IMG/VR virus record: IMGVR_UViG_3300035130_000101
Coordinates: 6,304 to 70,303 of that record
DNA: 64,000 bases
Reading direction: 5' to 3' (one strand)
Source of the DNA: a virus
Position 1 is the first letter of the stretch, and each line of letters begins with the position of its first letter. A program made the translations under genes and the position numbers. Of this stretch, positions 1 through 64,000 are shown one piece after another. The notes below the pieces were generated by a model that made no database searches, was not told the DNA's origin, and was given only the letters and a program-made list of their open reading frames with translations.

Positions 1-111
1 CCTAAATAATATATCACCGCCGCCACACCCCAAGTCAAGCACCGTCTTGCCAGCAAAGTCAATGTGCTGGCTGATAATATCCCACTGTGCGGGCGCTCTG
101 GTATTATGCAA
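1..111 (-). CDS. SAM-dependent methyltransferase, N-terminal part only (gene runs off window start)
   Basis: Manual minus-strand translation (TTG)HNTRAPAQWDIISQHIDFAGKTVLDLGCGGGDILFR. VLDLGCGGG is class I MTase motif I. Start codon uncertain. Confidence 0.4.
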   Translation of the reverse strand, partial: MHNTRAPAQWDIISQHIDFAGKTVLDLGCGGGDILFR

Positions 112-529
112 TGGCGGCAATTTCATCTAATGTTCTCCTGAGCCAATATTCGTCTCCCTCGCGGCGTTTGCTCGGTCGCGGGTCACACTCTAATCGGCTC
201 TCGCTAAAGTCAATCAGGTAGGGATGATTGTCTCTAATCAGGATATTCGGCCTGGTCAGGTCGCCATGCCTGATACCGGCAATCTCCAGAGCTTTGGGTA
301 TCTTGTCAAAATGGTAAGCTAACAGGTCAATGTCGGTTACAGGTGTCTGTTCGATGTGGTGCAAGCGGATTGTCTCTATGTCTGTCTGCTCGGCATATGG
401 TACGTAGCCGGAGGGGTAAAGCGTCCTGAGGCACCATATTTCGTTATCGGTCATAAATTTAGGCTGAGTCTTGTAGACCCAAACGCCGTTACCGACTATT
501 CTGGATATACCGTTGTCAGAGATAATCAC
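104..529 (-). CDS. protein-kinase-fold / LPS(Kdo)-kinase-like protein
   Basis: 141-aa ORF. HGDLTRPNILI (HxDxxxxN catalytic loop) followed by YLIDFSES (DFG-like). Confidence 0.5.
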   Translation of the reverse strand: MIISDNGISRIVGNGVWVYKTQPKFMTDNEIWCLRTLYPSGYVPYAEQTDIETIRLHHIEQTPVTDIDLLAYHFDKIPKALEIAGIRHGDLTRPNILIRDNHPYLIDFSESRLECDPRPSKRREGDEYWLRRTLDEIAAIA

Positions 530-855
530 AGTACTTCAAACCATTTACAATAGGTGATTTTACACATAGATTCCAGTTCCAAAAAAATCATTGCTGACGA
601 ATCACTACTCCCGGCTACTGGATTATGTACTACCTTATCAATAATCCTCACGATCTCACCAATAACGACAGATCCTTTTGTTCCTTTTTGAATGATATTA
701 AATTTTGTCCCAATCTCTAATAGAGGTTGAACAGAATCAACTGGGCCAAAAAAGTGTATCTCTCCGTCTTGACATATCAAGTTGACATCAACCGGCAAAG
801 GCTCCATATCATCAGTAGTGCAAAGATAATAATTTGTATTTAATTCCCAGGTCAT
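526..855 (-). CDS. hypothetical protein
   Basis: 109-aa ORF with a 4-nt overlap with the downstream gene. No motif recognised. Confidence 0.4.
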   Translation of the reverse strand: MTWELNTNYYLCTTDDMEPLPVDVNLICQDGEIHFFGPVDSVQPLLEIGTKFNIIQKGTKGSVVIGEIVRIIDKVVHNPVAGSSDSSAMIFLELESMCKITYCKWFEVL

Positions 856-902
856 AATAAACAGTCCTTTTGCTAATTACGTTCATAGATTTTCTAGGTT
901 GC

Positions 903-1355
903 TCATCGCCATACAGAAACATCTGCGGTTGGGTATATTTCACAGGCTTTTAGGTATCTTCTTACAAATTCTACAAGCCCATCATAATCACCCCAACCGT
1001 TAGATGGATTGAATTGCTTGAACCGTTCGGGGTCGCCCTCAAGTAATGCTAACCCTTTCCGAAGTGGCTCAATCAATTCGCCAGCCTTACTGATATTGAT
1101 TTCATCAGGTCGCCATAAATATTGGTATATACCGGCTTCTGAGGCCATTGTGGTAAGATTATGTGTGATATTTGCGGTATAAACTTCTTTGCTATCATCG
1201 TCGCCAATTTGGGTTATAGCCGGTTCGCACCCTGGGAATTTTTCATTCCATTCATCACGTGAAATCTCTTTTATTGAACCATTTTCACGGATAAAAATAC
1301 CCGACCCAGTCTCGTTCTTTTTATCAGGAAATATTAAGGAAACATCAAGACTCAT
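903..1355 (-). CDS. hypothetical protein
   Basis: 150-aa ORF in a co-oriented operon. No motif recognised. Confidence 0.45.
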   Translation of the reverse strand: MSLDVSLIFPDKKNETGSGIFIRENGSIKEISRDEWNEKFPGCEPAITQIGDDDSKEVYTANITHNLTTMASEAGIYQYLWRPDEINISKAGELIEPLRKGLALLEGDPERFKQFNPSNGWGDYDGLVEFVRRYLKACEIYPTADVSVWR

Positions 1356-1392
1356 TTTTGTACCTTTCCGCCTACAATAATGACATAGAGTG

Positions 1393-2112
1393 TTAAATCT
1401 TGTAGATTGAGTTTATATGGTCGGTATAGATTTTGTTATAAGAATAGTCATCAAAGTAGCGGTTAATACCATCTGCCTTTTCAGACAGTTCTTTATGCGG
1501 CTCAAGCTCGTGCGTCTCGACAATGACCAACTTTGGCCGGTAACGGTCAATCGAAAAACCGTCAAGCACGTCTATCTCTGCGCCCTCAACATCGACAATC
1601 AACACTTCAAAATCTGGCTGCCAGTTATGCTTTTCAAGCAGAAAATCGAGCGTCACCATCTCGCACTCGATAAACTTATCGGCATCAAGGCCGCTGAATT
1701 TCGACCACTCGATACCGTTGTAGATGGCTACCATCTCCGGCTTGATAGTAGAGTTTGAGCCACCGAGGTAGAGCTTGACAGTATCATTCCTTGAGCCGAT
1801 GCAACATTGCTCAAGTATTACCCTATCATTGCCTTGATAAAGTTTCTGGCAGTCTGCTATCATATCCGGCTGAGGTTCAACTAAAAGCCCCTGCCAGCCG
1901 GCCTCGATAAGGCAATGCGAATTGCTCCAATTGTAGCAGTTAAAAGCGCCGATCTCCACCACCCTCCCGTCGGTGATGTAGCCGAAATGTGACAGGTAGA
2001 TGTCAACGAGATTAGGGACCTGACAGTTAGGGACGTTGATGTATCTCATCTTTTCGTATTTGGTATAACTGAGGCAATGATGACAACGATAAACCAAAAT
2101 AGAGCAAACCAT
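1393..2112 (-). CDS. FkbM-family methyltransferase-like protein
   Basis: VVEIGAFNCYNWSN ... LLVEPQP ... LIVDVEGAEIDVL resemble FkbM-type MTase motifs. An internal Met at 2049 is an alternative start. Confidence 0.55.
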   Translation of the reverse strand: MVCSILVYRCHHCLSYTKYEKMRYINVPNCQVPNLVDIYLSHFGYITDGRVVEIGAFNCYNWSNSHCLIEAGWQGLLVEPQPDMIADCQKLYQGNDRVILEQCCIGSRNDTVKLYLGGSNSTIKPEMVAIYNGIEWSKFSGLDADKFIECEMVTLDFLLEKHNWQPDFEVLIVDVEGAEIDVLDGFSIDRYRPKLVIVETHELEPHKELSEKADGINRYFDDYSYNKIYTDHINSIYKI

Positions 2113-2223
2113 ATATATCTCAATTCACCAGTCACCATCATTCATAAGCCTATCGTGGCAGACAAAAAACTGACGATCATTACAATAGACCAGACAAAAT
2201 AAGCATATTTCGATGTCACTTTT

Positions 2224-2246
2224 TCTCAATTCAAATTGAAAAAATC
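2224..2246. repeat. palindromic CAATTG-type motif, degenerate copy
   Basis: tctcaattcaaattgaaaaaatc. Overlaps the stop of 2226-3356. Confidence 0.5.
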
Positions 2247-3356
2247 TCTAAACTTTTCAACGATGTAGGATAGGTCATTCAGGTTAAGCCCCTGGTGGCA
2301 GCCAATATATAGCCCGTTTCGATTCACCCAATCTGCCACCGGGTAATCGTCCGGCTCCCACAGCCCCTGGTAACACGGCTGCCGAGTCAGCGGCAGGGCC
2401 AGCCTTGATTCAATGCCGTTCTCTGCCAGGAATCGCCGCAGGTTGTTCCTTGTGCCTTCTTGCCGACAAACGAGCGGGTACATCTGAAAAGCGTGTTCTG
2501 AGTGTGACCGGATAGCCGGCAATTGTAGCCGGTCCTCAAGTGACGCTAAATGCTCTGTCAGATAGGCGGCGTTCTCTTGCCGGTGGCTGATAATTTCCGG
2601 TAGATCGTCCAGTTGCGCCAGACCCAGCGCAGCCTCAAGTTCAGTCATCCTAAAGCTATGGCCCACTCGCTTGAAGTCAAATTTGCGCCCAAGCCAGGTA
2701 TGATCGTAATGCTGGCCAGTCGGTAGCTCATTAAGGTCAATTCCGTGGTTGACCAGTGACCGCATATAGAGTGCATATTCGGGATTGTCGGTAATACCCA
2801 GGCCGCCAACTCCGGTCACAAGGATATGAGCCATATAGGTAGAGAAACAAGAAATGTCACCAAACGAGCCAACTGGATAACCAAAGCGGGTGACAAGCAT
2901 CGCCTCGCAGGAATCCTCTATGACCTTGATCTTGCTGCCGTAGATAGCAAACGGGGCAACCGTCCGGCTCAACTCATCTATGGCGCTGGCTTGTCCAAAG
3001 ATGTGGACCGGGATAATGCACTTGGTATTCTCGTTGATTGCCGCTTCGATCTTGGTGTAGTCAAGATCATAGTACCGGCTATCCACGTCAACCAGTACCG
3101 GCTTTAATCGCAAGTGCAAAACGACGTTGACCGTAGCCACAAACGTAATAGCTGGAATGATAACCTCGCTGCCGTCCGGCCAGCCGTGCATCTCCTTTAG
3201 CGTCTGCAAAGCCACCAAGAGCGATGACGTGCCGCTATTGGACAATACTCCATACTGGCAATTGTGCATCTGAGCAAAGCGGGATTCGAACTCTCTCGAC
3301 ATCTGACCGTAGGACAACCGGCCGGTATCTAAAACCTGATTGACCAATTGTTGCAT
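2226..3356 (-). CDS. DegT/DnrJ/EryC1-family PLP/PMP sugar enzyme with His at the Schiff-base Lys position (ColD/E1-like 3-dehydratase signature)
   Basis: SNSGTSSLLVAL, EDSCEAM, and FSTYMAHILVTGVGG aligned to SFxxxKxxxxGEGG puts His where Lys is expected. Met at 3356 abuts the upstream stop at 3358. Confidence 0.7.
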   Translation of the reverse strand: MQQLVNQVLDTGRLSYGQMSREFESRFAQMHNCQYGVLSNSGTSSLLVALQTLKEMHGWPDGSEVIIPAITFVATVNVVLHLRLKPVLVDVDSRYYDLDYTKIEAAINENTKCIIPVHIFGQASAIDELSRTVAPFAIYGSKIKVIEDSCEAMLVTRFGYPVGSFGDISCFSTYMAHILVTGVGGLGITDNPEYALYMRSLVNHGIDLNELPTGQHYDHTWLGRKFDFKRVGHSFRMTELEAALGLAQLDDLPEIISHRQENAAYLTEHLASLEDRLQLPAIRSHSEHAFQMYPLVCRQEGTRNNLRRFLAENGIESRLALPLTRQPCYQGLWEPDDYPVADWVNRNGLYIGCHQGLNLNDLSYIVEKFRDFFNLN

Positions 3357-3357
3357 T

Positions 3358-4182
3358 TTAGGCGTAGCTTGGAATGTCCCAAGTGCTATTTTGTTCAAGG
3401 CTCTTCTCCTGAAAAGCCCAGGTAGAAGGCCGGAACAGGTTGTCACCCGTCATAATAATTTGTTTGCCGGTATATTCTTGCATAACAGACCTGATGTCAT
3501 TCAGGTTTTTTATCCTGGTTTCAAGTTCTTCATTATCTGATTTCTCAATACCAAATGAGGCCGATTCATAAGCAAGACCGTTACATTCGATATAGCGGAA
3601 CCGTTCAGCAATGAGAAGCCATTCAGCGTCAACGCCTGCGCCGTTTGCTGTTGATTCAGCTACAATTTTTTGAGCCACTGGTCTGGAAAGCCCACGAGAG
3701 CCTGATAGTATATCTACATTGTAGCCAAAAAGACGATTGCACTCCAACTCGGTAATTCTTTGCAATTCGGGGTGGGTATTAAATGCCTGTTCGGTTCGGC
3801 CAAAAACAACGAAATCGTATAGAGGAATGTGATTTACTACACTTCGCAATTCATCGGGATAATTGATTATCCAGTAAAGCACTCTGTCAAAATCGCAATA
3901 ATGAAAATGATCGGCTTGAGTTTGCAATCCGAAATTGATACTCATTCTTCGAGCCTGAGCCAAGCCACCCATAGCTTGGACTTTGGCAGCCTCACCTAGT
4001 AAGTCAATTACCTTACCGTCTGTAGTATCCGTCACGACAACAACTATGCTGTCATATATTCGCTGCAATTCAGGCAGATATAATGAGATAGCGTCGATGA
4101 GCTTTCCATCAGAATCGTGAAGGGCTGATAAAAGAGTGGTCACAATAAAGCCCTTTTTACTACTTCTTTTGTCTGTCCTCAT
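3358..4182 (-). CDS. hypothetical protein, possible GT-A-like glycosyltransferase
   Basis: 274 aa. VVVVTDTTDG and HYCDFDR acidic motifs (weak evidence). Confidence 0.35.
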   Translation of the reverse strand: MRTDKRSSKKGFIVTTLLSALHDSDGKLIDAISLYLPELQRIYDSIVVVVTDTTDGKVIDLLGEAAKVQAMGGLAQARRMSINFGLQTQADHFHYCDFDRVLYWIINYPDELRSVVNHIPLYDFVVFGRTEQAFNTHPELQRITELECNRLFGYNVDILSGSRGLSRPVAQKIVAESTANGAGVDAEWLLIAERFRYIECNGLAYESASFGIEKSDNEELETRIKNLNDIRSVMQEYTGKQIIMTGDNLFRPSTWAFQEKSLEQNSTWDIPSYA

Positions 4183-4331
4183 TTATTACATCGATATAGA
4201 TAGTGATAGTTTATGTAGTTGAATTTAGTATTTTTGATTTCTTCTTTAGAGGGAACGTCTGAAACCCAATCGTCAATCTCTTGCCAATTGTGCCTACACT
4301 TTTTCACGAATAGAGATCTTATCTTGTTCAT
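4179..4331 (-). CDS. small hypothetical protein
   Basis: 50 aa from the Met at 4331 (ATGA overlap with the upstream stop). The ORF track lists a longer 63-aa form. Confidence 0.3.
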   Translation of the reverse strand: MNKIRSLFVKKCRHNWQEIDDWVSDVPSKEEIKNTKFNYINYHYLYRCNK

Positions 4332-4516
4332 AGCGCCCCAATGTATCTGAGTAGCACAATTACGACCCAAATAAAAAATGCTGTAAGTCCCAGGCCGATT
4401 ATCAGGGATATTACTCCACCGACAATTGAGGCTATTTTTATCCGCCTGAAATCTCTATCGAAATCATCTGACATTTTTTGAAACCGTTTATCAAAGTCAC
4501 TCATAATCCAAACCAA
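4328..4516 (-). CDS. small membrane protein
   Basis: 62 aa. Hydrophobic span IASIVGGVISLIIGLGLTAFFIWVVIVLL. Confidence 0.4.
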   Translation of the reverse strand: MVWIMSDFDKRFQKMSDDFDRDFRRIKIASIVGGVISLIIGLGLTAFFIWVVIVLLRYIGAL

Positions 4517-5228
4517 ACCTTTCCTTCAATTCCTGTCTGTCTGTCATCTTCAGTCCCGGTATCCCGCTCCGGTCGTGATAGTTCCATTGCCCCCGTTGGA
4601 TGACGTTGACGTGCCGCAGCGGAGCCTGCCGGGTGCCGAGTACCAACCAATCGGGGTGGTTGTTTACCCTGCCAGCCATCTCTATCTGTTGGGCCGTTTC
4701 ACCGGGGACAAGCACCTCTCTCAGTAAGTCTCGCCGCCACATTCCACCCCAGAGTGACATATGGTACTGGCTATTCGGGTCGCTCTTAATCAGGTCGAGA
4801 TAGCCCAGAGTATCATAGGTATTGTAGCCCCAATAGAACTGATTGTAGCCTTCTGGTGGCGTGCCTGAGTAAAGCCGCTCATCAGCCAGGTCGAACTTGA
4901 GAACGTTGGTATACTGGTGCATATAGTCGTAGATCATCTGGACGGCTTTGGTGTCAACGGGACGGGAAAGAAAATAATCATCGAGCATAAGGATAAAGAC
5001 TTCATCGGCTACGGTGTCCAGTACCTTTATGAGTGCATCGCTCCATTTGTTGGCCGGGTAATTTTTGAATTTGCCGATAGAGTAGAAATTGGAATCACAC
5101 TCAATTCTGGTATAGCCGCAAGTCAGGCGAGTATGCTCAAGTCCGTTAAAATATTTGGTCCACTGATACCAAAAGGGGGGAATAGTCCACTGCTGATTGT
5201 CGCTGGTCATTACAATTACTTGTATCAT
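4497..5228 (-). CDS. hypothetical protein, possible glycosyltransferase
   Basis: 243 aa. FILMLDDYFL is a DxD-like motif (weak). Confidence 0.35.
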   Translation of the reverse strand: MIQVIVMTSDNQQWTIPPFWYQWTKYFNGLEHTRLTCGYTRIECDSNFYSIGKFKNYPANKWSDALIKVLDTVADEVFILMLDDYFLSRPVDTKAVQMIYDYMHQYTNVLKFDLADERLYSGTPPEGYNQFYWGYNTYDTLGYLDLIKSDPNSQYHMSLWGGMWRRDLLREVLVPGETAQQIEMAGRVNNHPDWLVLGTRQAPLRHVNVIQRGQWNYHDRSGIPGLKMTDRQELKERFGLDYE

Positions 5229-5291
5229 CGGTTCCTCTACAAAAAATATCCGGGTCTCTGTATGCCGGATGGGATTAAATGTTGTTATCGG

Positions 5292-6191
5292 TTACGTTCC
5301 TTTGTTTCCTCTATACCATTCTATCGTTTGCCTTAACCCATCTATCAGCGACGTTTCCGGCTGCCACCCTAACAGTGACTTAGCTCGGCTATTATCATAT
5401 AGCCGTCTTTTCTCACCAGTAGGCTTTGTCTTATCCCAGGCGACGGTGCCATCGAAACCGGTCAACTCAACCAATAAATCAACCAACTCAGCAATCGACA
5501 CCTCTTGATTAGACGAGATATTGACCGGCTGACCCACGTCGGTATCAATGAATTTGGACAGGGCCTTTGCCACGTCACCAGCATACAGAAAATCTCTAGT
5601 AGCCTTGCCGTCGCCCCAAATGGTAACAACCTCTTTGGCCTCGATAAACTTACGTACCAAGGCAGCTATGACGTGGCCGCTTTCTCCAAAGTTGTCTCTT
5701 GGACCATACATATTAACCGGAATAGGATACTCAAAAGCCATCCCGTACTGCTCGCGGCAGGCTTCCAGTTGCGCCAGGGCCACCCGCTTACTAATGCCAT
5801 ATGAACCATTAGACTTTTCAGGATAGCCACTCCACAGGTTGCCCTCTTTCATCGGCAATAGCGGAAAGTCAGGATAAGCGCAAACCGAGGAGACAAACAC
5901 GAACTTCCCGACGCCAATCTCAGCACACTTCTGGATAAGCTGAGTATTCATCATCACATTGTCATAATAGATGCTGGCCGGGTTTGCCATATTGTAGGAA
6001 ATGCCGCCGACGTTGGCCGCTAGGTGGTAGACGATATCGGGCTTGACAAAATGATCGAAAAGGGCATCAATATGATCATGTTGCCGCAGGTCATAGGCGC
6101 GGGATAGAACGGGGTAAACGTCGTGGTCACTTAAGAGGGGGTAGAGATGGCTGCCAAGAAAGCCAGCGGAGCCGGTCAGGAGTATCTTCAT
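5292..6191 (-). CDS. NAD(P)-dependent sugar epimerase/reductase, GDP-L-fucose synthase (Fcl/ColC)-like
   Basis: MKILLTGSAGFLGS (GxxGxxG), YGISKR (YxxxK), PVNMYGPRDNF...SGHVIAALV. Met at 6191 overlaps the upstream stop. Confidence 0.7.
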   Translation of the reverse strand: MKILLTGSAGFLGSHLYPLLSDHDVYPVLSRAYDLRQHDHIDALFDHFVKPDIVYHLAANVGGISYNMANPASIYYDNVMMNTQLIQKCAEIGVGKFVFVSSVCAYPDFPLLPMKEGNLWSGYPEKSNGSYGISKRVALAQLEACREQYGMAFEYPIPVNMYGPRDNFGESGHVIAALVRKFIEAKEVVTIWGDGKATRDFLYAGDVAKALSKFIDTDVGQPVNISSNQEVSIAELVDLLVELTGFDGTVAWDKTKPTGEKRRLYDNSRAKSLLGWQPETSLIDGLRQTIEWYRGNKGT

Positions 6192-6370
6192 TGCCGTTTC
6201 CTCATTGCCAGCCATACCTCATCGGCCGTCGGCTTGCGCACTTTTTCCGCCGCCAAGTAGGTTTGCAGAATCCAGACGATATGCGCCGTCTTGCTACGCT
6301 GTGCTTTTTGGGCGCTGGCGGTTAGTTGGGTATTGAGTTTATCGGGTAAGCGTAGGGTGAAGCGGGTCAT
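6188..6370 (-). CDS. ribbon-helix-helix (CopG/Arc-like) DNA-binding protein
   Basis: 60 aa. MTRFTLRLPDKLNTQLTASAQKAQRSKTAHIVWILQTYL fits a beta-strand plus two helices. Confidence 0.5.
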   Translation of the reverse strand: MTRFTLRLPDKLNTQLTASAQKAQRSKTAHIVWILQTYLAAEKVRKPTADEVWLAMRKRQ

Positions 6371-6396
6371 TTTTTCTCAATTTCGGTTGATATTTT
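6371..6396. repeat. palindromic motif, degenerate copy
   Basis: tttttctcaatttcggttgatatttt, between 6397-6696 and the start of 6188-6370. Confidence 0.4.
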
Positions 6397-6680
6397 CTAG
6401 CCGTAGCCGTAGCCGTCGCCGGAGCCGTAGCCGTAGCCGTCGCCGGAGCCGTAGCCGTCGCCGGAGCCGTAGCCGTCGCCGTAGCCGTCGCCGTCGCCGG
6501 AGCCGTAGCCGTCGCCGTAGCCGTCGCCGTAGCCGTAGCCGTAGCCGTCGCCGGAGCCGGAGCCGTAGCCGTCGCCGGAGCCGGAGCCGTAGCCGTCGCC
6601 GGAGCCGGAGCCGTCGCCGGAGCCGTAGCCGTCGCCGTAGCCGTCGCCGGAGCCGGAGCCGTAGCCGTCGCCGTAGCTAA
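6397..6680. repeat. GC-rich tandem hexamer-based repeat (GCCGTA/GCCGTC/GCCGGA units)
   Basis: Visible run of gccgtagccgtcgccggagcc units. Encodes (GDGYGS)n on the minus strand. Confidence 0.85.
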
Positions 6681-6696
6681 TCAATGCGCTGTCCAC
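6397..6696 (-). CDS. low-complexity (GDGYGS)n Gly/Asp/Tyr/Ser repeat protein
   Basis: GTG start with GAGGAGG 7 nt upstream. After 7 N-terminal residues the product contains only G, D, Y and S. Confidence 0.45.
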   Translation of the reverse strand: MDSALISYGDGYGSGSGDGYGDGYGSGDGSGSGDGYGSGSGDGYGSGSGDGYGYGYGDGYGDGYGSGDGDGYGDGYGSGDGYGSGDGYGYGSGDGYGYG

Positions 6697-6971
6697 TCTG
6701 GAACCTCCTCAATCGACTGCCGGGCTTTCGGCGTACAATCCAAAATCTCAATGGCTTCGGTCAAAGTGACCAAAGTGACAGCGACGGGGAATTTGCAATC
6801 ATTGGGCTTGCTTACTCCCCGAACGGCCAACTCAGATAATGAGGCTGCCCCTGACCAGTACCACAAGCGTCGGGCATTGGTCAAAACGACTTCCTTACCA
6901 TTCCGGCTTTCCAATTCGCCTGCAAAAACACCGGCGCTGTACGTTCTGACAATTACATACTTCTTGTCCAT
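6681..6971 (-). CDS. hypothetical protein
   Basis: 96 aa. AGGGAG SD upstream of the ATG at 6971. First gene downstream of promoter 7044-7073. Confidence 0.5.
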   Translation of the reverse strand: MDKKYVIVRTYSAGVFAGELESRNGKEVVLTNARRLWYWSGAASLSELAVRGVSKPNDCKFPVAVTLVTLTEAIEILDCTPKARQSIEEVPEWTAH

Positions 6972-7000
6972 TGTTCACTCCCTTTCTATCTGTCTGATTA

Positions 7001-7020
7001 TTTCAATTGCGGTTAATATT
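7001..7020. repeat. palindromic motif, degenerate copy
   Basis: tttcaattgcggttaatatt, in the 5' leader between promoter 7044-7073 and the ATG at 6971. Confidence 0.4.
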
Positions 7021-7043
7021 TCTATAGGAAACAAGCCTATCTC

Positions 7044-7073
7044 ATTATACACCACCTTGACACCATTTGTCAA
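7044..7073 (-). promoter_or_regulatory. sigma70-type promoter
   Basis: Minus strand TTGACA-18 nt-TATAAT, upstream of 6681-6971. Confidence 0.65.
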
Positions 7074-7076
7074 TAA

Positions 7077-7111
7077 GAAAAGCCGCCGGCCCCGATACAC
7101 CGACGGCTTTT
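7077..7111. terminator. imperfect hairpin flanked by A- and T-runs
   Basis: aaaAGCCGcCGG...CCGaCGGCTtttt, downstream of the integrase-like gene. Confidence 0.45.
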
Positions 7112-7184
7112 CCTTCGATCTTTGCAGCGCCCGGCGCGCCTGAACGTGGACGTTGCTAATAGGAAGTGAACCGATTCCATTGTA

Positions 7185-7841
7185 TCACAGGTGGTTACGT
7201 GTGTCAACACATCTCATATACCTGGCAATTGTGCCGGACTTGAGACCGGTTAGCTCGCGCACTACTGCCGGTCCGTCATCCTCTAATCGGTGAACAATGC
7301 CAGACTGATAGATCGTCATCGCTGTTACCGGCTTAGTGATTTCCTGTTCCCTAGCCACCCTTTTGATATGGTTAGTCAGCGTAGACACGGACGTATGTCC
7401 ACCTCTGGACACTGACTTTTTAACAATATCTCCCGGTCTGGTCAAGTTATGATAAGCCTCTCTGGCTAAAATCTGATAAAGTAATGGTAAGCCAGTTATA
7501 ACCGCCTTTACCTGCCCCCGGCTTATAGTCTCTACCAGTTTTGTTTTGTGCAGAGTTGATACCATCCGAACTTCGACGGGCTTTCCAATGTCATCAAAAA
7601 ACATACTAATCGCCCGCTTCGCTTGGTTGGTAGTAGATCGGGAGTATTCGCCGGGCCGGACCATCCAGGCCAAATACTCGTCAATATGCCATTGCTCAAG
7701 CTCGGATAATTTGATCGGAGCGTGAAATTTGGCAAGCTCGATTATCCAGCGGGAATAGAGCCGGACGGTATTTTTGGACAGGCCCGCAAAGGCGCTGTCT
7801 AATTTTTGTTGTAACTCATTTGATGGTTTCATATTTGACAT
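7185..7841 (-). CDS. short tyrosine-recombinase/integrase-like protein (catalytic motifs partly degenerate)
   Basis: 218 aa. N-terminal SAM-like core-binding pattern (VRLYSRWIIELAKF...WHIDEYLAWM...NQAKRAISMFF). NLTRPGDIV resembles box I Arg and IARYM a candidate Tyr, but the HxxR region is not recognisable. Confidence 0.45.
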   Translation of the reverse strand: MSNMKPSNELQQKLDSAFAGLSKNTVRLYSRWIIELAKFHAPIKLSELEQWHIDEYLAWMVRPGEYSRSTTNQAKRAISMFFDDIGKPVEVRMVSTLHKTKLVETISRGQVKAVITGLPLLYQILAREAYHNLTRPGDIVKKSVSRGGHTSVSTLTNHIKRVAREQEITKPVTAMTIYQSGIVHRLEDDGPAVVRELTGLKSGTIARYMRCVDTRNHL

Positions 7842-7862
7842 TATAGCACGTTTTGGTATAAT
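7835..7862 (+). promoter_or_regulatory. sigma70-type promoter (extended -10)
   Basis: TTGACA-16 nt-TATAAT with TGg immediately upstream of the -10. Drives the small-ORF array. Confidence 0.7.
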
Positions 7863-7901
7863 ATCAAGTAAGATATAGTGTTATGATATTGTTAGATTGC
7901 T

Positions 7902-8108
7902 ATGGTTTATCTTGGTTACGTTTACGATGAAATGTCATACTGCCCGGAGTTGGTTGGTGTGTTTGCCACCAAACCTGCCGCTTACCGTGCAGTTAGAAAA
8001 CGGATCAAAGAGATGATTATAGAGCATTGGGAGTGTTGGGCGGGAGGACGATACCGCCACGATTACCATTTTACGTGGCGTATTAAACCCGTTGAACCAG
8101 CAACCTAA
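7902..8108 (+). CDS. hypothetical small protein
   Basis: 68 aa, first gene after promoter 7835-7862. Stop TAA lies inside a CCTAAC boundary motif. Confidence 0.5.
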   Translation: MVYLGYVYDEMSYCPELVGVFATKPAAYRAVRKRIKEMIIEHWECWAGGRYRHDYHFTWRIKPVEPAT

Positions 8109-8218
8109 CAACGGCTTACAGCGGACGGATTGACCTGGCCGTTTACATCGACCGCCCTGGCCGCCGCTGAAGCCGGGGCGTTATACGGCACGTTGCCAAC
8201 AGAGTCCGGAGTAATTGT

Positions 8219-8593
8219 ATGTGGTACAAAAAATACCCTAAATTAAATTCAGCACTATTCACGTATGAGAATAGTGGCAAGCGGAGCAACGACCCGCCCC
8301 CGTATTCGTTAGTTGAGCGTGGTGGCGAACTGATAGACATTGAAGATAAATATTCGGTGTCGGGCTACAAAATTTTAGGCTACACGGAAAGCCCGCCGTT
8401 CCCGGCAGAAGGGTATCCAGCCGTAGCTGTCCTTTTTGAAAATCAATCGTTTGAAAAAATTTGGTGGCACTATCCCTGTAATGAGCCGTATAACAATCAA
8501 AATGCAGGGGACGCCCCAAGCTCGATTTTACAGCCGCCTAATCTTGTGGCTCCAAGTCGGAGTAGGCGGCGAACTAATAAAACGCGCCCCTGA
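8219..8593 (+). CDS. hypothetical protein
   Basis: 124-aa ORF with an ATG start. The 3' end overlaps spacer hairpins. Confidence 0.45.
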   Translation: MWYKKYPKLNSALFTYENSGKRSNDPPPYSLVERGGELIDIEDKYSVSGYKILGYTESPPFPAEGYPAVAVLFENQSFEKIWWHYPCNEPYNNQNAGDAPSSILQPPNLVAPSRSRRRTNKTRP

Positions 8594-8638
8594 TTTTGGG
8601 GCGTTAGGCGGATTGCCGCTAGAAAAGGAGTTGATCTT

Positions 8639-8926
8639 ATGAATGATGTAGATAGGCGACTGATGCAAGACAAACAAGACCAGCTTTTGGCCGTGGCGAA
8701 AAAAGCGATGGTTCAACAGAAAGAAATCAACGAATTGCATCAGGCATTAACGCGAATCGCATCGTACGATACCCCCGACGAGATACGCCAAGACGCGGCT
8801 GATGAATATGGCCTAGATTACGAAGAAGCCTTGGAAATGGCCTATGAAAACATTATCCAGGAGGCCAAATCAATGCTTGGCAAATATCCCCCTAACAAGC
8901 CGGTGGAGCCGACCGGACAATCTTAA
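8639..8926 (+). CDS. hypothetical small protein
   Basis: 95 aa. AAGGAG SD 8 nt upstream. Confidence 0.55.
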   Translation: MNDVDRRLMQDKQDQLLAVAKKAMVQQKEINELHQALTRIASYDTPDEIRQDAADEYGLDYEEALEMAYENIIQEAKSMLGKYPPNKPVEPTGQS

Positions 8927-9000
8927 TTTTCAAGACCAGGCCCAGGCCGGCGGCTCACCGGCGGGCGTTAGGCGGCTTCGCTGCGAAAGGAACAATCGAA

Positions 9001-9420
9001 ATGGGTACGTATTGGGATGGGAATGGAAAGTATCAAGAATGGTCAGACAAACTCGAAGATCAAGTCCCTATGTCTGGCCGGGCTGAAAAATTGCACATTG
9101 ATCTAGTGCGTAATATCAGCAATTGTTATTATGACCACTTCAACAATGGTAACTGCAATTGGGGGAACAAAAGCGAACAATTTGCACACATCGAATACCA
9201 CGCCGATGCACTTCACGAAGCAGCACTGGCCGAAGGCATTGAAAATATCCGTAGTTTACTGTCGTCTATTCGTTCCCCGTTGGACGCTGATTTTGCAAAA
9301 AATTTGTTTTACTGCGGCGAAGATGCAGAGGACTTGGAAGAAAATTGGGAAAAGCTGGCAGATATTATTATCGGTTGGGCGTGGAAGGTTGAGCAGTCTT
9401 TACCAGTACCAGCCGCCTAA
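9001..9420 (+). CDS. hypothetical protein
   Basis: 139 aa. Bracketed by the 9-bp inverted repeat GTTAGGCGG (8967-8975) / CCGCCTAAC (9413-9421); the latter contains the stop codon. Confidence 0.55.
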   Translation: MGTYWDGNGKYQEWSDKLEDQVPMSGRAEKLHIDLVRNISNCYYDHFNNGNCNWGNKSEQFAHIEYHADALHEAALAEGIENIRSLLSSIRSPLDADFAKNLFYCGEDAEDLEENWEKLADIIIGWAWKVEQSLPVPAA

Positions 9421-9567
9421 CAAAAAATTGTACCCGAATTGCTACTGTTCGTTTCAACAACGGCCACACGCTGGCAATCTCGGTTTAAATTGCGGCTCTT
9501 AACGCCAAGCCGCAATCGGGTAAATTTAGGGCGTTAGCTGGCTCATTGCCAGTGGAGGCGAGTGGAA

Positions 9568-9756
9568 ATGCTAGAATGTCCTGATTGCAAAATTCCGTTT
9601 GAGGTGGTAAGAATACATCGCCGCCACCAGACTGCTTTTAAAAATATGAATGCCGCTGTGAAATGGTGTCCGTTTTGTGGTCGCCAGCTAACAAAGCAAT
9701 TCAAGCGGACTGAGCAACCGTCACAGTCCGATCAATCATTAGAGTCTGCCGCTTAA
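9568..9756 (+). CDS. zinc-ribbon small protein
   Basis: CPDC...CPFC pairs. GGAGG SD about 10 nt upstream of the ATG at 9568. Confidence 0.5.
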   Translation: MLECPDCKIPFEVVRIHRRHQTAFKNMNAAVKWCPFCGRQLTKQFKRTEQPSQSDQSLESAA

Positions 9757-9777
9757 TTGCGGCGTTAGGCGGATAAA

Positions 9778-9990
9778 ATGATAGAAAACTACATTTGTAT
9801 CGAACAACGGAAACGGATTGGTAGTATCGTTTACGACGATGTCATACTCGAACTAGAACGATTTGCAGATAGGATAGAAATAGAGATGTCGAACAGTGAC
9901 GATCACAATGTACATATTAGGATAAATATTGAGCAGGCAAAAAAGTTAGCTGAGTTCATAGGCGGTTTTGTTGGTATGGTATCCGCTTGA
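9778..9990 (+). CDS. hypothetical small protein
   Basis: 70 aa. Preceded by a GCCGC/GCGGC hairpin plus GTTAGGCGG. Confidence 0.5.
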   Translation: MIENYICIEQRKRIGSIVYDDVILELERFADRIEIEMSNSDDHNVHIRINIEQAKKLAEFIGGFVGMVSA

Positions 9991-10061
9991 CTTTACGCCG
10001 CAGGGTCGTTCACCCGCCACGGCCCTGGCAGCGGCACAACGGCGGGTGTTAGGCGGACAAA

Positions 10062-10277
10062 GTGGCAAAAATATATGGTGTGACAAAAATACATTTTCTG
10101 GCAGAGCCATTAGTGATAATTGGCGAGAAAAAGATGACGTTGGAAATGGCAGAACGTTGGCTTGCCAGAGAACACGGTGAAAATGCAGAAGTAGACGCAA
10201 TCAATTGCACATCAATATATGATGACCGTGATTATTATATTTTGGGGATTGTAGAAAATAGCAACCAATCCGCCTAA
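10062..10277 (+). CDS. hypothetical small protein
   Basis: 71 aa, GTG start. Bracketed by GTTAGGCGG (10048-10056) / CCGCCTAAC (10270-10278). Confidence 0.45.
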   Translation: MAKIYGVTKIHFLAEPLVIIGEKKMTLEMAERWLAREHGENAEVDAINCTSIYDDRDYYILGIVENSNQSA

Positions 10278-10320
10278 CAAATCGTTCGTAGCGAATTGCT
10301 AACCTTGTTTTTTATTGTGG
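10267..10320 (+). repeat. spacer element family 1, copy 1
   Basis: cctaacaaatcgttcgtagcgaattgctaaccttgttttttattgtggtcggtt. Close match to 11387-11440. Confidence 0.7.
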
Positions 10321-10403
10321 TCGGTTGGGGCCACTACCGCACATTAACCCGCAGGCATTGTGCCAACCCGCAATCGCCACAACTCAAGCGTTAGGTGCTT
10401 GTA

Positions 10404-10690
10404 TGAAAAATCCACGGTGGTTAATGGTAACAAGAAAAATCACAGATGGTTTAGTGCTGGTTTGGTCGCCGGAATGCAATGAGCAATTATGGGCGTTAGG
10501 TAACAGGCCAGGATATAAACATCACAATTGCGCTATCTGTAATAGAGAAATTCCAAAAAATACAGAAAAAATGTACAGACCTGTGGGAAATCCACGCAAT
10601 AGAATGTGCAGAATTTGCCAAGACTGCGCTTTGATGAACCACCCACCTAACAAACATTTGCAGCCCGACCCCGACAGCCGCCGCAAATGA
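10404..10690 (+). CDS. Cys-rich (zinc-binding?) small protein
   Basis: ATG at 10404 after AGGTG. CAIC...CRICQDC. Confidence 0.45.
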
Positions 10691-10762
10691 GACGGCTGCG
10701 GGCGTGGGCACATCGGTATCAAGCGAGCCGCCGCAGGCGGGCGGCTGAAATGTGGCGTTATA
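10646..10762 (+). repeat. spacer hairpin element family 2, copy 1
   Basis: Starts CCTAACAAACATTTGCAGCC and ends GCGGCTGAAATGTGGCGTTA. The arms are mutually complementary. Confidence 0.7.
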
Positions 10763-10777
10763 TGGCTAGGAGGAAAA

Positions 10778-11026
10778 ATGATCTACGACGGACTGCTGGT
10801 TTACGGTGACAATTTCAATCCAGGTGCCGTTTGTCCGCATTACCTGCCAGAGAGCCAATACACTTTTACGTGGTATCGCAACGAGGACGGTATCCCGGTT
10901 TTGAGCGGTTACGATCCTAAAGATGATTTGGCTACAGATTGGCTTTGTGTGTGCGGCCACTATGAAACTGGAGGCTGCTGCTGTAGGCACTGTGGCGCTG
11001 AACCGCCGTGGGGCTGTATGTGCTAA
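10778..11026 (+). CDS. Cys-rich small protein
   Basis: 82 aa. AGGAGG SD. C-terminal CVCGHYETGGCCCRHCGAEPPWGCMC. Confidence 0.5.
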   Translation: MIYDGLLVYGDNFNPGAVCPHYLPESQYTFTWYRNEDGIPVLSGYDPKDDLATDWLCVCGHYETGGCCCRHCGAEPPWGCMC

Positions 11027-11033
11027 CAGCCAT

Positions 11034-11136
11034 ATAACAAACATTTGCAGCCGACCGCCCAGGCTGCGGATAACGAAGATCAAGCGCAATCATAGTCACA
11101 TTTCACCGTGGGCGGCGGCTGAAATGTGGCGTTACT
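11034..11136 (+). repeat. spacer hairpin element family 2, copy 2
   Basis: Starts ATAACAAACATTTGCAGCC and ends GCGGCTGAAATGTGGCGTTA (a 20-mer identical to 10741-10760). Confidence 0.7.
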
Positions 11137-11140
11137 TCTT

Positions 11141-11386
11141 ATGCAAAACAAGCAAAAATATTCAGCGCGTCAAATTATACCACCTCAGTTAACAGATACC
11201 GATAAAGAGCGATTTATCACAAATAGCAAGGCTCATATGTTGTTCGACCTGGCTATAAAACTGGCTGACAAAGGCGACGAACTTACAATTGAGGTAAAAT
11301 TTGAGGAATATAAAACCAAACACTATGACACACCCTGGCTGAATGAAAGCCGGGTTGATATGGTTGCGTGGGTAACAACCCCGTAA
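11141..11386 (+). CDS. hypothetical small protein
   Basis: ATG at 11141 (the ORF track starts at an alternative codon, 11126). Confidence 0.45.
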   Translation: MQNKQKYSARQIIPPQLTDTDKERFITNSKAHMLFDLAIKLADKGDELTIEVKFEEYKTKHYDTPWLNESRVDMVAWVTTP

Positions 11387-11440
11387 CCTAACAAATCATT
11401 CAAGCGGAATTGCTGATCTTGGTTTTTATTGCGTCAGTTA
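11387..11440 (+). repeat. spacer element family 1, copy 2
   Basis: cctaacaaatcattcaagcggaattgctgatcttggtttttattgcgtcagtt. Confidence 0.7.
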
Positions 11441-11443
11441 TAG

Positions 11444-11472
11444 TTGCTAAATAACAGTATTGGAGGTATAAT
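11444..11472 (+). promoter_or_regulatory. sigma70-type promoter
   Basis: TTGCTA-17 nt-TATAAT. Confidence 0.5.
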
Positions 11473-11478
11473 AACCGT

Positions 11479-11556
11479 GTTCAGGATAGCATAACTCAAT
11501 GGGCGCATTTTTTATTTAACGTGGCCCCCATCGGCTAAAAGAGTGCTATCCTGAAC
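11479..11556 (+). ncRNA. 5'-terminal leader stem-loop
   Basis: GTTCAGGATAGCA (11479-11491) and TGCTATCCTGAAC (11544-11556) are perfect 13-bp complements. It begins about 7 nt after the -10 at 11467-11472. Confidence 0.5.
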
Positions 11557-11601
11557 AAATAGCGCCGGCCGGTGGGGGTCTCCATTTTTAAGGGAGGAAT
11601 A

Positions 11602-11997
11602 ATGATATACTTTAGATCAAGAAAATATAAGTCTACCTTTAATTGTTCCTTTATGGCAAAAGATGGCCAAAACATTGATGATTTGTCAAGGTGTCAGATA
11701 GGCGATTCAGTATCAATTATATTCGACATTCCGCAGAAAATTGCAGACATGGTAAGTGAGAGTGGGCTATCTGATAGTGCTGGAATACGCATTTACAAAG
11801 ATAATAATACTTATTCAGTTCATATTCCATTCAAGATAATCGAGCGTGATCATTCGTTCTCTTGGAATGATATCGGCACTTTACAAACCCTAGGAACATC
11901 AATTTACGTTGAGGCAAAAAGCGGATACTGGGAAGATATGTTCAAATGGATATGCCTGAATGAAAGACCAATATGGGCAGTGGAAGATGAACAATGA
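11602..11997 (+). CDS. hypothetical protein
   Basis: AAGGGAGG SD directly upstream of the ATG at 11602. Confidence 0.5.
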   Translation: MIYFRSRKYKSTFNCSFMAKDGQNIDDLSRCQIGDSVSIIFDIPQKIADMVSESGLSDSAGIRIYKDNNTYSVHIPFKIIERDHSFSWNDIGTLQTLGTSIYVEAKSGYWEDMFKWICLNERPIWAVEDEQ

Positions 11998-13190
11998 AAC
12001 GTATCTTCACTATCGAACAGGACAAAGAAGTTGCCGAGCTATACCAGCAGGGAATGTCATCTATCAAGCTCGCCGAGCAATATGGCGTTGACAAGTCAAC
12101 GGTCTTGGGGGCGTTGAAACGGCAAGGGATAAGGCGGAGAACTAATAGAGCCTTTACCAGAGGTGAAGAGCAACAGATAGCTCACATATATCAAGCTGGA
12201 CACAAGATAACGGACATTGCAAAAGCGTATGGCTATGATTTCACTACTATTAAAAATGCCCTCAAGAGACAAGGAGTTAAGCAAGGGGATGACCGGTTTA
12301 CTTTTTCGGCCACACAAGAAAAGGAGATACTTGAAGAGTACAAATCTGGAAACAAGATGGCCGATATTGCAAAAAAATATCAGGCATCCCCAGGAACAAT
12401 ATCTAAAGCGATAACCAATCAGGGTGGCAAGGTCAGAGACGGACGCATCTTTACTGATAGCGAAGAAGTAATGATAGGCCACATTTACGAATCCGGCTTT
12501 AGCCCTCAGCAAATTTCAGTGGCGTATGGCGTATCACGTAGCGCAATTATAAATACAATAGATAGACGTGGGATTGATAAGCGCCCTAACAGAAAAAACT
12601 TTTTTGACGAAAAGGCTTTTGATAGTCTTGACAGTGAAGCCCCCCTATATTGGCTTGGCTTTTGTTATGCCGATGCCAATGTAACTAACTATGAACTCAG
12701 GATTGGACTTGCTATCAAGGATATAGATCACTTGCAGTTACTGGGAGATTTTATGCAAAGTGATAAGACGGTAAAAAAATATCGAAATAATACAGCTTGT
12801 CAATTGAGCTTTGCTAGCGTGTATCTTACAAAAAGGTTGCACTCATTAGGATTGATAGCAGGTAGAGGTGAATTTGAAAAGCTCGTGCCGCATATTCCCG
12901 ATAATCTGGCTCATCATTTTATTCGCGGATATCTTGACGGTGACGGCTGCATTACTGAAAGTAATTATCTTATCAGATTTCTAGGGCAAGTTGATATACT
13001 GGAATGGATTAGAAATATCCTTCATAGTAATGCAGGTGCTAGCAATTCCGTTTCTATTAAAAAACGGAGGGGCATCTACAGTATTGGATGGGGAGGCCGA
13101 TATCAAGGTCCTAAAATAATAGACTATCTTTATAAAAATGCGACTATATATCTCGATAGAAAAAGAAAAGTAGCAAGAAGTTGGAAATAA
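11994..13190 (+). CDS. LAGLIDADG homing endonuclease with four N-terminal tandem HTH repeats
   Basis: Four roughly 55-aa repeats (FTxEQ..I..Y..G.s...IA..YG.s..tI..al.RqG). C-terminal LGFCYADANV and IRGYLDGDGCI are two LAGLIDADG motifs. Confidence 0.7.
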   Translation: MKRIFTIEQDKEVAELYQQGMSSIKLAEQYGVDKSTVLGALKRQGIRRRTNRAFTRGEEQQIAHIYQAGHKITDIAKAYGYDFTTIKNALKRQGVKQGDDRFTFSATQEKEILEEYKSGNKMADIAKKYQASPGTISKAITNQGGKVRDGRIFTDSEEVMIGHIYESGFSPQQISVAYGVSRSAIINTIDRRGIDKRPNRKNFFDEKAFDSLDSEAPLYWLGFCYADANVTNYELRIGLAIKDIDHLQLLGDFMQSDKTVKKYRNNTACQLSFASVYLTKRLHSLGLIAGRGEFEKLVPHIPDNLAHHFIRGYLDGDGCITESNYLIRFLGQVDILEWIRNILHSNAGASNSVSIKKRRGIYSIGWGGRYQGPKIIDYLYKNATIYLDRKRKVARSWK

Positions 13191-13195
13191 AAAAT

Positions 13196-13220
13196 AGGAC
13201 TGAGGACAATCCTCAGTCCT
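13196..13220. terminator. bidirectional rho-independent terminator between convergent genes
   Basis: AGGACTGAGGA-caa-TCCTCAGTCCT (11-bp stem) with an upstream A-run. Confidence 0.75.
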
Positions 13221-13242
13221 ATTAACATAACAACTTTACATA

Positions 13243-14778
13243 TTATAACCAAACGGCATATTTGCTGCCGGTGCTTCTCAGTGAAATTCCGCCGTCCACC
13301 CAGTGGGCGCTCTCGGCGTCGGCTTCTCTCAGGTGACTGATCGGCGCATACTTCACGTTTTGGAGCCTTCCAGCCAATTGGGGCGTCCGCAACACCACCC
13401 GCTGTTCCGTCTTGCACAGCCCCTTGAGACAGAAGTTGATATCGTTCCAGGCCCAGGCGAACACGCCCCGGTCGGTCCAGAACCGCTGCACGTTGCGAAT
13501 GAGATTGAACTCGGTCATTGCCTGCCGATAATCTTTGTGCTGGCGGTAAGTGACGGGGAAGTTGCCGGTCGTCCGCAGCGGAACCATATAGATGTCGCTG
13601 GCGTACTCGCCCGGATCGAGACTGGCCGGCGTGTTGGTGTTGTTCTGTTCGTAGATGCCGGTGTCCTCAATGACCTTGTACGTCCGGCCATTGACGGCAA
13701 TCTGGCCCATCACCCGCATATTGTCCCGGTCCTGAATGTTCGAGCGACCGTCCAGCGTCACTCGCGCATTGCTGGCCGCAGCGATGGCAATGGCTACCTG
13801 GTCGGTATTGTAGGCAATCGGCCATACCCTGGACATCTCATACCACAGTTGAGGCCGCATCGCAAAGACCCACTCAGCCGGTAGCATCCCGGTATCAGCC
13901 GCCAACGTGTAGATGAAATACTCCATCATCGATATCTGGTTGACCAGGGCCGTGGCATTGGAAGCCACATCAGCATAGGCAAAGTTGTCGATATAGCTAT
14001 CCAACGACGGACAGGCAGTGTTTGTGTCGGCGTCAACCTGGCCCGTGGCAATCTGGTTGTCAAGGCCGGGGAACTCTTTATAACCACCGCCGATGTTGTT
14101 GTTGGCCGGGCTGCCTTGCCACATATGCGTGGTAAGAAGCCGCTCCAGCCGCACCCCGACGCTGACCATCTGGGACATCGTTACCAGGTTCAAAATCTGA
14201 TTGGGATTCAGGCCGCCGGGCATCAACCCGGCTTGTGTTCCCATATTCAGATTCATCCCGTGTAGTACCAGGTCCGAGAAGTCACCCCGGTTGATACGTA
14301 GACCAAGTTCGTCCATTTCGATAGTTTCAGTCGAACGGGCCACCCGCCCGAATTGCGCCGTCAGGTTACAGGCTTTCAAGTAGCCCGTGGGCGCATCCTC
14401 GCAGGGCGTCGCCGGTTCGTTGCCGATGTCATCCGAAAAGCCGGACAAAGCCCCAAAGCGCGGATCTTCGTCATTGTTCGGCAGAAGCGGCAAAACGGAT
14501 GAAATGCCGTGTGGCTGGACGTGGGTCGAGATGATGTCACGTTCCAAACCAAGAGTGGAGAAGGTGCCGCGCAAGCCGTGAAGCTTTTGAGCAGTCATCG
14601 TGGTGGCCGGCGCTTTGGTAATCAGGTCGTTGACCATTTCCATTGCCTTGACCTGAAATTCCTTGTCGCTGTTAGTCTGGCCGATCTGGTTGGCCGCCAG
14701 CGCCGCCAGAAGCGCCTGATTTTGCTGAATCAAGCCCATCAGTTGTTCAGAACTCATTGTGTCACTCATTGCCGCCAT
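13243..14778 (-). CDS. putative major capsid protein
   Basis: 511 aa, last gene of the head operon, directly after the protease/scaffold gene. Assigned by synteny only. Confidence 0.5.
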   Translation of the reverse strand: MAAMSDTMSSEQLMGLIQQNQALLAALAANQIGQTNSDKEFQVKAMEMVNDLITKAPATTMTAQKLHGLRGTFSTLGLERDIISTHVQPHGISSVLPLLPNNDEDPRFGALSGFSDDIGNEPATPCEDAPTGYLKACNLTAQFGRVARSTETIEMDELGLRINRGDFSDLVLHGMNLNMGTQAGLMPGGLNPNQILNLVTMSQMVSVGVRLERLLTTHMWQGSPANNNIGGGYKEFPGLDNQIATGQVDADTNTACPSLDSYIDNFAYADVASNATALVNQISMMEYFIYTLAADTGMLPAEWVFAMRPQLWYEMSRVWPIAYNTDQVAIAIAAASNARVTLDGRSNIQDRDNMRVMGQIAVNGRTYKVIEDTGIYEQNNTNTPASLDPGEYASDIYMVPLRTTGNFPVTYRQHKDYRQAMTEFNLIRNVQRFWTDRGVFAWAWNDINFCLKGLCKTEQRVVLRTPQLAGRLQNVKYAPISHLREADAESAHWVDGGISLRSTGSKYAVWL

Positions 14779-16481
14779 CCTGCCTGAGTCCAGCCCAGTT
14801 CATTCCACCATAACCCCGTCGAGCCGTCCTGCTTGGCCTTGTTCTGTTCTGGCCCTGGCACTTCGCCTGTCACCTGATTTTGCTTGGTGAAAAGCTCGCT
14901 CTTGACAAACGAGGCCAGCGACGCTTCCGGGATGGAAGCCGCCTGTTTTTCAAGCCGCTCTTTGTCCGTTTTCTCCAACTCCTTGAGCCGGCTATCAATG
15001 ACCTGGACGCTCTCGCCAATGGCCCTGATAGAGGTGGTCAAAGCCCGGACTGCCTCGACCATATCCGCCGAAGGCTGCTCCGCTTGAGCCGGGGCAGGTT
15101 GCTCTTTGGCCTGTTCTACCGGTGGCGTCTTTTCTTTGCTCTCCGTTCCGGCGTCGCTGGCTTGCTTGGCCCGCTGCGCCAGCTCATCTTCCATTTGTTT
15201 TACCCGCTCCTCGCCAAAGGCTGCAATGAACTCCTCTCGCTTGTGAGCCGGTATCTCTTTTACATCGTTCATACCGTTACTCTCCTTACTGATTAAATGA
15301 AACGCTAAACTGTTAGCTGCCGCCTTTGTCGGCAGGAACGTAATTTCCCTACTACGCCGGCGAGTGATAATCGACTTGTCCTTATCATCTTCCCGGCGCA
15401 CCTCTTTGCGAGGCATACCGTGTGACATCCCCCGCCAGTTTGCTTTGATGACACCTTCAGCCGCCCACCCCTTATCTTTGTCGAACGTGCCGCCGGCGAT
15501 GCAAAAGCCGGACTTTTCGTCATAGGCGTGATAGTGGGTTTTCCCGACCGGATAGGGATAATGCCACAGCCAGACTTCCGGCATCGGCCACTCGCCGCTA
15601 TTTACCGCCTGGTCGAACTCTTTGTGAGCGTCGGAGGAGATGATCTCAGGCGGGTTGTCGTTGTCACGGTAATTGTTGGTATATGCGCCAAGCCAGTGGT
15701 ATTGCCCGTCCACCTCTTTCCAGATGTGAGAGAAGGTATTTTTTTCTAACTGCGGTTGAGATTTCTCTTTCAGGCCGAATATCTCTTTGGTTTTGGCAAT
15801 GGCCCGGTCGATAATCGTTTCCTGCTCGACTTCCTTTTGGGTGTTTTCCAAGATGCGCCGGGCTTTGGCTTGCAACGAGGCTTTCTTGTCAGCGGAGATG
15901 CCCTTCATCTGAGGGATACGGGCGATTGCATTGCGTATATGGGGCAGATCAACTTTGCCGGAAGCGTCTTTGTAGGGCAAGTGGCGACAGGTGCGGGGCT
16001 TGGTTTTGTTTTCGCTGTCCTTTTCGCCGCAGCCGGATTCAACGTAGAGGAAGCTGGAGTCAGGTAAGTTGTTGACGAAAGCGGTTGACCAGACGGCTTT
16101 CAAAACGTCGTCACGATCATCAACCTCTTTATCGTCGCTTTCATCTATCTCTTTCAAATCACCACGAGCCACACCCATTCGGTTAATAAACTCCCCGGCC
16201 AGATTAGCCAGAGCGCCGGGCTTGTCCTCTACCATATCGGACATCATAATATTTGAGGCCAGGTCCCTGAAATACTCGGTCGCCTTGCGTACATCGGCTT
16301 CCATCTCCCGGCTTTCCATATAGGCGTCAAGCTCTTCAAACGAAGTAATACCGGGCGGAATCCACATCGGTTCATCATACATCTTAGTAACGTCGGCCTC
16401 TTTGGTTTCCTGGCCGGCGTCTTTGTTTTCGGTATCTTCGGCTTTGTCTGCGGTTTTTGGGTCGTCTGCTTTGTTGCCCAT
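14766..16481 (-). CDS. putative prohead protease / scaffold fusion protein
   Basis: 571 aa. Acidic N-terminus. The central SDAH...GMSHGM...REITFLPTKAAANSLA resembles HK97-type (U35/S78) prohead protease blocks. C-terminus is coiled-coil and Lys/Glu-rich. Confidence 0.5.
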   Translation of the reverse strand: MGNKADDPKTADKAEDTENKDAGQETKEADVTKMYDEPMWIPPGITSFEELDAYMESREMEADVRKATEYFRDLASNIMMSDMVEDKPGALANLAGEFINRMGVARGDLKEIDESDDKEVDDRDDVLKAVWSTAFVNNLPDSSFLYVESGCGEKDSENKTKPRTCRHLPYKDASGKVDLPHIRNAIARIPQMKGISADKKASLQAKARRILENTQKEVEQETIIDRAIAKTKEIFGLKEKSQPQLEKNTFSHIWKEVDGQYHWLGAYTNNYRDNDNPPEIISSDAHKEFDQAVNSGEWPMPEVWLWHYPYPVGKTHYHAYDEKSGFCIAGGTFDKDKGWAAEGVIKANWRGMSHGMPRKEVRREDDKDKSIITRRRSREITFLPTKAAANSLAFHLISKESNGMNDVKEIPAHKREEFIAAFGEERVKQMEDELAQRAKQASDAGTESKEKTPPVEQAKEQPAPAQAEQPSADMVEAVRALTTSIRAIGESVQVIDSRLKELEKTDKERLEKQAASIPEASLASFVKSELFTKQNQVTGEVPGPEQNKAKQDGSTGLWWNELGWTQAGWRQ

Positions 16482-16492
16482 TGCACCACCTT

Positions 16493-16530
16493 AAAAACAA
16501 AAAGGGCTTAAGTCGGATTGACTTAAGCCC
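16493..16530 (-). terminator. strong rho-independent terminator immediately upstream of the head-gene RBS
   Basis: Minus strand GGGCTTAAGTC-aatcc-GACTTAAGCCC followed by TTTTTGTTTTT, then AAGGTGG and the ATG at 16481. Confidence 0.75.
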
Positions 16531-16763
16531 CAGGTAAGAGAGCGGTTTATTGAGCGGGCCTCTCGCCCGCTTGGAGTATCATCGGTCTGACTCTGGCAGC
16601 CTGCCCGGCCCAGGCTATCGGGCAACTTATGGACGCATTTTCAAAAAAATATATCCTTGTCTAATCGGGGTTTTGATTATGGCTCAATCCCCCGCTAAAG
16701 CCGGGTGAGTAGCCAAGTGTCTAGGATAGCACCCCAGGGACGTTAGCTTGTCCACTCTCCACA

Positions 16764-16792
16764 ATTATATCAAAATAACTGTGCTATGTCAA
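16764..16792 (-). promoter_or_regulatory. sigma70-type promoter (consensus)
   Basis: Minus strand TTGACA-17 nt-TATAAT. The -35 overlaps the stop of 16789-17133. Confidence 0.7.
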
Positions 16793-17133
16793 GCAATAAT
16801 AACCGCCTGCTCATTGCGTATCACCCACCCAACCGGAACCCCCGCCTTGACCACGAATATTCGCTCCAACGTGCCGGTAGAATTACGCATACTCTCCGGT
16901 ACAATCGAGTGCATCAAATCATCCCAACCATTGCCGATCTCAGAGATTGACAGCAGCGACACGTCAAAGTTGCGAGGCTCAAGTGGTACTCTGGTTGGCT
17001 TGCACCAGCCGATAGGCAAGCCCGATGACAAAAAGACCTTAATGGATATTAGCGCCACGCCTTCGCAGCCGCCGTCATCCCGGTTGTTGGCGACGGATTG
17101 TAAGCGCCACTTGAGTTTGGTCCAGTTATCAGC
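16789..17133 (-). CDS. hypothetical protein
   Basis: Met at 17133 (MADNWTKLKW...) overlaps the upstream stop. The ORF track gives a longer form to 17175. Confidence 0.4.
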   Translation of the reverse strand, partial: ADNWTKLKWRLQSVANNRDDGGCEGVALISIKVFLSSGLPIGWCKPTRVPLEPRNFDVSLLSISEIGNGWDDLMHSIVPESMRNSTGTLERIFVVKAGVPVGWVIRNEQAVIIA

Positions 17134-17383
17134 CATATTTTTCTGCAAACTCCGAATCGGGATATAACTCGACAATAGTCACCTTTAGCCAAGCCAGGGC
17201 CTCTATGATGGTGTCAAATCCTTGCGCCTTCCTAATACCGTTCGTAGTATCGCCAATTATGGCGTTGATACCACTGTCCCAAAACCAGCTTATGGTTATG
17301 TTGATCTCGCTGTCGTAAATGTCTTGGAGGATATTCGAGACATCAACTGTAACGGTTGCCTCTTTAGCCATACAGTTTATCAA
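17129..17383 (-). CDS. hypothetical protein
   Basis: 84-aa ORF, tightly packed in the operon. Confidence 0.45.
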   Translation of the reverse strand: MINCMAKEATVTVDVSNILQDIYDSEINITISWFWDSGINAIIGDTTNGIRKAQGFDTIIEALAWLKVTIVELYPDSEFAEKYG

Positions 17384-17852
17384 GCCCCCTGTTCTTTGCC
17401 TTAATCATCGCATTGGTAAACGGTCGCCGCCGCCGCTTCTGTATCAACTCAGTCCATCCTCTGGCCTTGATACCGGGTCGCGGTCGCCGCTTATTGACGA
17501 ATAGCATCCGCCCCCGGCCCCGGCCAGACTTGAGCTTGCCGGGCGTAGTCTTGCTCTTCCAGTCTTGTGACATCGTGGCGTAGCGGACGCAAGTACCTTC
17601 ATCAAGCCATTTGAATTTGTTTAGCGCATCTTCGGAGCCGTTTGGGCCAGTCAGAACAGAAGCATCTTTTGTGGTCAACCCGATTAACGTTTCCGCCTTT
17701 GGCTTGTCACCCTTCCAGGTTGCCCAGGTTTGCTCAAGTAACTTTTCGTTCTCTTTTCCCTCGGCGCGCAAAGCATTAAGAAGCTCTAAGCGAACCTCTT
17801 TAAGTCTCATTGGCTTGGCTTTGATCGCCTTGACCTGAAATACTTCTGCCAT
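17364..17852 (-). CDS. hypothetical (virion-associated?) basic protein
   Basis: 162 aa with an Arg/Lys-rich C-terminus. Lies in the head region. Confidence 0.4.
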   Translation of the reverse strand: MAEVFQVKAIKAKPMRLKEVRLELLNALRAEGKENEKLLEQTWATWKGDKPKAETLIGLTTKDASVLTGPNGSEDALNKFKWLDEGTCVRYATMSQDWKSKTTPGKLKSGRGRGRMLFVNKRRPRPGIKARGWTELIQKRRRRPFTNAMIKAKNRGLDKLYG

Positions 17853-17867
17853 TATGCATCCTAACTA

Positions 17868-17896
17868 TTGACAATCAATAGTGAATAGAGCATAAT
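17868..17896 (+). promoter_or_regulatory. sigma70-type promoter
   Basis: TTGACA-17 nt-CATAAT. Shares the 17-mer CTATTGACAATCAATAG with the promoter at 30847-30875. Confidence 0.65.
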
Positions 17897-17925
17897 AAGG
17901 TATACTGATTAAGGAGTGAATAACA

Positions 17926-18186
17926 ATGGAAATCAACGTCAAATTTCAATGGTGTAACAATCGCCCGGTTTTTGAAATTCCTCTAATTGACACCGAAACC
18001 GGCCCAGAGCCTCGCTTGCCCAAGCATTGCGGCGGAACCTTCCTTTACAATCCCGACAAAACCCGCTGTGCCGTTATTGCCACCAAAGGGACGGCCACCT
18101 ATTTGATGCAGCGCAAGTATGCCAGATTTCTTGGCGTAGCAAAAGCCACCCCGGACGGCATCGGGCATTACGAATTGCCGCTCTGA
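17926..18186 (+). CDS. hypothetical protein (lone plus-strand gene inside the head module)
   Basis: 86 aa. AAGGAG SD and its own promoter at 17868-17896. Confidence 0.5.
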   Translation: MEINVKFQWCNNRPVFEIPLIDTETGPEPRLPKHCGGTFLYNPDKTRCAVIATKGTATYLMQRKYARFLGVAKATPDGIGHYELPL

Positions 18187-18512
18187 TCGTCTACCTCTTG
18201 CCACCGTCCGCCGATCTTATTCATCCCCAACCGCTGCCGGGTCCGCTTCTGAAAGCGCTGGAACCGCTTTTGAAACTCTCGCCGTAATCGCCGGTCATCT
18301 GTCGGCTTTGGCCGATTGTACCGTAGCTCGTTATTCAGAAAATAGCTATGATACCACGTCCCGCAGTTAGGACATTCCAGGCCAATCTCGATTAAGTCCT
18401 CTTCCTGCTGCCGGTCGGTAAAGCCATCGGCGCGAACAAGAGTATTGCAATTGCTACATTTGGTTAGCTTCTGGCCTTTCAGTTGGGCCAGGACTTGCCG
18501 GGTTGTCTGCAT
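18168..18512 (-). CDS. zinc-ribbon protein
   Basis: CSNC...CPNC. Basic C-terminus. Confidence 0.5.
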   Translation of the reverse strand: MQTTRQVLAQLKGQKLTKCSNCNTLVRADGFTDRQQEEDLIEIGLECPNCGTWYHSYFLNNELRYNRPKPTDDRRLRREFQKRFQRFQKRTRQRLGMNKIGGRWQEVDDQSGNS

Positions 18513-18527
18513 ATCTACCTACCTCAC

Positions 18528-18554
18528 AAAATCTCAATTGCGATTGAAAAAATT
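18528..18554. repeat. palindromic motif copy
   Basis: aaaatctcaattgcgattgaaaaaatt. Confidence 0.7.
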
Positions 18555-19179
18555 ATCTACGTGGCCCTCTTAGGCCCGGTGGTCTACCCCTGGTTGCCGG
18601 TTCACTGGTCGGTACAAGCGTACATTGACAACGCCAACCTCCGCAAGCGAGATCACGTGACTGCGGTCGAAGCCCATATCGCTCCCATACACTGGCCCGG
18701 TAAACTCTGCCGTTCAGCCTGGCGCAATCCTCGCAATGCTCAGTTGGCCCAACTACCCATTGCAACTTTTGATCTCCACAGGCCATTGTTTTGGCTTTTT
18801 CTCTGGCCTCACTGTACCTACCAATCCATAGCTCTGCTCTCTGTAAATGAGGCTCAAGCTTTGCACCGGATGATTTATTATTTTCCTCAATGGAATCACC
18901 AAAGCCAAGCAGATACGGAAACTGAGAATTTATAAACGAATCACGAGCCGCAATTTCTTGGTTTGTTAGTTCGTCTTCGTTGATTCCACAAGATGCCGCT
19001 CCTTCTTTCCAGGCTATCCGCAAATGTCTAGTTATGGCAAAATTCATCGTATCAAAAAAGTCGAATACGGTACTTTCGCCTAACCACAAACGACGTACAG
19101 CCGACCTAACAGCCAGCCGGTAGTCAGAAATAGCTTTCGTGTGGTCTAGCCAGGATTCGACATCTGCCAAGTTGTCCAT
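18553..19179 (-). CDS. head morphogenesis protein, Mu F / SPP1 gp7-like
   Basis: C-terminal GPTEHCEDCARLNGRVY...CGGWRCQCTLVP matches the MuF-family Cys/His motif. Located near the portal. Confidence 0.6.
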   Translation of the reverse strand: MDNLADVESWLDHTKAISDYRLAVRSAVRRLWLGESTVFDFFDTMNFAITRHLRIAWKEGAASCGINEDELTNQEIAARDSFINSQFPYLLGFGDSIEENNKSSGAKLEPHLQRAELWIGRYSEAREKAKTMACGDQKLQWVVGPTEHCEDCARLNGRVYRASVWERYGLRPQSRDLACGGWRCQCTLVPTSEPATRGRPPGLRGPRR

Positions 19180-19628
19180 CAGTCCTTCAAGAAATCTTCC
19201 GTAGTATAAGAATTAATGTCTTCGACTAACTCGGCAGATGTGGAATCAATGATAATTTTAGTATGCGGATGCCAATAGTCATTAAGCCATTTTATTAGCT
19301 CTCTCGTCAATCGTTCAAATTCGTCTTTTGCCTGTTCATTTATATTCATCGGCTTTTCACTCCCACGCTTCCCATATATGCAGGCTTCGACATCCTTCAA
19401 ACATTCATTTAGAATAGCGGAAATCTCATCCACTTTGAACTTGTAACCGTCATCTGATTCATAATCGGTCAAGATGACTTTTTCGATGTCAAAAAGCATT
19501 TCTGCCATCCGCGCAATAATCATCTTGACATTGTGACCATCCGTACCGTGTCCGAAATCTTGCTTATACACTTGGCAAAACTCAATCTCTTTTTGCTGTC
19601 TCTCATCAAATAGAATAAGCCAACTCAT
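19179..19628 (-). CDS. hypothetical protein
   Basis: 149-aa acidic ORF. Confidence 0.45.
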   Translation of the reverse strand: MSWLILFDERQQKEIEFCQVYKQDFGHGTDGHNVKMIIARMAEMLFDIEKVILTDYESDDGYKFKVDEISAILNECLKDVEACIYGKRGSEKPMNINEQAKDEFERLTRELIKWLNDYWHPHTKIIIDSTSAELVEDINSYTTEDFLKD

Positions 19629-19643
19629 CTGTCTGCCTTTCTT

Positions 19644-20120
19644 TTATACTTCCCACGCTTCCCATATTTGCCTAAGAAATCTAGTCTCGTAATCCGATAA
19701 GCCAAACCTATCTTGTCTAGTTTTCCAGGTCTTATCAATATCCGTTTCAGTATCACGTTGTTGTCTAGCAACTTCCCAATCACATAACATCTCCAAAATA
19801 TCACCCAATGGCATACTCAAAATACCATCAGGCCAATATTCAGGGTGATGACTATTACGAGAAACGTGCAATCTTGCAGCGTTATTATTATGTACTATGG
19901 CTTCATACTCAGGTGAGCCATATTCATACTTTCGGGCATTATCAAGTTGGCAAAATCCCCCGAATTCTTCAAGGTCGAATTTGCTAAGGTCGTGTCTATC
20001 TGCCCTGTCCTCTAAGTCGCGGGCAAGTTTCCTGAGAAGATTGGCAACTCTTTGACGATGCTCGATTATCTTAACCAGCGTTATGATCTCGGAACTTGTT
20101 TCCATCTTTATATCTCCCAC
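19644..20120 (-). CDS. hypothetical protein with HD-like motifs
   Basis: RHDLSKF ... HHPEYW (weak HD-domain resemblance). Confidence 0.35.
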   Translation of the reverse strand: MGDIKMETSSEIITLVKIIEHRQRVANLLRKLARDLEDRADRHDLSKFDLEEFGGFCQLDNARKYEYGSPEYEAIVHNNNAARLHVSRNSHHPEYWPDGILSMPLGDILEMLCDWEVARQQRDTETDIDKTWKTRQDRFGLSDYETRFLRQIWEAWEV

Positions 20121-21988
20121 GCCACACAGGACCAGAATCCCGGCGCAAATGGATCTTTCTTACTATCACAATTGTGCCGGGCCATAAATGCCTTACGCCG
20201 CTCCGGGTCACTACGCTTGATAGTCATATTTGGGTCGCCGTAATGGACAACCCGCTCTTTGCCCTGATAACGTACCGTCCGCATATATTTCTTGTCCGGC
20301 CTGGTTGACGCCCGTTGACCGGAGGCCATAACCGTAATGCCGTTGTAGGTGATGCGGGATAGGGCCTTTTCGTCCTGGTCGGCCATACCCTCTTCGGCGT
20401 CATCTTCCGGCTCTTCCTCTTCTACCATCTCTTCACTGTCCGGCTCCGGCTCCGCTGCCATCATCGGTTCTGCCATCCGCAGGCCCTTCAATTTCTGCAA
20501 GGCCGCCAATGCCATACTTGCCTGTACCTTGATCTTACTCCGCGCATTAGACATCAAGACCCGCTGCATAGTCAGTATCGCTTCCTCGATTTGCTCAGGC
20601 GTGGCATCCAACGGCGGCAGGACTTCAGTATATTCCGGTGACTGGAAGAGCGCCAGCACATCTTCACCGTCCGGCGTTCGACCATCGGCCAATTCCATCG
20701 CAATGAATTGCGCTTCGGTAATCTCACCACTCTCGACCATCGCCTCTCTTTCGGTGCGAATATCTGTCACGCCGAGAGACAAGTCCTTTTCCCGGCGCTC
20801 GCTTCTGACATTGCGAATATCGGCGTTAAGCTTGTCTTGTTCGTCATCCTGGTAATCGAATACGAGCCTAAGATATGGCGGTAGGAACTTGGCTTCAATC
20901 TGCTGTGTGGCCTGTCCAATAATCACGCCCGGTCCCTTGCCACGCATCTTTAAATGTTGCACTTCGGCGTCGGCTTTCGTCTGGCCGGCTACGCCAAAAG
21001 CAAAGGCAAGTTGACGCATATCCACGCCAAAAGCCAGGGCCAGAACTGCCATTCCAAGCTGAGTATCGGTCATCGAATCAAAGCCATCTGGCAACGAGGC
21101 AAAATCTAACAGCCTTATTGCGCCCTTGACAGCCGCAACAGGTAACTTGGCATATCTGGTCAAGCCTTGATTATCCATCACCTCATCAGTTCCTCTTAAG
21201 GCAACTGATACAGCCGTTGCCTCTCTTACGCTGCCATCACCGCCCTCAATAGCAACCATCCCTCTGTATGGCCGGCTACCGAGTTTTTCCTGCTTGTACC
21301 GCCCCTCGTCTATCAGGTTTTGCGCTACGTTCACGGCCCGGCTCACAGCGCAAAAGCCCACGCCGTACATAGAGCCGATGGGGGCTGACTGGGGAGTGAG
21401 ATTGATAACCCGGCTTTTGTGTAACCGGTATCTTGCGCCGTCCATATCGGTATAGATAATCGGATATTCAGGATTCTGCGTCCGCCAGCAGTCGCAGCCG
21501 TCAAGGTGAATGAGTTTGGTAGGTGGCCCCTGGAGAGGTTCGTCACCCCGGCCCGGTCCCTCGATGACCATAAAAGCGCCGTTATCGATGGTATGATAAT
21601 CCTCGATAAAAGCGCCGTAGCAAGCAGGCCAGCCCTGTACCGTGAAGTTGCTACGGCTCTCAGAGTTGTTCTGCAAAATCCTGGTGTACTCTTCGGCTTC
21701 CCTGACGTAGCTCTTGATAGTGTTGTCACGAGCTACCACCTTGACCGGCATTGCTACCATCATATCCCGCAAGGTGTTGACCGTGCCGGATAGATGATCG
21801 CTCAATTTCCAGAACTTGCGTAACTCGTTGTCACGGGCCTGTGACCACCAGGCCGGCAATAGCTCGCCGGCGACGGCTAACCAGGCGTAGAAGGGAAAGC
21901 CGCCATAAGCCGTATCGTCATCTCGTGGGGGAAAGACTTCTTTTGTCTCAAGAGCCGCTGCTAATGCTTGTTCCTGTCCGTTATCCAT
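20108..21988 (-). CDS. portal protein with C-terminal extension
   Basis: 626 aa, immediately downstream of TerL (start/stop overlap). An acidic linker EEMVEEEEPEDDAEE is followed by a roughly 90-aa extra domain. Confidence 0.6.
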   Translation of the reverse strand: MDNGQEQALAAALETKEVFPPRDDDTAYGGFPFYAWLAVAGELLPAWWSQARDNELRKFWKLSDHLSGTVNTLRDMMVAMPVKVVARDNTIKSYVREAEEYTRILQNNSESRSNFTVQGWPACYGAFIEDYHTIDNGAFMVIEGPGRGDEPLQGPPTKLIHLDGCDCWRTQNPEYPIIYTDMDGARYRLHKSRVINLTPQSAPIGSMYGVGFCAVSRAVNVAQNLIDEGRYKQEKLGSRPYRGMVAIEGGDGSVREATAVSVALRGTDEVMDNQGLTRYAKLPVAAVKGAIRLLDFASLPDGFDSMTDTQLGMAVLALAFGVDMRQLAFAFGVAGQTKADAEVQHLKMRGKGPGVIIGQATQQIEAKFLPPYLRLVFDYQDDEQDKLNADIRNVRSERREKDLSLGVTDIRTEREAMVESGEITEAQFIAMELADGRTPDGEDVLALFQSPEYTEVLPPLDATPEQIEEAILTMQRVLMSNARSKIKVQASMALAALQKLKGLRMAEPMMAAEPEPDSEEMVEEEEPEDDAEEGMADQDEKALSRITYNGITVMASGQRASTRPDKKYMRTVRYQGKERVVHYGDPNMTIKRSDPERRKAFMARHNCDSKKDPFAPGFWSCVAWEI

Positions 21989-23628
21989 TATGCTACCCTC
22001 TTACCGTCTACTACCACGACCACGCCGGTATTACGTAAGTCGTTCCAACTCCAAAAGCAGGCGTCCACCAGATCATAGGGCTTGTGCTTGGGTACTCGGT
22101 TTAGCGCCTTTTCCAACGTCGTATGAGTACCGATGACGTGTATGATCTTACCCTTTTCATAATCCGATAGCATCAAGTTCCAGCGATGCACCTTCGGCCC
22201 GTAGCCTGCGCCTGCCTTGTCGCTCACGAAGTCCGGTAGAAAACGGGTTGTGTCGATAGTCCCGTTGCCGTCCGTCACCTGTATTATACCATCAATTCGC
22301 TCGATTTGGGGAAAGTTATCATCCTTGACTAACTCCTCGATAGCCAGGTAGAACTCATCGGCCCACAGGTCGCCGCCCTGGTCGGTTTCCACGCCCACCC
22401 GGTCAAAGCGTAATTCGACCGCCTTGAGGATAGCTCGCTTAAGGCAATCAAGCGGAGTGGTGATTTGCTCCCAACTCCAAAAGCGGTAGATAACGTCATC
22501 AACGCCTATGCCGTCGGCGTTGATACCCATACTGTCGCTCTGGTCGGTAGAGGTGACGGCCGGATCGCACCACACGCAGCCGTCCGTCAATTCCGGTACG
22601 TCGTCAAAAGCGCAATGTCTGAATTCGAGATGATTGAACAGGCCGCCGTCCTGTTGCTCTACTTCGTGTTGCGCCTCTTTGAGAAATGCAGACAAGCCCC
22701 AGGTATTGATAGCATCCTGGCAAACCTGGATATTCTGCCCGTCCCAGGTTGGTGTACCGGCTATGATGGTATAGCCGCCGCCCTCGGTAGCCTCATATGC
22801 CAAATCATCAATCGCCTTGTATGGTCCTGACACTCGCCTATCCGCCAGAAAGCTGGCCTCGATATCTGACACCCCGGCCAGTTGCGCCGCTATGCCATCG
22901 GGAATAATCATATTCTGGATAAAGAGAATAGCCGCATCATCGGAGCCAGCGGGGAGTAGCGAGGTGGTCAGGGTGTCCTTTTTCTTTTGGGTGGTTTTGG
23001 GCGAGTCGTGCTTGCCGTCGATATCGTCCAGTATAATAAAGTCGGGCCGGTTTTCTTTTGCCTTCGCCCCACGCCGGGCCGTGTCAAGACCGATGGCATC
23101 GAGGATAAAGCCGTTAGCGCAGCGTAGCCGTTGCCGCCGCCATCCTTTTGACTGGCCGTACTTGCCCACTTCGCGCTGGGCCATTTCGGGATAGTAAGCG
23201 GCTAGTTGCTCGTTGCCTTCTAAGATGTCGGCAATCGTCCCTACGTGCTGGTCAGCCTGATCTTGCACCTCACAGCAATACCAGCCGTAGAGCCGGTGGC
23301 TTTCAGCGCCCAGTCGGATTGCCGCCAGCTCTGCGCTTGTCGATTTCGTCCCACCTCTCGGCCAGATAGCCACCAACGGAGCCGGCCTAATGCCCTTGCG
23401 GATTGACCAGACCCATTGCCAGAACTCGGTGTGTCGCTGGGCAAATGGAGCGGTTACGTAGGTTGGGAATATGGTTGTTAGCCACTCTTGCCAATCGAGC
23501 GGCGGTATCTTCTTTCGGTGTAAATCTTGCAATTTCCCGGCAGTTTCCATAAGGAACTGCTGCCGAGCCACAGGATGCAACGATTTGAACCACGTTATTA
23601 GCTTCGGGTCAATCGTTCGTGGTTGCAT
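21988..23628 (-). CDS. terL: terminase large subunit
   Basis: 546 aa. WPRGGTKSTS (Walker A-like), DFIILDDIDG (Walker B), plus a C-terminal nuclease-sized domain. Confidence 0.75.
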   Translation of the reverse strand: MQPRTIDPKLITWFKSLHPVARQQFLMETAGKLQDLHRKKIPPLDWQEWLTTIFPTYVTAPFAQRHTEFWQWVWSIRKGIRPAPLVAIWPRGGTKSTSAELAAIRLGAESHRLYGWYCCEVQDQADQHVGTIADILEGNEQLAAYYPEMAQREVGKYGQSKGWRRQRLRCANGFILDAIGLDTARRGAKAKENRPDFIILDDIDGKHDSPKTTQKKKDTLTTSLLPAGSDDAAILFIQNMIIPDGIAAQLAGVSDIEASFLADRRVSGPYKAIDDLAYEATEGGGYTIIAGTPTWDGQNIQVCQDAINTWGLSAFLKEAQHEVEQQDGGLFNHLEFRHCAFDDVPELTDGCVWCDPAVTSTDQSDSMGINADGIGVDDVIYRFWSWEQITTPLDCLKRAILKAVELRFDRVGVETDQGGDLWADEFYLAIEELVKDDNFPQIERIDGIIQVTDGNGTIDTTRFLPDFVSDKAGAGYGPKVHRWNLMLSDYEKGKIIHVIGTHTTLEKALNRVPKHKPYDLVDACFWSWNDLRNTGVVVVVDGKRVA

Positions 23629-24157
23629 CGCTCTCCATTGCCGCCATAGTCAATATCTCAAGGAATTGACGTTGAACCTCATCACTATTCAGGCTATCCG
23701 GCAACGTTTGCCGCCAGTCGATCTTGACCGGCGCGTCAAGACCGAACAACTTAAGCCGCCGGTCGATGCACCAACGGATACCGGCTAAAAAGCTCTCGTT
23801 GCCGGTCATCTGTTCCTGTTTGGTACTGACTTCGTTGCGCTCGCTTTCAGCTTCACTGACTACTTTGGCGGTACTGCTTTCCTTGACCTGCAACGACCGC
23901 TGCCAGGCTTGCCAGTATTCGACTTCTAAGTTGTCTATCTTTGCAAGCTCGATAGCTACCCGTTCATTGAAATTGACAAGGGAGGATTCAAGCCACTTGG
24001 CCCGAATAGCCTTGAGGTCATAACCTACCATCTGCCGGGTCATTCCAAGCCGGGCGGCAATATCTACTTGAATGACGCCTTGCAGGTAGAGCCGGGCGAT
24101 TTCTACCCGATCACGTTCTATTTGGATTACACTTCGTTTTGGTGCTGCCATAAGCAA
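23609..24157 (-). CDS. putative terminase small subunit (HTH)
   Basis: 182 aa. N-terminal HTH VDIAARLGMTRQMVGYDLKAI. Overlaps the terL start. Confidence 0.5.
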   Translation of the reverse strand: MLMAAPKRSVIQIERDRVEIARLYLQGVIQVDIAARLGMTRQMVGYDLKAIRAKWLESSLVNFNERVAIELAKIDNLEVEYWQAWQRSLQVKESSTAKVVSEAESERNEVSTKQEQMTGNESFLAGIRWCIDRRLKLFGLDAPVKIDWRQTLPDSLNSDEVQRQFLEILTMAAMESDATTND

Positions 24158-24180
24158 ACTTCTTAATGCAAACTAACTTT

Positions 24181-24204
24181 TCTTAATTGCAATTGAGATT
24201 TTTT
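24181..24204. repeat. palindromic motif copy
   Basis: tcttaattgcaattgagatttttt. Encodes the ...NLNCN-stop end of the upstream ORF. Confidence 0.7.
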
Positions 24205-25232
24205 GATAGCACTCGCAACGCCTCTTGTTTGTCGAGCGCCGGGCCGACGTACTCGAAAGAGGCTCGAAGGCGTTTTGTTAATCCACTGATTCCCTTTTGC
24301 TTGGCTAAATCCCGTCCTTTTACCATCGACTTTGTTTTTCTGGTTGGTTTTTGTATCATCACCCAGTTTTTTGACCTATTTCTAGCGTGTATCATTGCCG
24401 GATTGCTCGTTTGAGACTGCCACCGATACCCAACCGCCTTAAACATCGCCCCGACATAATCACTCAAAGCGTTACCAATCCCCACGCCCTGGAAGTCCGG
24501 CAAGCAAACCGTTCGATGTTCCCGCTTGATGTTCTTTGCTTTTGGATGCGGAAAGTGCAACGCTGCCGTAAACGCCACTGGCCTATCGTCATAAAAAGCG
24601 CAGAAGCAAACTGCCGCCGTATTCAAGACGGTGTCTAAATAATGATACTGCCGGAATATTCGCCCAAGCGGTGTGATGAACGCGTTTAACTTCGAGCTTA
24701 ATCTCTGGTCGCTGGTGAAGATACCTCCCGGTGTAATATTCGCCCGTGTGAGGCTGATACACCCAATCCGGCTCAAGCCAATCCAGAATGTCATAATGCA
24801 CAGAGACGGCAATAAACTTTTTGTCCTTGCGCCTGATCGCTTTGGATAACGCCGCGCTGCCTATCTGGGCCACGGTCCTATCAACGACACTTGTAAACTC
24901 ATCTATGACAACCAACTCTCGTTCATCGGCCAAAGCCCTGGCCAGCGTCGCCCGGAATTGCTCACCATTCGACAGTACCCGAAACGGACGCAACCACGAC
25001 GGCGGGGAAGAAAAGCCGACAGATGACAGATAGCCGGTGATGTCTTTTGTGCTCAAGCCGTCTGGAATAGTATCTCTACCGCCCCCACATCGCCCACGTT
25101 CCTGATCTCTTTCAGCAGTTCTATCGCCTGCCGTGCCTCACTCTCTATCGGCAATGAAGCCACAAGCGCCGAAATGTCTGTACTCTTCATATCGGCGGTG
25201 ACAAAGCGGACGGTACTTAGTTTGTGGTTAAG
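24183..25232 (-). pseudogene. ABC-ATPase-like (signature, Walker B and H-loop, no Walker A) plus GNAT-like protein, split into three ORFs by single-G indels
   Basis: LSNGEQFRATLARAL, LVVIDEFTS, VSVHYD, then W..F.QYHYL...GVGIGNAL. Frames rejoin if one G is added in the G5 run (plus-strand C5 25082-25086) and one G is removed from the G3 run (plus-strand C3 24663-24665). Confidence 0.5.
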
Positions 25233-25497
25233 GTACATCGCTGCTATCTTCGTCATCTTCCGGCAAATGAACCCCATTACTCTCTGCGAAAAATGTCCAG
25301 GTTTCTTCCTGCCCCAGTGAGATAAGATTGGCAAATTCGCACCGTAAGATGTCGAAACGTTTGTGCAAATCTTTCAAATCATCCGAGTTTAACTTGAGTG
25401 CCTGTAGTAGCAGCAGGTCATTAAGCTCGGTCCAGTCATTATTGATATGCCTGGTGATCTCGCCAACCCGGTCCATTGTCATTTTTTTTCTGACCAA
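25228..25497 (-). CDS. hypothetical acidic-tail protein
   Basis: 89 aa ending in PEDDEDSSDVP. Confidence 0.45.
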   Translation of the reverse strand: MVRKKMTMDRVGEITRHINNDWTELNDLLLLQALKLNSDDLKDLHKRFDILRCEFANLISLGQEETWTFFAESNGVHLPEDDEDSSDVP

Positions 25498-25558
25498 CAG
25501 ATAGCCTCAGTTAATGAAAGCCTGGATAAAGGCAGATGCTTGCTGACGGTGATGTCTC

Positions 25559-26098
25559 TTAAAGTTCGTTAATTTGACGGTCCACCACCGCCATCTCTTC
25601 TCTAATTTCATTGATTTTGGTCGTCTCCCATTCTATCTCATTTTGTATTTCCGTTGATACATTCATACCCTGCCGGGCCGCGGTATCTCTGGCCTTATCG
25701 AGATTTTGCATATGCGTCTTGAGCTGGAACCTGAGATGTGTTAAATGGTCCTGCAAAACGTCTCCAAATAACTCTGCGGTTCGACGCTTTACCTGTTCGG
25801 AAACGTTACCATTCTTGGATATATATTCCAGAATTACCAGAAAGATGCGCTCAAACTTATCATCTCTGGACACCAAATAATCGTTAAGTTCCCGAATAAT
25901 ATCATCGATGGTGGCCCGTTCTTTGAGCAAATCGAATGTTATTTCGTCTAGCCGGTCAACATTTTTATAAAATTGTGACGAGAAGATACTGAGAACATCC
26001 TCGATTGTCTTAACCTGCTGTAGACTTTGTTCAAGGCGTTCGTTGAGTTGATATAGTTGTCTAAGGTACTGGAGTATTTCTCTTGGTTCGCTAGACAC
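25559..26098 (-). CDS. hypothetical coiled-coil protein
   Basis: 179 aa with a heptad-rich sequence. Confidence 0.45.
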   Translation of the reverse strand: MSSEPREILQYLRQLYQLNERLEQSLQQVKTIEDVLSIFSSQFYKNVDRLDEITFDLLKERATIDDIIRELNDYLVSRDDKFERIFLVILEYISKNGNVSEQVKRRTAELFGDVLQDHLTHLRFQLKTHMQNLDKARDTAARQGMNVSTEIQNEIEWETTKINEIREEMAVVDRQINEL

Positions 26099-26115
26099 AT
26101 TGCACTACAAATAAC

Positions 26116-26472
26116 CTATTTCCCGCCGTACAGCAGCCGGCCGTTGGTGATAATCTTCTGACCCAACGTACCAACCAATGTTAGCCAGGCAAAGTCAACG
26201 GCGGCAGTATTGAGCCAATCTATAAGGCCGGCTTCGACCAGGGCCGGGTAACTTTCGACATCGGACGGTAAGATGAAATTGACGGTAATAACCAACCCGA
26301 TGTAACCGATAAGATACGGCATTACCATCCCCCTGAACCACCCGGCCAACTCTGCCCAGTCAAACGAGCCGGTACGCAAAGCGGCGGCAATGGCCAGCAC
26401 CACGTCTAGAAAAATGAGGCCAACCAGAATTTGAAACTGTGCGGTTTGCATTACTGCTTGAATCAAGTCCAT
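26116..26472 (-). CDS. multi-pass membrane protein, holin-like
   Basis: 118 aa with 3-4 hydrophobic spans. No endolysin was recognised nearby. Confidence 0.35.
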   Translation of the reverse strand: MDLIQAVMQTAQFQILVGLIFLDVVLAIAAALRTGSFDWAELAGWFRGMVMPYLIGYIGLVITVNFILPSDVESYPALVEAGLIDWLNTAAVDFAWLTLVGTLGQKIITNGRLLYGGK

Positions 26473-26474
26473 CG

Positions 26475-26702
26475 TTATTCCCTCCCGGAAAACAGAAAAC
26501 GGGCCGCGTTATAGACCCGTTGCAATATAACCTCTTCGCTTGTCACACCTTGCGCCCAGCGCTTGATCTCAGCCGGAGTGCATCCATCCTTAACCGCCGC
26601 TTCTATTTTCGACAACAGGGCCAGGTGATGCTCTTCCAGTAAAAGATAGTCGCGCTCACATAGGGCGCTTTCGATTTCGGTTTGGTGTGTGCTTTTAGAC
26701 AT
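26475..26702 (-). CDS. hypothetical small protein
   Basis: 75-aa ORF abutting the holin-like gene. Confidence 0.45.
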   Translation of the reverse strand: MSKSTHQTEIESALCERDYLLLEEHHLALLSKIEAAVKDGCTPAEIKRWAQGVTSEEVILQRVYNAARFLFSGRE

Positions 26703-26726
26703 AATACCATTTTAGCACATTGCCCG

Positions 26727-26751
26727 TTTTTTTTCAATAGTGATTGAGAAA
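26727..26751. repeat. palindromic motif, variant copy
   Basis: ttttttttcaatagtgattgagaaa, about 25 nt upstream of the ATG at 26702. Confidence 0.5.
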
Positions 26752-27055
26752 TTATAGGATTTCTAACTTTTTACGAGTAAGCCCGGCGCAACCATCACGC
26801 CGGGCTTGCCTTACACACAAGATTAGCACATTGACATACTATTATGCAAAACCGTTTTCCCCAACGGTTCAACTAGAACTCATTATCTCATCAGCACTCC
26901 TTTCTGTCATACCCACGTTTGCCGTTATCGCCGTCGTTGCACTACCTTGATTCCTACTCCTTAGCCATTCGGTCATCGAGCCAGGGACGGCGGTTGCTTC
27001 ACTCGCCGGCATAGTCCTATACCACTAGGTTTACCCCTGCCGGTGAGGTTAGTCA

Positions 27056-27292
27056 CTATCCTAATGGGTCAAGCCCGGCGCGCTCTCTGACCTGATTGTA
27101 CTCGGCCAGATGCTCGTCACCGTCCGTCCTCATAGCCGGGGCAGTTTCCACACGATAGTCGATAATGGTATTATCAATCATCGCTACCGCTATGCTGATA
27201 CAGTCATCAACATCATCGGTATCGTCGCTATCGATGCCGGTCAATACCTGCTTGATTTCACGCATCTTGTCAATCAACTCTTGGACTGTCAT
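27056..27292 (-). CDS. hypothetical small acidic protein
   Basis: 78-aa ORF. Palindromic motif copy sits 12 nt upstream of the start. Confidence 0.45.
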   Translation of the reverse strand: MTVQELIDKMREIKQVLTGIDSDDTDDVDDCISIAVAMIDNTIIDYRVETAPAMRTDGDEHLAEYNQVRERAGLDPLG

Positions 27293-27303
27293 AGTTCAAC
27301 TCC

Positions 27304-27331
27304 TTTTTCTCAATTGCAATTAAGATTTTTT
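27304..27331. repeat. palindromic motif copy
   Basis: tttttctcaattgcaattaagatttttt. Confidence 0.7.
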
Positions 27332-27874
27332 GCGCCAGCCGTGGGCAGTCGGCTCGCTGTTGAGTTTGCGGTAGTTTAGGTCGATAATCTCTTGCCAGGT
27401 TACGCCAAGTTCGCTGATAAATGGCTCAAGACATCCCCAAATGACTTTTAACCGACTAACGTCAATCCATTGTTTGTCGAGGTAGTCATTTAGAATTGTA
27501 TAGGAGTTTTGCCCCATTACCGCCAATAGCTTTTTGACCGACCACCGATAGTAGTTCTCTCCCTTTATCTGCTCAAGAGAAATATCGGCAATGTAACAGA
27601 TAATCCTTAGATAATATGTGTAATCCCCTGTTTCGTCCAAGACAAGCGGGGTATAAAAGAGTGTCTCGTTATCACACCGGCAATCCCACTGGCTGGCCTC
27701 TCCGCAATTCTTACACTGCCACCAGGAGAATTGCGGCTTAAATCTCTCTTTGCCGTACAAATCCAGCAACTCGCCCGCTTCCCCTGCCAGCTTGATAGCC
27801 GGGTGCAACGGGTCACTGTGGAGAGGATGGTCCTTAGCGTACCAGGTTAGAAGAGCTTTTTCGATGTCGTTCAT
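27320..27874 (-). CDS. MazG-like nucleotide pyrophosphohydrolase with Cys-rich insert
   Basis: AIKLAGEAGELLDLYGKERF (EExxE-type MazG helix). WWQCKNCGEASQWDCRC insert. Confidence 0.5.
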   Translation of the reverse strand: MNDIEKALLTWYAKDHPLHSDPLHPAIKLAGEAGELLDLYGKERFKPQFSWWQCKNCGEASQWDCRCDNETLFYTPLVLDETGDYTYYLRIICYIADISLEQIKGENYYRWSVKKLLAVMGQNSYTILNDYLDKQWIDVSRLKVIWGCLEPFISELGVTWQEIIDLNYRKLNSEPTAHGWRKKS

Positions 27875-29445
27875 ATCATTTTCACCTGTGTAATCTCTTT
27901 CTCAGCTATCTCTAGGTTTTTGCAACCCCTTTCCCAGTAATTTGGCTTAAGTTCAAACAAGATAGCCTTGCGATCCATCTTAACTGCCTGATAACCCTCA
28001 CTCGCGTGACCACCATATGGAGACATTATTATATCTCCCAATTTGGTGTATTCACCGATTAGTTGACCTATTAAATCAAGCTGAAGAGGGCAGATGTGTT
28101 TTTCCTCGCTCTCGTCCTTTTGTTTTGCATATTTTAAGGCATTGGTTATTACATTGGTCTGCCGAATATCCATCAGGCAGTTGGGGTGACTGTCGGGCAA
28201 GCCGTCCAGATCAAACCAGACCGGTGAAGCGTATCGCTGCCACAACAGAATCGAGTAGTAGGTATTGTCTCTCCAACTGACAGGCGGACGATTGCCGACG
28301 TAATCGGAATGCACTTCATTGCCTTTGGTAATCGCCATCTGCCAGGTTCGTTCTTTTTCCTCGATTGTCTGAACTTCGCCGTTTGTCTGAATAATGTCAG
28401 AGTATACCCGCTCAAATGTCTGGTACTCAACATCCGGTGGCCTGATGCTATGCTTGACTACGTTATTCTCAAAGTCACCTTTCCAGTTACGAAACGTGAC
28501 AACGAACGAACCATCAGTCAAGGCGACCCGGCTATGGAATTTCCAGCCGTCAACCGACTCAAACTGCTTGATTATCGAGGCCAACATTCGGGCGGTGCAG
28601 TGGATAGAAGTCAAGCGGCCGGGGGTAGTTTTTCTCAGAATGTCACTGCAAAGAAGATCATCCATATATTTTTTTGTTGACCAGAATGAGTACTGGACCG
28701 GTACCTGCTCGATATTATCAATCCTTCCCCTAATATCAACCCCTAACGGCGTTGAGATATACTCGCCCTCATTAGTCCAGATATGGACCATCCGCTCTAC
28801 GACCTGCGGGTTAAGCGGCGGCAACTTGTCATTGATCTTTTCGCCGCCCTTGTTGAATACCAGGACGTAATCAGCGCAGCCCTGCCGGGTAACTTCGGCC
28901 CGCTCTGAAAAGCTCTTGTGTAGTAGGCCGTAGGTTTTGGTACGTTGCATCTCGATAACCGGGTCTTTCCAGACCGTCATCCATCGCTCGAAATTAAAGC
29001 CGATGGATTCACAGAGGCGGATAATCTCACCGGGGAAGTCATACAGACCGGCATAACCGTGAGATGACATATAGCGCATCGTGTCTTTGCAGTGAACGGC
29101 CATTCGCCCACCATCCTCCAGGACCCTGAACATCTCAGTCAGGTGATAATACCAGCCCTCGAAAAATTGTTCCTCGCTATCGGTGTTGCCCAAATCGGCA
29201 ATGGAGTCAGAATAAATATACAACGCGAGAAAGGGCGGGGAATACGGGATGAATTGAACTGATTTGTCGGGTAAATTCCTCATTCCAAAAACACAATCAG
29301 CCCCATAAAAAGCCCAGTTCTCTCCAAACTTCTGGTCAATTATCTGATTCACTTCATCCTCCCATTCAAAAAGTGGGGCAAGACCATTTCCGTATTGCCC
29401 AGATTGGTTGTCAATTTCTTTTGGTCTATTCGCCACAAACCACAT
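27871..29445 (-). CDS. DNA methyltransferase (N4-C or N6-A, beta-class motif order)
   Basis: IPYSPPF (motif IV, SPPF) near the N-terminus. IMSPYGGHASEGYQA (motif I-like) near the C-terminus. Large middle insert. Confidence 0.6.
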   Translation of the reverse strand: MWFVANRPKEIDNQSGQYGNGLAPLFEWEDEVNQIIDQKFGENWAFYGADCVFGMRNLPDKSVQFIPYSPPFLALYIYSDSIADLGNTDSEEQFFEGWYYHLTEMFRVLEDGGRMAVHCKDTMRYMSSHGYAGLYDFPGEIIRLCESIGFNFERWMTVWKDPVIEMQRTKTYGLLHKSFSERAEVTRQGCADYVLVFNKGGEKINDKLPPLNPQVVERMVHIWTNEGEYISTPLGVDIRGRIDNIEQVPVQYSFWSTKKYMDDLLCSDILRKTTPGRLTSIHCTARMLASIIKQFESVDGWKFHSRVALTDGSFVVTFRNWKGDFENNVVKHSIRPPDVEYQTFERVYSDIIQTNGEVQTIEEKERTWQMAITKGNEVHSDYVGNRPPVSWRDNTYYSILLWQRYASPVWFDLDGLPDSHPNCLMDIRQTNVITNALKYAKQKDESEEKHICPLQLDLIGQLIGEYTKLGDIIMSPYGGHASEGYQAVKMDRKAILFELKPNYWERGCKNLEIAEKEITQVKMI

Positions 29446-30827
29446 TCGGCTACAACCTCGTTCACTCGTTTCTGCATTTTCTTATGTTGCGCTCCCTTGC
29501 GCTTGAGTGACTTGACTATGCCTATCTCCGTTTCCGTGGCGTACATATTGACAACAGACTGCCGGGCATTGCCGAACCGGTCAGTTCTGCCAACGGCCTG
29601 ATACCAGCTCTCCCATTTGTAATTGATAGAAACGAAGTGGTGCCTGGCGCAATGTTGCCAGTTAAGCCCGAGCCCGGCAATGCTATCTTTCGTAATGATA
29701 ATCCGACTATTGCCGGTCGAAAAGGAATCAAGCTTAGCCTCTTTGTTTGCCAGGTTATCTCGGCCTGATACCTCTACTACTTCACCGTTCTTGTAAATAG
29801 CCTGTAGCTCTTTAGCCAGGAGCTTTGATTCATCTTCCAGATCACACCAAACGATATGAGGTTCGCTTGGCTCTTTTTCGACTTCCTCAATCGCACATAT
29901 TACCCGGTCCTGATAGGTGGCTTTCTTCTCTGCCCACATCTCTGTTGATGAAGGCGTATCGGGCAACATCAAATAACGTTGCCCTTTCTTGGTGGTCATA
30001 TCCCAGGCCCGGCGATGGTCAACGTCTAGCGTATGGAATCGGATGTCAAGCGGTGGCCTGATGTATCCCTCATCGCTGCCACCGATATCAGACGGCGTAG
30101 AGATGATACTGGCCCAGGTTGTTACCCAGCGCCAGAAGTCCTTTTCGCCCAACGGCTTAAGAATGTAATTGCCGGCCACCATCTTTTTATCTTTCATCGA
30201 GGCGTTCATAAACCAGTTGGCAATCATCTGGTTGGAGTCCATCACGCCTAATGCCTCGGCGTGATTGCCAAGTTCGAGGAAGTCATTCGGGGAAGGTGTA
30301 GCGGAGCAAAGCAAACCATAGCGGATCTCGTTCATAAATGGCAAAACAAACTTTTTCGTCTCGCCGGTATAGCTCTTGAGAATCGAGCTTTCATCGATAA
30401 CAACACCGCCGTCTTTCCAATGAAACGGCTTGAATTTGCCCCGGAACATATCAAAGTTGACAATGGTTATCGGACAATCTGACAAAACAGCATCGTCATA
30501 ATTCCTGACCTGTTCAATCTCAACGTCAATCTTTCGGGCTTCCCTGACGGTTTGCTTGGCTACGGCTAACGGGCAAACTATCAAGACCGGCGCGCCGGTC
30601 TTTTTGTGTACCTGCTTGGCCCATTCGACCTGCAAGAGCGTTTTCCCTAATCCTCGCTCCCAAAACGCAGCGCCCCGGCCAAGCTTGATTAGCCACTGCA
30701 ATGACCACTGCTGCCAGTCGAATAACATCGGGTTAATATCAGCCAGATCAACGTCAAAACCAACCGGCTTGGCGCTAATCTGTTTACTGATAAGATAATC
30801 CTCATACGTTTCAAATTTTGGTATCAT
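29349..30827 (-). CDS. SNF2/DEAD-box family helicase
   Basis: GLGKTLL (motif I), VVIDESSILK (motif II), LLCSATPSPN (motif III). C-terminal helicase domain with QAVGRTDRFG (motif VI). Confidence 0.7.
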   Translation of the reverse strand: MIPKFETYEDYLISKQISAKPVGFDVDLADINPMLFDWQQWSLQWLIKLGRGAAFWERGLGKTLLQVEWAKQVHKKTGAPVLIVCPLAVAKQTVREARKIDVEIEQVRNYDDAVLSDCPITIVNFDMFRGKFKPFHWKDGGVVIDESSILKSYTGETKKFVLPFMNEIRYGLLCSATPSPNDFLELGNHAEALGVMDSNQMIANWFMNASMKDKKMVAGNYILKPLGEKDFWRWVTTWASIISTPSDIGGSDEGYIRPPLDIRFHTLDVDHRRAWDMTTKKGQRYLMLPDTPSSTEMWAEKKATYQDRVICAIEEVEKEPSEPHIVWCDLEDESKLLAKELQAIYKNGEVVEVSGRDNLANKEAKLDSFSTGNSRIIITKDSIAGLGLNWQHCARHHFVSINYKWESWYQAVGRTDRFGNARQSVVNMYATETEIGIVKSLKRKGAQHKKMQKRVNEVVAECGLWRIDQKKLTTNLGNTEMVLPHFLNGRMK

Positions 30828-30846
30828 AGCTCACTCCTTAATGACT

Positions 30847-30875
30847 ATAATAGCACACCCGCTATTGATTGTCAA
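30847..30875 (-). promoter_or_regulatory. sigma70-type promoter
   Basis: Minus strand TTGACA-17 nt-TATTAT, then an AGGAG SD and the helicase ATG. Confidence 0.65.
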
Positions 30876-31149
30876 TAGTCCTGCCTACTTGCAGATGATG
30901 CGGCAAGACATTGCGCTTTCCAACGATGTCGAGGCCGTCGATCTCCAGGGCCTCGTCATACTGGCCCATATTGACGTAAACGGTCGTTGCTGGCTGGCCG
31001 AACTTGCGCCGGTAGGCAGCAACGGCGGCTTTGATCTTGTCGGCCTGGGTAGTTTTTTTATCGGCGTCGTACCACATCAAAAGCATCGGTTTCCTCTTTT
31101 TGGTAAAGGCCGTTATCGGAATCGGCCCGGTGATAAAATCGGTTAGCAT
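30862..31149 (-). CDS. hypothetical protein
   Basis: 95-aa ORF. Palindromic motif copy lies upstream. Confidence 0.45.
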   Translation of the reverse strand: MLTDFITGPIPITAFTKKRKPMLLMWYDADKKTTQADKIKAAVAAYRRKFGQPATTVYVNMGQYDEALEIDGLDIVGKRNVLPHHLQVGRTIDNQ

Positions 31150-31162
31150 TTTGGTTCACTCC

Positions 31163-31187
31163 TTTTTTTGAATTGCAATTGAAATAA
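31163..31187. repeat. palindromic motif copy
   Basis: tttttttgaattgcaattgaaataa. Confidence 0.7.
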
Positions 31188-32243
31188 TTATGAGTTGATT
31201 TGCCACATCTCCGGCGCTCGATGCGATGGGCCGTCAAAATCGAGCATCTTCCAAGATACTTCCATTACCCTATCAAGCACCGCCCGGCCAAGATAATCCT
31301 CAAGCGCCAAACGGCCCGGCGCTTTCTCCGACATTTCGCCCGGTCCGCAGTTGAATGTCAAGATAGTTGGCATCTCAGCATTGTACCGGTAATTCAGGAC
31401 AGAATAGAGCGTTGACTTCACCCACTCGGACGGCTGCCGCTTGTCTAGGTCGTCTATCACAATGACAAGGCCCTGCTGCAACTCTCGGATGACATCGGCC
31501 TCGGTCTCCTGGCTAATCCGGTTGCCGTCCTCGTCTTTGTCCCACGTACCTTGCAGCCGCTTGAGATATTCGGGCCATACCCGGAAATAGCAATCACGAA
31601 AGCCCCGGTCTATAGCCTCGTGAATGACGGCAGCGGCAAGGTGGCTTTTGCCGGTCCCAACGTTGCCATACATAATCAGCCAGTTATCCCGCTCCCGCTT
31701 GCCGGAAAAGAGCATATCAACGTAAGCCGTCACCTTTTGGCGCAGTTGTTCACTCTCCGGCCAATCGTGGCGAATAGCGTAGCTGTCAAATGTGGCTTGG
31801 CGCAACCAACCAATCAGGCCAGCTTTTGTCAGATGAGCTTCGTACAGGTCGCGCTGTATCTTGTCGGCTTCACGCTCTTTCAGGCGCTTGGTTCGCTCAA
31901 GTGAAGTTCGCCCACGGTCGCAGCCGCAATAGTCCGGCCATATCAGGACGGGCCGAACCACGCCAATAACCTCTTGCTCGATAATGCGAGGAATGAGAAG
32001 GGAGCCGCAAAACTTGCACTTGAGGCCGACGCGCTGGGCGATCTCTTCAGACGATAGCTGTACCAGTTCACGCCGGTAATGTCGCCACGCCTGCCGCCAC
32101 TGTTCGTCTTGGCGCTCGGCTTCCCGGCGCATAGCAGCATAGCGGAGCCGCTCTTGCCGGTCCTCAACCTCTTGCTTTGAAGGCTGCCGTTGCCCTCTTT
32201 GCGATTTCGTCATCTGCTGGTGTAGCCACTTGTTTACGTCCAT
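31188..32243 (-). CDS. DnaC/IstB-like AAA+ helicase loader with N-terminal zinc finger
   Basis: GNVGTGKSHLAAAV (Walker A), LVIVIDDLD (Walker B), CKFC...CGC. Confidence 0.65.
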   Translation of the reverse strand: MDVNKWLHQQMTKSQRGQRQPSKQEVEDRQERLRYAAMRREAERQDEQWRQAWRHYRRELVQLSSEEIAQRVGLKCKFCGSLLIPRIIEQEVIGVVRPVLIWPDYCGCDRGRTSLERTKRLKEREADKIQRDLYEAHLTKAGLIGWLRQATFDSYAIRHDWPESEQLRQKVTAYVDMLFSGKRERDNWLIMYGNVGTGKSHLAAAVIHEAIDRGFRDCYFRVWPEYLKRLQGTWDKDEDGNRISQETEADVIRELQQGLVIVIDDLDKRQPSEWVKSTLYSVLNYRYNAEMPTILTFNCGPGEMSEKAPGRLALEDYLGRAVLDRVMEVSWKMLDFDGPSHRAPEMWQINS

Positions 32244-33006
32244 TTCGGTTCACTCCGTTTGGTTTTTTCTTTGGCTTGTCGGTTATTTGACCGGCAGCAA
32301 GCCAACTATCAAGTATAGCTTTTATGTAAGTCCATTTTCTAACATTGTTTTCCGCTGCCTCTTTTATTGCTTTCTCTACCCAACCAGCCGGACATTCGGC
32401 GGTATAGGTGCGAATATTGTCTGATATAATCTGGCTCAAAGAACCGATATTCTCTTCCCAGGATATGCACGCTTTCTGAAAATCAGTCGGCGGTATAGTA
32501 GTATTTAAACTCTGATTCTGTATCTGTATCTGGTGCGTTTCTTGAAACGTTTCATTTCCGTTTCTTGAAACGTTTCTTTTCGTATATTGATTATGATTAT
32601 CTTCCCCGTCGTCGGTGTCGTCATCACCGTTTTTAGTCTGCTTTCGTCTGTATCTCTTAACGCGCTCGTAGCTGTTATCGCTCTTGAATTGGCGTTGCTC
32701 CCAATTGGTGACAACAAAAATGCCGTCATTGTCGACAAAAAGCATATCAAATTCGACAAATTCACGGCATATTTTGGAAAATTGTCCGTTTTCAAGACCG
32801 ATCTCTGAGCAAATGAAGTCATCTGGTAACGCCGTTCCCTTATTGGAAACGAGCCGGCCGCGCTCCGGTGACTCCCCGGCCAGCATTAAGAGCGATGTCC
32901 ACACCCCAATTATTAGCGGCTTGGGCAGGTTTAACTCAGCCGCAATCATCTTGATCTTCCTGTCTGAAAGTGTCTCTGTGTAAAGTCTTAACCAGGGCAT
33001 CGACAT
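32164..33006 (-). CDS. replisome organizer / DnaD-domain replication initiation protein
   Basis: N-terminal MPWLRLYTETLSDRKI (phage replisome-organizer-like). C-terminal WEENIG...KWTYIKAILDSW (DnaD-like). The gene body contains two iterons. Confidence 0.6.
   Translation of the reverse strand: MSMPWLRLYTETLSDRKIKMIAAELNLPKPLIIGVWTSLLMLAGESPERGRLVSNKGTALPDDFICSEIGLENGQFSKICREFVEFDMLFVDNDGIFVVTNWEQRQFKSDNSYERVKRYRRKQTKNGDDDTDDGEDNHNQYTKRNVSRNGNETFQETHQIQIQNQSLNTTIPPTDFQKACISWEENIGSLSQIISDNIRTYTAECPAGWVEKAIKEAAENNVRKWTYIKAILDSWLAAGQITDKPKKKPNGVNRNGRKQVATPADDEIAKRATAAFKARG
32536..32576. repeat. two iteron copies CGTTTCTTGAAACGTTTC inside the replication-organizer gene
   Basis: Exact 18-mers at 32536-32553 and 32559-32576. 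Internal palindrome GTTTCttGAAAC. Confidence 0.75.
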
Positions 33007-33045
33007 TGAAAAAACCTCTTTCCGTTACACTCGTTGTTTCAAGAC

Positions 33046-33063
33046 CGTTTCTTGAAACGTTTC
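33046..33063. repeat. third iteron copy upstream of the replication-organizer gene
   Basis: Exact CGTTTCTTGAAACGTTTC, preceded by the partial cgttgtttcaagac. Confidence 0.75.
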
Positions 33064-33080
33064 ATTATCCATTAAAGAAA

Positions 33081-33105
33081 CCTCAATTGCGATTGAAATA
33101 AAAAA
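33081..33105. repeat. palindromic motif copy
   Basis: cctcaattgcgattgaaataaaaaa, between terminator 33101-33193 and the replication genes. Confidence 0.7.
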
Positions 33106-33193
33106 GCCCCTTTATCAAGCCGGCCCGGACAGGGTGGTTTTTTGTCCGGGGCTGGCCGGCCCCGGAGGGCCGGCTTGATAAAAGAGCCTTTTT
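33101..33193 (-). terminator. large branched GC-rich hairpin with flanking A/T runs
   Basis: Outer arms CTTTATCAAGCCGGCCC / GGGCCGGCTTGATAAAAG. Inner hairpins CCGGACA...TGTCCGG and CCGGGGC...GCCCCGG. T-run on the minus strand. Confidence 0.65.
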
Positions 33194-33323
33194 AATTAAG
33201 GTGTATTTGATTATTAGAGAGCGTCTATTGCTCACCTTATCCCTGTCCCTTTTGCCGCTTTGACCTCTCGGCCCCGGTTTGCCAGACCGGACGGCGTTAA
33301 ACGTACTTTATCTTACACTGATT

Positions 33324-33352
33324 ATTATACCGCGCCTTAACAAAATTGTCAA
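33324..33352 (-). promoter_or_regulatory. sigma70-type promoter (consensus)
   Basis: Minus strand ACTATTGACA-17 nt-TATAAT. Confidence 0.7.
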
Positions 33353-33393
33353 TAGTGTTCATAAGTCAATTATAGCGGAGTTAGCGCCGGGTG

Positions 33394-33672
33394 TCAAGGC
33401 TGAGTTTTTCGACTGTGATACTCCTGATGACACCGATGGCACAAACAAGTCAAGTCCCCTGGCTCTTCTCGCCCCAGCCGCTCATACGTTCGGTGGTGCG
33501 CTTCCAGCCGATCCGGGCTATTGCACAACTGACAACGATAGCCGGCGCGCCGTTTGCACTCGTCGGCCCGTTTACGCCAAGCGTCGGACTGGATGTAGCG
33601 GTGATAGTCCGGCCGGCGCAAGTAGACCAAGAAAGAGAGAGCGGCTTTAACTTTGGCTATCATATATCCCAA
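33394..33672 (-). CDS. small HNH-like nuclease-fold protein
   Basis: CQLCNSPDRLEAHHRTYERLG...CLCHRCHQEYH. Confidence 0.5.
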   Translation of the reverse strand: MGYMIAKVKAALSFLVYLRRPDYHRYIQSDAWRKRADECKRRAGYRCQLCNSPDRLEAHHRTYERLGREEPGDLTCLCHRCHQEYHSRKTQP

Positions 33673-33922
33673 CCTCTACCACCTGCCCGGCCTCTTTGAC
33701 GATGACCGCATCTCTGGTCAGTTGCAGCGCATTGCCGAAACCAACCTGCACTAACTCGCTTCTCTCGACCAGATGCAAGACGGTCGCCTTTGGCAAACTC
33801 AGCAACCGGGCTACCTGGTCAACGGTCGTGTGGCCCTGGGCGACGGCTACGGCGATGCGTTGCTTTGTGGTCATCTTGGGAATTCGTCCCACGTTCGACC
33901 GTCCAAGATACGTCCGCCCCAA
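33647..33922 (-). CDS. winged-helix/HTH DNA-binding protein
   Basis: HTTVDQVARLLSLPKATVLHLVERS. Confidence 0.45.
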   Translation of the reverse strand: MGRTYLGRSNVGRIPKMTTKQRIAVAVAQGHTTVDQVARLLSLPKATVLHLVERSELVQVGFGNALQLTRDAVIVKEAGQVVEVGIYDSQS

Positions 33923-34575
33923 ACGCCATCAACTTTACGATTGCCGCCGTGCTGTTTGTGAAAATAGGCAATATCATACCTCTGACAATCATCCCTGACT
34001 TGCCTAAACCAGTCAAGATCAGCCGGGCGATAGTTTGGGCCGCTCTCGCCGCCTGAAATTATCCAGTCAATAACAGGACTGTAAGGATAAAAGTCAACCG
34101 GTCCAAGTGCCGGCTCGTAACTGACAAATTTAACGGTCGCAGGAATCTCGTCAAGGGATTCGAGCCGCCATAAATAATCTTTTGCCTCTATGCTGACACC
34201 TAACCAGACATTGGGCCAGCCGTTGCCCCAATCATCCGGCATACAATATCTGGCCCATTCCGGTCTTTTGGTCAAAATCTGGTAGGTTAAATGGGGAGTC
34301 TGCCTGATAATGTCCCAGGCTTCATCTCGCCACGGGTCGGCCTCTTCGATGAAGAAATCTGACCAGGAACAGGTAAAAACTTTGGCCGACTTTTGCCAAG
34401 ATAACGGCTTTCCGAATGTGGCCCGGCTTGATTTAACTATCGTTGCCGGGTCTTGTCCGTATCGTTTTTTGTCCCGATACATATAGCAATTTTTGCAGCC
34501 GGGGCTAACTTTCTGGCAACCTTGCCAGGGATTCCAGGTATGATTCGTCCATTCTATATTGCTATTTTTGCCCAT
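33871..34575 (-). CDS. phage Gp37/Gp68-family protein
   Basis: N-terminal NIEWTNHTWNPWQGCQKVSPGCKNCYM is the hallmark of this family. Confidence 0.65.
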   Translation of the reverse strand: MGKNSNIEWTNHTWNPWQGCQKVSPGCKNCYMYRDKKRYGQDPATIVKSSRATFGKPLSWQKSAKVFTCSWSDFFIEEADPWRDEAWDIIRQTPHLTYQILTKRPEWARYCMPDDWGNGWPNVWLGVSIEAKDYLWRLESLDEIPATVKFVSYEPALGPVDFYPYSPVIDWIISGGESGPNYRPADLDWFRQVRDDCQRYDIAYFHKQHGGNRKVDGVWGGRILDGRTWDEFPR

Positions 34576-34579
34576 ATCA

Positions 34580-34801
34580 TTACCTCAGCCACACGCTAAA
34601 CAGGTCTTTGATCAGTGACCAGTTGTCATTAAGGTCCTGACTATCCAACCCGGCCGCGTGGAGCTTGCCGATCAACGTACCGGTTGGCTGCTCGCCGGCT
34701 TTGATCGCTTGCCAGGCATCAGCGGTGTGTTCATCCATAATGCGACGGATGATAGCACCCTTGTCAGATTTTTTTGAATTGCAATTGAAAGAAAGCGTCA
34801 T
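34580..34801 (-). CDS. hypothetical small protein
   Basis: Met at 34801 has a GGAG SD and an ATGA overlap with the upstream stop, so the palindromic motif then falls in codons 4-9. Met at 34738 is the alternative. Confidence 0.4.
   Translation of the reverse strand: MTLSFNCNSKKSDKGAIIRRIMDEHTADAWQAIKAGEQPTGTLIGKLHAAGLDSQDLNDNWSLIKDLFSVWLR
34769..34794. repeat. palindromic motif copy
   Basis: tttttttgaattgcaattgaaagaaa. Probably inside the first codons of 34580-34801. Confidence 0.65.
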
Positions 34802-34995
34802 TGCACTCGCTCCAATCTGACCGTATGGGCGGGATGGTCGAACTCGAACTCGATAGCTATTTGCGGTGACACAAAAAACCGCTCCAGCTTGGCGCGCACC
34901 TCTTCGGGGCAAAACGCAAAACAGTCGCGGATAACGTCCTCATTATCGGTTTGGTTGACCGGTTGATAGCCGGTCCTGATAAAACGGTAAAGCAT
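34798..34995 (-). CDS. hypothetical small protein
   Basis: 65-aa ORF. Confidence 0.4.
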   Translation of the reverse strand: MLYRFIRTGYQPVNQTDNEDVIRDCFAFCPEEVRAKLERFFVSPQIAIEFEFDHPAHTVRLERVQ

Positions 34996-34998
34996 AGC

Positions 34999-35316
34999 TC
35001 ACTCCTTTGCAAACTTCACTATCGGCAAAATATACCGGTCAGGATTATCGAACATATCAGACGTAAAGCGGAACACACGCCAGCCAAGCAAAACGGCCTG
35101 GTTGTACTTCTCGCAGTCGCCCGTAAAGCCCTTGCCCCTGGTGTGACGGCCACCTGAATGAATACCGCCTTCGATCTCTATGGCAATGAGCTTGTCGGGC
35201 AATGCCCGGTCAAAGCGCCATTTTCGCTCCGGATGAAAGCGGTACTCTTCGACGAGAGCCGGGCCGCCGTAAACTCGCCAGTAATAATCGAAGGTGGCCT
35301 CAAGATCGGTTTTCAT
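34999..35316 (-). CDS. DUF559/Vsr-like endonuclease-fold protein
   Basis: YRFHPERKWRFDRALPDKLIAIEIEGG...LLGWRVFRFT. Met at 35316 preferred. Confidence 0.45.
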   Translation of the reverse strand: MKTDLEATFDYYWRVYGGPALVEEYRFHPERKWRFDRALPDKLIAIEIEGGIHSGGRHTRGKGFTGDCEKYNQAVLLGWRVFRFTSDMFDNPDRYILPIVKFAKE

Positions 35317-35524
35317 CACCGTTGCCGATGGGAACAAACTCAACGTTAACCCGATAACCAACCCCGGCGGCAATTCTGTCCAAGGTATTCAATTGAACAT
35401 TGCGCGGCATATCGTCATCAGCAATTAACTGGCCGATACGATTACGAGATACGCCAACCTCTTTAGCCAATTCATAAACAGGCTTGCGGCTTTTGCGAAC
35501 AATCAAAAATAGCGGATTTAGCAT
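35300..35524 (-). CDS. XRE-family HTH regulator (repressor-like arm of the divergent switch)
   Basis: VYELAKEVGVSRNRIGQLI HTH. GGAGG SD. Consensus promoter at 35546-35574. Confidence 0.6.
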   Translation of the reverse strand: MLNPLFLIVRKSRKPVYELAKEVGVSRNRIGQLIADDDMPRNVQLNTLDRIAAGVGYRVNVEFVPIGNGDENRS

Positions 35525-35545
35525 TTGTTCTTACCTCCACTTGTC

Positions 35546-35574
35546 ATTATAACACAAAAGATTACTTTTGTCAA
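35546..35574 (-). promoter_or_regulatory. sigma70-type promoter (consensus), repressor side of the switch
   Basis: Minus strand TTGACA-17 nt-TATAAT, then a GGAGG SD. Confidence 0.75.
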
Positions 35575-35601
35575 TATATACAATGAAATTGCAAAATAGA
35601 C

Positions 35602-35630
35602 TTGACAATGAAATGGAAATGTGATATAAT
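35602..35630 (+). promoter_or_regulatory. sigma70-type promoter (consensus), early rightward side of the switch
   Basis: TTGACA-17 nt-TATAAT. Confidence 0.75.
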
Positions 35631-35671
35631 GTAGACATCAAAGCAAACAGATTAGGGCAAGGGAGATTAAG

Positions 35672-35863
35672 ATGGAAGTCAACTTTAACGAAATGGTACA
35701 CGAGCTATTTGAGGCTTTAGATGATACGGTCTTGGCCGAGTATTACAATTACGAAGCTGGGCTTGTTGATTATCCATCAGAGACAGCCCTTAACGCCTTG
35801 CGTAACTATCAAGACAAAGGATTCGGAGAAAGTAAGGCATTACAGGTAATAGATATACAATAA
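35672..35863 (+). CDS. hypothetical small protein (first early gene)
   Basis: 63 aa. GGGAG SD. Downstream of promoter 35602-35630. Confidence 0.5.
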   Translation: MEVNFNEMVHELFEALDDTVLAEYYNYEAGLVDYPSETALNALRNYQDKGFGESKALQVIDIQ

Positions 35864-35920
35864 AAAAACTCCCCGGCGTTCGCAGCGCCGGGGAGCCTAG
35901 CCAAACTAAGGAGTGATTAA

Positions 35921-36121
35921 ATGTCAAGTAATATTGTAGCACAGAATACACAGCAGGTCAACAGTCTTGATGACCGGCCCATTTTAGTCATTTTGCCCAA
36001 TCGTTGCTATTGGCTGGATATGACCGATGACCAGCCGATACCGTTTCAAGGCGAGCCGCAGTATGGGCAATACTGGGACGGATCGCCGGAAGATTGGTAT
36101 GGCCTGGAGGCCAGAGGATGA
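35921..36121 (+). CDS. hypothetical small protein
   Basis: 66 aa. AAGGAG SD. Confidence 0.5.
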   Translation: MSSNIVAQNTQQVNSLDDRPILVILPNRCYWLDMTDDQPIPFQGEPQYGQYWDGSPEDWYGLEARG

Positions 36122-36387
36122 TTGACCAAATCTTAGACTGGGGCAGAGCCAACGCCAACGGCAGCAAGAAAGCCATTGACACCGCCGGCCACTTCGACCG
36201 CAGCCAGACCGAAGCCTGGCGCAAAGAACTGCGCCGTCGCTTCAAAGACGGTGAGCGTCACATTGATGGTAGCTGGCGACAGGGCTATGAACTGGTCTTA
36301 CCCACGGGTGAGGCCATCGGAGTGACGAACGGCCACGCTAGTCATTTTGTGATATACTATCGAAAAGGAGCGATATACTATGGCTAA
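36118..36387 (+). CDS. hypothetical protein
   Basis: ATG at 36118 overlaps the upstream stop (ATGA). Confidence 0.45.
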   Translation: MIDQILDWGRANANGSKKAIDTAGHFDRSQTEAWRKELRRRFKDGERHIDGSWRQGYELVLPTGEAIGVTNGHASHFVIYYRKGAIYYG

Positions 36388-36583
36388 TCCGACCAGAGAC
36401 GAAATCTTATTGAGAGAAGAACTCTACCGGCTGGCTTACCAGCACCGGGCCAGTCACATCGACCAGCGCCGGCAATCTATCTTTAAGCGAGATGGTCACG
36501 GCTGGCAAGAGTTGAAAGTAGGCGAAGTGGAATGGAAGCGGTGGCATCAGGCTTACCCGCCGATGTCAACAGAAGTGGTTTAA
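36380..36583 (+). CDS. hypothetical small protein
   Basis: 67 aa, overlapping the previous stop. Confidence 0.45.
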   Translation: MANPTRDEILLREELYRLAYQHRASHIDQRRQSIFKRDGHGWQELKVGEVEWKRWHQAYPPMSTEVV

Positions 36584-36606
36584 ATTCAATCGCAATTCAA
36601 AAAAAA
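36582..36606. repeat. palindromic motif copy
   Basis: aaattcaatcgcaattcaaaaaaaa, between a stop codon and the SD of 36613. Confidence 0.65.
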
Positions 36607-36612
36607 GGAGTT

Positions 36613-37653
36613 ATGATGTCTGAAAAATCTTTAGTACCAACAAGTAATACTTTAGCTGTAATGCCAGCGATGGAGATTGCCGAAGCCGTTGATCGTTATT
36701 CAGCTATCACTGCTTTCACCCAACGGATTATGAAAAATGGTATAGACTATGGCGCAGTGCCAGGAACAGATAAGCCGACTTTGCTCAAGCCGGGGGCAGA
36801 AAAACTGTCTGCCTTTTTTGGATTGACGCCGGCTTTTGAACCGATAGAGATTATCAAAGATTGGACTGGTAGAGATCACGGTGAGCCGTTCTTTGAGTAT
36901 CAATACAAGTGTCGCCTGTTTCGGGGTGACCGGCTCATTGCCGAAGGAATTGGCTCTTGTAACAGTTGGGAGAAAAAATATCGCTATCGCTGGGTGAGTG
37001 AAGATGAAGTACCGTTTCATCTCAATCCTGACAATCTCTTATCACGCAAAAGCGGACTGATTGAATTTGAGTTTGCCATCAACAAACGAGAAACCGCTGG
37101 CAGGTATGGCAAACCGGCAGAATATTGGGATGCTTTTAAAACCGCTATTGCCGCCGGAGATGCAATCAAGACTACCCGTAAAACGTCATCCGGTAAAGAT
37201 CTTGACGCCTGGATGATAGAGACGGTTGTCTACCGAGTACCGAATGAGGATATTTTTAGCCAGGTAAATACCATCGACAAAATGGCTCAGAAGCGGGCGC
37301 TTGTCGCTGCTGTCCTGATAGGTGTCAATGCCTCTGAGTTTTTCACTCAAGACCTTGAAGATATGGACATCGATAGCAATATCGTTGATTCTGTTGCTGT
37401 GCCGGTATCAAGCGAACAATCCAAGCAATCTGGCAAAAAGCAACAGAGTAAAAAGCAAAATGGCAACGGGCGCAATCCTCAAACGATGCTGGAAGAGGTC
37501 AACGCCCGGACCGGCAATCACTACGAAAATGTAAATCACCTGTATAACACGCTGGGCAACTGGCCGGACTTCTCTAACGATGAGGCGTATCAATCTGCCC
37601 TGAATAATGCTGTTGACCACGCCAACAAAGACAAAGACGAATTGCCATTTTAG
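36613..37653 (+). CDS. possible single-strand annealing / recombination protein
   Basis: 346 aa. AAGGAG SD. DYGAVPGTDKPTLLKPGAEKL and DKMAQKRALVAAVL blocks recall phage recombinases, but the family was not identified. Confidence 0.3.
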   Translation: MMSEKSLVPTSNTLAVMPAMEIAEAVDRYSAITAFTQRIMKNGIDYGAVPGTDKPTLLKPGAEKLSAFFGLTPAFEPIEIIKDWTGRDHGEPFFEYQYKCRLFRGDRLIAEGIGSCNSWEKKYRYRWVSEDEVPFHLNPDNLLSRKSGLIEFEFAINKRETAGRYGKPAEYWDAFKTAIAAGDAIKTTRKTSSGKDLDAWMIETVVYRVPNEDIFSQVNTIDKMAQKRALVAAVLIGVNASEFFTQDLEDMDIDSNIVDSVAVPVSSEQSKQSGKKQQSKKQNGNGRNPQTMLEEVNARTGNHYENVNHLYNTLGNWPDFSNDEAYQSALNNAVDHANKDKDELPF

Positions 37654-37719
37654 CAATCATACTCCGCCGCTCGTGACTGCGCTCGCCTCAAGGCAAAGGG
37701 CTTGACGGCGGCGGGGTAG

Positions 37720-37750
37720 AAAAAATCTCAATCGTAATTGAGATTTTTTA
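37720..37750. repeat. palindromic motif copy (13-bp potential stem)
   Basis: aaaaaatctcaatcgtaattgagatttttta, 12 bp upstream of the -35 at 37762. Confidence 0.7.
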
Positions 37751-37761
37751 AGGTTAGACTA

Positions 37762-37790
37762 TTGACATTTAACTCCAAATAGCTTATAAT
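37762..37790 (+). promoter_or_regulatory. sigma70-type promoter (consensus)
   Basis: ACTATTGACA-17 nt-TATAAT. Confidence 0.75.
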
Positions 37791-37837
37791 GGATAGTATA
37801 GATAGATAGTTATTTAGTAAGCTAAGGAGTGAACCAA

Positions 37838-39001
37838 ATGAACAAAGTGATAGGTTATTATGTCCTCTGGCGAGTGCCAGAGCTTGACGCCCGATATGAT
37901 GACCTGGCAGACCTGGCCGGGTCACTGGGCATCGAAGAGAAGTACATCCCTACCCCACCCAAGCGTCGGGGCGCGTGGGAAAAGGCCACCAACCTGGGCC
38001 GCAATTACCCGATTGAGCCGCCATTCGAGTTGGTGCAGGAAGTCCAACGCAAGTACGGCGTTACCCCGACCGTCCGGCTTGAGACGGTCATTGTCTCCAA
38101 GTCTGCGCCGGTCCTTATCCGGCACATCGTCCGGCGAGTGACCATCCCGGCCAGTGACGAATCCTCAGACAAGCGCCGGTTGGCCGAGCGGCAATTAGAC
38201 CAGCAGACGGTTTGCATAATGCAGTTCGATTGCAATACCGAAGCGATGCAATCGACCGGCTACAGCGACCTGAGAGATTTCGCCGGTTGGGTCAACGGCA
38301 ACCTTAGAGACATCGTGCAATCGCTGCACGATGACGTTGATCGGGCAATGAACCGGGAAAGCGGGTCAAAGGTTCGTGACGGCATCCGTGAGTTTTTGCT
38401 CGATAACGGCGGCGTGTTACAGACAGCCGGCGGCGCTTATTTCCTGCCCTATACGCCGGAACTGTACGACGACCTGAAAGCCGTCAAGGTCTATCTGGAA
38501 GGCTGCATCGATTGGGCCGCCAAGCGTAATGATGACGGATCTCCGGCAGATCGGCCCTCGTTTGTGGTCATTCCCCTGGTCAAGACAGATGAGGCGCTCG
38601 ATACCATCCTCGACATTGCCGAATCCGCCGAAGCGCAATTCGGACAGTCAATCGAGGAGATGATTAACGAACTGTCACCACTCTTCAAGGGCGACCGGAG
38701 CGAGAAAGTTGCCAACAACATCCGGGCCAGGGTGAATGACCGCTACGCCCAGATGCAAGAGAACGTCCGGCGCTACAAGCTGGCCCTGGATGATAGCTTG
38801 CCCCGGCTTGACGCTCTGCTCGATAAGGCCCGGCAGTTAATCGACCAGGCAATGGCAATTGACACATACCGGGTCGGACGTAAGACGGTAGAGGCCGGAC
38901 AGGTAGAGGCCGCCGATGTGACCTGGCGCGGCCAGCGAGTTATGGAAAGCGTCACCATTGACGCAGTTAGCACCGACTACCGCAAGAGCCGGGAATTGTA
39001 G
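37838..39001 (+). CDS. hypothetical protein
   Basis: 387 aa. AAGGAG SD 8 nt upstream of the ATG at 37838. Own consensus promoter. Confidence 0.5.
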   Translation: MNKVIGYYVLWRVPELDARYDDLADLAGSLGIEEKYIPTPPKRRGAWEKATNLGRNYPIEPPFELVQEVQRKYGVTPTVRLETVIVSKSAPVLIRHIVRRVTIPASDESSDKRRLAERQLDQQTVCIMQFDCNTEAMQSTGYSDLRDFAGWVNGNLRDIVQSLHDDVDRAMNRESGSKVRDGIREFLLDNGGVLQTAGGAYFLPYTPELYDDLKAVKVYLEGCIDWAAKRNDDGSPADRPSFVVIPLVKTDEALDTILDIAESAEAQFGQSIEEMINELSPLFKGDRSEKVANNIRARVNDRYAQMQENVRRYKLALDDSLPRLDALLDKARQLIDQAMAIDTYRVGRKTVEAGQVEAADVTWRGQRVMESVTIDAVSTDYRKSREL

Positions 39002-39069
39002 AGACAATGGCCGGCGTGAGAGATTGCGCCGGCCTTTTTGTCACGATAAAAGAAAAGGAGAGAACTATT

Positions 39070-39420
39070 ATGACCGATCTAATAACCGTCACCCAGGCCG
39101 CCAAACTGCTTGGCGTGAGTTATTACACCGTTACCAACAAGTATATCAAGCGTGGCCTACTCCCCGCCGAACTGGTCAACACCGGCCAGGGCAAGGGCCA
39201 CACTCGTTACCAGATCAAACGGGCCGATGTCGAGGCATTGAAGGAACGCCGGGAAAGCGGCGAGGCGGCTTTCCGGCCCGGCCCAACGGGAGAGAATAAG
39301 GGCAAGACGCTGATGTACCTGCCCAGGCCGGCGGCGTGGGGAGAATGGATTAAGACGGCGCTTGAGCCAGAGGAGAGGGTTGCCGCGTTGGAAGCGGCAG
39401 CGAGGGCGAAAGAGAAGTAA
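39070..39420 (+). CDS. MerR/excisionase-type HTH DNA-binding protein
   Basis: ITVTQAAKLLGVSYYTVTNKYIKRGLL. AAGGAG SD before the ATG at 39070. Confidence 0.5.
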   Translation: MTDLITVTQAAKLLGVSYYTVTNKYIKRGLLPAELVNTGQGKGHTRYQIKRADVEALKERRESGEAAFRPGPTGENKGKTLMYLPRPAAWGEWIKTALEPEERVAALEAAARAKEK

Positions 39421-39446
39421 AAATCTCAACCGCAATTCAAAAAATA
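39421..39446. repeat. palindromic motif copy
   Basis: aaatctcaaccgcaattcaaaaaata, immediately after the stop at 39420 and before terminator 39450-39470. Confidence 0.6.
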
Positions 39447-39449
39447 AAA

Positions 39450-39470
39450 GCCCCATATCGGGGCTTTTTT
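39450..39470. terminator. rho-independent terminator between convergent genes
   Basis: GCCCC-atatc-GGGGC followed by TTTTTT, with an A-run upstream. Confidence 0.75.
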
Positions 39471-39492
39471 GCTGGTGTAACGGTGTTGAACA

Positions 39493-40242
39493 TTAGCCAA
39501 TATGCAGAACTGCAACCCTGGCCTTTTGGTAAATTGTTTCTTTCAAATTCTTGATACTCTTATCGACAGGTATGTAATACTCCGATCCAGAATGACCAGC
39601 AGGGCAAAGCCATTTTGCTTCTAACGTTTGTCTAATAATATCTTCCTCCCAAACTATAAAAGTAGGGCAATCGCAAAAAATGCACTTCATCTCAAAAGAA
39701 TCTATAGGTATAGTGTTCAACTTTCCTTCTTCGCAACGACTTTTTTCTTCTACAAATTGATCGGCATACTTAATAATTGCCCTTATAGTTGAATCCGTAT
39801 CCCAAACTGCATCGTGCAACCAAGACGATAGCGGTTGTTCCCTGTACGAAATAATCAAATCGAAATATTCATTGAAAGTCATCTTTTTATCAGGATCATA
39901 TTTGGGATATTGCGGGGCTAACGTGTTGGCTATTACCCTAACGATAGACGACCATAAGTTTTTCAGGTTGGGAGTATATGATTGGGTTTTGCCTTGTGAT
40001 TTTGGTTTAGGTGTCTCACTGTGCAAGTCAGCTATCCAATCTGGAAGATTATTACTCTTTTCAAGATTGCAACTGCTGCAAGACCAAACCAAATTCAAGA
40101 TGGAATCAGTACCACCCCTTGACAACGGTATTAAGTGGTCACAATGACCGTTATCATCTACTTTGCCACAATGAAAACAAGTGGCATTATCTCGCCTTTT
40201 GACCAAGCTTCTCAGGCGACTCCAGCTAGTTTCCGTTGTCAT
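39493..40242 (-). CDS. HNH endonuclease
   Basis: CFHCGKVDDNGHCDHLIPLSRGGTDSILNLVWSCSSCNLEKSN. Confidence 0.7.
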   Translation of the reverse strand: MTTETSWSRLRSLVKRRDNATCFHCGKVDDNGHCDHLIPLSRGGTDSILNLVWSCSSCNLEKSNNLPDWIADLHSETPKPKSQGKTQSYTPNLKNLWSSIVRVIANTLAPQYPKYDPDKKMTFNEYFDLIISYREQPLSSWLHDAVWDTDSTIRAIIKYADQFVEEKSRCEEGKLNTIPIDSFEMKCIFCDCPTFIVWEEDIIRQTLEAKWLCPAGHSGSEYYIPVDKSIKNLKETIYQKARVAVLHIG

Positions 40243-40378
40243 ACTTTTTCCTCATTTCCTCAATATACTTGTCTATTGCCTGCCTGATATGCTCTGCAAT
40301 GCTTTTACCGGTACGCTCTTTTAGAGCCTTCAGGATTGCCCTTTGTTCCTTCGTCAAATAAATTTCAGTCCGTATCAT
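40226..40378 (-). CDS. ribbon-helix-helix (CopG-like) protein (unlisted 50-aa ORF)
   Basis: Manual translation MIRTEIYLTKEQRAILKALKERTGKSIAEHIRQAIDKYIEEMRKKYDNGN. GGAGGA SD. Overlaps the HNH start. Confidence 0.5.
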   Translation of the reverse strand: MIRTEIYLTKEQRAILKALKERTGKSIAEHIRQAIDKYIEEMRKKYDNGN

Positions 40379-40382
40379 AATA

Positions 40383-40414
40383 AATATCCTCCGTATACGT
40401 ATACGGAGGATATT
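40383..40414. promoter_or_regulatory. 32-bp perfect palindrome overlapping the RHH gene SD
   Basis: aatatcctccgtatac|gtatacggaggatatt. The right arm on the minus strand supplies GGAGGA 8 nt before the ATG at 40378. Confidence 0.7.
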
Positions 40415-40463
40415 ATACCATAGACTTGCTCATTATCATAATTAGGGGCTAATAAGTGACTTA

Positions 40464-41723
40464 TTAGATGCTAAGTTCCTCCCTAAGTGACTTCACCTTG
40501 TAGAAATTATCACCGCTCAAGTTAGGTTTCTCCCAAATTTCTTGAGCTATCTCTTGATTACTAGCCCCGTCCAAGATCATTGCAGATATTCTATCATCAA
40601 TACTACTAGAGCCAGATTGCAAAACCAAGTCCGGGACAATCACGTTGTCATTGTTTTCATTTCCGTATGGAGGAATATAGCACTCTTGTTCGCCATTGCC
40701 GGCGTCAATTGTCGCTCTGCGCTGTTTGGTTATCTGGTCTATTTCAAGCCGGACGATGAATAGCCCTTCCCTAATATCTCCCTGCCCTTCCAGGCCAAGC
40801 GGTTTAACTAACTCAGAGTGAGAACCGATAAACAGCCTGAATCCAACCTTGCGGCTTTCCCGAATGAGCATACCTAAGATTTTGCCACCGGCTTTTGTTT
40901 CCTCTTTGATTGAGTTAAACTCATCGATGATAACCGTCATTGGCTCAAAGCTAGTATCACCGCTTGCCCGCCTCTTGTATCGGTTATTTACCTCATCGAC
41001 CAGTCCGATTAAGAAATCCTCTATACTGGTATAATCCCGGCCGGCCCCGATGATTTTATCAGTCGGCCAGATACCCGGCGTATAGTGCGGGTCAATAATC
41101 GTTACGTTCTTTGATCTCTGGGCTATATGCTGCAAGAGCGTAGTTTTTCCGGCGTCCGATGCCCCTTTGATTAGCACTCTCTCAGCCCTATCTAGCATCG
41201 ACAACAGGTCAACGTAGTTTGGCTTTTGCGGTACGATCTTCCCGGCTTCCAACATCTTGGATTGTCCGGTTGTCATCAACGTGTTGGCATAGAGTAATTC
41301 AGCCGGCGTCGGATCGTGGTCGTGACCGTTGACCCGGAGGCGAGTACCGCCAAGCCGAGCTAACTCTTCAGATATAGTCCCATCTAGTAATCTAATTTGT
41401 TCGTAGAACCAAGCCTCGTTGTTTGCAGAATAAATCAGACGTGAATCAAGCTCCATCTTCCTCGTTTTGGCCCGTTCTCGCTTGGTCCACTGGTAGAATA
41501 TAAATACCAGCGCGCAAAAACCGATAATAGCCGATAGGCCGATAGCTACTCCCAGGCCGATAGCCAACCAAAAGGCAACGACCGTGATAACCGGCCACGC
41601 GGCAACGATCAAAGCAGCAAATAGCATAAACAGGAATATGCCAACCACCATATAAAAACGGACCCGAATAGCACCCGTCCGGCTCCGTTGGAAATCGGCA
41701 ATGACCGTATCACGTTGCGTCAT
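40464..41723 (-). CDS. membrane-anchored FtsK/HerA-type P-loop ATPase with C-terminal HTH
   Basis: Two N-terminal TM spans. KGASDAGKTTLL (Walker A), MTVIIDEFNS (Walker B). C-terminal LuxR-like ILDGASNQEIAQEI. Confidence 0.55.
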   Translation of the reverse strand: MTQRDTVIADFQRSRTGAIRVRFYMVVGIFLFMLFAALIVAAWPVITVVAFWLAIGLGVAIGLSAIIGFCALVFIFYQWTKRERAKTRKMELDSRLIYSANNEAWFYEQIRLLDGTISEELARLGGTRLRVNGHDHDPTPAELLYANTLMTTGQSKMLEAGKIVPQKPNYVDLLSMLDRAERVLIKGASDAGKTTLLQHIAQRSKNVTIIDPHYTPGIWPTDKIIGAGRDYTSIEDFLIGLVDEVNNRYKRRASGDTSFEPMTVIIDEFNSIKEETKAGGKILGMLIRESRKVGFRLFIGSHSELVKPLGLEGQGDIREGLFIVRLEIDQITKQRRATIDAGNGEQECYIPPYGNENNDNVIVPDLVLQSGSSSIDDRISAMILDGASNQEIAQEIWEKPNLSGDNFYKVKSLREELSI

Positions 41724-41947
41724 AAGTTTATCCCCACGCCAAAGGCCAACGCCTTAAAGCTAATGACGATGACCTTATTTGCCAGTCCGACCGCCTCGCA
41801 CCATATCCGCCACTCCGCCCGAATTGACAAGATAGCCTGGTGCAGGCGCTCGAAAATGGACAGGATAAGCGCAAAGACGAAAACGACGCTGTCGTTGTCA
41901 TCAACTATTTGAACCGATACTAAGATGCGGGTAGCCTGTAAGATCAT
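41720..41947 (-). CDS. hypothetical small hydrophobic protein
   Basis: Met at 41947 (ATGA overlap). 75 aa. Confidence 0.35.
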   Translation of the reverse strand: MILQATRILVSVQIVDDNDSVVFVFALILSIFERLHQAILSIRAEWRIWCEAVGLANKVIVISFKALAFGVGINL

Positions 41948-42132
41948 CACTTGCCCTTTTCCAGGGTGATAACCCGCTGGTTTTCCAGCCGGGCACACTC
42001 CTGGCGGAAATCCCGGTCAACGCCGAAACCAACAGCCAGGGCGAACAACGTCGGCTTGTCACCACCTTGCAAGAAACTACTTACCAAAATAGCCAGGATG
42101 TCACCTTTGTAAAGGGTCAATGATTGCATCAT
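41947..42132 (-). CDS. hypothetical small protein
   Basis: 61 aa, translationally coupled in the operon. Confidence 0.4.
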   Translation of the reverse strand: MMQSLTLYKGDILAILVSSFLQGGDKPTLFALAVGFGVDRDFRQECARLENQRVITLEKGK

Positions 42133-42134
42133 AT

Positions 42135-42863
42135 TTACTTCCTATCCTCTATACTTTTATAAGCCCGGCTTACTGTAGAAACGGAGCATCCCCACGAGGC
42201 CGCAAGCTCCGCTGCCGTGGGTTTGTCACCATTGCAATTGACGGCAATCCAGCGCGCCCTATCTGCAAATGACATTGACTCCCACGTTTGCGCCTGCTTT
42301 AATTCTGTTTGCAATACCGTTGCTTGAGATTGCGCTATCTCTAAATCTTTTTGCGTCGCCTGTAATTCCTGTTGCCTCTCTTGACGCTCTGCAATCGAGA
42401 TAGTTGCATCGGTTTGCAAGTCATCGTCGTTCGGTTGCACTTTGTAAGCATAAGCCGCGCCCAGTACCATCAGTGGCATATAGGATGCAAGTCCGAACGT
42501 CCATAATCTTTGCGCCGTTGGTGACAGCGATTGCGCCATTGTTTCATTATTCATTGTCGAGTACATTACCGGTCCAAGCGTAAGTGCAATCAAGACGATA
42601 AGCGCAATTTTCAACGTCCATAAAATCGCAGATTGCACCTTACTGTCCGTTTTTGTCCGGGCCAGATAACCGATAACAAGACCCTCGACAATAGCCCGGA
42701 TTGACCAGGCCCAATGATCTGCCAGCCAGATATTGACCGGGATTGCACCGGGCGACTTGCCAGATGACATAAATCCCTGAATCTGATAGGGAATAATCAT
42801 TGTCGCTGCCGACAAGATTAGCAGTATCCAGAGTTGATTACTACGCTTTGTCAACCACTCCAT
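42135..42863 (-). CDS. multi-pass membrane protein with coiled coil and C-terminal HTH
   Basis: Four hydrophobic spans, ERQERQQELQATQKDLEIAQSQ, then TAAELAASWGCSVSTVSRAYKSI. Confidence 0.5.
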   Translation of the reverse strand: MEWLTKRSNQLWILLILSAATMIIPYQIQGFMSSGKSPGAIPVNIWLADHWAWSIRAIVEGLVIGYLARTKTDSKVQSAILWTLKIALIVLIALTLGPVMYSTMNNETMAQSLSPTAQRLWTFGLASYMPLMVLGAAYAYKVQPNDDDLQTDATISIAERQERQQELQATQKDLEIAQSQATVLQTELKQAQTWESMSFADRARWIAVNCNGDKPTAAELAASWGCSVSTVSRAYKSIEDRK

Positions 42864-43011
42864 TGGTTACCCCCTCCTTTTGCCGGGCCATCTCCTTCTC
42901 CAATATCTGCCGGACAATCCAGCTAACCGACCGGTCCTCAGCGGCGGCCCGCTCTTCCAAAAACTCCACGATCTCATTAGTCAATACAAAAGCCTTCGTT
43001 GGTTGCGTCAT
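42841..43011 (-). CDS. ribbon-helix-helix protein (unlisted 56-aa ORF)
   Basis: Manual translation MTQPTKAFVLTNEIVEFLEERAAAEDRSVSWIVRQILEKEMARQKEGVTNGVVDKA. GGAGGG SD. Promoter at 43048-43076. Confidence 0.5.
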   Translation of the reverse strand: MTQPTKAFVLTNEIVEFLEERAAAEDRSVSWIVRQILEKEMARQKEGVTNGVVDKA

Positions 43012-43047
43012 TATTTTTCCCTCCGTGATATATATGAACTATGCAAC

Positions 43048-43076
43048 AGTATACCACCTCTTATACTGAGTGTCAA
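43048..43076 (-). promoter_or_regulatory. sigma70-type promoter of the accessory operon
   Basis: Minus strand TTGACA-17 nt-TATACT. Confidence 0.65.
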
Positions 43077-43094
43077 TAGGTGCTAATAATTGGC

Positions 43095-43127
43095 AATAAA
43101 AAAGGCCCGGTTATCCGGGCCAAAAAA
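43095..43127 (-). terminator. terminator after the tail operon
   Basis: GGCCCGG-ttat-CCGGGCC flanked by A-runs (T-runs on the minus strand). Confidence 0.65.
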
Positions 43128-43150
43128 TATCAATTGCAATTGAGAAAATT
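43122..43150. repeat. palindromic motif copy
   Basis: aaaaaatatcaattgcaattgagaaaatt, abutting the stop of 43149-43688, followed by the GC hairpin terminator. Confidence 0.7.
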
Positions 43151-43688
43151 ATAGTAACCAGATTCTTGCCTCAGTATATATCTCTGTCCCAACTGCAAAA
43201 AGACTCCCTGCTGCTACTCCAAACCCAAAAGTTGCAGAGGTTGCCGAGCATCTATGTTGTATTTCTAAGGCTTTACTGGCCGCTAATGTGAAATTGCCGA
43301 CTATAAACGAGCGCGTTTGCGATAATGGCCCCGTGTGATAGGAAAACTCGCTAGTCCCGCTCATTATAACAGCAGCATCAGTTGCATTGTATAATCTAGC
43401 AGCGTGGTAGTTTACTAGATAGGCTGGGGCAGTAGCGGTGACAAAGTACGTACCGGCTGGTAGCGTGAATTGATTAGATGCCAGAGAATACCCAGCCAGA
43501 TCGCTATATACTGTTGTGTTTAGTACTCTAGTTCGCCAGGCCCCACTGGTAAATGTCCCACCGTCCGTCCCAGATGCTTTTTGATCTTGGATGATAACAA
43601 CAAGTCGTCTAGGGCTAATCTCCGGCTTGACCAAACTATCTATCTGTCGTTGCAGACTATTCACCTGCCGCATCAACTCTTCTATCAC
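43149..43688 (-). CDS. putative tail fibre / receptor-binding protein
   Basis: 179 aa. N-terminal coiled coil then a beta-rich domain. Last gene of the tail operon. Confidence 0.35.
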   Translation of the reverse strand: MIEELMRQVNSLQRQIDSLVKPEISPRRLVVIIQDQKASGTDGGTFTSGAWRTRVLNTTVYSDLAGYSLASNQFTLPAGTYFVTATAPAYLVNYHAARLYNATDAAVIMSGTSEFSYHTGPLSQTRSFIVGNFTLAASKALEIQHRCSATSATFGFGVAAGSLFAVGTEIYTEARIWLL

Positions 43689-44812
43689 AGCGCCGCCTCG
43701 TAATCAAGCCTGGCCTGTACTGTCTCTTCGCCGTTATCGTTAAGCGAAATAGTGACGGCCCGAATAATGGTATTGAATTGGCGATTGAGATACTTGGCCC
43801 CGACCTTATAGCCAAAGTCCCAATCGATGCCATAGCGAGTGCCTTCGGTATCGACCGGCGTCGCTCCAAAACGGATACGAGGCCGTCCGGCTGTCAACCT
43901 GTCCCTGGCCGCTTCCCTCACGCCATTGTCGGTCGTCTGGTTGCGAGCGTCGGCAAAACCTTCTGACCTGGCCCAGATCGAGGCGCTATACCGGTCGCTG
44001 TCATAAACCTGTTGGATAGTACGCAACTCGCCTTCGCCCTGGCCGCCGGCGTAGATGTAGTTCTCTTCATCTGTGTAATCATACTCAAGCGCCGGTTCAC
44101 GCATATTGCCGCTTTGCTGGTCGAACGTTACACGGTCGCTCACGTCCTGCCCTGGCTGCCCTGTGTAAGTCCTGAATTGGAACGTGATACTGTTAGCCGC
44201 CACCACATTCGGTACGATGTCAAAAAATACCTCTGTCCCGGCTTCCCTGGCCGCATTACCTAAAGTCGCTAAAACTCCCTGCCCGGCCGTGGTCAAGAGC
44301 TTGTCAAAAGCAAAAGCCTTCGTGATAGACGGTCCCAAGCTCAGGTCGGCGTCAATGCTGAGATTGCTCCATACTCTCGTACCAGCATCCGGCGTCGGGT
44401 CAACCCCATCGGCAATGGATTCGGTCACAACCTCTTTCATCATATCGTCGGCATTGTCGGTTTTGTCGGCTTGCGCTGCACCGGAATAGGCCGCTACAAT
44501 CCGCCGCCGTAGTAGGTCGTTGACATCCGGGCCACCAAATTCTACTATCTGGTCACTGCCGCGAGTGCTAAACTTCCAGCGTCGGACAAAATAGACGCGC
44601 CATAGGCTGAGAGCGCCGCCGGTCGGTTGCCGCCATATCTGTATCATCCGATCCGGGGCAATCAAGTCCGGGTCGAATGACAGCGGCATCTGGAGATTGC
44701 AATAGGCAATACCGTTGACGACACGGGAAGCGTCAAGAGAGATGACTTGACTAAGGGGAGCAAGGCGGAGGCCACTGTCATTTGTTAGCCAAAGTTCATA
44801 AGATGCTGTCAT
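43685..44812 (-). CDS. putative distal tail / baseplate protein
   Basis: 375 aa, downstream of the TMP and the 841-aa protein. Assigned by synteny only. Confidence 0.35.
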   Translation of the reverse strand: MTASYELWLTNDSGLRLAPLSQVISLDASRVVNGIAYCNLQMPLSFDPDLIAPDRMIQIWRQPTGGALSLWRVYFVRRWKFSTRGSDQIVEFGGPDVNDLLRRRIVAAYSGAAQADKTDNADDMMKEVVTESIADGVDPTPDAGTRVWSNLSIDADLSLGPSITKAFAFDKLLTTAGQGVLATLGNAAREAGTEVFFDIVPNVVAANSITFQFRTYTGQPGQDVSDRVTFDQQSGNMREPALEYDYTDEENYIYAGGQGEGELRTIQQVYDSDRYSASIWARSEGFADARNQTTDNGVREAARDRLTAGRPRIRFGATPVDTEGTRYGIDWDFGYKVGAKYLNRQFNTIIRAVTISLNDNGEETVQARLDYEAAL

Positions 44813-44840
44813 AAATTTTCAACTGCGATTGAAAAAATTA
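44813..44840. repeat. palindromic motif copy filling a whole intergenic gap
   Basis: aaattttcaactgcgattgaaaaaatta. Spans from the stop at 44838-44840 to the ATG at 44812. Confidence 0.65.
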
Positions 44841-47363
44841 GTATGATGAAAAGCTGTCGCGCCAGAGCATATAGGCGGTAATGGTAGGCGCACCAGCTAC
44901 ATTAACAAATGAGGTTACGTCGTTGTTATCGGGTAGAAGCGCCCACGTTCCAAAATCTGAATTTGCCAATATAGCATCTGGACGTGAACCAAAAAAGTCA
45001 GAAATAATACTTTGTTCTTTAGGTGACAAATCAATTACTAATGTTTCACCGTCAAGTAATGAGTAATTGAATAAAAGTTCTTTACCGGTACGCAAAGAAC
45101 GCAAATTATATATTGTTGCTGTAGTACCACCGGAGCGATTGAAAAAGACTTTAGGATATACTATCGTTCCGTCATTGTCTATTGATGTTAGTCCTCCAAA
45201 GTAAGCTGTTCCAGTGGTAGTATATCCAATAAACAAATCAAAAAGTTTGTTATTTGTTGGATCGCTTCGCCCGATTTGTATAGCATATACAATTGGCGAT
45301 CCCGGCAAATCTATATCTAAACTTGACCAGGTGTACCCATTCCAAAAGGCTATTCTATCCGTTGTCGTGATGCCACCAGCGGTAGTAAAAAAACCACCGG
45401 CATATAATGTTCCATCTGGACCAATGGCTAATGAATAAACAGTATTATTCATTCCAGTACTGAGGGCTGACCAAAAACTTCCATTCCACGAAGCGACGCG
45501 AATTGCAGCCCCGCCACCAGCAGTAGAAAAATCCCCCCCTGCATATAATGTTCCGTCTGGGCCAATGGCTAATGTCTGGACACTACCATCCATTCCAGTG
45601 CCGAGGGCTGACCAGGAAGAGCCATCCCACGAAGCAACGCGATTTGCAGCCCCGCCACCGGCAGTAGTGAAATTACCTCCTGCATATAATGTTCCGTCTG
45701 GGTCAATGGCTAAGTCATTGACAGTACTATTCATTCCAGTGCTGAGGGCTGACCAGGAAGAGCCATCCCACGAAGCGATATAATTTGCAGCCCCGCCACC
45801 GGCAGTAGTGAAATTACCTCCTGCATATAATGTTCCGTCTGGGCCAATGGCTAATGTCTGGACAACGTTATCCATTCCAGTGCCGAGGGCTGACCAGGAA
45901 GAGCCATCCCACGAAGCAACGCGATTTGCAGCCCCGCCACCGGCAGTAGTGAAATCCCCCCCCGCATATAATGTTCCGTCCGGGCCAATGGCTAATGCAA
46001 AGACAGCACTACTCATACCAGTGCCGAGGGCTGACCAACTTTCATCTTGTTTATGCCATCTAACTATATTGTCAGCATTGGCGATATTATCAAAATTTGT
46101 AAACTGTCCGCCTACATAGACATAGGTATCATCTTCGACGATTGCTCTAATATTTGTGTATGTACCGGCTGCATCTGGTGGTCCCAGGGGATTCCATTGT
46201 CCAGTGGAACGTAATCGGCCAGCAACATACCTAAACGTGGCGCTATCATTCGTATCCAGCACCGCCGCGCTCTCCCCCACTTCCAGCCAAAACGGGTTAG
46301 GCGCGGTCAACTGAATAGCGGCCCGCTGAGAAAACTTATTGAGTTTTAACCAGTTGCCATCGTCGATACTCCGGTCATCACAGTAGACAACCGGCATATC
46401 TCCTTCAAGCCCGCCGCCATATCTAACCGCTATCTCTTTCTGGACTTTAGCGCCGTTAAAGCGGATTCGGGTCAGTTGCAGATCGTCGGCAAAGAAGGCT
46501 TCTTCCAACTCTTGCGTCTTCTCGTGAAGCTCTGATTCTGTATCAGCAATGAACTGTCCGATTATGGTAAACTCTCTCGGCTCTATCTTTTCGTTGTTTA
46601 GCTCACCACCGGGCAGGATTGCATAGCTATCAACTCCGAGGCGACGGGGTGCACTACCGGCTCCGACTACCCGTTCGACCTGGAATTTGTACTCCTCCCA
46701 AAAGTCAACGGACTTGCCACCGGCTTTACTCAGGGCGCTGCGCTGACTTATCGAGGCGTGTTCGCTGCCAAGCCATTCGCATCCGTCCTGAGTGCCGTCG
46801 ATGTAGGTTGTCCAATATGCAAGCGGCTCGACCTGCACTCCGTCCAGATAAAACGTACCAGGTTGCGCTGCGGTAATTTCAAGCGTCGTCCGTCCGTTGG
46901 CTTGCGCTGCCGCAAAGGGCGCGCCGTACAATGACCAGCTATCATCTATCTTCTCGACGAACTTGAGCCTCTTGGTTGCGCTGCCGATAGTTACCAGGAG
47001 ATTGGTATTGCCCCGCACTCTGGCCGTGACAAAATGCTCGACATTGGTCAAGGCGGAGGTGGTCAGGCTTACGCCGTCGCCAATGGCAGGCGCGGCCACC
47101 TGGTAGGAATAGAGGCCGTATTTTTGATAAGTCGTTACTCTGGTCGTAGTAGCGCCGGAAACGTCCGAGAAATTAGCGGTCGTTTCCGCCGATGGATTCA
47201 GAACGTAATTGCTTGAGGCCACCGGCGTTATGATTCGCCATTTGTTATCCACGGTTGGTACCCCTGTCTTGAAGATTACAGGCAGGTAAATCTTCTCTTG
47301 CGCCTGGGAGTAGCCCGGCCATAAGATGATTACCAGACATATTAAAGCTAGTAGTTTTTTCAT
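44838..47363 (-). CDS. large tail-associated protein with signal-peptide-like N-terminus and six 47-aa beta-propeller-like repeats
   Basis: MKKLLALICLVIILWPGYSQAQE. Repeats SWxGSSWSALGTGMxxxVxxLAIGPDGTLYAGGxFTTAGGGAANxxA. Confidence 0.5.
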   Translation of the reverse strand: MKKLLALICLVIILWPGYSQAQEKIYLPVIFKTGVPTVDNKWRIITPVASSNYVLNPSAETTANFSDVSGATTTRVTTYQKYGLYSYQVAAPAIGDGVSLTTSALTNVEHFVTARVRGNTNLLVTIGSATKRLKFVEKIDDSWSLYGAPFAAAQANGRTTLEITAAQPGTFYLDGVQVEPLAYWTTYIDGTQDGCEWLGSEHASISQRSALSKAGGKSVDFWEEYKFQVERVVGAGSAPRRLGVDSYAILPGGELNNEKIEPREFTIIGQFIADTESELHEKTQELEEAFFADDLQLTRIRFNGAKVQKEIAVRYGGGLEGDMPVVYCDDRSIDDGNWLKLNKFSQRAAIQLTAPNPFWLEVGESAAVLDTNDSATFRYVAGRLRSTGQWNPLGPPDAAGTYTNIRAIVEDDTYVYVGGQFTNFDNIANADNIVRWHKQDESWSALGTGMSSAVFALAIGPDGTLYAGGDFTTAGGGAANRVASWDGSSWSALGTGMDNVVQTLAIGPDGTLYAGGNFTTAGGGAANYIASWDGSSWSALSTGMNSTVNDLAIDPDGTLYAGGNFTTAGGGAANRVASWDGSSWSALGTGMDGSVQTLAIGPDGTLYAGGDFSTAGGGAAIRVASWNGSFWSALSTGMNNTVYSLAIGPDGTLYAGGFFTTAGGITTTDRIAFWNGYTWSSLDIDLPGSPIVYAIQIGRSDPTNNKLFDLFIGYTTTGTAYFGGLTSIDNDGTIVYPKVFFNRSGGTTATIYNLRSLRTGKELLFNYSLLDGETLVIDLSPKEQSIISDFFGSRPDAILANSDFGTWALLPDNNDVTSFVNVAGAPTITAYMLWRDSFSSY
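45340..46050. repeat. 141-bp tandem repeats (about 5-6 units) inside 44838-47363
   Basis: gcagccccgccaccggcagtagtgaaat recurs at about 45645, 45786 and 45930, a 141-nt period. Boundaries approximate. Confidence 0.75.
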
Positions 47364-47369
47364 TTCTGA

Positions 47370-47396
47370 TTTCTTTCAATTGCAATTGATACTTTT
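47370..47396. repeat. palindromic motif copy
   Basis: tttctttcaattgcaattgatactttt, between the TMP stop and the ATG at 47363. Confidence 0.7.
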
Positions 47397-50300
47397 TCAT
47401 CCAATAAGCGCCTTTGCTACCTGATACTGCTGGATAACCGACTGCGGGGAGGCCAACGTGTTAACTGTCATATTGAACGTGTTATTTCTGTCGCCACCAC
47501 CTTTTAGCATCCCGGCTAATCGGTCCATAACCAGGCTGTCAATCGTCATCCCTCTCGGCGTGACAAGCAACTCCTCACCCGGCTCAAGGTACATCGGGCC
47601 AAACGTGTCACCCCGACCTTGCCCCGGTATTTTGTAGCCCAGGCCCAAGCCGTTTTGTAAACCGATACCCCGCATAAAGCCGATGCCTTTAGAAAAGCCG
47701 ATGCCGGTTTGTGCGCCGGATGCACTGCCAGCATCCTGCGCTGCCCGTGCCGCCTCTTTAGCAGCCTCCGCCATTTTCCTGAAAGCCTCTTCTGCGTCCA
47801 TAACGATCTCGATTAGATCATCGATAGCATCGGCAGCATCTTCCATATCGTCGACGATCTTTTCAGCCGCCCGAGATGCCGCTTCGCCTACTGCCGTGAA
47901 AGCCGAACCGAGAGCGTGAACGGCGGCAGTCAATTGATTGACCAGGGTCATAATAGCATTGATTGCGTCAGTGGCGGTTGTTTGGAGCGTCGGCAACGTT
48001 AGCACGTAAATATCGATGAGTGCAGTATCAAGCGGTATTATCCCCGTATCTTTTAACAATAGTAGTTTCTCGGATATCAGATCATATGTCAGCGTGAAGG
48101 CATCTTGCAACAGGGGCAAAGTGATCTCTACAAAATCGAGAATGGATTGCACGAAAGCCGTCCATTGCTCCTGTACCGGTAGCAGTCCAGCAGAGATAGA
48201 TTCAAACGCTGCTAACGGGTCAGCAGTGTCAAACTCTGGTCCAGTTGACTCTTCCTCTCCGCCACCGAATAAGCTACTAAAAACACCGGTGACGGCTTCG
48301 ACTGCTTTGCTTGCCAGCGAGCCTATGCCATCAATAAGACCCTGGATTAAATCAGCGCCAAAATCATAAAAAACGGTACTTGGTGAACTAATGCCAAGAG
48401 CTTCCTTAAAAGAGCTTATCAAAGCATTGGCACTTTCTGTTATAGCATTTTCCAAGTCCTGTTGAGCCTGTTTTATACCATTCTTGATACCATCTATGAT
48501 ATTTGTGCCGACTACTTTAGCTATTGTTTTCATATTTTCGCCAATGCCATTTAGGACACTGGTAAGTTCGCTTATCGTCGCCGGCTCGACTTGTATGCCT
48601 ATTTCATCGAGTAGGCCAGACACGATACCGGCGACGATTTGCGCCGCCAGTCCAACTATAGCTTGTGACACCGCCGATACTGCCGCTACCAGTCCGATTA
48701 TGATCTTGCCCAAGACCTTAGCCATCTCAGGGCCATTATCTCCAAAGTTACCAATTTGCTCGCCTAAAAATTGACCGATGGCAAAACCGGCATCTTTTAA
48801 GCCTGCTTGGGTTTCAGGTGATCCGGCCCATCTGATTATCTCCGCTACAACAACAATCAGTGCCTGAGTAGCCATATCAACGGCAGTATTAGTCCATTCC
48901 CAAAATTTAGCAGCCCAGTCTGAGTGAGCCTCGATCAACTCCGGTGCATAGTCTCTAATCTTTTGCCCGACAAACCCGGTCAACTCAGCCATCTTACCGG
49001 GACCATCAACGAGAGCGGTTACTGTCCAGTCCCAAAACTGATTGCCCCAAGTTGTTAATTGCGCCTCTATCTGAGGCCAAGCGTTATTGATAGTATCGAC
49101 GATCATTTCAATGACCGCCTGAAAATCAGTCGCCCCGCTGCGAAATGCTTCTATCCAACTGCTGACAAAAGCGATGGCGTTTTCAAGCGCAGGCACAACC
49201 TGATTATCCAGAGCATCGGTCAACGGGCCGGCAAAATCTGAGGCAAACGAGATACCCAGACTGATAAGCTGATTAACAAACGGCAATAGTCGAGTGCCAA
49301 TCGTATCGGCCAGGGCGCGCAAGGTGTTTTTGAATAGCTGTATCTGACTTTTGGTGGTAGCGTATCGCTGCGCCGCCTCGTTTGCCAGGGCCGTGTTTTC
49401 CTCAAAAGCCCCGTTAGCCGTCTGTAAGGTGCGCTCTAACAGATCACCCGCCCCGGCCAGTGACAGAAATGACCGGATTAACCGTTGATCTTCCAGGCCC
49501 AACTCGGCCAGCGTATTAACAGCATCGTCACCTTGCGCCCCCAGGCCCTCGACAAAAGCCAGAAATGCTCCGCTTGCATCTTTCTCCCAAGCGGCCTTGA
49601 AATCCTCAACGGTCATATTAGACGTGGCTGCAAATGTCGCCAGCAGGTTACTATCTATCGGTTGCCCGTGCTGCTGCCTGAGTAAATCTGTTTCCGCTTG
49701 CAATTCCTGAATAGCCTGAGCTGTCTCAAAAGCCTTTTGCCGGGTCTTGTCGCCCAACTGCCGCCCGAACTCCTCAGCCGAGCCACCGGCGGCAATGAAA
49801 GCTTGCTCTTGCGCTAATAGCTCCGCTTGCAAGCCAGGAAATTGCGCCTCTAGCCTGGCGGATTCGGCATTGAGTTTTGTCAACTTGTCAACGTTCTTAT
49901 CAATCTCATCTGTATAATCAACAAAGCCGGTAGCAGCCCCGGCCACGGCGTTATTGATTGCCAACAGAACCTTTTGTGTTGCCGTACCACCCGCTTCCGC
50001 CTCTACGCCAACCGATGACATTGCCGTACCGATGGCCAGTACATCAGCCTGGGTAAGCCCGGCTATTTTACCAGCCCCGGCTAGCCTCTCGCCAAAAGCC
50101 AAAATATCACGTTCTGTAGTAGCGAAGTTATTACCCAGGGCAACGATAGTCGAACCAAGTTGCTCGATATTCATCCCCATATCATCGGCGGAAATGTTGA
50201 AAATGTTGGAGATACGGGCCAGGCCGGTCGCAGCCTCTTCGGTCGAGAGGTTAGTTGATACACCCAGCGCGGCGACAGTTTCAGTAAATTCCAGTAGGGC

Positions 50301-50741
50301 ATCTTTGCCGATACCCAATTGACCGCCCAGCTCACCGATAGCAGCTAATTCCTCGAAGGTCAAGGGGACTGTTTTTGTCAGATCAACAAAGCCAGCGCGC
50401 AACTCCTTGCCAGCTTCGTTCAATTCACCGATACCGGAAGTCAAGCCGTCTGTTGTTTTGATGACCCCGGCAAATGCATCTTCAAACGATATGGCCGTGG
50501 TAGTCGAGACAGTAGCCAGCGCGCCCACGCCAGCGGCCAGCGCGCCCACACCGGCGACGGCTACGCCTGCGGCAAGTTTGGCGGTACTGCCTAATGCGCT
50601 GCCGAGCTTGCCGAACATTCCGCCGGCTTTGTCGGCGGACTTACCTAAGCCAAGTTGGGCTTTGTCGGCTTTGGAGAGATCGCGGAGATATGAGTTAAGG
50701 TTGCGTGCTAAAAATTCTACTCCTACTGGTGTTAATGCCAC
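47397..50741 (-). CDS. tail tape measure protein
   Basis: 1114 aa, Ala/Gly/Leu-rich and helical, with hydrophobic central segments. GTG start. Confidence 0.8.
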   Translation of the reverse strand: MALTPVGVEFLARNLNSYLRDLSKADKAQLGLGKSADKAGGMFGKLGSALGSTAKLAAGVAVAGVGALAAGVGALATVSTTTAISFEDAFAGVIKTTDGLTSGIGELNEAGKELRAGFVDLTKTVPLTFEELAAIGELGGQLGIGKDALLEFTETVAALGVSTNLSTEEAATGLARISNIFNISADDMGMNIEQLGSTIVALGNNFATTERDILAFGERLAGAGKIAGLTQADVLAIGTAMSSVGVEAEAGGTATQKVLLAINNAVAGAATGFVDYTDEIDKNVDKLTKLNAESARLEAQFPGLQAELLAQEQAFIAAGGSAEEFGRQLGDKTRQKAFETAQAIQELQAETDLLRQQHGQPIDSNLLATFAATSNMTVEDFKAAWEKDASGAFLAFVEGLGAQGDDAVNTLAELGLEDQRLIRSFLSLAGAGDLLERTLQTANGAFEENTALANEAAQRYATTKSQIQLFKNTLRALADTIGTRLLPFVNQLISLGISFASDFAGPLTDALDNQVVPALENAIAFVSSWIEAFRSGATDFQAVIEMIVDTINNAWPQIEAQLTTWGNQFWDWTVTALVDGPGKMAELTGFVGQKIRDYAPELIEAHSDWAAKFWEWTNTAVDMATQALIVVVAEIIRWAGSPETQAGLKDAGFAIGQFLGEQIGNFGDNGPEMAKVLGKIIIGLVAAVSAVSQAIVGLAAQIVAGIVSGLLDEIGIQVEPATISELTSVLNGIGENMKTIAKVVGTNIIDGIKNGIKQAQQDLENAITESANALISSFKEALGISSPSTVFYDFGADLIQGLIDGIGSLASKAVEAVTGVFSSLFGGGEEESTGPEFDTADPLAAFESISAGLLPVQEQWTAFVQSILDFVEITLPLLQDAFTLTYDLISEKLLLLKDTGIIPLDTALIDIYVLTLPTLQTTATDAINAIMTLVNQLTAAVHALGSAFTAVGEAASRAAEKIVDDMEDAADAIDDLIEIVMDAEEAFRKMAEAAKEAARAAQDAGSASGAQTGIGFSKGIGFMRGIGLQNGLGLGYKIPGQGRGDTFGPMYLEPGEELLVTPRGMTIDSLVMDRLAGMLKGGGDRNNTFNMTVNTLASPQSVIQQYQVAKALIG

Positions 50742-50770
50742 TTGACAAAATCCTTAAACTAAGATACAAT
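50742..50770 (+). promoter_or_regulatory. sigma70-type promoter of island cassette 1
   Basis: TTGACA-17 nt-TACAAT. The -35 abuts the GTG start of the TMP on the other strand. Confidence 0.65.
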
Positions 50771-50777
50771 AATTCTT

Positions 50778-50852
50778 GCCAGACAGTTGACTGAATAGAA
50801 TGGTTGATATAAAATTACAAATACTCTCCTCTGCTTTGGTCAATTGTCTGGC
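50778..50852 (+). ncRNA. 5'-terminal leader stem-loop of cassette 1
   Basis: GCCAGACAGTTGAC (50778-50791) pairs with GTCAATTGTCTGGC (50839-50852) with one G-U. It starts about 7 nt after the -10. Confidence 0.5.
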
Positions 50853-50903
50853 GACAAAGGCCATTCCAAAAGCGGAGGAGTTTTTTATTGCAAGGAGATA
50901 GCT

Positions 50904-51521
50904 ATGAGCAATATCGTTAAAGCAAAGGTCAAGGTAAGGGGCACTCGCCCATTTTGGCAACATCGTTTTGGCCCGGAAGCATTGCCACTCGAAAAGAAGG
51001 AAAAGACGGGCGTCGCCGGCAACAACCCCGAAGAATGGAGACAGACGGCAATGGTCAATAAAGACGGACAGCTTTTCTTTGAAGGTACTTACATTTTTGG
51101 TTCGCTGCGTGAGGCTGCAAAGTACACGAAGCGAGGCCGGGCATCCCTGCAAAAGCCGGTTGCCGCTACGCTTCAAATCTTGGAAGATAGAATCCTGCTT
51201 GATCGCTTTTTCCCCGGCTTTCCCAACGGTCACAAATTCGACATCGCTACCGTTGAAGAGCTGCCACGCGACCAGGAAGAATTGGTCTATTTGGACGTGA
51301 GAGGCGTCGTGAATCCATCGACGCGAGGCCGGAACGTGCGCTATCGGGTCGCTGCTTCTCCTGGTTGGCAAACCGAGTTTACCATTATGTTTGATAAGAC
51401 CATTGTCAGCCGGAATGAAATGGAAGCTATCTTGATTGACGCCGGGCGACTGGTTGGCATCGGCAATGGTCGGACTATCGGAATGGGCCGGTTTGAGGTT
51501 GAACAGTTCGAGTGCGAGTGA
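50904..51521 (+). CDS. island paralog A: uncharacterised roughly 205-aa protein with RAMP-like C-terminal glycine-rich loop
   Basis: AAGGAG SD. ...AGRLVGIGNGRTIGMGRFEVEQFE fits GhGxxxxxGhG. Clearly homologous to 53825-54403. Confidence 0.6.
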   Translation: MSNIVKAKVKVRGTRPFWQHRFGPEALPLEKKEKTGVAGNNPEEWRQTAMVNKDGQLFFEGTYIFGSLREAAKYTKRGRASLQKPVAATLQILEDRILLDRFFPGFPNGHKFDIATVEELPRDQEELVYLDVRGVVNPSTRGRNVRYRVAASPGWQTEFTIMFDKTIVSRNEMEAILIDAGRLVGIGNGRTIGMGRFEVEQFECE

Positions 51522-51783
51522 TATTACGGGGTCCGGTACAGTAGGGCGCAGCGGGGTAAGGTGTGGTAGAGTTTGGTACAGCGAGTTACGGTCCAGCTTG
51601 GCAAGCCATAGCAAGGAAAACAAATCTAATTTACGCGATATAGTATAACGCGGTCGAGTCGGGTTTTGTCCGGCAAGGATATGTCGAGTCAGGTTAGGCT
51701 GAGTCGGGTTAGGTCTCGTAAAGCGATGCAAGAAAAACAAACTAAACCACCACGAGGCGTAGTAGGGAACGGTAAGGTGGGGT
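51522..51783 (+). other. C-poor GT-rich degenerate-repeat tract 1 (non-coding)
   Basis: Stops in all plus-strand frames. GGTAAGG x2, GGTTAGG x2, GTCGAGTC(G/A)GGTT x3, GCAAGG(A) repeats. Confidence 0.6.
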
Positions 51784-52137
51784 ATGGCTCGCTTGTGTTC
51801 GGTCGAGTTAAGCAAAGCAAGGGATTTAATGCCAAAATCAAGACAGCCACAAGCAATATGGCAAGCCACCCGCCAAAGAGTTTGGCTTAGGGACAAGGGC
51901 CGTTGCCAGGGACCATACTGCAAAGATAAGCCTGAATGGTCCCTATCTCTGAAAGAGTGCCATATTGACCATATTCGCTCTGGCAAGTTGGCTACAAACA
52001 AATCGAGTAACCTCCGTGTTTTATGCCGTCGCTGCCATACCCTTAGAGCCGACAACAGGCATCGGGGTATGATAGCTTCTGCCCTACGTGCTAACATAAT
52101 TCCTGCCAATTGGCGTGAATTAGTCTGGGATGACTGA
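51784..52137 (+). CDS. small HNH endonuclease (island copy 1)
   Basis: RDKGRCQGPYC...CHIDHIRSG...NLRVLCRRCH. Start uncertain (ATG at 51784 or about 51829). Confidence 0.6.
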   Translation: MARLCSVELSKARDLMPKSRQPQAIWQATRQRVWLRDKGRCQGPYCKDKPEWSLSLKECHIDHIRSGKLATNKSSNLRVLCRRCHTLRADNRHRGMIASALRANIIPANWRELVWDD

Positions 52138-52221
52138 CCCGGCTTGGCGCAGCAGAGCAAGGATCAGCACCGACCGGCGTGGTGGGGTGTGGTAGAGTGC
52201 AGTTTAGTATCGCAAGGATAA
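52138..52221 (+). other. GT-rich tract 1b downstream of HNH-1
   Basis: Shares GGCGCAGC and the 13-mer GGTGTGGTAGAGT (52186-52198) with tract 1 (51560-51572). Confidence 0.55.
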
Positions 52222-52244
52222 GGGCCAGCAATGGCCCTTTTTTC
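52222..52244 (+). terminator. terminator of island cassette 1
   Basis: GGGCC-agcaat-GGCCC followed by TTTTTT. Confidence 0.65.
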
Positions 52245-52358
52245 TTTTGTGCGCCGGTCGGTGTCAGCGGCATTTTTTACCTTTTCTCTTCGCAAAAACA
52301 ACATTTTGCGAAGTAAAATATCCAACCTTAAAAGTGTGCAAATTGGTATTGAGGACTA

Positions 52359-52387
52359 TTGACAAGTGAACACTTATCTGCTATAAT
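52359..52387 (+). promoter_or_regulatory. sigma70-type promoter (consensus)
   Basis: GGACTATTGACA-17 nt-TATAAT. Confidence 0.75.
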
Positions 52388-52420
52388 AAGTACATCAAAC
52401 AGTAAGAAAGGATTAAGAAA

Positions 52421-52639
52421 ATGACTAAGCAGTTCAGATTTGTAGGTTTTTCTCATAAAACTTGGGAACCCGGTTGTCGAAATCTTGGTATGGTGTGGGC
52501 TTCTTCCATCGATGAAGCTCGGCAAGCCTTCAAAGAGAACGGCTTAGCTCCTCCGGTTATAAAACGAAAATTAGGCGACGCTTCTTATCGTCTAGTGGAT
52601 GATAACGGTAATGTCACTAAAGAAATGATTTTTCGCTAA
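52421..52639 (+). CDS. hypothetical small protein
   Basis: 72 aa. Consensus promoter at 52359-52387. Confidence 0.5.
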   Translation: MTKQFRFVGFSHKTWEPGCRNLGMVWASSIDEARQAFKENGLAPPVIKRKLGDASYRLVDDNGNVTKEMIFR

Positions 52640-52690
52640 CCACCCACCCGCCCCGCCGGTGGCCTCGTAACCGGCAGAAAGGTACTTAAG

Positions 52691-52894
52691 ATGAAAGATA
52701 TGGCATATTTTGTTAATCTGGTAGATGAGGCCAAGAAAACCAGAGATAATATTGGCGAGATGTTCAATGAAGCCTACTATGCCAAGCAAGATACTACTCG
52801 TTTACAACGGTTATTTGATAAAGCTACCGACCGCATCTTGCGCCGGATGGGTTATGTCTGGTTATTAGACCAGGCGAAAAATTTCAAAGAGTAA
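52691..52894 (+). CDS. hypothetical small protein
   Basis: 67-aa ORF. Confidence 0.45.
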   Translation: MKDMAYFVNLVDEAKKTRDNIGEMFNEAYYAKQDTTRLQRLFDKATDRILRRMGYVWLLDQAKNFKE

Positions 52895-52939
52895 CCACTT
52901 AATGGCCCGCCCGGGGCCTATCCGGGCAAAGGTGCTAAA

Positions 52940-53101
52940 ATGTTTTTGTCGCAGTCAGATTTTTCTCACTTGTTCAATGTTCTCAGGTCGGTTTATCCCA
53001 GTGACCTATACTCTGACAATGATTTGCTCGACTTCCTGGCTACACTAGACCACGTTCCAGATAATGATGAATTGTTAGACTTGTTCGAGGAGGCAATGTA
53101 A
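52940..53101 (+). CDS. hypothetical acidic small protein (unlisted 53-aa ORF)
   Basis: Manual translation MFLSQSDFSHLFNVLRSVYPSDLYSDNDLLDFLATLDHVPDNDELLDLFEEAM. TAATG overlap with the next gene. Confidence 0.4.
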   Translation: MFLSQSDFSHLFNVLRSVYPSDLYSDNDLLDFLATLDHVPDNDELLDLFEEAM

Positions 53102-53301
53102 TGTCATCTTCTCTCAAATCCCAACACCGCATCCAGCTTGACCCCGGCAACTTCGCCCGGCTGCAAGACATCGCCAAGCGGCTTGGCTACGTTCACCGGG
53201 CCGGGCCAGGAGCCGGTAAGGTCGGGTCGGTAAGCACGTTGATGGACGCAATCGCAAACCAAGAATCCGTAGTATCGTTAGCCAAAGAAAGGAATGAATG
53301 A
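53101..53301 (+). CDS. hypothetical small protein, possibly RHH-like
   Basis: HRIQLDPGNFARLQDIAKRLG. Confidence 0.4.
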   Translation: MSSSLKSQHRIQLDPGNFARLQDIAKRLGYVHRAGPGAGKVGSVSTLMDAIANQESVVSLAKERNE

Positions 53302-53558
53302 TGACCGATTATCAGATGATAAAGGAATACCTTGCAAGGCAAGTCAAGGAATGCGAACAGGCCATTATTAAATTTACAAATCGAGCAAACTTTGACGCAG
53401 GATTGGTGGCCGAGTTTCAAAGCTATGAACCCGATGTAGCTCTTATTTATGCTCAATGGCATCGCTTTCATCGAGATAAAGTCATCTATTTTCAAAAAAC
53501 GCTGGCGGTATTTCAAGATCGTTATTATGACTTTACCAAGTTTGACCCTAACCCTTAA
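53298..53558 (+). CDS. hypothetical small protein
   Basis: 86 aa, followed by terminator 53566-53588. Confidence 0.45.
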   Translation: MMTDYQMIKEYLARQVKECEQAIIKFTNRANFDAGLVAEFQSYEPDVALIYAQWHRFHRDKVIYFQKTLAVFQDRYYDFTKFDPNP

Positions 53559-53565
53559 CCACCTC

Positions 53566-53588
53566 GCCCCCGCAAGGGGGCTTTTTTT
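53566..53588 (+). terminator. terminator of the island small-gene operon
   Basis: GCCCCC-gcaa-GGGGGC followed by TTTTTTT. Confidence 0.75.
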
Positions 53589-53625
53589 ATTTCCCCTTTT
53601 TCGGCTTGACGTAATTTGCATCACT

Positions 53626-53654
53626 TTGACACCAATAATCATTTGTGATATAAT
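53626..53654 (+). promoter_or_regulatory. sigma70-type promoter (consensus) of island cassette 2
   Basis: TTGACA-17 nt-TATAAT. Confidence 0.75.
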
Positions 53655-53659
53655 ATCCC

Positions 53660-53774
53660 TTGTCAGACTAAACGGTTTGCGAGGGCGCTTTTTTGTTGCC
53701 CACAATTAACCGAATAATTGCGGATAGACCGCCCGGCTTGAATAGGGTAAGCGCCCAAACCGTTAGTCTGACAA
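53660..53774 (+). ncRNA. 5'-terminal leader stem-loop of cassette 2
   Basis: TTGTCAGACTAAACGGTTTG..GGGCGC (53660-53688) pairs with GCGCCC-AAACCGTTAGTCTGACAA (53751-53774), with bulges. Confidence 0.5.
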
Positions 53775-53824
53775 CTAAGGTTTTTCGAGCCGGGCGTTCT
53801 GTTTGCAAGAAAGAAAGGGTCACT

Positions 53825-54403
53825 GTGTATACCGTTGATGTATCTGTAGAAGGTGTTGCGCCATTGCTGCAACACAAGTTCCCGTTGCCGGACTTCTCCG
53901 ATCTTGGCAAGGGAGGCAAACAGTCCACGGGAGAAAAGGATTATACTGAGGAATGGAAGGATTATCTGTACGTAGATTCCGATGGCGAAATCTTTCAACC
54001 TGCCGTTCACTTTGACGGCTGTATGGTCAAGGCCGCCGTCAATTTCAAAATCCAGGGCAAGCGCGGCAAAACCTACAAAGATTTGTTCAAAGGTAACGTG
54101 TTCTGTTCGCCGGATGAAATTCTGCACGGTATTAAAGCTCCTGAAACTTTGGACAATGACGCCGACAAGCCGCTTTATTTGGATATTCGCCCCGTTGTTA
54201 TCAGCCGGGCCAGGGTAGTCAGGATTCGCCCCGCTTTTGCACCGGGCTGGAAACTGAGCTTTGAGATTGAAATCCTTGACGATCAAATTCCTGCCAACGT
54301 TGTTAATGAGGTTCTGTCCCTGGCCGGTAAGACCGTCGGTGTCGGTGATTTTCGCCCCCGTTTTGGCCGGTTTATGGTTACGAGGTTTGAGGTTCGGAAG
54401 TAG
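53825..54403 (+). CDS. island paralog B: uncharacterised roughly 192-aa protein homologous to 50904-51521
   Basis: GTG start chosen by alignment to paralog A (VSVEGVAPLLQHKF vs VKVRGTRPFWQHRF). C-terminal AGKTVGVGDFRPRFGRFMVTRFE. Confidence 0.55.
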   Translation: MYTVDVSVEGVAPLLQHKFPLPDFSDLGKGGKQSTGEKDYTEEWKDYLYVDSDGEIFQPAVHFDGCMVKAAVNFKIQGKRGKTYKDLFKGNVFCSPDEILHGIKAPETLDNDADKPLYLDIRPVVISRARVVRIRPAFAPGWKLSFEIEILDDQIPANVVNEVLSLAGKTVGVGDFRPRFGRFMVTRFEVRK

Positions 54404-54657
54404 ACTTTGTGGTAAGGGTGGGCAACGGTCAGGTAAGGTCCGGTAGTGGCAGGCTAGGAGAGGTTTAGTCCGGTATCGGTGTGACCTGGTGAGGGAAGGT
54501 CTGGTAAGGTAAAGTGAGGTAAGGGAAGTCTTGTGGTAAGGGAAAGGTGAAGTCGGATCGGGTGAGCTAAGATTGGGTGGGGTGTGGATTGGTGAGAATT
54601 GGCGCGGGCAGGTGAGGCAGAATAAGGTAAGGTTATCCAAATATTCGGTTGTCTGTT
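54404..54657 (+). other. C-poor GT-rich degenerate-repeat tract 2 (non-coding)
   Basis: Ten GGT(A/G)AG cores (GGTAAGG x6, GGTGAGG x2, GGTGAG x2). About 10 percent C by manual count. Stops in all frames. Confidence 0.65.
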
Positions 54658-54924
54658 ATGTCAAAGTATTTTACAGTAAACGAACTCCCTGGTTTGCATT
54701 TTCTATGGTATTCTCGATTGCCGCTTGATGTCTGGTTGCCGCTCAAGCAATACGTCTATCAAAGAGACGGCGGTATCTGCCAGTATTGCGGTAATCAGTT
54801 TGCCTACGAAAAAACTCACTGTCATCACGTTTTAGAATTATGTGAAGGCGGTACAAACCACCCCACGAACCTCAAGACGCTTTGCATTGATTGCCATAAA
54901 ACCAGACACCCGTTTATGAAGTAA
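54658..54924 (+). CDS. small HNH endonuclease (island copy 2)
   Basis: RDGGICQYCG...CHHVLELCEGGTNHPTNLKTLCIDCH. Confidence 0.65.
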   Translation: MSKYFTVNELPGLHFLWYSRLPLDVWLPLKQYVYQRDGGICQYCGNQFAYEKTHCHHVLELCEGGTNHPTNLKTLCIDCHKTRHPFMK

Positions 54925-55016
54925 TCTTGTGGCAGGGCCGTGGTACGGTGATGTGATGTGAGTTTTGGTGCGGCAAGGTGCGTCCGGGTGATGTAAGGAT
55001 TGGCTTGGTAAGGTAA
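54925..55016 (+). other. GT-rich tract 2b downstream of HNH-2
   Basis: cttgtggcaggg..., ggtgatgtgatgtgag, ttggtaaggtaaggg. Runs into terminator 55017-55042. Confidence 0.55.
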
Positions 55017-55042
55017 GGGTAGATTAAGTTCTACCCTTTTTT
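55017..55042 (+). terminator. terminator of island cassette 2
   Basis: GGGTAGA-ttaagt-TCTACCC followed by TTTTTT. Confidence 0.7.
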
Positions 55043-55335
55043 GTTTTTGGCATATTTGCATCGCTTACGTGCGCCTCGATTAGTAAACTTGCTTGATGAT
55101 AGGCAATCATTTCAGCTACAAATTCTCTTGGATATTCACCACGTCTTAACTTTAATAATTCATCTAAACCGGCTCCGCAATATATCGCTGCCCTAAATTG
55201 AGAGAATAATCCTAAGCTACCATTGTGACTTGTAATCCCTACTGGCTTTCCAGAGCGAAGCGGATATTCTTCAATTGCAATACCGTTTCTTTTAATCCCG
55301 AAAGCGAGATTTGGCCGCTGCCAAGTCCTCCTCGC
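55024..55335 (-). CDS. start-less 103-codon ORF in the +1 frame relative to the chaperone gene; candidate frameshift extension
   Basis: Manual translation ARRTWQRPNLAFGIKRNGIAIEEYPLRSGKPVGITSHNGSLGLFSQFRAAIYCGAGLDELLKLRRGEYPREFVAEMIAYHQASLLIEAHVSDANMPKTKKGRT. No ATG/GTG/TTG until codon 83. AT-rich codon usage. Confidence 0.35.
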   Translation of the reverse strand, partial: ARRTWQRPNLAFGIKRNGIAIEEYPLRSGKPVGITSHNGSLGLFSQFRAAIYCGAGLDELLKLRRGEYPREFVAEMIAYHQASLLIEAHVSDANMPKTKKGRT

Positions 55336-55810
55336 TTACGCCTGAAAGCATTGACAGCAAATTCCAATCGTCTGCCCCCAAAGCAAAATATCGTATAAAG
55401 ACAAAGCGACGTTCAAACTCATCGTCAAGATCGTAGTCATCCAGGTTCAGATGGCCCCGCTTCGCCAGAAAGCGCAACTTCTTGAGCCAGGCATCATCTG
55501 CCGGCAGGCCGTCAACCAATTCAACGCCGAGCATCGCCATTACATCAAAGCCCGCCTGTACCCGTTTGGCGAAGGCTTCCTGTTTGGCCGCGAGGTAGTC
55601 CGGGTCGTTTGGGTTTTCAACCGGATAATCTTTTCCCTCTACTTTTTGCTTTGGTACAGGCGGGTCTTTGATTGCCGTCGCCGCTTCCTGAATGGTAGCA
55701 GTAGGCACGGGGATAAGGCGAACCGTTATACCGGTCGATAGCTTGATCGGTTCGTCCAGATTGAGTTGTCCGTTCTTCTTTGCCGCGTCAACGGCGGGGC
55801 TTCTGGCCAT
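55292..55810 (-). CDS. putative tail assembly chaperone
   Basis: 172 aa with an acidic C-terminal half, between the putative tail tube and the TMP (by synteny). Confidence 0.45.
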   Translation of the reverse strand: MARSPAVDAAKKNGQLNLDEPIKLSTGITVRLIPVPTATIQEAATAIKDPPVPKQKVEGKDYPVENPNDPDYLAAKQEAFAKRVQAGFDVMAMLGVELVDGLPADDAWLKKLRFLAKRGHLNLDDYDLDDEFERRFVFIRYFALGADDWNLLSMLSGVSEEDLAAAKSRFRD

Positions 55811-56018
55811 CTGTCTTGCTCCTTATTCTATCTATGGTTTTGCCCTCGTTGTTCATTATGAAAACGAGCATACCCGGCAAGACCTCTATTTCTGTCTCAG
55901 TACCATTAGACAGCGACAGCAGGATTGACTTACTGCCGCTGTCTATAAATGTTTTGGTGCGTACCGTATGGCAATCGTGCAAAGTCTCTTGATTGCCTTG
56001 CACGAGCTTCACGAACAT
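55788..56018 (-). CDS. hypothetical small protein
   Basis: 76-aa ORF in the tail operon. Confidence 0.4.
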   Translation of the reverse strand: MFVKLVQGNQETLHDCHTVRTKTFIDSGSKSILLSLSNGTETEIEVLPGMLVFIMNNEGKTIDRIRSKTDGQKPRR

Positions 56019-56046
56019 AATCTACCTACCTATCTGGATTCGGTTT

Positions 56047-57558
56047 TTAATCCTCGCCAACCAGGACAATGCCATCACTGCCATTATCCGCCAGGCCAAC
56101 GCCAACCACAAAGTTGACATCTTCCTTGCAAGCGGCCAGGGCATTTACCCGGTCATTTGCCGGTAATGTGGCGCTACCCTCCGGCAATAGTTGCCAGGAA
56201 TAACCGCCGTCATAGGTGCGGAAGATGCGCCCGGCTGCCGCATCCGTAGCGTGGGCCAGATAGCCCACCGATTTAGAAGCAAAAGCGATGTCATAGATGA
56301 CGCCCGCCCCGGAGCCGCTAAAGCCTTTGGCAGTAAAGGTGACACCGTTATTGACGGTATAGTACAATGTACCGCCGCTGGTCCCAAGCCACCACTCACT
56401 ATCGTTATTAGCCTTAATCCAAACGGCGTTGTAATCCACACCGACGCCGGTCGGAGGCGTGATCTCCGTGAAGGTGACACCGTTCTCGCTCTTGAGGATA
56501 GCCGAAGCGTTACCGACAGCAATGATCTTGGATTCAGAAATGGCGTGAATAGCGTTAAGATCATCCGTCAAGACAGTTCCAGCTTCCAATACCGTCACCC
56601 CGGCGGTTGGGTCGGTCAGCTTGTAGACGTAGCCGCCATTAGCGGCGATGAAGGCGACGCTGCCCAAGCTCCAGATATCCTGCGGTTGCTTGCTCGCCAC
56701 AAAGCCGGTGGTGACTTCTGTCCAGGTCGGATCAGGCGTAGTGTCGAAGTCGTCAATGTCGGCATAGTGAAGCGAGTTTGACGTTTCGTCAATGACGACT
56801 ACGTACCCGGCTACACAGGCGATACCGGTCGGACTATCGGCCGCGCCCATCGTGTCGATATCAACGGCATACCAGTTTACCCCACCGTCGATGGAGAATA
56901 CCACGTCTGCCGGTGTGGATGGTGAGCCACCTGCCGCAATCGAGACGGCAAAGATTTTTTCGCAGCCGTCCGACGGATCTTCACAATCGCCACAAGAGGC
57001 CGAGTCGCAGATAACTACATCTACGATCTCATTGGTTACAATCGACCCGGCCCGACTTGCAAAGCCGAGCTTTAGCACCTCGTACCATTCCCGCATCGAG
57101 ATGTCGGCCGTTTCGTTGACCTGGGCCCGCTCGTCGCTGGATAATGCACCAAGCTCATCGGTGGCGTAGTTGGTTACCTTCGTCTTTTCCAAGATGAGCT
57201 TTTTCTCAAACTCGTTAAACAGAGACACGTCCTGACATTGCCCCAGGTTTAGATGAATGTCACTGGAACAACGCCGGTCAGCAACCCTCTTGAGTACCGA
57301 CGCTTCATTGAGCGGATAGATACCCATTATCTGAGTCGTCGGCCTTTCGTCCGCTTCCTGAATTTCGCCAATCTCCTCGAACTGGTCCGCCTTATTGGGG
57401 TGTGGCGCTTCGATCTTGGTCACATCACCGTAAGACTTTTCCAGCGCACCGGCCCGCATAAAGTTATGATAAGCCGGCGTCCTATCTGCCCGCGCCTCGT
57501 TTTCGATGATGAAAACTCGGCTTAATCCGGTTTTGGCCGGACTCCAATTGTCAGTCAT
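56047..57558 (-). CDS. putative major tail protein with C-terminal BNR/Ycf48-like propeller repeats
   Basis: 503 aa. Position upstream of the chaperone and TMP. The C-terminal half has SxDGGxxW-like repeats (SIDGGVNWY, NNGVTFT, YDGGYSWQ). Confidence 0.4.
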   Translation of the reverse strand: MTDNWSPAKTGLSRVFIIENEARADRTPAYHNFMRAGALEKSYGDVTKIEAPHPNKADQFEEIGEIQEADERPTTQIMGIYPLNEASVLKRVADRRCSSDIHLNLGQCQDVSLFNEFEKKLILEKTKVTNYATDELGALSSDERAQVNETADISMREWYEVLKLGFASRAGSIVTNEIVDVVICDSASCGDCEDPSDGCEKIFAVSIAAGGSPSTPADVVFSIDGGVNWYAVDIDTMGAADSPTGIACVAGYVVVIDETSNSLHYADIDDFDTTPDPTWTEVTTGFVASKQPQDIWSLGSVAFIAANGGYVYKLTDPTAGVTVLEAGTVLTDDLNAIHAISESKIIAVGNASAILKSENGVTFTEITPPTGVGVDYNAVWIKANNDSEWWLGTSGGTLYYTVNNGVTFTAKGFSGSGAGVIYDIAFASKSVGYLAHATDAAAGRIFRTYDGGYSWQLLPEGSATLPANDRVNALAACKEDVNFVVGVGLADNGSDGIVLVGED

Positions 57559-57835
57559 TTTCTACCTCCATACTCCTGTATAAGGCTACCAATGGGCGCT
57601 TGATAGCCGTCAGGATAATGCTATCGAGGCCGCTCCGTGAATACTGAATATCATTTTTGCTGATAAGTTTATTTTCAACCAGGCCGTTGTGTATCTGCCT
57701 GATAATATCTTCCCAGTCCAGTTGCCGGATGTCTGGCGGGTCAGCTCTGATACCCGGCGCGGTATCAAGGTCGTTATCCTTGATATGATAGAGATGCTTG
57801 TAGCCGTCGCTGTCAATTCGCTCGATTAGTCTCAT
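57551..57835 (-). CDS. hypothetical protein (head-tail joining region?)
   Basis: 94 aa, overlapping neighbouring genes. Confidence 0.4.
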   Translation of the reverse strand: MRLIERIDSDGYKHLYHIKDNDLDTAPGIRADPPDIRQLDWEDIIRQIHNGLVENKLISKNDIQYSRSGLDSIILTAIKRPLVALYRSMEVEND

Positions 57836-58206
57836 ACACGCCTATGCCCTATCACGTTCAACTTACCGATAACCCCTTGTCCACCCGCTGCCAACGTGAT
57901 AATCAACTGGACGCCTTGAGATGACATCTCTGGTGAAAATGGGATAAAACCAGGACCGCTTGCAGTAATATCTATTTCGAAAAAGATATGACCTGCCCCG
58001 TCATCTATCTGCAAATTGCCACCTGTTGGCGTATCATTATACGACCAGGCCACACCCTCGATAATATGCCTGCCAGCCCCAACCGGAGCAGGATAGACAA
58101 TCTGCACCGCCTCATCTGCACTGCCAATGCTTCTATTCTCTGTTTCAAACTGTACCGGTTCCAAAGCTACCGGTGATGATGGGCCAGATGTTATGCCTCT
58201 TGCCAT
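57832..58206 (-). CDS. hypothetical protein
   Basis: 124 aa. Palindromic motif copy lies upstream. Confidence 0.4.
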   Translation of the reverse strand: MARGITSGPSSPVALEPVQFETENRSIGSADEAVQIVYPAPVGAGRHIIEGVAWSYNDTPTGGNLQIDDGAGHIFFEIDITASGPGFIPFSPEMSSQGVQLIITLAAGGQGVIGKLNVIGHRRV

Positions 58207-58218
58207 TTTTTACGCTCC

Positions 58219-58247
58219 AAAAAATCTTAATTGCAATTGAGATTTTA
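58219..58247. repeat. palindromic motif copy
   Basis: aaaaaatcttaattgcaattgagatttta, between the stop at 58245 and the ATG at 58206. Confidence 0.7.
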
Positions 58248-60143
58248 CACTACGGCAAAATCAGGTATTCTTTCGGCCAGCTTGCCCAACTTGCGCCAGG
58301 CCAACACTTCACCTTTACGAGTACCAAAGGGATTATTCAAATCTTCCGGACTAATAAAAAAACTGCCGTCACCTTCGCCAGTGCCGCTGAAAGCCAGGTC
58401 GCGGCGCAGGTCGTTGAACATTGCCCGGATATTCTGACAACCGCACGGAGGCCGCTCTAGCCGGGCCGAGGCCATCCACGCTATAGCCTGAGCATAGTAT
58501 TTTGATAATCGCTCGCAACTCTCGCCGCGCAAGAAACGCTCGTCAAGATCGCCAGCATAATACCAGATTTTGACCGTATCAGGCTCTCGACACTCTGACC
58601 ATTGGGCTAGTGACCAGGATTCCTCACCTTCGTCATAGGTGGCCGGCGTCGGTACAGCAATGCCCCGGTCAACTTCCCTGATATGCAAACAGCCGTCTTG
58701 AGTAGTGTTAGAGCAAGCCGCGCAACCGGTCCCGCCGCAAGAAGTGCAAACTGTATTGAGTAGAACATTAAGCGGTTTTGGCTCCCAAGAGAACTCGGCG
58801 CTCTTGGTGGTCGTATCGGTATATTCTCGATACACGTCAACGGCTGAAACGAAATTAGTCACTGTTGCCAGGTCCAGACCATCGAATCCCGCCGTCGTCG
58901 GATAAGCGGCTAATAGGTCAGGGTTAAGCAGCAGCCAGCTATCATAAACCAGGATGACGTTACCGCCGCTGATTGTCTTGCTTCGAGCCGGCCTTATCTC
59001 CCATTCTAACGCGCCGCCGGTCCCGGCAAAGTAGGCATTGATCTCACACTCATCGGTCAGGCTCGTTGCTACGGTAATTGTAGCCGTATCGTTGATACCG
59101 CTGCCGCTCTCATCCGAATAGGCAACTGCCACGTCATCGTCAAGCAAGGTAACGGCTCGTTGGCCCGCCTGGATGAACTTGCCCTTTTTGGTGATGACGC
59201 TCTTATACATCCCCCGACCATTCGAACCAAGACCAAAGACGTCCCGTCGATAGTGACGGGGATAGGGATGCATCTCTTTGGCTATCCACTTCGGAGCCGG
59301 GTAGTAGCCAAGATAGTTGGCAATCTCTTCCTCGACATTGTAAATCGTATCGGCCAACTCCGACAGGCTAATCCGGTCCGCTGCTTGCCAGGGATAACGA
59401 GGCCAAACGTCATCACAGTTTGAGCCAACTGGAAATACAGTCTGACCGAATCCGCCGGAAAAGTGCGGGGGGTTTAGTCCCATAATTGCCGCGTAAGTTG
59501 GCAATGACAAGAGTGTCCGTTGTAGTGGTTGAGCAAATGTCGGGCCGGCTCCCGAACCGCCGCCGGTGACAGGAGTACCAGTGGCGCTACCAGTTGTGCT
59601 GCTACTTGATACTATTTCCGTATCTGGATTAGAAAATGAATAACTTGACCGGCGTGACCAGAAATAATATGTGCCATCATCCAGATACGGCAGTCCGGCA
59701 TTGCTATCTCTGGCTATCCCAAACGTGTCAGTCGTGCCAGCCCAAATGATATTCTGACCGGCAATATCGGTTGTTATCCAGACCGTTACTCCCTCAATCG
59801 GTAATGTGGTGACAGAATCGGTAATCGTATAGGTGAAAGATCGCGCCCCCGGCGTGCGCTGAACAACAGAATATTCGAGATTTTGTTGAACGATGCCAAC
59901 ACCTGTAACTCGAATAGAGACAGGACCAATAGTATCAGCCTCGCCAGCAGTAGCCAGATATGCATACCATCCGTTGGCAATCTCAGATTTAGTGCCAACC
60001 CCGGCAGCAAAAGCTGCAGCAGCCTTAGAGATTTCCAGGGTGAATGTATTGCCCAGTCCGGCCACTTCTGTATTGGTAGCATCGACCAAAACAAAGGTGA
60101 TTAGATTCTGTTGGTTAAGTATCCACTCTCCACCTAAGCCCAT
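58245..60143 (-). CDS. large virion-associated protein with carboxypeptidase-regulatory-like beta-sandwich
   Basis: 632 aa. YTITDSVTTLPIEGVTVWITTD...GTYYFWSRRSSYSF. Confidence 0.3.
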   Translation of the reverse strand: MGLGGEWILNQQNLITFVLVDATNTEVAGLGNTFTLEISKAAAAFAAGVGTKSEIANGWYAYLATAGEADTIGPVSIRVTGVGIVQQNLEYSVVQRTPGARSFTYTITDSVTTLPIEGVTVWITTDIAGQNIIWAGTTDTFGIARDSNAGLPYLDDGTYYFWSRRSSYSFSNPDTEIVSSSSTTGSATGTPVTGGGSGAGPTFAQPLQRTLLSLPTYAAIMGLNPPHFSGGFGQTVFPVGSNCDDVWPRYPWQAADRISLSELADTIYNVEEEIANYLGYYPAPKWIAKEMHPYPRHYRRDVFGLGSNGRGMYKSVITKKGKFIQAGQRAVTLLDDDVAVAYSDESGSGINDTATITVATSLTDECEINAYFAGTGGALEWEIRPARSKTISGGNVILVYDSWLLLNPDLLAAYPTTAGFDGLDLATVTNFVSAVDVYREYTDTTTKSAEFSWEPKPLNVLLNTVCTSCGGTGCAACSNTTQDGCLHIREVDRGIAVPTPATYDEGEESWSLAQWSECREPDTVKIWYYAGDLDERFLRGESCERLSKYYAQAIAWMASARLERPPCGCQNIRAMFNDLRRDLAFSGTGEGDGSFFISPEDLNNPFGTRKGEVLAWRKLGKLAERIPDFAVV

Positions 60144-61039
60144 TATCGCATTTTCCTCATCTTGGCCCTTTCCATACCCTTGAAAAGCACCTCTTCAAGT
60201 GTCCCTACAAATGGAGTGACATTGAGATATAGAAATTTTGGTCTGTAGTATTTTCTAAACGGTGGTCTGAAAGTTTCGTCTCTCAATCTGATATTTCTGG
60301 ATGGATAAACTCTCGATATTGCAACGAGTATGCCGGGTATGAATATTGCAGTCGGCAACACTCGTCTTGGCTGATACTCTAACTCCAGTTCCGGTCTAAA
60401 TGTGCCGTCTCTCAATCTCAGATTTCGGCTAGGATGCACCCTGGAAATCAGAATAGTTGAGACATCAGGTGTTACCGTCGTCGCTGGCGGTAACTGACGT
60501 TTTATTTGGTAATATCGATAGTCTACTCCTCGCTGCCAAACATTCCTCAATCGAGGATGTGTAGCAAACAATGCACCCGGCACAAACTCGCTGGGGAATA
60601 TTATCCGCTTGGGCTGATAATATTCCCTTGATGGTTGTCTAAAAGTTGCATCTCTAAGTCTTGAGTTTCTACTAGGATGAGCCTTAGAGGGTGCAACCAG
60701 AATGCCAGGTATGAATTCACTTGGCGGTAATACTCGCCTCGGCTGATAATACTCCCTAGACGGCTGTCTAAAAGTCGTATCCCGTAGTCTCGGATTACGA
60801 CTAGGATGTATTTTTTGAACCGCAACGAGTACGCCCGGTACAAAAACCGCAGTTGGTAGATTGTGTCTAAGTTGATAATACTGTTGTAGTATCAGCCGGA
60901 ATGTATCATCTCTTAATCTTAGGTTCCGGCCAGGATGTGACTTAGAGACGCCAACAACCGATACATCCGGTACAACTGCTGTTGTCGTAGGAAGTTTTCG
61001 CCTTGGCTCATAATGCCATCTACGACGAAATACTCCCAT
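60143..61039 (-). CDS. repeat protein (about six 42-aa repeats, HPSRNxRLRDxTFR core)
   Basis: Repeats are visible in the translation: VHPSRNLRLRDGTFR, IHPSRNPRLRDTTFR, AHPSRNSRLRDATFR and others. Confidence 0.45.
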   Translation of the reverse strand: MGVFRRRWHYEPRRKLPTTTAVVPDVSVVGVSKSHPGRNLRLRDDTFRLILQQYYQLRHNLPTAVFVPGVLVAVQKIHPSRNPRLRDTTFRQPSREYYQPRRVLPPSEFIPGILVAPSKAHPSRNSRLRDATFRQPSREYYQPKRIIFPSEFVPGALFATHPRLRNVWQRGVDYRYYQIKRQLPPATTVTPDVSTILISRVHPSRNLRLRDGTFRPELELEYQPRRVLPTAIFIPGILVAISRVYPSRNIRLRDETFRPPFRKYYRPKFLYLNVTPFVGTLEEVLFKGMERAKMRKMR

Positions 61040-61046
61040 TATTCGA

Positions 61047-61508
61047 TTATCCGCCTACTTCCTCAAATACAATCGTGCCGTTCATCGTCAAAGCATCGTC
61101 AGGCGCAGATTGTAATTCCACGATAAATAGGCCGGATGGTGATACAACCGGTCTATCTTCGGGAGGAGGCAGGAAGTAGAATCCAATCTGCACGTTAAAT
61201 GCCTCCGCGTGCAAAAAGGTTCCTTCAACACTCTGAGTTGTATTGTTTGCTTCAACGGTTCCGCCAAAGGCAGCATCCCCTACTTGCAAGGGACTGGGAG
61301 TAACAGACGTGCCGCCCGAACCAGTTGCCGTACCACGATGAATCAGAATCGGCAACATCTCTGCTTGTGCATCACCAGCATCAGAAGATTGAGTGATCGT
61401 TACGGAGTGAATGATTACTGCCGCATCTGCCGGAGCAATCAGCTCGAATAAATCTTGCGCTGCCGATACTGCTACCTCTTCAAAAACCGCTGCATATGTT
61501 CTGCCCAT
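61047..61508 (-). CDS. hypothetical protein
   Basis: 153-aa ORF. Confidence 0.45.
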   Translation of the reverse strand: MGRTYAAVFEEVAVSAAQDLFELIAPADAAVIIHSVTITQSSDAGDAQAEMLPILIHRGTATGSGGTSVTPSPLQVGDAAFGGTVEANNTTQSVEGTFLHAEAFNVQIGFYFLPPPEDRPVVSPSGLFIVELQSAPDDALTMNGTIVFEEVGG

Positions 61509-61523
61509 TTTTTACCCCTTTAC

Positions 61524-62378
61524 TTACATTCTCAATAATATATTTTTGCTTGGATGTCTACGTGACGGGAAAGGCATCCCTACTGCTGCTGCCACCGAAG
61601 GCACTACAAAAAATGTTGGTATTCGCGGCTTGTACAATTCCCACCTGGTAGCAGGGTCGAATAGTTGCCAGTTTTCGGCGGCTAATAATATTCGGTTGTA
61701 GAACCTTATCTCCGGCATTTCACCGGAAGCATTAAAGTTCCCGGTTACTCCATTTAGTGTGAATAACGCCGCCCGGTCAGTATCCTGACCGCCCTGTGCT
61801 TTCGTTGTTGTCCCAATTGAAACACCATCACGGTAAAAACTGACTGCGTCATCAGTGTCCCACGATATTGCATAGTGGTGATACCGATCTGTATCCAAAA
61901 CAAAGGTGTCACTATACACGGAAGAACTTGAATATAGGCTCAATTTGTAGCTAGTACCACTGTCCTGATATATACCACAAAAAAACCGGGGGGAGCTAGA
62001 ATTGAAATTATTCGTGAAAATTACGTGTCGGGCGATGCTGTTTGAATTGGCTTTATACCACCAACTTATGGTAAACGGTCTGGGTGCGGCGGCATTTAAA
62101 ATACTATTCGGAAAAGTAACGTATTTTGTGGTCGTGTTGTCGGGAGCCAAGACAGGACCTTGCGTTCCAACGTCCCAGCCCAACCCACCAGTTAAAGTAC
62201 CACGACTACCCACAGTACTGAGGTCCAGCAATATGTTACTGCCAAATGACGGTCGGGTGGGACACCACCCAACCAATCCGGTAGCCTGCGGTGACTTCGT
62301 GTTTAGTTCAAAATCTACAGCGGGGGGTCCTGGAAGTTTCCACCCACTTCGATGTGAAAACCGGTTGAAAGAATCCAT
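61524..62378 (-). CDS. LamG/concanavalin-A-like lectin-fold protein
   Basis: PFTISWWYKANS...YKLSLYSSS...HHYAISWDTDDAVSFYRDG. Confidence 0.5.
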   Translation of the reverse strand: MDSFNRFSHRSGWKLPGPPAVDFELNTKSPQATGLVGWCPTRPSFGSNILLDLSTVGSRGTLTGGLGWDVGTQGPVLAPDNTTTKYVTFPNSILNAAAPRPFTISWWYKANSNSIARHVIFTNNFNSSSPRFFCGIYQDSGTSYKLSLYSSSSVYSDTFVLDTDRYHHYAISWDTDDAVSFYRDGVSIGTTTKAQGGQDTDRAALFTLNGVTGNFNASGEMPEIRFYNRILLAAENWQLFDPATRWELYKPRIPTFFVVPSVAAAVGMPFPSRRHPSKNILLRM

Positions 62379-62379
62379 A

Positions 62380-62763
62380 TTATTCCAGTGCCGTAATGAC
62401 CCAGGCCGTACCTAATTGCGCTGTCCAGGTTGAAGCGACACCACCTCCAACCTGAACCGCGATTAAAAACCATCCTGGCGTAATTAACACATCTTTTCGT
62501 TGCACCAACCCGGCAGACGCCGGGCGTGGAAATACCGAGCGGACTGTACCGACTGTTTCATATGTTCCACCGTAATCAGTGGAACGGAACAATTCAACCT
62601 CAGCCCCGGCACTAATACTGGTTGTATTTGGATTAGTAATAACTACCGGAACCCAACCCTCCAACTCCTGACTCAATACAAATGAAAATGTAGCATATCC
62701 CGATTGCGCCACACCTGCTCCGGCTACATAAGTCCCTACCAGAGCTTGCACAAAATTAGCCAT
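62380..62763 (-). CDS. hypothetical protein
   Basis: 127-aa beta-rich ORF. Confidence 0.4.
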   Translation of the reverse strand: MANFVQALVGTYVAGAGVAQSGYATFSFVLSQELEGWVPVVITNPNTTSISAGAEVELFRSTDYGGTYETVGTVRSVFPRPASAGLVQRKDVLITPGWFLIAVQVGGGVASTWTAQLGTAWVITALE

Positions 62764-63451
62764 AGCCCTTTACCTCAAACAATTCTGATTGCTGTAATTT
62801 GCCATTTTGTGGTAAGTCATCCAATGTGACTGGCGAAATGCGTAGATGATGACAGTGGACATTCAACGCCGCGTATGCTTCAATGTTCAGTCTTTTTAGT
62901 CGCAAAAAGAATGAGTGGTCCTCGCTATATGGAAAAATCTTGTCGAATGGTTGCTCGTTTAATTCGGTTGCTATCCGGTCAAATACTCTACGACGTACAA
63001 ATAGACATCCTCCACCGGCAGAACCAATTTGCACAACTTTGACGTTATCCGGCCAAACGGCCATCGGTTGCAATCCGGGTGCATCCTCTGGGCCAACCCA
63101 TTGAAACAAAACCGGTACGTGTGGCGGCTGTTTCATTTGATACAAGCCACTTACTACATCCAGGTCGTGTTTGTTGGCAATCATCACCATTCGGGCTACG
63201 ATGTCAGGCTCAAAAACGTGGTCTGTGTCTAGCTGCACCAACCAATCTCCAACGAAGCGTGACACTAGGGCGTTTCTGGCCGGGGCGTGATCTGAAAAAG
63301 CAGACCGCTCCAGGTGAATGTGTACGCCCTCGTCGCACCATTCGGCATTAAAAGCTGCCATCTGGCCCCAAGACCAACAGAATTGCTCCAGTACTGCGGG
63401 CAGGCCACCTAAATATGCAACTGTACCGATTGCTTTAGAGCCGATAATCAT
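62756..63451 (-). CDS. GT2-like glycosyltransferase
   Basis: LVQLDTDHVF (DxD) and GGGCLFVRRRVF. Confidence 0.5.
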   Translation of the reverse strand: MIIGSKAIGTVAYLGGLPAVLEQFCWSWGQMAAFNAEWCDEGVHIHLERSAFSDHAPARNALVSRFVGDWLVQLDTDHVFEPDIVARMVMIANKHDLDVVSGLYQMKQPPHVPVLFQWVGPEDAPGLQPMAVWPDNVKVVQIGSAGGGCLFVRRRVFDRIATELNEQPFDKIFPYSEDHSFFLRLKRLNIEAYAALNVHCHHLRISPVTLDDLPQNGKLQQSELFEVKGYG

Positions 63452-64000
63452 TTATCCACCCATTCCATTGTTCGGCCACTCGCCACCAGTCACAACGCTG
63501 CCGAGCTTCCGTCATCATCTCTTGCCTGATTGCCTTCTGCGCGCTAGGGTTTTCAACCAAGCGACAAATGGCATCGACATACCGTGCTCGCACCAGAGCA
63601 TCTCCAGACGGACTACCCTCGATAAAAACGCCGTGCTTTACGTTGTCCAGCGTAGCCCAATATGGTCGAGTAATCGGAATTGCACCTAATACCTGTGCCT
63701 CCATACAGGATATGCACGAAGTCTCGGTAAAGTCAGTCGGATAGACCCACATTCCTGACTGCATAAATTCTTTGTATAGCTGCTTTTGCCCGATGCGCCC
63801 GTGCCAAATAACACCATCCATTTGTTTGGCCCGTTCCATCGTATCGAATGATGGCTGCCACGGTCGCCGGTCGCCGTGACCGTCTGAAATCATCTTAATG
63901 TTGTCAATACCGTAGAAGATGTGCAGCTCTAAATCTTCTACTTGTTCCCTGGCTCGTTCAAAGATGGTCAATAACGCCGCCAATCCCCGATCTGGTGAAC
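63435..64000 (-). CDS. GT1 (GT-B)-like glycosyltransferase, C-terminal part (probably continues beyond the window)
   Basis: PTDFTETSCISCMEAQVLGAIPI resembles the E(x7)E region of GT-B enzymes. An N-terminal domain is absent from the window. Confidence 0.45.
   Translation of the reverse strand, partial: SPDRGLAALLTIFERAREQVEDLELHIFYGIDNIKMISDGHGDRRPWQPSFDTMERAKQMDGVIWHGRIGQKQLYKEFMQSGMWVYPTDFTETSCISCMEAQVLGAIPITRPYWATLDNVKHGVFIEGSPSGDALVRARYVDAICRLVENPSAQKAIRQEMMTEARQRCDWWRVAEQWNGWINDYRL

Follow-up and report, generated by a model that had tools for sequence, protein, structure and literature searches.

What role could be played by one short palindrome that recurs between the genes of an uncultured tailed phage (a siphophage), in its early, replication, packaging, tail, and sugar-gene operons alike? 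Across the window (the whole 64,000-nt stretch analysed here), a palindromic weight matrix finds 17 AT-flanked copies, nearly all within the non-coding 11% of the window. The consensus is W5-T-yTCAATyGCAATTGAr-A-W5, with 17 good copies of 28 bp each compared with 0.4 expected by chance. Matches to CTCAATTGCAATTGAG with up to three mismatches number 13 against 0.41 expected, a count reached by none of 100 shuffles, so that the enrichment over a shuffled null proposed as a check in a preliminary description of this DNA is real; the copy coordinates given there also all hold on re-checking.

The element is an 18-bp palindrome, T-yTCAATyGCAATTGAr-A, flanked by two A/T tracts (~28 bp as a whole), with core positions 2, 4, 5, 12, 13, and 15 invariant among the 17 copies, and with T at flanking position 0 and A at position 17 in 16 of 17. 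The flanks are 92.6% A/T, compared with 54% in other intergenic DNA (p = 5e-34). The core itself has a polarity, C occupying position 7 in 9 of 17 copies and the mirror change, G at position 10, in none, and it is asymmetric relative to gene direction (permutation p about 0.002), with + strand copies flipped with respect to − strand copies. A directional cassette, TAA-TTTT-motif-A-run-GGAG, is common to the copies.

By a gene map that is approximate, 13 of the 17 cores have no more than 5 nt inside a called gene, as do only 10.5% of all 16-mers, and the core at 7002 is essentially a fourteenth extragenic core, overlapping only an ORF considered spurious because it covers a perfect promoter. 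The tight spacing is to the upstream stop codon, with 13 copies beginning 0–8 nt past a stop or overlapping one, whereas the distance from core to start codon ranges from 5 to >100 nt. The window contains no tRNA, and no copy lies in the region read as the lysis-lysogeny switch (divergent consensus promoters, 35.5–35.7 kb).

The copies in their gene contexts

Copies are named here by the first position of the core, and lie on the − strand unless marked otherwise. Copy 2225 (2219–2246, core 2225–2240) holds the TGA stop of a DegT-type aminotransferase gene inside the 3′ half of its core, which doubles as a weak −35 (TTGAGA-16-TATGCT). Copy 6376 (6370–6397, core 6376–6391) lies 5 nt past the TAG of a GDGYGS-repeat gene, with the ATG of a 60-aa RHH-like gene 5 nt on, and copy 7002 (6996–7023, core 7002–7017) lies in a 5′UTR, at about +20 to +35 of the perfect promoter 7073–7044, with a DUF6948 gene 30 nt downstream. 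At copy 18533 (18527–18554, core 18533–18548), whose ortholog in the sister phage L196 is at 14988, the order is TAA, 4 nt, core, 20 nt, and ATG. A weak motif-like 16-mer at 15745–15760 (− strand) lies inside a 571-aa coding sequence and has a similar weak match in the homologous L196 gene (18094); it is unlikely to be a functional copy.

The core of copy 24182 (24176–24203, core 24182–24197) takes in the stop codon of the upstream gene, and a small-terminase-like gene begins 30 nt downstream. In copy 26733 (26727–26754, core 26733–26748), the 3′ half forms the −35 (TTGAAA) of a promoter with a TG-extended −10 (TAAAAT), the predicted mRNA of which is leaderless; this overlap is kept in L196 at 6754, where the motif and −10 are retained and the spacer has diverged. 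A C3-to-T variant makes the TAA stop of the upstream gene in copy 27309 (27303–27330, core 27309–27324), with the Shine-Dalgarno AAGGAG beginning 4 nt past the core, and the T/C at core position 7 toggles between this copy and its L196 ortholog at 6207. Copy 31168 (31162–31189, core 31168–31183) follows TAA by 4 nt and is itself followed by AAAAAGGAG, its L196 ortholog (2207) having an unrelated upstream gene. Within the replication-operon leader, copy 33082 (33076–33103, core 33082–33097) precedes a replisome-organiser gene by 75 nt and has two perfect promoters and a terminator-like hairpin upstream of it. Copy 34774 (34768–34795, core 34774–34789), correctly described earlier as lying just inside a coding start, occupies codons 4–9 of a small ORF whose ATG overlaps the upstream TGA, with its 3′ half forming the −35 (TTCAAA) of a TG-extended TATCAT.

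Three copies lie on the + strand. Copy 36585 (36579–36606, core 36585–36600) stands in the order TAA, 1 nt, core, AAAAAAGGAG, and start codon; copy 37727 (37721–37748, core 37727–37742) is 19 nt upstream of the −35 of the perfect promoter 37762–37790; and copy 39425 (39419–39446, core 39425–39440) begins 4 nt past the TAA of an HTH_17 gene, with a GC-rich bidirectional terminator directly after it. On the − strand, copy 43129 (43123–43150, core 43129–43144) similarly follows TAA by 4 nt, with a 7-bp all-GC terminator (43121–43104) and then a promoter at 43076 beyond the core. These two are the copies for which a separate GC-rich terminator had been reported, and in both it lies within 10 nt. 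Copy 44818 (44812–44839, core 44818–44833) takes up the entire 25-nt gap (44813–44837) from the 841-aa tail gene to the Sipho_Gp37 gene, again as first noted, and copy 47375 (47369–47396, core 47375–47390) has the TGA of the tape-measure gene and 6 nt on one side, and the ATG of the 841-aa gene 11 nt off. Copy 58226 (58220–58247, core 58226–58241) stands in the order TAA, 3 nt, core, ATTTTTTGGAG, and ATG.

RNA structure, transcription signals, and methylation targets

The preliminary description had proposed that the flanking A- and T-runs fold into an AU-rich hairpin of up to 13 bp. Such a hairpin exists at 37727 only (13 bp, then U6; −11.8 kcal/mol, z = −4.8), with most A/T flanks not complementary and flank complementarity at chance level. 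For the other 16 of the 17, sense RNA is no more stably folded than shuffled sequence (0 to −6 kcal/mol, z −1.6 to +1.2), the motif hairpin is missing altogether from 7 minimum-energy folds, and the C3-G14 pair is broken in 6 copies without compensation. Sense and antisense RNA fold equally weakly, so selection on the sense strand for or against a hairpin was rejected, and Rfam holds no match to the motif. The element is not an RNA hairpin. The accompanying view, that its primary sequence is conserved beyond the needs of a generic terminator, is supported, with sequence rather than structure being conserved.

That the copies serve to tune transcription between cistrons, as weak, AU-rich intrinsic terminators or attenuators, is very improbable. 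Copy 37727 would suit this role, as might copy 58226 with its partly paired extended stem, but the remaining 15 copies lack a stable stem of the usually GC-rich kind, and in place of a U-tract most carry on the sense strand an A-run leading into a Shine-Dalgarno sequence, with a T-run following only about 5 of 17. None of the 17 copies is picked up by a terminator scan with a minimum of 3 G-C pairs, and the evident terminators of this phage are GC-rich, with two directly following a motif copy. RNase III sites of the T7 type are dsRNA hairpins of ~20 bp or more, whereas the longest stem here is 13 bp, in one copy. A promoter function is rejected for most copies, with a usable sigma-70 −10 found in only 3 of 17 and the TATAAT-like strings left of the core being mostly TAA stops and T-runs. 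Furthermore, ~10 perfect consensus sigma-70 promoters lie elsewhere in the phage, and copies 43129 and 39425 run straight into strong terminators, both of which argue that the motif is not a promoter. For 3 copies, a plausible promoter does take its −35 from the 3′ half of the motif.

The earlier suggestion of an operator or a processing site in RNA has lost ground, and an RNA-level cis-element on the sense transcript now appears unlikely, although it retains some merit. Such an element would be weakly structured, and would serve as a translational repressor or enhancer site, through RegA-like or S1 standby-site-like binding, or as a site at which an endoribonuclease cuts polycistronic mRNAs between cistrons. 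Every copy is in transcribed intergenic RNA and follows the direction of transcription (p about 0.002), in a region that is AU-rich and unstructured, and 11 copies end 5–30 nt ahead of a start codon, with the motif at 6376, 44818, and 47375 being essentially the whole initiation region, devoid of a good Shine-Dalgarno sequence. By our own reading, the position 7 C and position 14 C/A variants both abolish a sense-strand TTG triplet. However, an 18-bp palindromic consensus has no rationale in a single-stranded RNA site, the hairpin is neither stable nor held by covariation, the distance to the start codon is variable, and two copies lie in 3′UTRs just ahead of terminators.

With two CAATTG palindromes in each perfect copy and an N6_N4 DNA methyltransferase encoded by the phage (27871–29352), the motif might be a cluster of targets for that enzyme or for a cognate restriction system. 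This seems very unlikely, as both CAATTG sites are kept in only 2 of 17 copies, and conservation reaches 18 bp plus the A/T tracts, well past a hexamer. The 41 occurrences of CAATTG in the window, compared with 24.8 ± 4.7 in shuffles, represent an excess roughly equal to the motif copies themselves, with the hexamer outside the motif present at about the expected frequency.

Related phages and mosaic junctions

Conservation in related genomes, the other check proposed at the outset, is clear, with the motif retained at all 5 orthologous junctions of L196, where 71 of 80 core positions agree, and with L037 keeping one copy; eight sets of loci from more distant relatives contain no motif. At 24182, the window, L037, and L196 share a ~40-nt motif island while their flanks are unrelated, with TTGAGA-15-TGaTATAAT following in the L196 ortholog, and a homology breakpoint lies no more than 25 nt away at 4 of the 5 orthologous sites. 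Where the window has copy 44818, reading ACTAA[TTTTTTCAATCGCAGTTGAAAATTT]ATGACA, L069 and L070 have a stop/start overlap (...TAC TAATG...) and L194 has no gap. The junction between genes for 208-aa and 114-aa proteins is likewise overlapping in L050, whereas the window carries a 40-nt motif spacer. Additionally, a 289-aa gene of L196, absent from the window, is flanked by the direct repeat CAATTGATATTTT, the right half of the motif, which starts exactly at the palindrome centre, and the insertion maps to window site 18533. The motif is thus associated with mosaic junctions, and the preliminary idea of module-boundary recombination sites gains direct comparative support from the islands, the half-motif-flanked gene indel, and the insertion at a TAATG junction.

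Whether the motif is primarily a recombination element, moving single genes or modules as cassettes, is nonetheless doubtful. General or phage recombinases might use it as a short conserved ‘boundary sequence’; alternatively, it might be a core-type site for a site-specific recombinase, with 11-bp arms around the 6-bp centre TYGCAA. The insertions, islands, and breakpoints above are all consistent with this, as is the shared directional cassette, and the asymmetric centre TCGCAA would lend such a site polarity. The 11-6-11 architecture is compatible with tyrosine-recombinase core sites of the dif/lox/attC type, though the outer arm positions are only A/T-rich and not sequence-specific. Mosaic breakpoints sit at gene boundaries anyway, however, and by a rough count some 6 of 26 block edges are close to a motif, no significant rise over the roughly 4 that a spread over every gene boundary would give. 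The search turned up no active recombinase. The only relative, an integron-integrase-like (IntI4-like) protein of 218 aa, is rejected as a recombinase, being truncated by ~115 residues and lacking catalytic residues, including the HxxR motif, and the motif is absent from the 20 kb around its homolog in L200 (76% identical). Recombination at repeats can also be a by-product of any dispersed repeat, and copies overlapping conserved promoters are not explained in this way. A more specific version, in which the palindrome is the recombination site of an in-phage cassette system, integron-like or self-propagating, with ‘motif + RBS’ genes exchanged at the palindrome centre, would explain the TAATG insertions, the L196 half-motif repeat, the presence of islands where mosaics join, and the polar centre TYGCAA, but seems decidedly unlikely.

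Beyond these relatives, an unrelated IMG/VR phage (L015/L195) carries four tandem CAATTG(C/T)AATTG palindromes upstream of its terminase genes, so that the palindrome is found clustered as well, in an array such as proteins bind. The small terminase of that phage and the small-terminase-like protein of the window share a 14-aa similarity only (E = 0.009), such that no shared specificity can be claimed. Apart from L015, IMG/VR scans with three exact-motif patterns gave single hits lacking AT flanks and no motif-bearing relative. At least 120 loci match TYTCAATTGCAATTGARA in a scan of genome contigs, and those listed are isolated hits dispersed over unrelated taxa, with no sign of a host REP-like family; six TYTCAATTGCAATTGARA hits in L155 proved to be coding repeats in two proteins of roughly 715 aa. 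A search for analogous repeat families in the motif-less relatives found none, a TGTTGCTGTAGCAACA repeat in L022 being half coding, and a look-up of contigs encoding window proteins returned none.

A putative operator set and its known counterparts

The best explanation, to which we assign a probability of roughly 0.4, is that the motif is a putative dsDNA site for a dimeric regulator acting genome-wide in a stoperator-like manner, with the copies doubling as crossover points. We infer that a dimeric, sequence-specific DNA-binding protein, encoded by phage or host, would bind the 28-bp site and affect transcription genome-wide. It would use the site as an operator wherever a −35 is overlapped or a promoter lies just upstream, and as a roadblock or ‘punctuation’ inside long operons. 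Candidate binders within the phage would be its three RHH-type and several HTH proteins. Because the same 20–28 nt recur at many gene boundaries, the copies may also serve as points at which genes are gained, lost, or swapped between related phages. Such a DNA site is suggested by the enrichment (13 vs 0.41) together with the extragenic placement of 13–14 of the 17 cores, by the conservation of sequence where RNA structure is absent, by the operator-like positions of copies 7002, 37727, 26733, and 34774, by the purifying retention evident in L196 and in the island shared by three genomes, and by the tandem array of L015/L195.

Several observations fit a dimeric regulator poorly. The copies are oriented with transcription, which a symmetric homodimer does not predict; most hug the upstream stop codon, for which a roadblock has no need; two have a strong terminator right behind them, which would seem to make a further block superfluous; and the switch region has no copy. 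Of the four roles first put forward, a dimeric-regulator site is the best fit, but no binder was pinpointed. The case for the RHH protein at 6188–6370 is weakened by a 48% identical homolog in L049, the 18-kb locus of which lacks the motif, and the L200 homolog likewise counts against the 218-aa integrase-like protein as a binder, with no analogous repeat nearby. To our knowledge, none of the consensus sites of IHF, FNR, the ARG box, SoxR, or CtrA fits the motif.

The comparative evidence is unusually clear, with the motif kept at every L196 orthologous junction and absent from slightly more distant relatives, and its precise insertion between formerly overlapping genes and flanking of a whole-gene indel adding to the case. 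Two questions, how a phage gains a dispersed operator set and whether mosaicism is driven by short boundary sequences, are thereby made directly testable in one small system, and a binder, if found, would provide a protein-site pair usable as a portable regulatory or insulator part.

Short imperfect palindromes just past stop codons inside operons are also typical of REP elements, which form stable stem-loops with a GTAG head and are mobilised by RAYT transposases to hundreds of chromosomal copies. The motif has neither a stable fold nor GTAG, and the phage has no Y1 transposase domain. Alike in general description are the conserved inverted repeats (CIRs) of phiC31, a phage of Streptomyces, which are copies of a 17-bp palindromic repressor site scattered over many intergenic loci; sequence and host are unrelated. 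The boundary sequences put forward to account for mosaicism in lambdoid phages are short, conserved, located at gene boundaries, and proposed to target homologous recombination between modules (as cited in PMC3029335). The motif islands and the half-motif-flanked indel fit this idea, although such sequences do not usually consist of a single repeated motif and most mosaic joints lack them, whereas here one palindrome occurs 17 times.

The T1-like phages TLS, T1, and Stevie carry 16–21 copies of 21–22-nt repeats, predominantly intergenic and oriented with transcription, of function not known (PMC11447400, PMC4319613); these are, however, asymmetric direct repeats (aaATAGCACnnnTTGnTAAAA) located ~76 nt ahead of start codons, and are unrelated to the motif in sequence. 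In cluster K mycobacteriophages, some gene starts carry extended start-associated sequences (ESAS), imperfect 17-bp inverted repeats that related phages share. Their departures do not support RNA pairing, and the authors favour DNA-binding sites, with the function still not established (PMC3203893). In contrast to the compact single palindrome described here, ESAS comprise two repeats with a 4–13-bp spacer, are tied to a 13-bp SAS/RBS, and are restricted to the non-structural half of the genome, whereas the motif is tied to the upstream stop codon, occurs also in the tail module, and lacks the fixed position just upstream of the start, RBS included, of SAS/ESAS (5 to >100 nt).

The closest likeness is to the stoperators of cluster A mycobacteriophages (bound by L5 gp71 and Bxb1 gp69), with 24–34 intergenic repressor sites in L5 and Bxb1, lying mainly in short intergenic spaces and oriented with transcription (PMC3029335). 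The motif shares the many copies in short intergenic spaces across several operons and the single orientation relative to transcription (p about 0.002), and is further likened to stoperators in that the same site also serves as an operator at a promoter. Stoperators are, however, 13-bp asymmetric sites at which a monomeric HTH repressor, that of phage immunity, binds and blocks elongation, in contrast to an 18-bp near-palindrome with A/T tracts that hugs the stop codon and has a binder that is only putative. Genome-wide intergenic repeats are known in few phage groups, with function solved for stoperators alone, and the present case adds to them a compact palindromic variant from an uncultured lineage.

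Number, placement and folding of the motif

The consensus 16-mer occurs 13 times in the window at three or fewer mismatches, compared with 0.41 occurrences expected, and a palindromic weight matrix yields 17 A/T-flanked copies together with one weak match in coding sequence. With the copies oriented by the direction of their flanking genes, the element has the consensus W5-T-yTCAATyGCAATTGAr-A-W5, in which core positions 2, 4, 5, 12, 13 and 15 are invariant, and T at position 0 and A at position 17, the bases adjoining the core, are found in 16 of the 17 copies. By an approximate gene map, non-coding DNA makes up 11% of the window, and 13–14 of the 17 copies have five or fewer nucleotides of the core inside a gene. 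Thirteen copies start 0–8 nt past the upstream stop codon or include it, with the stop codon lying within the core at copies 2225, 24182 and 27309 (copies being named by the first base of the core), and the next start codon follows 5–30 nt beyond 11 of the 17. The preliminary description had one copy filling a 25-nt gap, one lying inside a coding start and two followed by a terminator, all of which are borne out by a check of the sequence; strong terminators lie within 10 nt after copies 43129 and 39425.

Folding of 40-nt sense RNAs, one per copy, against shuffled sequences yields a single stable RNA, that of copy 37727 (-11.8 kcal/mol, z = -4.8), with the remaining 16 falling between 0 and -6 kcal/mol, no different from shuffles, and seven of these 16 having a minimum-energy fold without the motif hairpin. 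The flanks are 92.6% A/T, compared with 54% in other intergenic DNA (p = 5e-34), and their Watson-Crick complementarity is at the chance level for A/T-only sequence, reaching 6/6 at 37727 only. Furthermore, the C3-G14 pair, which would stabilise the stem, is broken without compensation in six copies, no covariation is seen between positions 1 and 16 across the 17 copies (partly by reading the sequences), and the motif has no match in Rfam. Folding, flank complementarity and the uncompensated C3-G14 breaks rule out a conserved RNA hairpin or intrinsic terminator. A promoter as such is also rejected, with most copies lacking a -10 at a usable distance, and a host REP-like family appears unlikely, with only isolated matches among the matches listed from a scan of the genomes of 185,579 species. 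The motif does not show the defining properties of terminators, promoters, REPs, RNase III sites or SAS/ESAS.

The motif in related phages

The window covers the greater part of an uncultured siphophage genome, with genes for a large terminase, a protein of portal size, a tape-measure protein and a Sipho_Gp37 tail protein, and also for a replisome organiser resembling DnaD, a loader resembling DnaC, a helicase and an N6/N4 methyltransferase. No DNA-level similarity to the window is found among sequenced phages, and the best match to the terminase in a set of 50,697 phage records shows 28% identity over one third of the protein; in a protein collection, the terminase and Gp37 tail protein are catalogued on a 70.3-kb contig. 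In L037, a locus whose terminase is 86% identical to that of the window over the 257 residues compared, a perfect motif copy sits at the orthologous spot in a ~40-nt island of identity, upstream of a non-homologous small terminase. The L196/L197 locus, found via this small terminase, has terminase-portal DNA 85% identical to the window (L196), with the motif present at all five junctions orthologous to copies 31168, 27309, 26733, 24182 and 18533, and a core identity of 71 of 80 positions. The motif is absent from relatives with terminase or small-terminase proteins 73–83% identical (L049, L050, L192/L193, L198), from L199, which shares 88% small-terminase identity with L037, and from L069, L070/L071 and L194, with Gp37 proteins 69–75% identical, and all of these relatives also lack an analogous family of repeats. 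Given its presence in L037 and L196/L197 and absence from the other relatives, the motif is, on this sequence comparison, confined to a narrow, mosaic lineage.

Where the 841-aa tail gene meets the Gp37 gene, the gene ends are conserved (ITAYMLWRDSFSSY* / MTASYELWLTN...), with the genes joined by a TAATG overlap in L069 and L070, abutting in L194, and joined as ACTAA[TTTTTTCAATCGCAGTTGAAAATTT]ATGACA in the window. The 208-aa and 114-aa genes overlap in L050, whereas a 40-nt motif spacer separates them in the window. At the 18533 site, L196 carries an extra 289-aa gene with the full motif ahead of it and, after it, ...GGTAGA|CAATTGATATTTT and then the ribosome-binding region that the window also has; the full motif before and CAATTGATATTTT after the gene indicate an insertion flanked by a 13-nt direct repeat, the first base of which lies exactly at the palindrome centre. 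The motif block is also kept beside unrelated genes, namely the L196 upstream gene at copy 31168, the L196 downstream gene at copy 27309, and both neighbours across three genomes at copy 24182. In a rough count from one comparison (window and L196), the excess of mosaic joints at motif sites is not significant, and such joints occur at gene boundaries anyway.

Promoters and other repeats of the phage

Around ten perfect 12/12 sigma-70 promoters (TTGACA, 16–18 nt spacer, TATAAT), several with an upstream TG, lie at 7044–7073, 16764–16792, 33324–33352, 33369–33397 and 35546–35574 on the minus strand, and 7835–7862, 35602–35630, 37762–37790, 52359–52387 and 53626–53654 on the plus strand, a set that is unusually clean for a phage; several strong GC-rich terminators are also present. 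In L049 (11744–11975) and L050 (6548–6754), a consensus promoter, long leader and conserved terminator-like hairpin (TTTTACCTGGGGC.GAGTCAAT..GACT...GCCCCTTTTTT) stand upstream of a 564–571-aa gene, with the window counterpart at ~16482–16792, and this unit is a candidate leader or small RNA. Sugar-modification genes occupy 100–6200 and 62400–63971, their products being an NAD epimerase, DegT aminotransferase, FkbM methyltransferase and GT1/GT2 glycosyltransferases.

The gene at 6397–6696 (minus strand) is built nearly throughout from tandem repeats of 12 and 18 nt encoding GDGYGS units, the 841-aa tail gene contains four 141-nt tandem repeats (45372–46076), and a 298-aa gene contains 129-nt repeats (60264–60808; HPSRNxRLRDxTFR units). 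Iteron-like GTTTCTTGAAACG repeats, within and just upstream of the replisome-organiser gene (32525–32594 and 33035–33081), probably mark the replication origin. A second repeat family that also starts at stop codons (CCTAACAAA...GAATTGCT...TTTTTATTG and CCTAACAAACATTTGCAGCC; 9410–9460, 10268–10317, 10640–10665, 11027–11052 and 11382–11431) is restricted to a plus-strand block at 9.4–11.5 kb, where the main motif is absent. Strings related to this second family are found in L200, an 82-kb IMG/VR contig, adjoining a homolog (76% identical protein) of the 218-aa integrase-like gene of the window (7185–7841, minus strand). This gene is flanked by divergent consensus promoters, and its product, for which the integron integrase IntI4 is the sole relative in the PDB (E = 2.7e-5), is short of ~115 residues and has no HxxR catalytic motif. 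An unrelated phage (L015 322–420, equal to L195 2730–2830, IMGVR_UViG_3300025115_000023) carries four tandem CAATTG(C/T)AATTG palindromes, with a 160-aa HTH protein encoded ~170–270 nt downstream of them and followed by a 504-aa ORF, large-terminase-like in appearance; possible roles of this array of the same palindrome are those of a packaging site or late-operon control region. In L022, a 62-kb relative with a 48% identical terminase, the palindrome TGTTGCTGTAGCAACA recurs in four near-exact copies (3847, 9205, 13125 and 18074), two within coding sequences.

Interpretation and known systems

We favour, at a probability of about 0.4, a putative double-stranded DNA site that would be read by a dimeric protein, based on the 18-bp palindromic consensus, A/T-tract flanks that are needed yet not complementary, the absence of RNA structure, operator-like placements conserved in the sister phage, and retention of the motif through mosaic exchange. 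Copy 7002 occupies ~+20 to +35 relative to a perfect promoter, and 19 nt separate copy 37727 from a perfect -35 downstream of it, with the 3' half of the motif itself forming a promoter -35 at 26733 (TTGAAA) and 34774 (TTCAAA) and, weakly, at 2225 (TTGAGA). At 26733 and 34774, a TG-extended -10 is placed for a nearly leaderless mRNA, and none of the 17 copies has a -35/-10 arrangement on its antisense side. Candidate binders are three RHH-type proteins (6188–6370, 40226–40378 and 42841–43011), two HTH_17 proteins (33647–33874 and 39070–39420), a small-terminase-like protein (23609–24151), a truncated IntI4-like recombinase homolog (7185–7841), and the product of 35300–35524, HTH-like by eye with no Pfam match; the product of 26475–26702 is a further candidate. 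The RHH protein near copy 6376 and the integrase-like protein are both weakened as binders by a co-occurrence test.

The main rival, that recombination is the primary role of the motif, fits the comparative data well, however any dispersed repeat would give rise to the same data as a by-product, and we consider this role unlikely. Action at the RNA level appears more doubtful still, keeping its small share because of the closeness of the motif to stop and start codons and the polarity of the core. This asymmetry relative to gene direction (permutation test, p ~0.002) is seen at position 7, C in nine of the 17 copies with the mirror change, G at position 10, in none, and at position 14, C or A in six copies with the mirror, G at position 3, never found; from reading the sequences, both variants delete a sense-strand TTG. 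GC skew would give the opposite direction, and RNA stability is rejected as a cause since sense RNAs fold as weakly as antisense ones. Several copies have in common TAATTTT at the left and AAAAAGGAGT at the right, and shared descent of a directional cassette may account for part of the polarity. Descent is not the whole cause, as T or C at position 7 differs between the orthologs 27309 and L196 6207.

The proposed dimeric-protein site can be set beside several known systems. A similar set of dispersed intergenic repeats is present in phiC31. Such repeats are also known from cluster A (PMC3029335) and cluster K (PMC3203893) mycobacteriophages and from T1-like phages (PMC11447400, PMC4319613). 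The motif resembles stoperators in number, placement and orientation (PMC3029335), agreeing with them when tested for the latter two, whereas their own asymmetry is not matched. Pope et al. used the same argument as that made here in favouring DNA-binding sites for the cluster K ESAS repeats (PMC3203893). Four properties set the motif apart from the known dispersed phage repeats: a compact palindromic form with A/T tracts, a link to the stop codon upstream, occurrence in both structural and early operons, and clear insertion and indel signatures.

Follow-up and report, generated by a model that had tools for sequence, protein, structure and literature searches.

The closest described systems to the locus analysed here are the integrons, both the mobile class 1 and the sedentary chromosomal ones. 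In integrons, as in this locus, the attC sites combine an R'' box (YTAAC) and an R' box (GTTA) with an L''/L' helix carrying bulges in one arm and with a variable centre, and the phage sites of 88–129 nt are also like integron attC sites in length. Each cassette holds one ORF, the cassettes are co-oriented, promoterless and served by one strong promoter, and an attI-like GTT junction is accompanied by a gene related to intI that lies on the other strand. The locus is unlike integrons in that it resides in a 70-kb phage with terminal repeats, its cargo consists of small phage-type ORFs, and its intI homologue (referred to as mini-IntI) has 218 aa, is without the catalytic core, has no match to PF00589 and scores below the TIGR02249 cut-off. 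In T4-type phages, the PeSL elements place an early promoter and a stem-loop in each spacer and probably shuffle through homologous recombination. They resemble the phage array in outcome, as small early genes in a plastic region are bounded by repeated structured elements, whereas the spacers of the array are promoterless and its elements are attC sites. MrpR/YopR of SPbeta (8A0A, 8BJ6) have a phage tyrosine-recombinase fold without a working active site that is used for DNA binding and serve as a precedent for the proposed regulatory role of mini-IntI. Both structures are among its weak Foldseek matches (ranks 22–42, probability 0.2–0.4), but MrpR/YopR are full length (~320 aa), while mini-IntI is closest to IntI and its DNA binding is only proposed. 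Qi et al. (2023, PMC9892861) previously found clusters of attC sites, with DNA methyltransferases among the cassettes, in virulent and temperate phages and demonstrated recombination of the phage attCs by IntI1. They reported three complete integrons and one In0, which were read as host captures, and 17 CALINs, the smallest having two attCs, and described no conserved platform of truncated integrase, promoter and attI.

We analysed a window of 64,000 nucleotides (positions 6,304 to 70,303 of IMG/VR record IMGVR_UViG_3300035130_000101). Judged from sequence, positions 7185–11441 very probably constitute an integron-type platform in a phage, consisting of a mini-IntI gene and a consensus promoter, followed by an attI-like site and an array of ten promoterless cassettes in one orientation (Table 1). 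The original prediction had described about ten tiny ORFs separated by stem-loop spacers with complementary bases, and both descriptions are borne out. Ten ORFs of 62–139 aa were found, and nine of the ten spacers form long hairpins with YTAAC/GTTA at the base, each closed by a TAAC/GTTA helix and each folding below dinucleotide shuffles (z = −1.5 to −2.8). The quoted motif positions are also correct (GTTAGG at 8603, 8967, 9764 and 10048; CCGCCTAAC at 9413 and 10270), GTTAGG being additionally present at 10390 and 10495, and genes 9001–9420 and 10062–10277 are indeed bracketed by inverted repeats, with GTTAGGCGG ... CCGCCTAAC around each. The second element, on the other hand, does not begin at 8534 as had been proposed but at 8486–8494 (GTATAAC), so that gene B reads ~100 nt into it. 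In the whole 70-kb genome, CTAACAA occurs seven times and exact GCGTTAGG five times, every copy on the + strand and within 8104–11394 of the array and 8601–10500, respectively. In the shuffle control, CCTAACAA was counted 6 times vs. 1.99 ± 1.33 expected, with none of 100 shuffles getting to 6 and all copies confined to the + strand at 8104–11394, whereas GCGTTAGG with one mismatch allowed showed no window-wide enrichment (31 found vs. 44 expected). Thus, what sets the motif apart is that its exact copies cluster.

Table 1. Features of the integron-type platform in the phage window (L009, a related phage locus).
Feature	Position	Strand	Properties
mini-IntI gene (P0001)	7185..7841	-	218 aa; likely real start Met4 at 7832
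cassette promoter (Pc analogue)	7835..7862	+	TTGACA, 16 nt, TGgTATAAT; 12/12 consensus, extended -10
mini-IntI divergent promoter	7840..7867	-	TTGATA-16-TATAAT; 11/12 consensus, with TG
attI-like site	7880..7897	+	conserved ATATTGTTA; GTTAGAT core 7891-7897
cassette gene A	7902..8108	+	68 aa, no family match; stop TAA within R'' box
attC1	8101..8188	+	R1 21.0 bits, E 0.0048
cassette gene B	8219..8593	+	124 aa; C-terminal ~34 aa result from read-through into attC2
attC2	8486..8611	+	R1 22.0 bits, E 0.0027
cassette gene C	8639..8926	+	95 aa ORF, no family match
attC3	8888..8975	+	R1 29.9 bits, E 2.1e-5
cassette gene D	9001..9420	+	139 aa ORF, no family match; stop in R''
attC4	9413..9541	+	R1 23.8 bits, E 8.8e-4; 80% identity to an L009 attC
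cassette gene E	9562..9756	+	62-64 aa zinc ribbon; Zn_ribbon_8 E 5e-4
attC5	9684..9772	+	R1 28.7 bits, E 4.3e-5
cassette gene F	9778..9990	+	70 aa ORF, no family match
attC6, degenerate	9982..10056	+	-38.8 kcal/mol, z -2.8; R1 only 6.4 bits
cassette gene G	10062..10277	+	71 aa ORF, no family match; stop in R''
attC7	10270..10398	+	R1 36.8 bits, E 3.2e-7
cassette gene H	10403..10690	+	95 aa, Cys-rich, no family match
attC8	10643..10765	+	R1 22.4 bits, E 0.002
cassette gene I	10778..11026	+	82 aa, Cys-rich, no family match
attC9	11030..11139	+	R1 32.3 bits, E 4.8e-6
cassette gene J	11141..11386	+	81 aa ORF, no family match
tenth attC, left half, attC7-like; array end	11384..11441	+	80% identity to attC7 left arm

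Covariance modelling of the spacers, which the original prediction had proposed, identified them as attC sites. The model R1, for which attCs of clinical class 1 integrons alone were used (11 sites, from plasmids), gave eight matches in the window, all on the + strand of the array at 8101–11139 (21–37 bits; E 3e-7 to 5e-3, values that are rough because the calibration was shortened). Elsewhere in the window the next best match had an E of 3.8, with a background of ≤10 bits, and R1 had no match on the 6.4 kb of the genome outside the window. The eight canonical sites all end in ...AAC and GTT... and have complementary R''/R' boxes. Their R'' 7-mers are ACCTAAC, GTATAAC, CCCTAAC, GCCTAAC, AGCTAAC, GCCTAAC, ACCTAAC and ATATAAC, and their R' 7-mers are GTTATAC, GTTAGGC (three sites), GTTAGCT, GTTAGGT, GTTATAT and GTTACTT, some of which deviate at one position from the R/Y consensus (RYYYAAC/GTTRRRY). 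When aligned to the model, 22 phage attCs were 88% paired vs. 22–40% in slid controls. In this alignment, which had been fitted to the attC model, the L-box was 96% paired, with compensatory changes in seven of nine pairs and a score reached by none of 500 shuffles. The extrahelical bases, which together with asymmetric spacers lend polarity to an attC site, include a conserved bulged A after L'' and a bulge after TT, and the bulged A and two 5'-arm bulges recur in the free-energy (MFE) folds. In attC6, the hairpin and the R' box GTTAGGC are retained and R'' is mutated to GCTTGAC; for the tenth attC, a right arm was looked for and none was found (R1 7 bits). The cassette ends are hence eight canonical attCs, one degenerate attC and one half site. 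Sequence, structure and orientation all identify the stem-loop spacers as attC sites of the integron type. Their interiors are mostly unrelated to one another, conservation being limited to the attC boxes. Identical 20-mers are common to attC8 and attC9.

Between 7862 and 11444, every spacer included, a scan found no + strand promoter-like site; the next such promoter (11444–11472) lies just after the tenth (half) attC. No intrinsic terminator (hairpin plus U-tract) was found in the spacers, and the only + strand terminator-like site in 7902–11441 is at 9271, inside gene D. The distribution of promoters and terminators makes the array a single transcription unit. These results bear on the likeness to PeSL elements suggested in the original prediction, according to which the array would consist of promoter plus stem-loop modules shuffled by general recombination, or of other homologous-recombination cassettes. 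Small co-oriented genes between repeated structured spacers in a phage, and the 20-mers shared by attC8 and attC9, would fit such a reading, but the absence of promoter-like sites from all spacers, the mostly unrelated spacer interiors between conserved attC boxes, the lack of any T4-like genes seen and the ability of the attC model to account for sequence, asymmetry and spacing render it extremely improbable. PeSL elements proper are contradicted by the eight R1 matches together with the promoterless spacers. The locus has the Pc of a complete integron, as its 12/12 promoter is followed by the next + strand promoter-like site only at 11444, and it also has what defines a CALIN, i.e., eight canonical attCs and no catalytic integrase. 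Standard software would class the array as a CALIN and miss mini-IntI.

The hairpins are also placed where they could act in the mRNA. The original prediction put the YTAAC box at or over the upstream stop codon. The stop lies within the box in three of nine genes (A, D, and G), whereas five genes overrun its start by 6–103 nt (B, C, E, and H by 34–103 nt) and gene I stops 8 nt upstream of it. The R' box is 10–39 nt upstream of each start and in F, G, and H overlaps the ribosome-binding region or takes the place of the Shine-Dalgarno sequence. RNase III sites between the T7 early genes are the model for regarding the hairpins purely as RNA elements that process, stabilise or translationally couple early genes without taking part in DNA recombination. 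The stably folding sense strand, the 5' arm that contains or closely follows the stops of A, D, G, and I, the position of the 3' arm relative to the next start and the single operon are consistent with this model. It is nevertheless very unlikely to be the whole explanation, given that the spacers match, in one orientation only, a model of DNA recombination sites from unrelated clinical integrons, that an IntI homologue adjoins the array, that homology between genomes is interrupted at the GTT core and that the same attC subtype occurs beside full-length IntI in bacteria. Integron attC sites have been reported to influence translation of the downstream cassette, and an RNA role is likely additional to, rather than an alternative to, the recombination role. 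As mRNA, the same hairpins would also modulate downstream translation, and coupling of termination and initiation at the RNA level, to which their geometry fits, is plausible as a secondary effect.

The TIGR02249 integron integrase profile matched mini-IntI with an E of 4e-12 and 46 bits vs. a cut-off of 265, and only over profile positions 12–125 of 315. Mini-IntI also matched Pfam Phage_int_SAM_4, while PF00589 had no match anywhere in the genome. In a PDB sequence search, the sole match was the Vibrio integron integrase VchIntIA (2A3V), with residues 22–118 and 143–190 of mini-IntI aligned to 19–118 and 235–282, respectively, and 2A3V was also its best fold match in Foldseek. The internal deletion of ~116 residues corresponds to ~119–234 of VchIntIA, a region that, from what is established for tyrosine recombinases, carries the IntI-specific helix as well as the Lys and the first catalytic Arg. 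Mini-IntI has also lost HxxR (HTLRHS to MTIYQS, i.e., His-x-x-Arg to Met-x-x-Tyr), and the second His/Trp is gone. Mini-IntI is thus an integron-integrase homologue that has been shortened and has no catalytic core, and it does not have the RKHRH/WY residue set and IntI-specific insertion of a functional IntI. A tyrosine at the catalytic position (Y208) is near-invariant and the QSGIVH motif is conserved; the dN/dS of 0.12 against the orthologue in the phage locus L005 indicates purifying selection, and the family comprises at least 17 clusters of 183–236 aa. Searches with tblastn gave no match for the two mini-IntI proteins used as queries (P0001 and P0014) in 50,697 GenBank phage records or for P0001 in 72,556 plasmids. 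The retained Y208 and QSGIVH, the strong purifying selection and the finding of no other tyrosine recombinase in any phage contig examined might indicate that mini-IntI itself is the recombinase, with a non-canonical active site around the tyrosine. We consider this very unlikely in view of the missing ~116 residues, the replacement of His-x-x-Arg by Met-x-x-Tyr and the loss of the second His/Trp; to our knowledge, no tyrosine recombinase works without the Arg-His-Arg triad.

Mini-IntI is most likely a DNA-binding accessory or regulator whose targets would be the putative attI and the two divergent promoters. These promoters overlap hexamer for hexamer, and the −10 of the mini-IntI promoter covers the annotated ATG, pointing to a leaderless mini-IntI transcript that starts at Met4. 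Downstream, DNA homology with L005 (89%) and L009 (79%) stops at 7894/7895, inside GTTA. In the three phages, conservation extends through ATATTGTTA and is followed by unrelated sequence, which marks this position as a candidate attI.

Each of the six mini-IntI lineages examined (25–76% identity) carries a divergent array of attC sites with the same TTGACATTATA...TATAAT promoter facing it, and this is also the case for the distant family members of 25–35% identity (L009, L022, L025, and L026). The platform of mini-IntI, promoter and array is kept across the six lineages, and cassette content differs. As the comparison of boundaries with related phages proposed in the original prediction revealed, homology between genomes breaks at the GTT cores of the cassettes. 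Cassette B (8178–8614) is 86.5% identical to a cassette that sits at a different position in the array of L009, whose mini-IntI is only 35% identical; it is the only cassette common to two arrays among the fetched loci. Its left edge is at GCG|TTA, and its right boundary runs 8–11 nt beyond GTT, which fits an extended R' consensus but falls short of a clean crossover. Elsewhere, gene B has homologues of ~90 aa that are encoded in ordinary phage operons without attC. The earlier proposal that small genes are shuffled at recombination hot spots is therefore right in substance: the sites are of the site-specific type, homology between related phages ends at them and one cassette recurs in another array. 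The array could instead be a fossil, i.e., a single capture of an integron from a host chromosome that is no longer mobile, with hairpins kept for RNA roles and a decaying mini-IntI. Although the missing catalytic residues, the degenerate attC6, the truncated tenth attC and the drift of several ORFs into their own attC are in line with such decay, it is unlikely, because mini-IntI is conserved in length in at least 17 clusters with a dN/dS of 0.12, the promoter and array are kept in six lineages with varying cassettes, cassette B has moved between arrays with 35%-identical mini-IntIs and compensatory changes maintain the L-box pairing.

In a platform that remains mobile, cassettes would be gained, lost and exchanged via attC × attI and attC × attC recombination of folded single strands. 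Integron integrases recombine attC sites at G|TT as folded bottom strands, and the homology breaks at the GTT cores are indirect evidence of such a process in the array. Given that mini-IntI is without the catalytic Arg, Lys, His-x-x-Arg and IntI-specific insertion, catalysis is most likely provided in trans. The attC7 site is 72–86% identical to attCs of L005, L009, and L011 and of the bacterial loci L027–L042, and a 19-mer from its interior matched 16 bacterial loci, ~11–12 of which are from Chloroflexota. Four of five tested genomes from those loci had an IntI above the TIGR02249 cut-off, and one Caldilineaceae contig carried a full-length IntI and the attC7 subtype together. Since this attC subtype is mostly found in Chloroflexota genomes with full-length IntI, the cassettes are probably moved by the host integrase, the host assignment being based on one attC subtype in MAGs, with a few matches in non-Chloroflexota bins. 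The full-length IntI of a Chloroflexota host would supply catalysis in trans during infection, and the cargo would be exchangeable early genes for host takeover or anti-restriction. Among the cassettes of the relatives, the identifiable ones code for a protein of the Mom family and an N6/N4 DNA methyltransferase, and gene E has a weak match to the Lar-like restriction-alleviation family phrog_6422 (E 1.4e-4).

The stem-loop spacers that separate the ten small ORFs of the array (genes A to J; 62–139 aa) are integron attC sites. An integron attC is bounded by an inverse core site, RYYYAAC, and a core site, GTTRRRY, and the boxes at the spacer ends fit both. Every motif position quoted in the original prediction was correct. 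All six copies of CCTAACAA and all five exact copies of GCGTTAGG lie on the plus strand within 8104–11394, and the seven genome copies of CTAACAA all fall within the array stretch. In the shuffled-sequence control proposed with that prediction, 2.0 ± 1.3 copies of CCTAACAA were expected and none of 100 shuffles reached six. Nine spacers fold into long hairpins with a TAAC/GTTA closing helix (z-scores −1.5 to −2.8), and the tenth has no such fold. An exact GCGTTAGG at 10493–10500, within gene H, has no partner box close by and is either due to chance or left over from an earlier junction.

An attC covariance model, R1, was built without any phage sequence from 11 attCs behind annotated resistance cassettes (i.e., aadA1, aadA2, aadB, qacF, VIM-2, dfrA1, dfrA27, aac(6')-Ib, aac(3)-Ia, cmlA1, and orfF) of class 1 integrons, which an attI1 query located in plasmids (100% matches in at least 5000 records). 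R1 holds the R-box and L-box pairs only and was searched with filters off. It gave eight matches in the 64-kb window, all on the plus strand (21–37 bits; E 3e-7 to 5e-3), with a best score beyond these of E 3.8 window-wide and no match in the 6.4 kb of the genome outside the window. When 22 phage attCs from the window and its relatives were aligned to R1, 88% of the cells were paired, 7 of the 9 L-box pairs showed compensatory changes and the covariation score was reached by none of 500 shuffles, figures that are somewhat inflated by the fitting of the alignment to R1. Sliding the partner column by 1–3 positions, as a control, brought pairing down to 22–40%. Free-energy folds agree, with identical helices and identical single-base bulges on the 5' arm. 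The left arm of all 22 attCs reads T-T-(bulge)-N-A-G-C...G-A-C and the right arm G...C-T-N-A-A, and their box layout is that of the aadA1 attC. REP/MITE-like elements were set aside, since the attC model accounts for the spacers. An Rfam scan of 7000–12500 gave nothing relevant and matched no attC family, and the array had no blastn match among GenBank phages.

Features of the array and related mini-IntI loci (positions in the window)
Feature	Position	Strand	Remarks
mini-IntI gene (P0001)	7185-7841		218 aa; divergent from array
Cassette promoter	7835-7862	+	12/12 consensus, extended -10
Divergent promoter	7867-7840	-	overlaps cassette promoter hexamer for hexamer
attI-like site, GTTAGAT	7891-7897		between promoter and first ATG (7902)
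attC (R1)	8101-8188	+	
attC (R1)	8486-8611	+	
attC (R1)	8888-8975	+	
attC (R1)	9413-9541	+	
attC (R1)	9684-9772	+	
Degenerate attC element	9982-10056		R1 6 bits
attC (R1)	10270-10398	+	
attC (R1)	10643-10765	+	
attC (R1)	11030-11139	+	
Last attC element of array			left arm only kept
L005			viral contig, 82.5 kb; mini-IntI 76% identical to P0001
L009			viral contig, 83 kb, terminal repeats; mini-IntI P0014, 35% identical
L022, L025, L026			mini-IntIs 25-30% identical

The spacers had first been likened to PeSL-type elements. After the cassette promoter, no promoter-like site was found on the plus strand before 11444, and a terminator U-tract is absent from every spacer. Thus, the array can be read as a single operon, and its spacers, which carry neither promoter-like sites nor U-tracts, are not PeSL-type elements. 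The overlap of the cassette and divergent promoters (7835–7867) is almost palindromic, each −35 covering the other's −10. Given that the two promoters overlap and that the −10 of the mini-IntI promoter falls over the annotated ATG, the sequence suggests a leaderless mini-IntI mRNA starting from Met4 and mutually exclusive divergent transcription. Within the operon, the stop codons of genes A, D, and G lie in the YTAAC box, while genes B, C, E, F, and H extend 6–103 nt beyond its start. The G of R', one of the paired attC boxes, is 10–39 nt upstream of the next start codon, and R' stands in place of a Shine-Dalgarno sequence for genes F, G, and H. The stems may plausibly serve translational coupling as a secondary role; T7-like RNase III sites were rejected as their sole function.

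The gene divergent from the array encodes mini-IntI (P0001), a shortened integron-integrase homologue with a Pfam Phage_int_SAM_4 N-terminal domain, which the integron-integrase profile TIGR02249 matched with E 4e-12 over profile positions 12–125 of 315 only. The sole match in a PDB sequence search was VchIntIA (2A3V), in two pieces (P0001 22–118 with VchIntIA 19–118, and 143–190 with 235–282), and thus about 116 residues are gone from P0001; the HTLRHS of VchIntIA is replaced by MTIYQS. A Foldseek search with the AlphaFold model of P0001 (pLDDT 77) ranked 2A3V first (E 3e-5), with XerA and lambda Int below it. The missing segment is where tyrosine recombinases have their first catalytic Arg and their Lys, together with the IntI-specific helix, and mini-IntI should therefore be catalytically inactive. 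A HMMER scan of 1.84 billion representatives found at least 17 mini-IntI clusters of 183–236 aa, with full-length integrases at E ~1e-6 or weaker only. The motifs LVRP..YSRS..N and QSGIVH and a near-invariant Tyr are conserved in the family, and comparison with the 76%-identical orthologue gives a dN/dS of 0.12, with dS near saturation. Judged by the clusters of similar length, the conserved motifs and this ratio, mini-IntI is not a decaying pseudogene. Searches by tblastn gave no match for P0001 and P0014 in 50,697 GenBank phage records and none for P0001 in 72,556 plasmids, and a search with a 7-sequence mini-IntI alignment returned only an already known viral contig and none in metagenome contigs. 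The distant loci were found via homologous proteins and then the contigs encoding them.

Five mini-IntI lineages beyond the window were compared. Each of them has a small-gene array divergent from mini-IntI with R1 attC matches (L009, 4; L005, 3–4; L025, 5, down to E 5e-9; L026, 1; L022, 2 weak), and an array-facing promoter, TTGACATTATA...TATAAT, is common to all five and to the window, each with different cassette content. DNA homology of the window to both L005 and L009 breaks off within the attI-like GTTA, at 7894/7895. The segment 8178–8614 (gene B and attC2) is 86.5% identical to the final L009 cassette; its left edge falls between GCG and TTATACGG, with unrelated attC interiors upstream, and its right edge just past GTTAGGYGGATT. 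This segment is the unit expected of an integron cassette, and the two arrays that share it have highly divergent mini-IntIs at their heads. The comparison of boundaries between related phages that had been called for, with homology breaking at GTTA and cassette B matching between arrays, therefore bears out the earlier suggestion of recombination hot spots that shuffle small genes. No full-length IntI was found in four related phage contigs. A second, separate attC pair of the L009 phage (L011; IMGVR_UViG_3300042731_008413, 63971–70582) is some 50 kb away from the main array.

The 70,303-bp IMG/VR record, of which the window spans bases 6304–70303, has terminal direct repeats of 127 bp and a completeness estimate of 100%, and a Logan contig from a separate assembly is 100% identical to the phage across 11 kb. 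The genome codes for a tape-measure protein, a large terminase subunit and helicases; no tRNA genes were found in the phage DNA, and no catalytic tyrosine-recombinase domain was found anywhere in the genome. A 19-mer taken from within attC7 (10270–10398) has 16 matching stretches in a species-representative genome set, about 11–12 of them in Chloroflexota MAGs (i.e., Caldilineaceae, Anaerolineales, Promineifilaceae, and "Chloroflexia"), several bearing activated-sludge isolate names. R1 confirms attCs at these sites, often two or three per locus. IntI scored well above the TIGR02249 cut-off in 4 of 5 such genomes tested (447–483 bits vs. 265) and in none of 14 control genomes. One Caldilineaceae contig carries IntI (3726–4724) together with a divergent gene block ending in the attC7 subtype (154–25). 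No mini-IntI was found in the bacterial loci bearing this subtype. The phage mini-IntI is only 21–28% identical to these bacterial IntIs; thus, its domestication would be old. We infer a Chloroflexota host and catalysis by the host IntI, the simplest mechanism being that this enzyme would work in trans on the phage attC and attI during infection. The attC7 subtype is also found on two further viral contigs. The viral contig IMGVR_UViG_3300031653_000003 carries a lone attC7-type element (1100–1410), preceded by a GC-rich stretch that appears to be non-coding and followed by a promoter-like TTGACA...TACCAT; this element may have been inserted as a single attC or be what is left of a cassette.

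No confident protein family could be assigned to any of the ten window cassettes; gene E is a zinc ribbon and matches Lar-like restriction alleviation weakly. Among the relatives, the product of the first L009 cassette belongs to the Mom family (E 1e-11) and that of one L025 cassette is an N6/N4 DNA methyltransferase, both classical anti-restriction functions. Homologues of gene B elsewhere are about 90 aa and belong to ordinary phage operons in which no attC sites were found. Gene B is thus phage-type, and its last 34 residues are read-through into attC2.

Integrons are regarded as bacterial devices, and what has been reported of them from phages is limited to small clusters of attCs and rare fragments captured by the phage. 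We tentatively propose, as a possibility somewhat short of an even chance, that these loci form a widespread, distinct class of phage integron, in which a dead, domesticated mini-IntI, a fixed strong promoter and attI would constitute a conserved docking platform. The host IntI would be borrowed during infection to swap counter-defense cassettes (Mom, DNA methyltransferases and small unknown proteins) with other phages and the host's chromosomal cassette pool, and the part of mini-IntI would be to recruit, direct or restrain this enzyme. If so, the integron array would be an adaptive organ that phages themselves keep for early or anti-defense genes, phages would be tied to the cassette pool of Chloroflexota, which are abundant filamentous bacteria of activated sludge, and mini-IntI would be a further case of a recombinase domesticated to a non-catalytic partner. 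Integron finders that demand a catalytic IntI will call such loci orphan attC clusters, and the many small cassette ORFs supply a set of anti-defense gene candidates. The presence of attC sites in phages is itself already known: a screen of 10,705 phage genomes found 17 CALINs and, in temperate phages, three complete integrons and one In0, and showed that IntI1 accepts phage attCs as substrates (Qi et al., 2023; PMC9892861). Neither in that paper nor in the literature searched was there a description of a conserved platform in phages with a shortened and catalytically dead IntI at its head.

Several features adjoin the array. After the truncated last attC lie a promoter, TTGCTA-17-TATAAT (11444–11472), and a perfect 14-nt inverted repeat (11478–11491/11544–11557) with a 52-nt loop, just 5' of the gene at 11572–11997; the segment 11444–11557, which had no Rfam match, may be a structured leader or regulatory RNA. 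The 398-aa protein encoded directly downstream of the array (11994–13190) has several HTH domains and strongly matches phrog_4645 "endonuclease" (E 7e-55), and may represent a homing-type endonuclease module. Just beyond the mini-IntI gene is a GC-rich hexamer tandem repeat (6339–6708), in which one minus-strand frame is nearly pure (GDGYGS)n and the other frames give (AT)n or RS-rich repeats. Farther out are sugar-modification genes (2226–6215), namely those for a DegT-type aminotransferase and an NAD-dependent epimerase. Similar genes, plus glycosyltransferases, lie beside the 30%-identical mini-IntI of L022 (11057–15459), and thus the mini-IntI neighborhoods of the window and L022 are syntenic.

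Follow-up and report, generated by a model that had tools for sequence, protein, structure and literature searches.

Results

Gene organization at the locus

The locus belongs to an uncultivated phage of about 70 kb, whose record in IMG/VR (IMGVR_UViG_3300035130_000101) is complete at 70,303 bp and carries direct terminal repeats. The window, which is the whole stretch of DNA analyzed here, comprises 64,000 nt (positions 6,304 to 70,303 of the record) and covers most of it. All positions given below are those of the window, the contigs and loci fetched for comparison are labeled with L-numbers (L001, L087 and so on), and L223 is a locus of the same genome that lies outside the window. A glycosyltransferase gene with a GT4 N-terminal part and a GT1 C-terminal part is seemingly split by the record ends (L223:3–635 plus window 63435–63983, minus strand), an arrangement that terminal repeats or permutation of the assembly could explain.

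On the minus strand, the gene order runs from the large terminase gene (TerL; phrog_38, E = 1e-31) through a 626-aa portal-sized gene, several small genes, w162 and w115 to a promoter, a leader and a terminator. Next come a 571-aa gene (14766–16481) and, as the last gene of this two-gene unit, a 511-aa gene (13243–14778), behind which the unit ends in a strong terminator (13184–13225; −21.8 kcal/mol, with the T-run starting at 13191). Upstream, w162 and the zinc-ribbon gene w114 are separated by 315 nt (17852–18168), in which lie an 11/12 promoter on the opposite strand (17868–17896, plus strand) and an 86-aa ORF (17926–18186, plus strand).

Judging from gene order only, downstream of TerL and the portal-sized gene, the two genes are presumed to function in head assembly, with the 571-aa product as prohead protease/scaffold and the 511-aa product as major capsid protein. 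The earlier note had made the same assignment; homology gives no confirmation, as neither protein could be annotated by Pfam, PHROG or PDB-sequence profiles or by tblastn against GenBank phages. Both have hundreds of metagenomic relatives, and none of the 415 homologues of the 571-aa protein is annotated. Motifs in the proteins, which we take to recall prohead proteases, serve as a lead only. Blastn against annotated phage DNA gave no match to the stretch, and a scan of genome contigs matched only the N-terminal domain of the 571-aa protein and indicated no host. This domain (residues ~94–260, window ~16100–15700; LPDSSFLYIE...HFPYKD...LRNAIARIPQ) occurs alone in many viral contigs, in MAGs of several phyla and in Thermoanaerobacterium phage THSA-485A, and is a separate widespread module.

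A consensus promoter and an intrinsic terminator ahead of the two genes

The promoter upstream of the two genes is of the sigma-70 type and lies at 16764–16792 on the minus strand, with a predicted transcription start near 16757. The perfect TTGACA-17-TATAAT read there by the earlier note was borne out, matching the consensus at 12/12 positions and carrying a TG extended −10 element in addition. In the 70.3-kb genome, 10 such perfect promoters were found against ~0.025 expected, a number that excludes chance. The perfect promoters are thus evidently real signals, and the phage would use the host sigma-70-type polymerase. Further 12/12 promoters are located, for example, at window 7835, 35602, 35574, 33397, 33352, 37762, 52359 and 53626, and two of the ten stand in tandem ahead of replication genes. 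Among the relatives, the promoter at the locus is kept in L001, L087 and L204 and appears as TTGCTTGACA... in L002, L003 and L084.

After a leader of ~265 nt without a credible ORF, the transcript would reach an intrinsic terminator at 16493–16531 (minus strand; −19.8 kcal/mol), which consists of a stem of 12 pairs (16531–16503), six of them G–C, a loop of 5 and the 11-nt T-rich tail TTTTTGTTTTT, extending to 16493. A distance of 4 nt separates the ribosome-binding site AAGGTGG (16486–16492, minus strand) from the ATG at 16481. The succession of GC-rich terminator, U-run, AAGGTGG and ATG described previously is therefore in place, with the stem counted here as 12 bp. As the interval from the terminator to the start codon is too short to hold a further promoter, the polymerase must run through the terminator or terminators if the two genes are to be expressed. 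The proposal that head-gene expression needs terminator readthrough is thus upheld, also by the promoter-then-terminator order, which many divergent relatives keep, frequently with terminators in tandem. We regard this predicted requirement for the 571-aa and 511-aa genes as robust and well supported.

Elsewhere in the genome, terminators precede promoters, as at the five places 7804/7835, 52240/52359, 53583/53626, 43103/43076 and 35864/35574, the reverse of the order seen at this locus. A second promoter-then-terminator unit was observed at 7073–7207 (minus strand), where an 11/12 promoter with TG (7207–7179) overlaps the stop codon of an integron-integrase-like gene. It is followed by ~95 nt of RNA, a terminator of −19.8 kcal/mol (T-run at 7079) and a new 12/12 promoter at 7073, and the unit looks like a self-contained small-RNA gene.

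Conservation of the layout in relatives

Relatives were fetched with a promoter pattern as well as by homology to w115 and to the 571-aa protein, and a uniform script counted, in 30 non-redundant relatives, hairpins with a T-run at most 90 nt upstream of the homologous gene. As a result, a terminator was found before the homologous gene in 17 of the 30 relatives, or in 20 after correction of three start picks, compared with 15 of 217 ORF starts elsewhere in these loci (p = 4e-10 and 4e-13, respectively), so that the layout is not a product of chance. In 15 of the 30, a promoter of at least 11/12 was also present upstream. The architecture is conserved even though the sequence is not.

In seven close lineages (L002, L003, L085, L088, L089, L126 and L184), two terminators stand in tandem 20–100 nt after the promoter, behind leaders of 20–100 nt that are unrelated in sequence. 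L195 groups with L002 and likewise has the promoter, an unrelated leader and tandem terminators. The terminator starts ~20–35 nt after the transcription start in L002, L085, L184, L126 and L195. Distant IMG/VR relatives with 30–45% protein identity (L004, L006, L009, L011–L016, L018–L020 and L025) carry an 11–12/12 promoter and/or a hairpin with a T-run directly before the ribosome site. In L007/L008 and L036, the promoter is present and the terminator is absent.

A conserved mini-hairpin at the foot of the terminators

At the foot of the terminator, GCUCU (16543–16539) pairs with GGGGC (16531–16527) around the loop CUUACCU, to form a mini-hairpin (16527–16543, minus strand) that contains the invariant box ACCTGGG at 16535–16529. 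The 3' strand of this mini-hairpin is the foot of the terminator 5' arm, and because the strand is shared, the mini-hairpin and the terminator are mutually exclusive. A pyrimidine tract followed by AC(C/T)TGGG precedes every one of the 16 distinct terminators of the close subgroup that were aligned (17 instances were extracted). The GGG of the box opens the terminator stem, and the rest of the stem varies by lineage yet stays paired. When the 16 sequences were folded, the mini-hairpin alone gave −2.8 to −6.4 kcal/mol and the terminators −13 to −22 kcal/mol. L084 has one such box-terminator, and the start chosen by the gene caller in this contig is wrong.

RNAalifold recovered a 5-bp helix of the pyrimidine tract with the GGGN foot, and not the variable terminator arms. 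In the 16 sequences, columns 6 and 20 pair as CG (7), GC (6), UA (1) and GU or UG (2), with C–G in the first terminators, G–C in the second terminators, U–A in L085 and G–U in L126; this covariation in a helix of 4–5 bp comprises few independent events (first versus second terminator paralogues, L085 and L126) among related sequences. Paired cells make up 93.8% of the mini-helix versus 79% in shuffles (0 of 500 reach the observed value, with kinship uncorrected), while slid partners give at most 66%. The terminators of distant relatives are without the box, and a mechanism that depends on it would therefore be specific to the subgroup. A search for the complement of the box as a target returned no convincing site.

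A second box-terminator, GCCTTTAACCTGGGC..., lies in the same genome outside the window (L223 ~955–1012, minus strand; −22 kcal/mol), in a glycosyltransferase cluster where a 93-aa ORF and a DUF1360 gene flank it. A genome-wide scan detected no promoter of at least 11/12 nearby, and the stretch read upstream is coding. That the element occurs at two operons, and that no promoter was detected for one of these, is in keeping with a factor that would act in trans at the terminator, and not with one loaded at a promoter. The sequence that follows the second box-terminator, AATTGAGATTTT-ATG, resembles that after the second terminator of L002-type phages. Screening of ~200 unrelated loci by regular expression and folding yielded no box-terminator, with a screen that missed some known copies, including that of the window itself. 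In L087 (876–1004), an extra ~110-nt insert separates the terminator from the ribosome site and holds a third ACCTGGG box with no terminator after it.

An exchangeable cassette in the leader

The leader had been described in the earlier note as structured and ORF-free. The latter is nearly true: two ORFs of at least 40 aa overlap this stretch, one of 44 aa on the minus strand and one of 52 aa on the plus strand, and neither is credible. In the closest relative, L001, a 1-nt indel shifts the frame of the 52-aa ORF, while the 44-aa ORF extends through the terminator and is replaced in L087, and both were rejected as genes on these grounds. As for the structure, the description holds for the whole transcript, which folds with z = −3.84 against shuffles, and not for the 183-nt middle alone (z = −1.33; 19 of 200 shuffles do as well), which indicates that the fold signal comes mainly from the 3' hairpins. 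The hairpins named previously are present, among them AGCCTG/CAGGCT, which still pairs in L001 through a C-to-U change (G–U), and AGCGGGC/GCCCGCT at 16571–16553. The latter, designated hairpin H (AGCGGGC-GAGAG-GCCCGCT; 16553–16571, minus strand), lacks a T-run, is kept in L001 and L087, and forms the first element of a conserved 3' module. Rfam searches with the window and 18 related loci, at gathering and E-value thresholds, gave no relevant match, the leader included, and none reached the gathering threshold.

The remainder of the leader is a cassette of ~180 nt (16578–16757, minus strand) that is 97–98% identical in L001. Over its full length, the leader differs from that of L001 at 11 of 265 positions (95.8% identity), whereas in the flanking genes 64 of 236 third codon positions are changed (~27%; p = 2e-13 for the contrast). 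The conservation of the leader equals that of the first and second codon positions, and this similarity indicates constraint or recent exchange. In L087 and L204, whose w115 is 91–93% identical to that of the window, an unrelated sequence of ~190 nt takes the place of the cassette behind the same promoter. The 3' module, composed of hairpin H and the terminator, is identical in L087, and the L204 contig ends before it. Since the inserts of L087 and L204 are alike in their second half only, the leader is a mosaic. The ~180-nt middle is thus, to all appearances, an exchangeable cargo cassette that lies outside the switch.

The leader cassettes of different lineages show no mutual similarity, and only two copies of the cassette of the window are known; scans of viral contigs with the terminator module and with a 20-mer of the cassette gave no match. 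When the cassette was scanned for targets against 111 phage translation starts, no outlier was found, and the best real energy fell inside the shuffle range.

Candidate factors

The orphan gene w115 (16789–17136, minus strand; 115 aa) is located directly upstream of the promoter, with its TGA stop codon inside the −35 hexamer and its start set by homologues of 104–115 aa. Its confident AF2 model (pLDDT 83, pTM 0.77) consists of an N-terminal helix followed mostly by beta-strands, and has no significant fold match in the PDB, including the Q structures, or in BFVD. The protein is not basic, and its sequence contains two GxPxGW motifs (GLPIGW and GVPVGW). Full-length w115 homologues co-occur with the promoter-terminator module in the close subgroup, and we consider w115 a candidate regulator by position only. 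The product of the other upstream gene, w162 (17364–17852, minus strand), is conserved, with a very basic C-terminus, and is also found in relatives without the terminator; its AF2 model (pLDDT 86) has no PDB match. A cut-off of E < 0.1 was applied to the PDB fold searches with both models.

Furthermore, the complete genome was searched for known regulator families. It has no match to the Q families PF06530 (Phage_antitermQ) and PF03589 (Antiterm), to NusG or sigma-70 region 2, or to CAT_RBD (PF03123), ANTAR (PF03861) or CSD. An anti-termination factor could be host-encoded.

Discussion

From these elements we infer efficient termination, regulated readthrough and a control point in the mini-hairpin. 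A constitutive-looking promoter would fire into a terminator that lies 10 nt ahead of the ribosome site belonging to the two-gene unit. By default, transcription would stop at 16493–16503 and leave an abundant RNA of ~265 nt, and the 571-aa and 511-aa genes would be made only when the terminator is overridden, most likely at the terminator itself. In the course of transcription, the pyrimidine tract and the GGGN foot would be the first to pair, as a mini-hairpin of 4–5 bp with a loop ending in ACCU. A factor that holds this mini-hairpin would block the G–C base of the terminator next to the U-tract, so that the polymerase would read on, while the cassette would be cargo, released in the ~265-nt RNA as long as the gate is shut. 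Such regulated anti-termination, in which a terminator gate is opened at the terminator by a stabilized competing mini-hairpin, has in our judgment about an even chance of being correct. A fuller version, in which a phage protein of new fold, with w115 as the positional candidate, would read the ACCU hairpin and open at least two operons, and the promoter-terminator slot would exchange small-RNA cassettes, is tentative and on balance doubtful.

The same elements could instead make up a constitutive attenuator or insulator, whose leaky terminator would stop the upstream operon and fix the ratio of the short RNA to the mRNA with no dedicated factor. Such an arrangement would agree with the absence of an encoded known anti-terminator and with L007/L008 and L036, which manage without the terminator. 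However, a 12-bp stem with an 11-nt T-rich tail does not suggest leakiness, and seven lineages place terminators in tandem before genes that are presumably needed in the highest copy number. The promoter, as strong as promoters can look, would suit this reading by offsetting the loss, and the hairpin would also stabilize the 5' end of the mRNA. Against it, the genome insulates elsewhere by the simple order of terminator and then promoter, and the conserved, covarying mini-hairpin would be left unexplained. We therefore consider constitutive attenuation unlikely, and the proposed compensation by promoter strength and mRNA stabilization equally so.

Another possibility is control of the lambda-Q type, in which a phage protein, with w115 in the role of Q, would be loaded onto the polymerase at or near the promoter and resist the terminator or terminators downstream. 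The layout recalls such a system, with a promoter and then a terminator directly ahead of presumed late structural genes, and with a small gene that ends inside the −35 hexamer, the position of Q relative to PR'. On the other hand, neither Q family is matched in the complete genome, and the w115 model resembles nothing in the PDB, where Q structures are included; the Q-like antiterminator suggested in the earlier note is thus not supported as a family member. The co-occurrence of w115 homologues with the promoter-terminator module in the close subgroup would also suit this type of control, whereas, with regard to a Q-binding element and a −10-like pause element, the promoter spacer and the first 30 transcribed nucleotides hold nothing conserved across nine relatives, although this is not decisive, since Q sites are phage-specific. 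Tandem terminators require a processive mechanism, which would speak for a Q-like factor, but the box accompanies every terminator, the second one of a tandem pair as well as the first, and the second box-terminator of the genome has no consensus promoter found upstream. As these last two observations place the conserved element at the terminators and not at the promoter, terminator-local control akin to that of the RAT systems is favored over the lambda-Q type, which we regard as quite unlikely.

The ~265-nt terminated RNA, composed of the cassette and the 3' module, might also function as a stand-alone sRNA that acts in trans on host or phage targets. StxS of the Stx phages, a regulatory sRNA that arises when transcription from PR' stops early (PMC7547250), provides a precedent. 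The RNA would have its own consensus promoter and terminator, and its cassette is far better conserved between the window and L001 than the flanking synonymous sites; however, the cassette is known from two copies only and shows nothing remarkable in its folding (z = −1.33), and neither Rfam nor the scan of the phage's own translation starts provided a match or an outlier target. The swapping of cassettes among near-identical phages resembles cargo under diversifying exchange, and the unit at 7207–7079 is another self-contained succession of promoter, ~95 nt and terminator, but relatives with ~20 nt from promoter to terminator would yield the hairpin alone. Moreover, the downstream genes would still need readthrough, so that an sRNA would complement the gate and not replace it. 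A primary function as an sRNA thus seems improbable to us, and the terminated RNA is possibly a by-product of the system, or its cargo, and not its core.

Finally, the cis-acting anti-terminator RNA in the manner of HK022 put that the earlier note had raised, which would reside in the leader and modify the polymerase transcribing it, is scarcely credible despite the long leader of the window, since this leader is not conserved, is replaced by unrelated sequence in the near-identical phages L087 and L204 and is missing from L002, L085, L184, L126 and L195, where as little as ~20 nt separates start and terminator, and since, with a constitutive cis element, the conserved terminator would serve no purpose.

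In lambdoid phages, the gating of late genes by a terminator is textbook knowledge. Here, the same gate logic would operate in an unrelated and wholly unannotated phage family with more than 400 protein relatives, without a known anti-terminator and with a conserved RNA element of a distinct kind at every terminator. If the mini-hairpin is the control point, it would belong to a new RNA-protein anti-termination pair and offer a handle on gene timing in phages that cannot so far be cultivated. In addition, with promoter and terminator fixed, the swappable cassette between them would offer phage small RNAs a natural slot for expression.

Comparison with known systems

In lambdoid late control, transcription from the PR' promoter meets the tR' terminator, yielding the short 6S RNA, and the anti-terminator Q allows readthrough. 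The present locus shares with it a promoter that looks always on, a close intrinsic terminator before presumed late genes, a small gene immediately preceding the promoter and, as the predicted default product, a short terminated RNA. In contrast, no Q-family protein is found here by profile or fold, the conserved element is at each terminator and not at the promoter, the gate would control just two genes midway through the morphogenesis region instead of the whole late operon, and the second box-terminator stands without a consensus promoter found upstream. The put RNAs of HK022 are cis-acting antiterminator RNAs, and the locus is like them in having leader RNA between promoter and terminator, but there is no conserved leader RNA here and some relatives are almost leaderless. 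As with StxS, the by-product RNA of the gate could act in trans, and the leader is conserved beyond synonymous sites; unlike in the StxS case, there is no relation by sequence or Rfam, no target was found among the phage starts, and the cassette is swapped between close relatives.

Anti-termination at RAT sites by CAT-domain proteins is represented by BglG, SacY and LicT, and that by ANTAR proteins by AmiR, NasR and EutV. The mini-hairpin described here is similar in that a small hairpin shares a strand with the terminator 5' arm, occurs in one copy per terminator and would prevent termination when stabilized. It differs from them in its single stem of 4–5 bp with a 7–8-nt loop ending in ACCU, compared with the ~29-nt RAT or the dual hexaloop ANTAR target, in the phage having no CAT_RBD or ANTAR domain, and in preceding phage structural genes rather than catabolic operons. 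The system is thus close to lambda PR'-tR' in layout and to RAT/ANTAR in its likely control point, and by the available tests is a member of neither. Its layout is not unique in itself; what is new is the box with its mini-hairpin, the second site and the exchange of cassettes.
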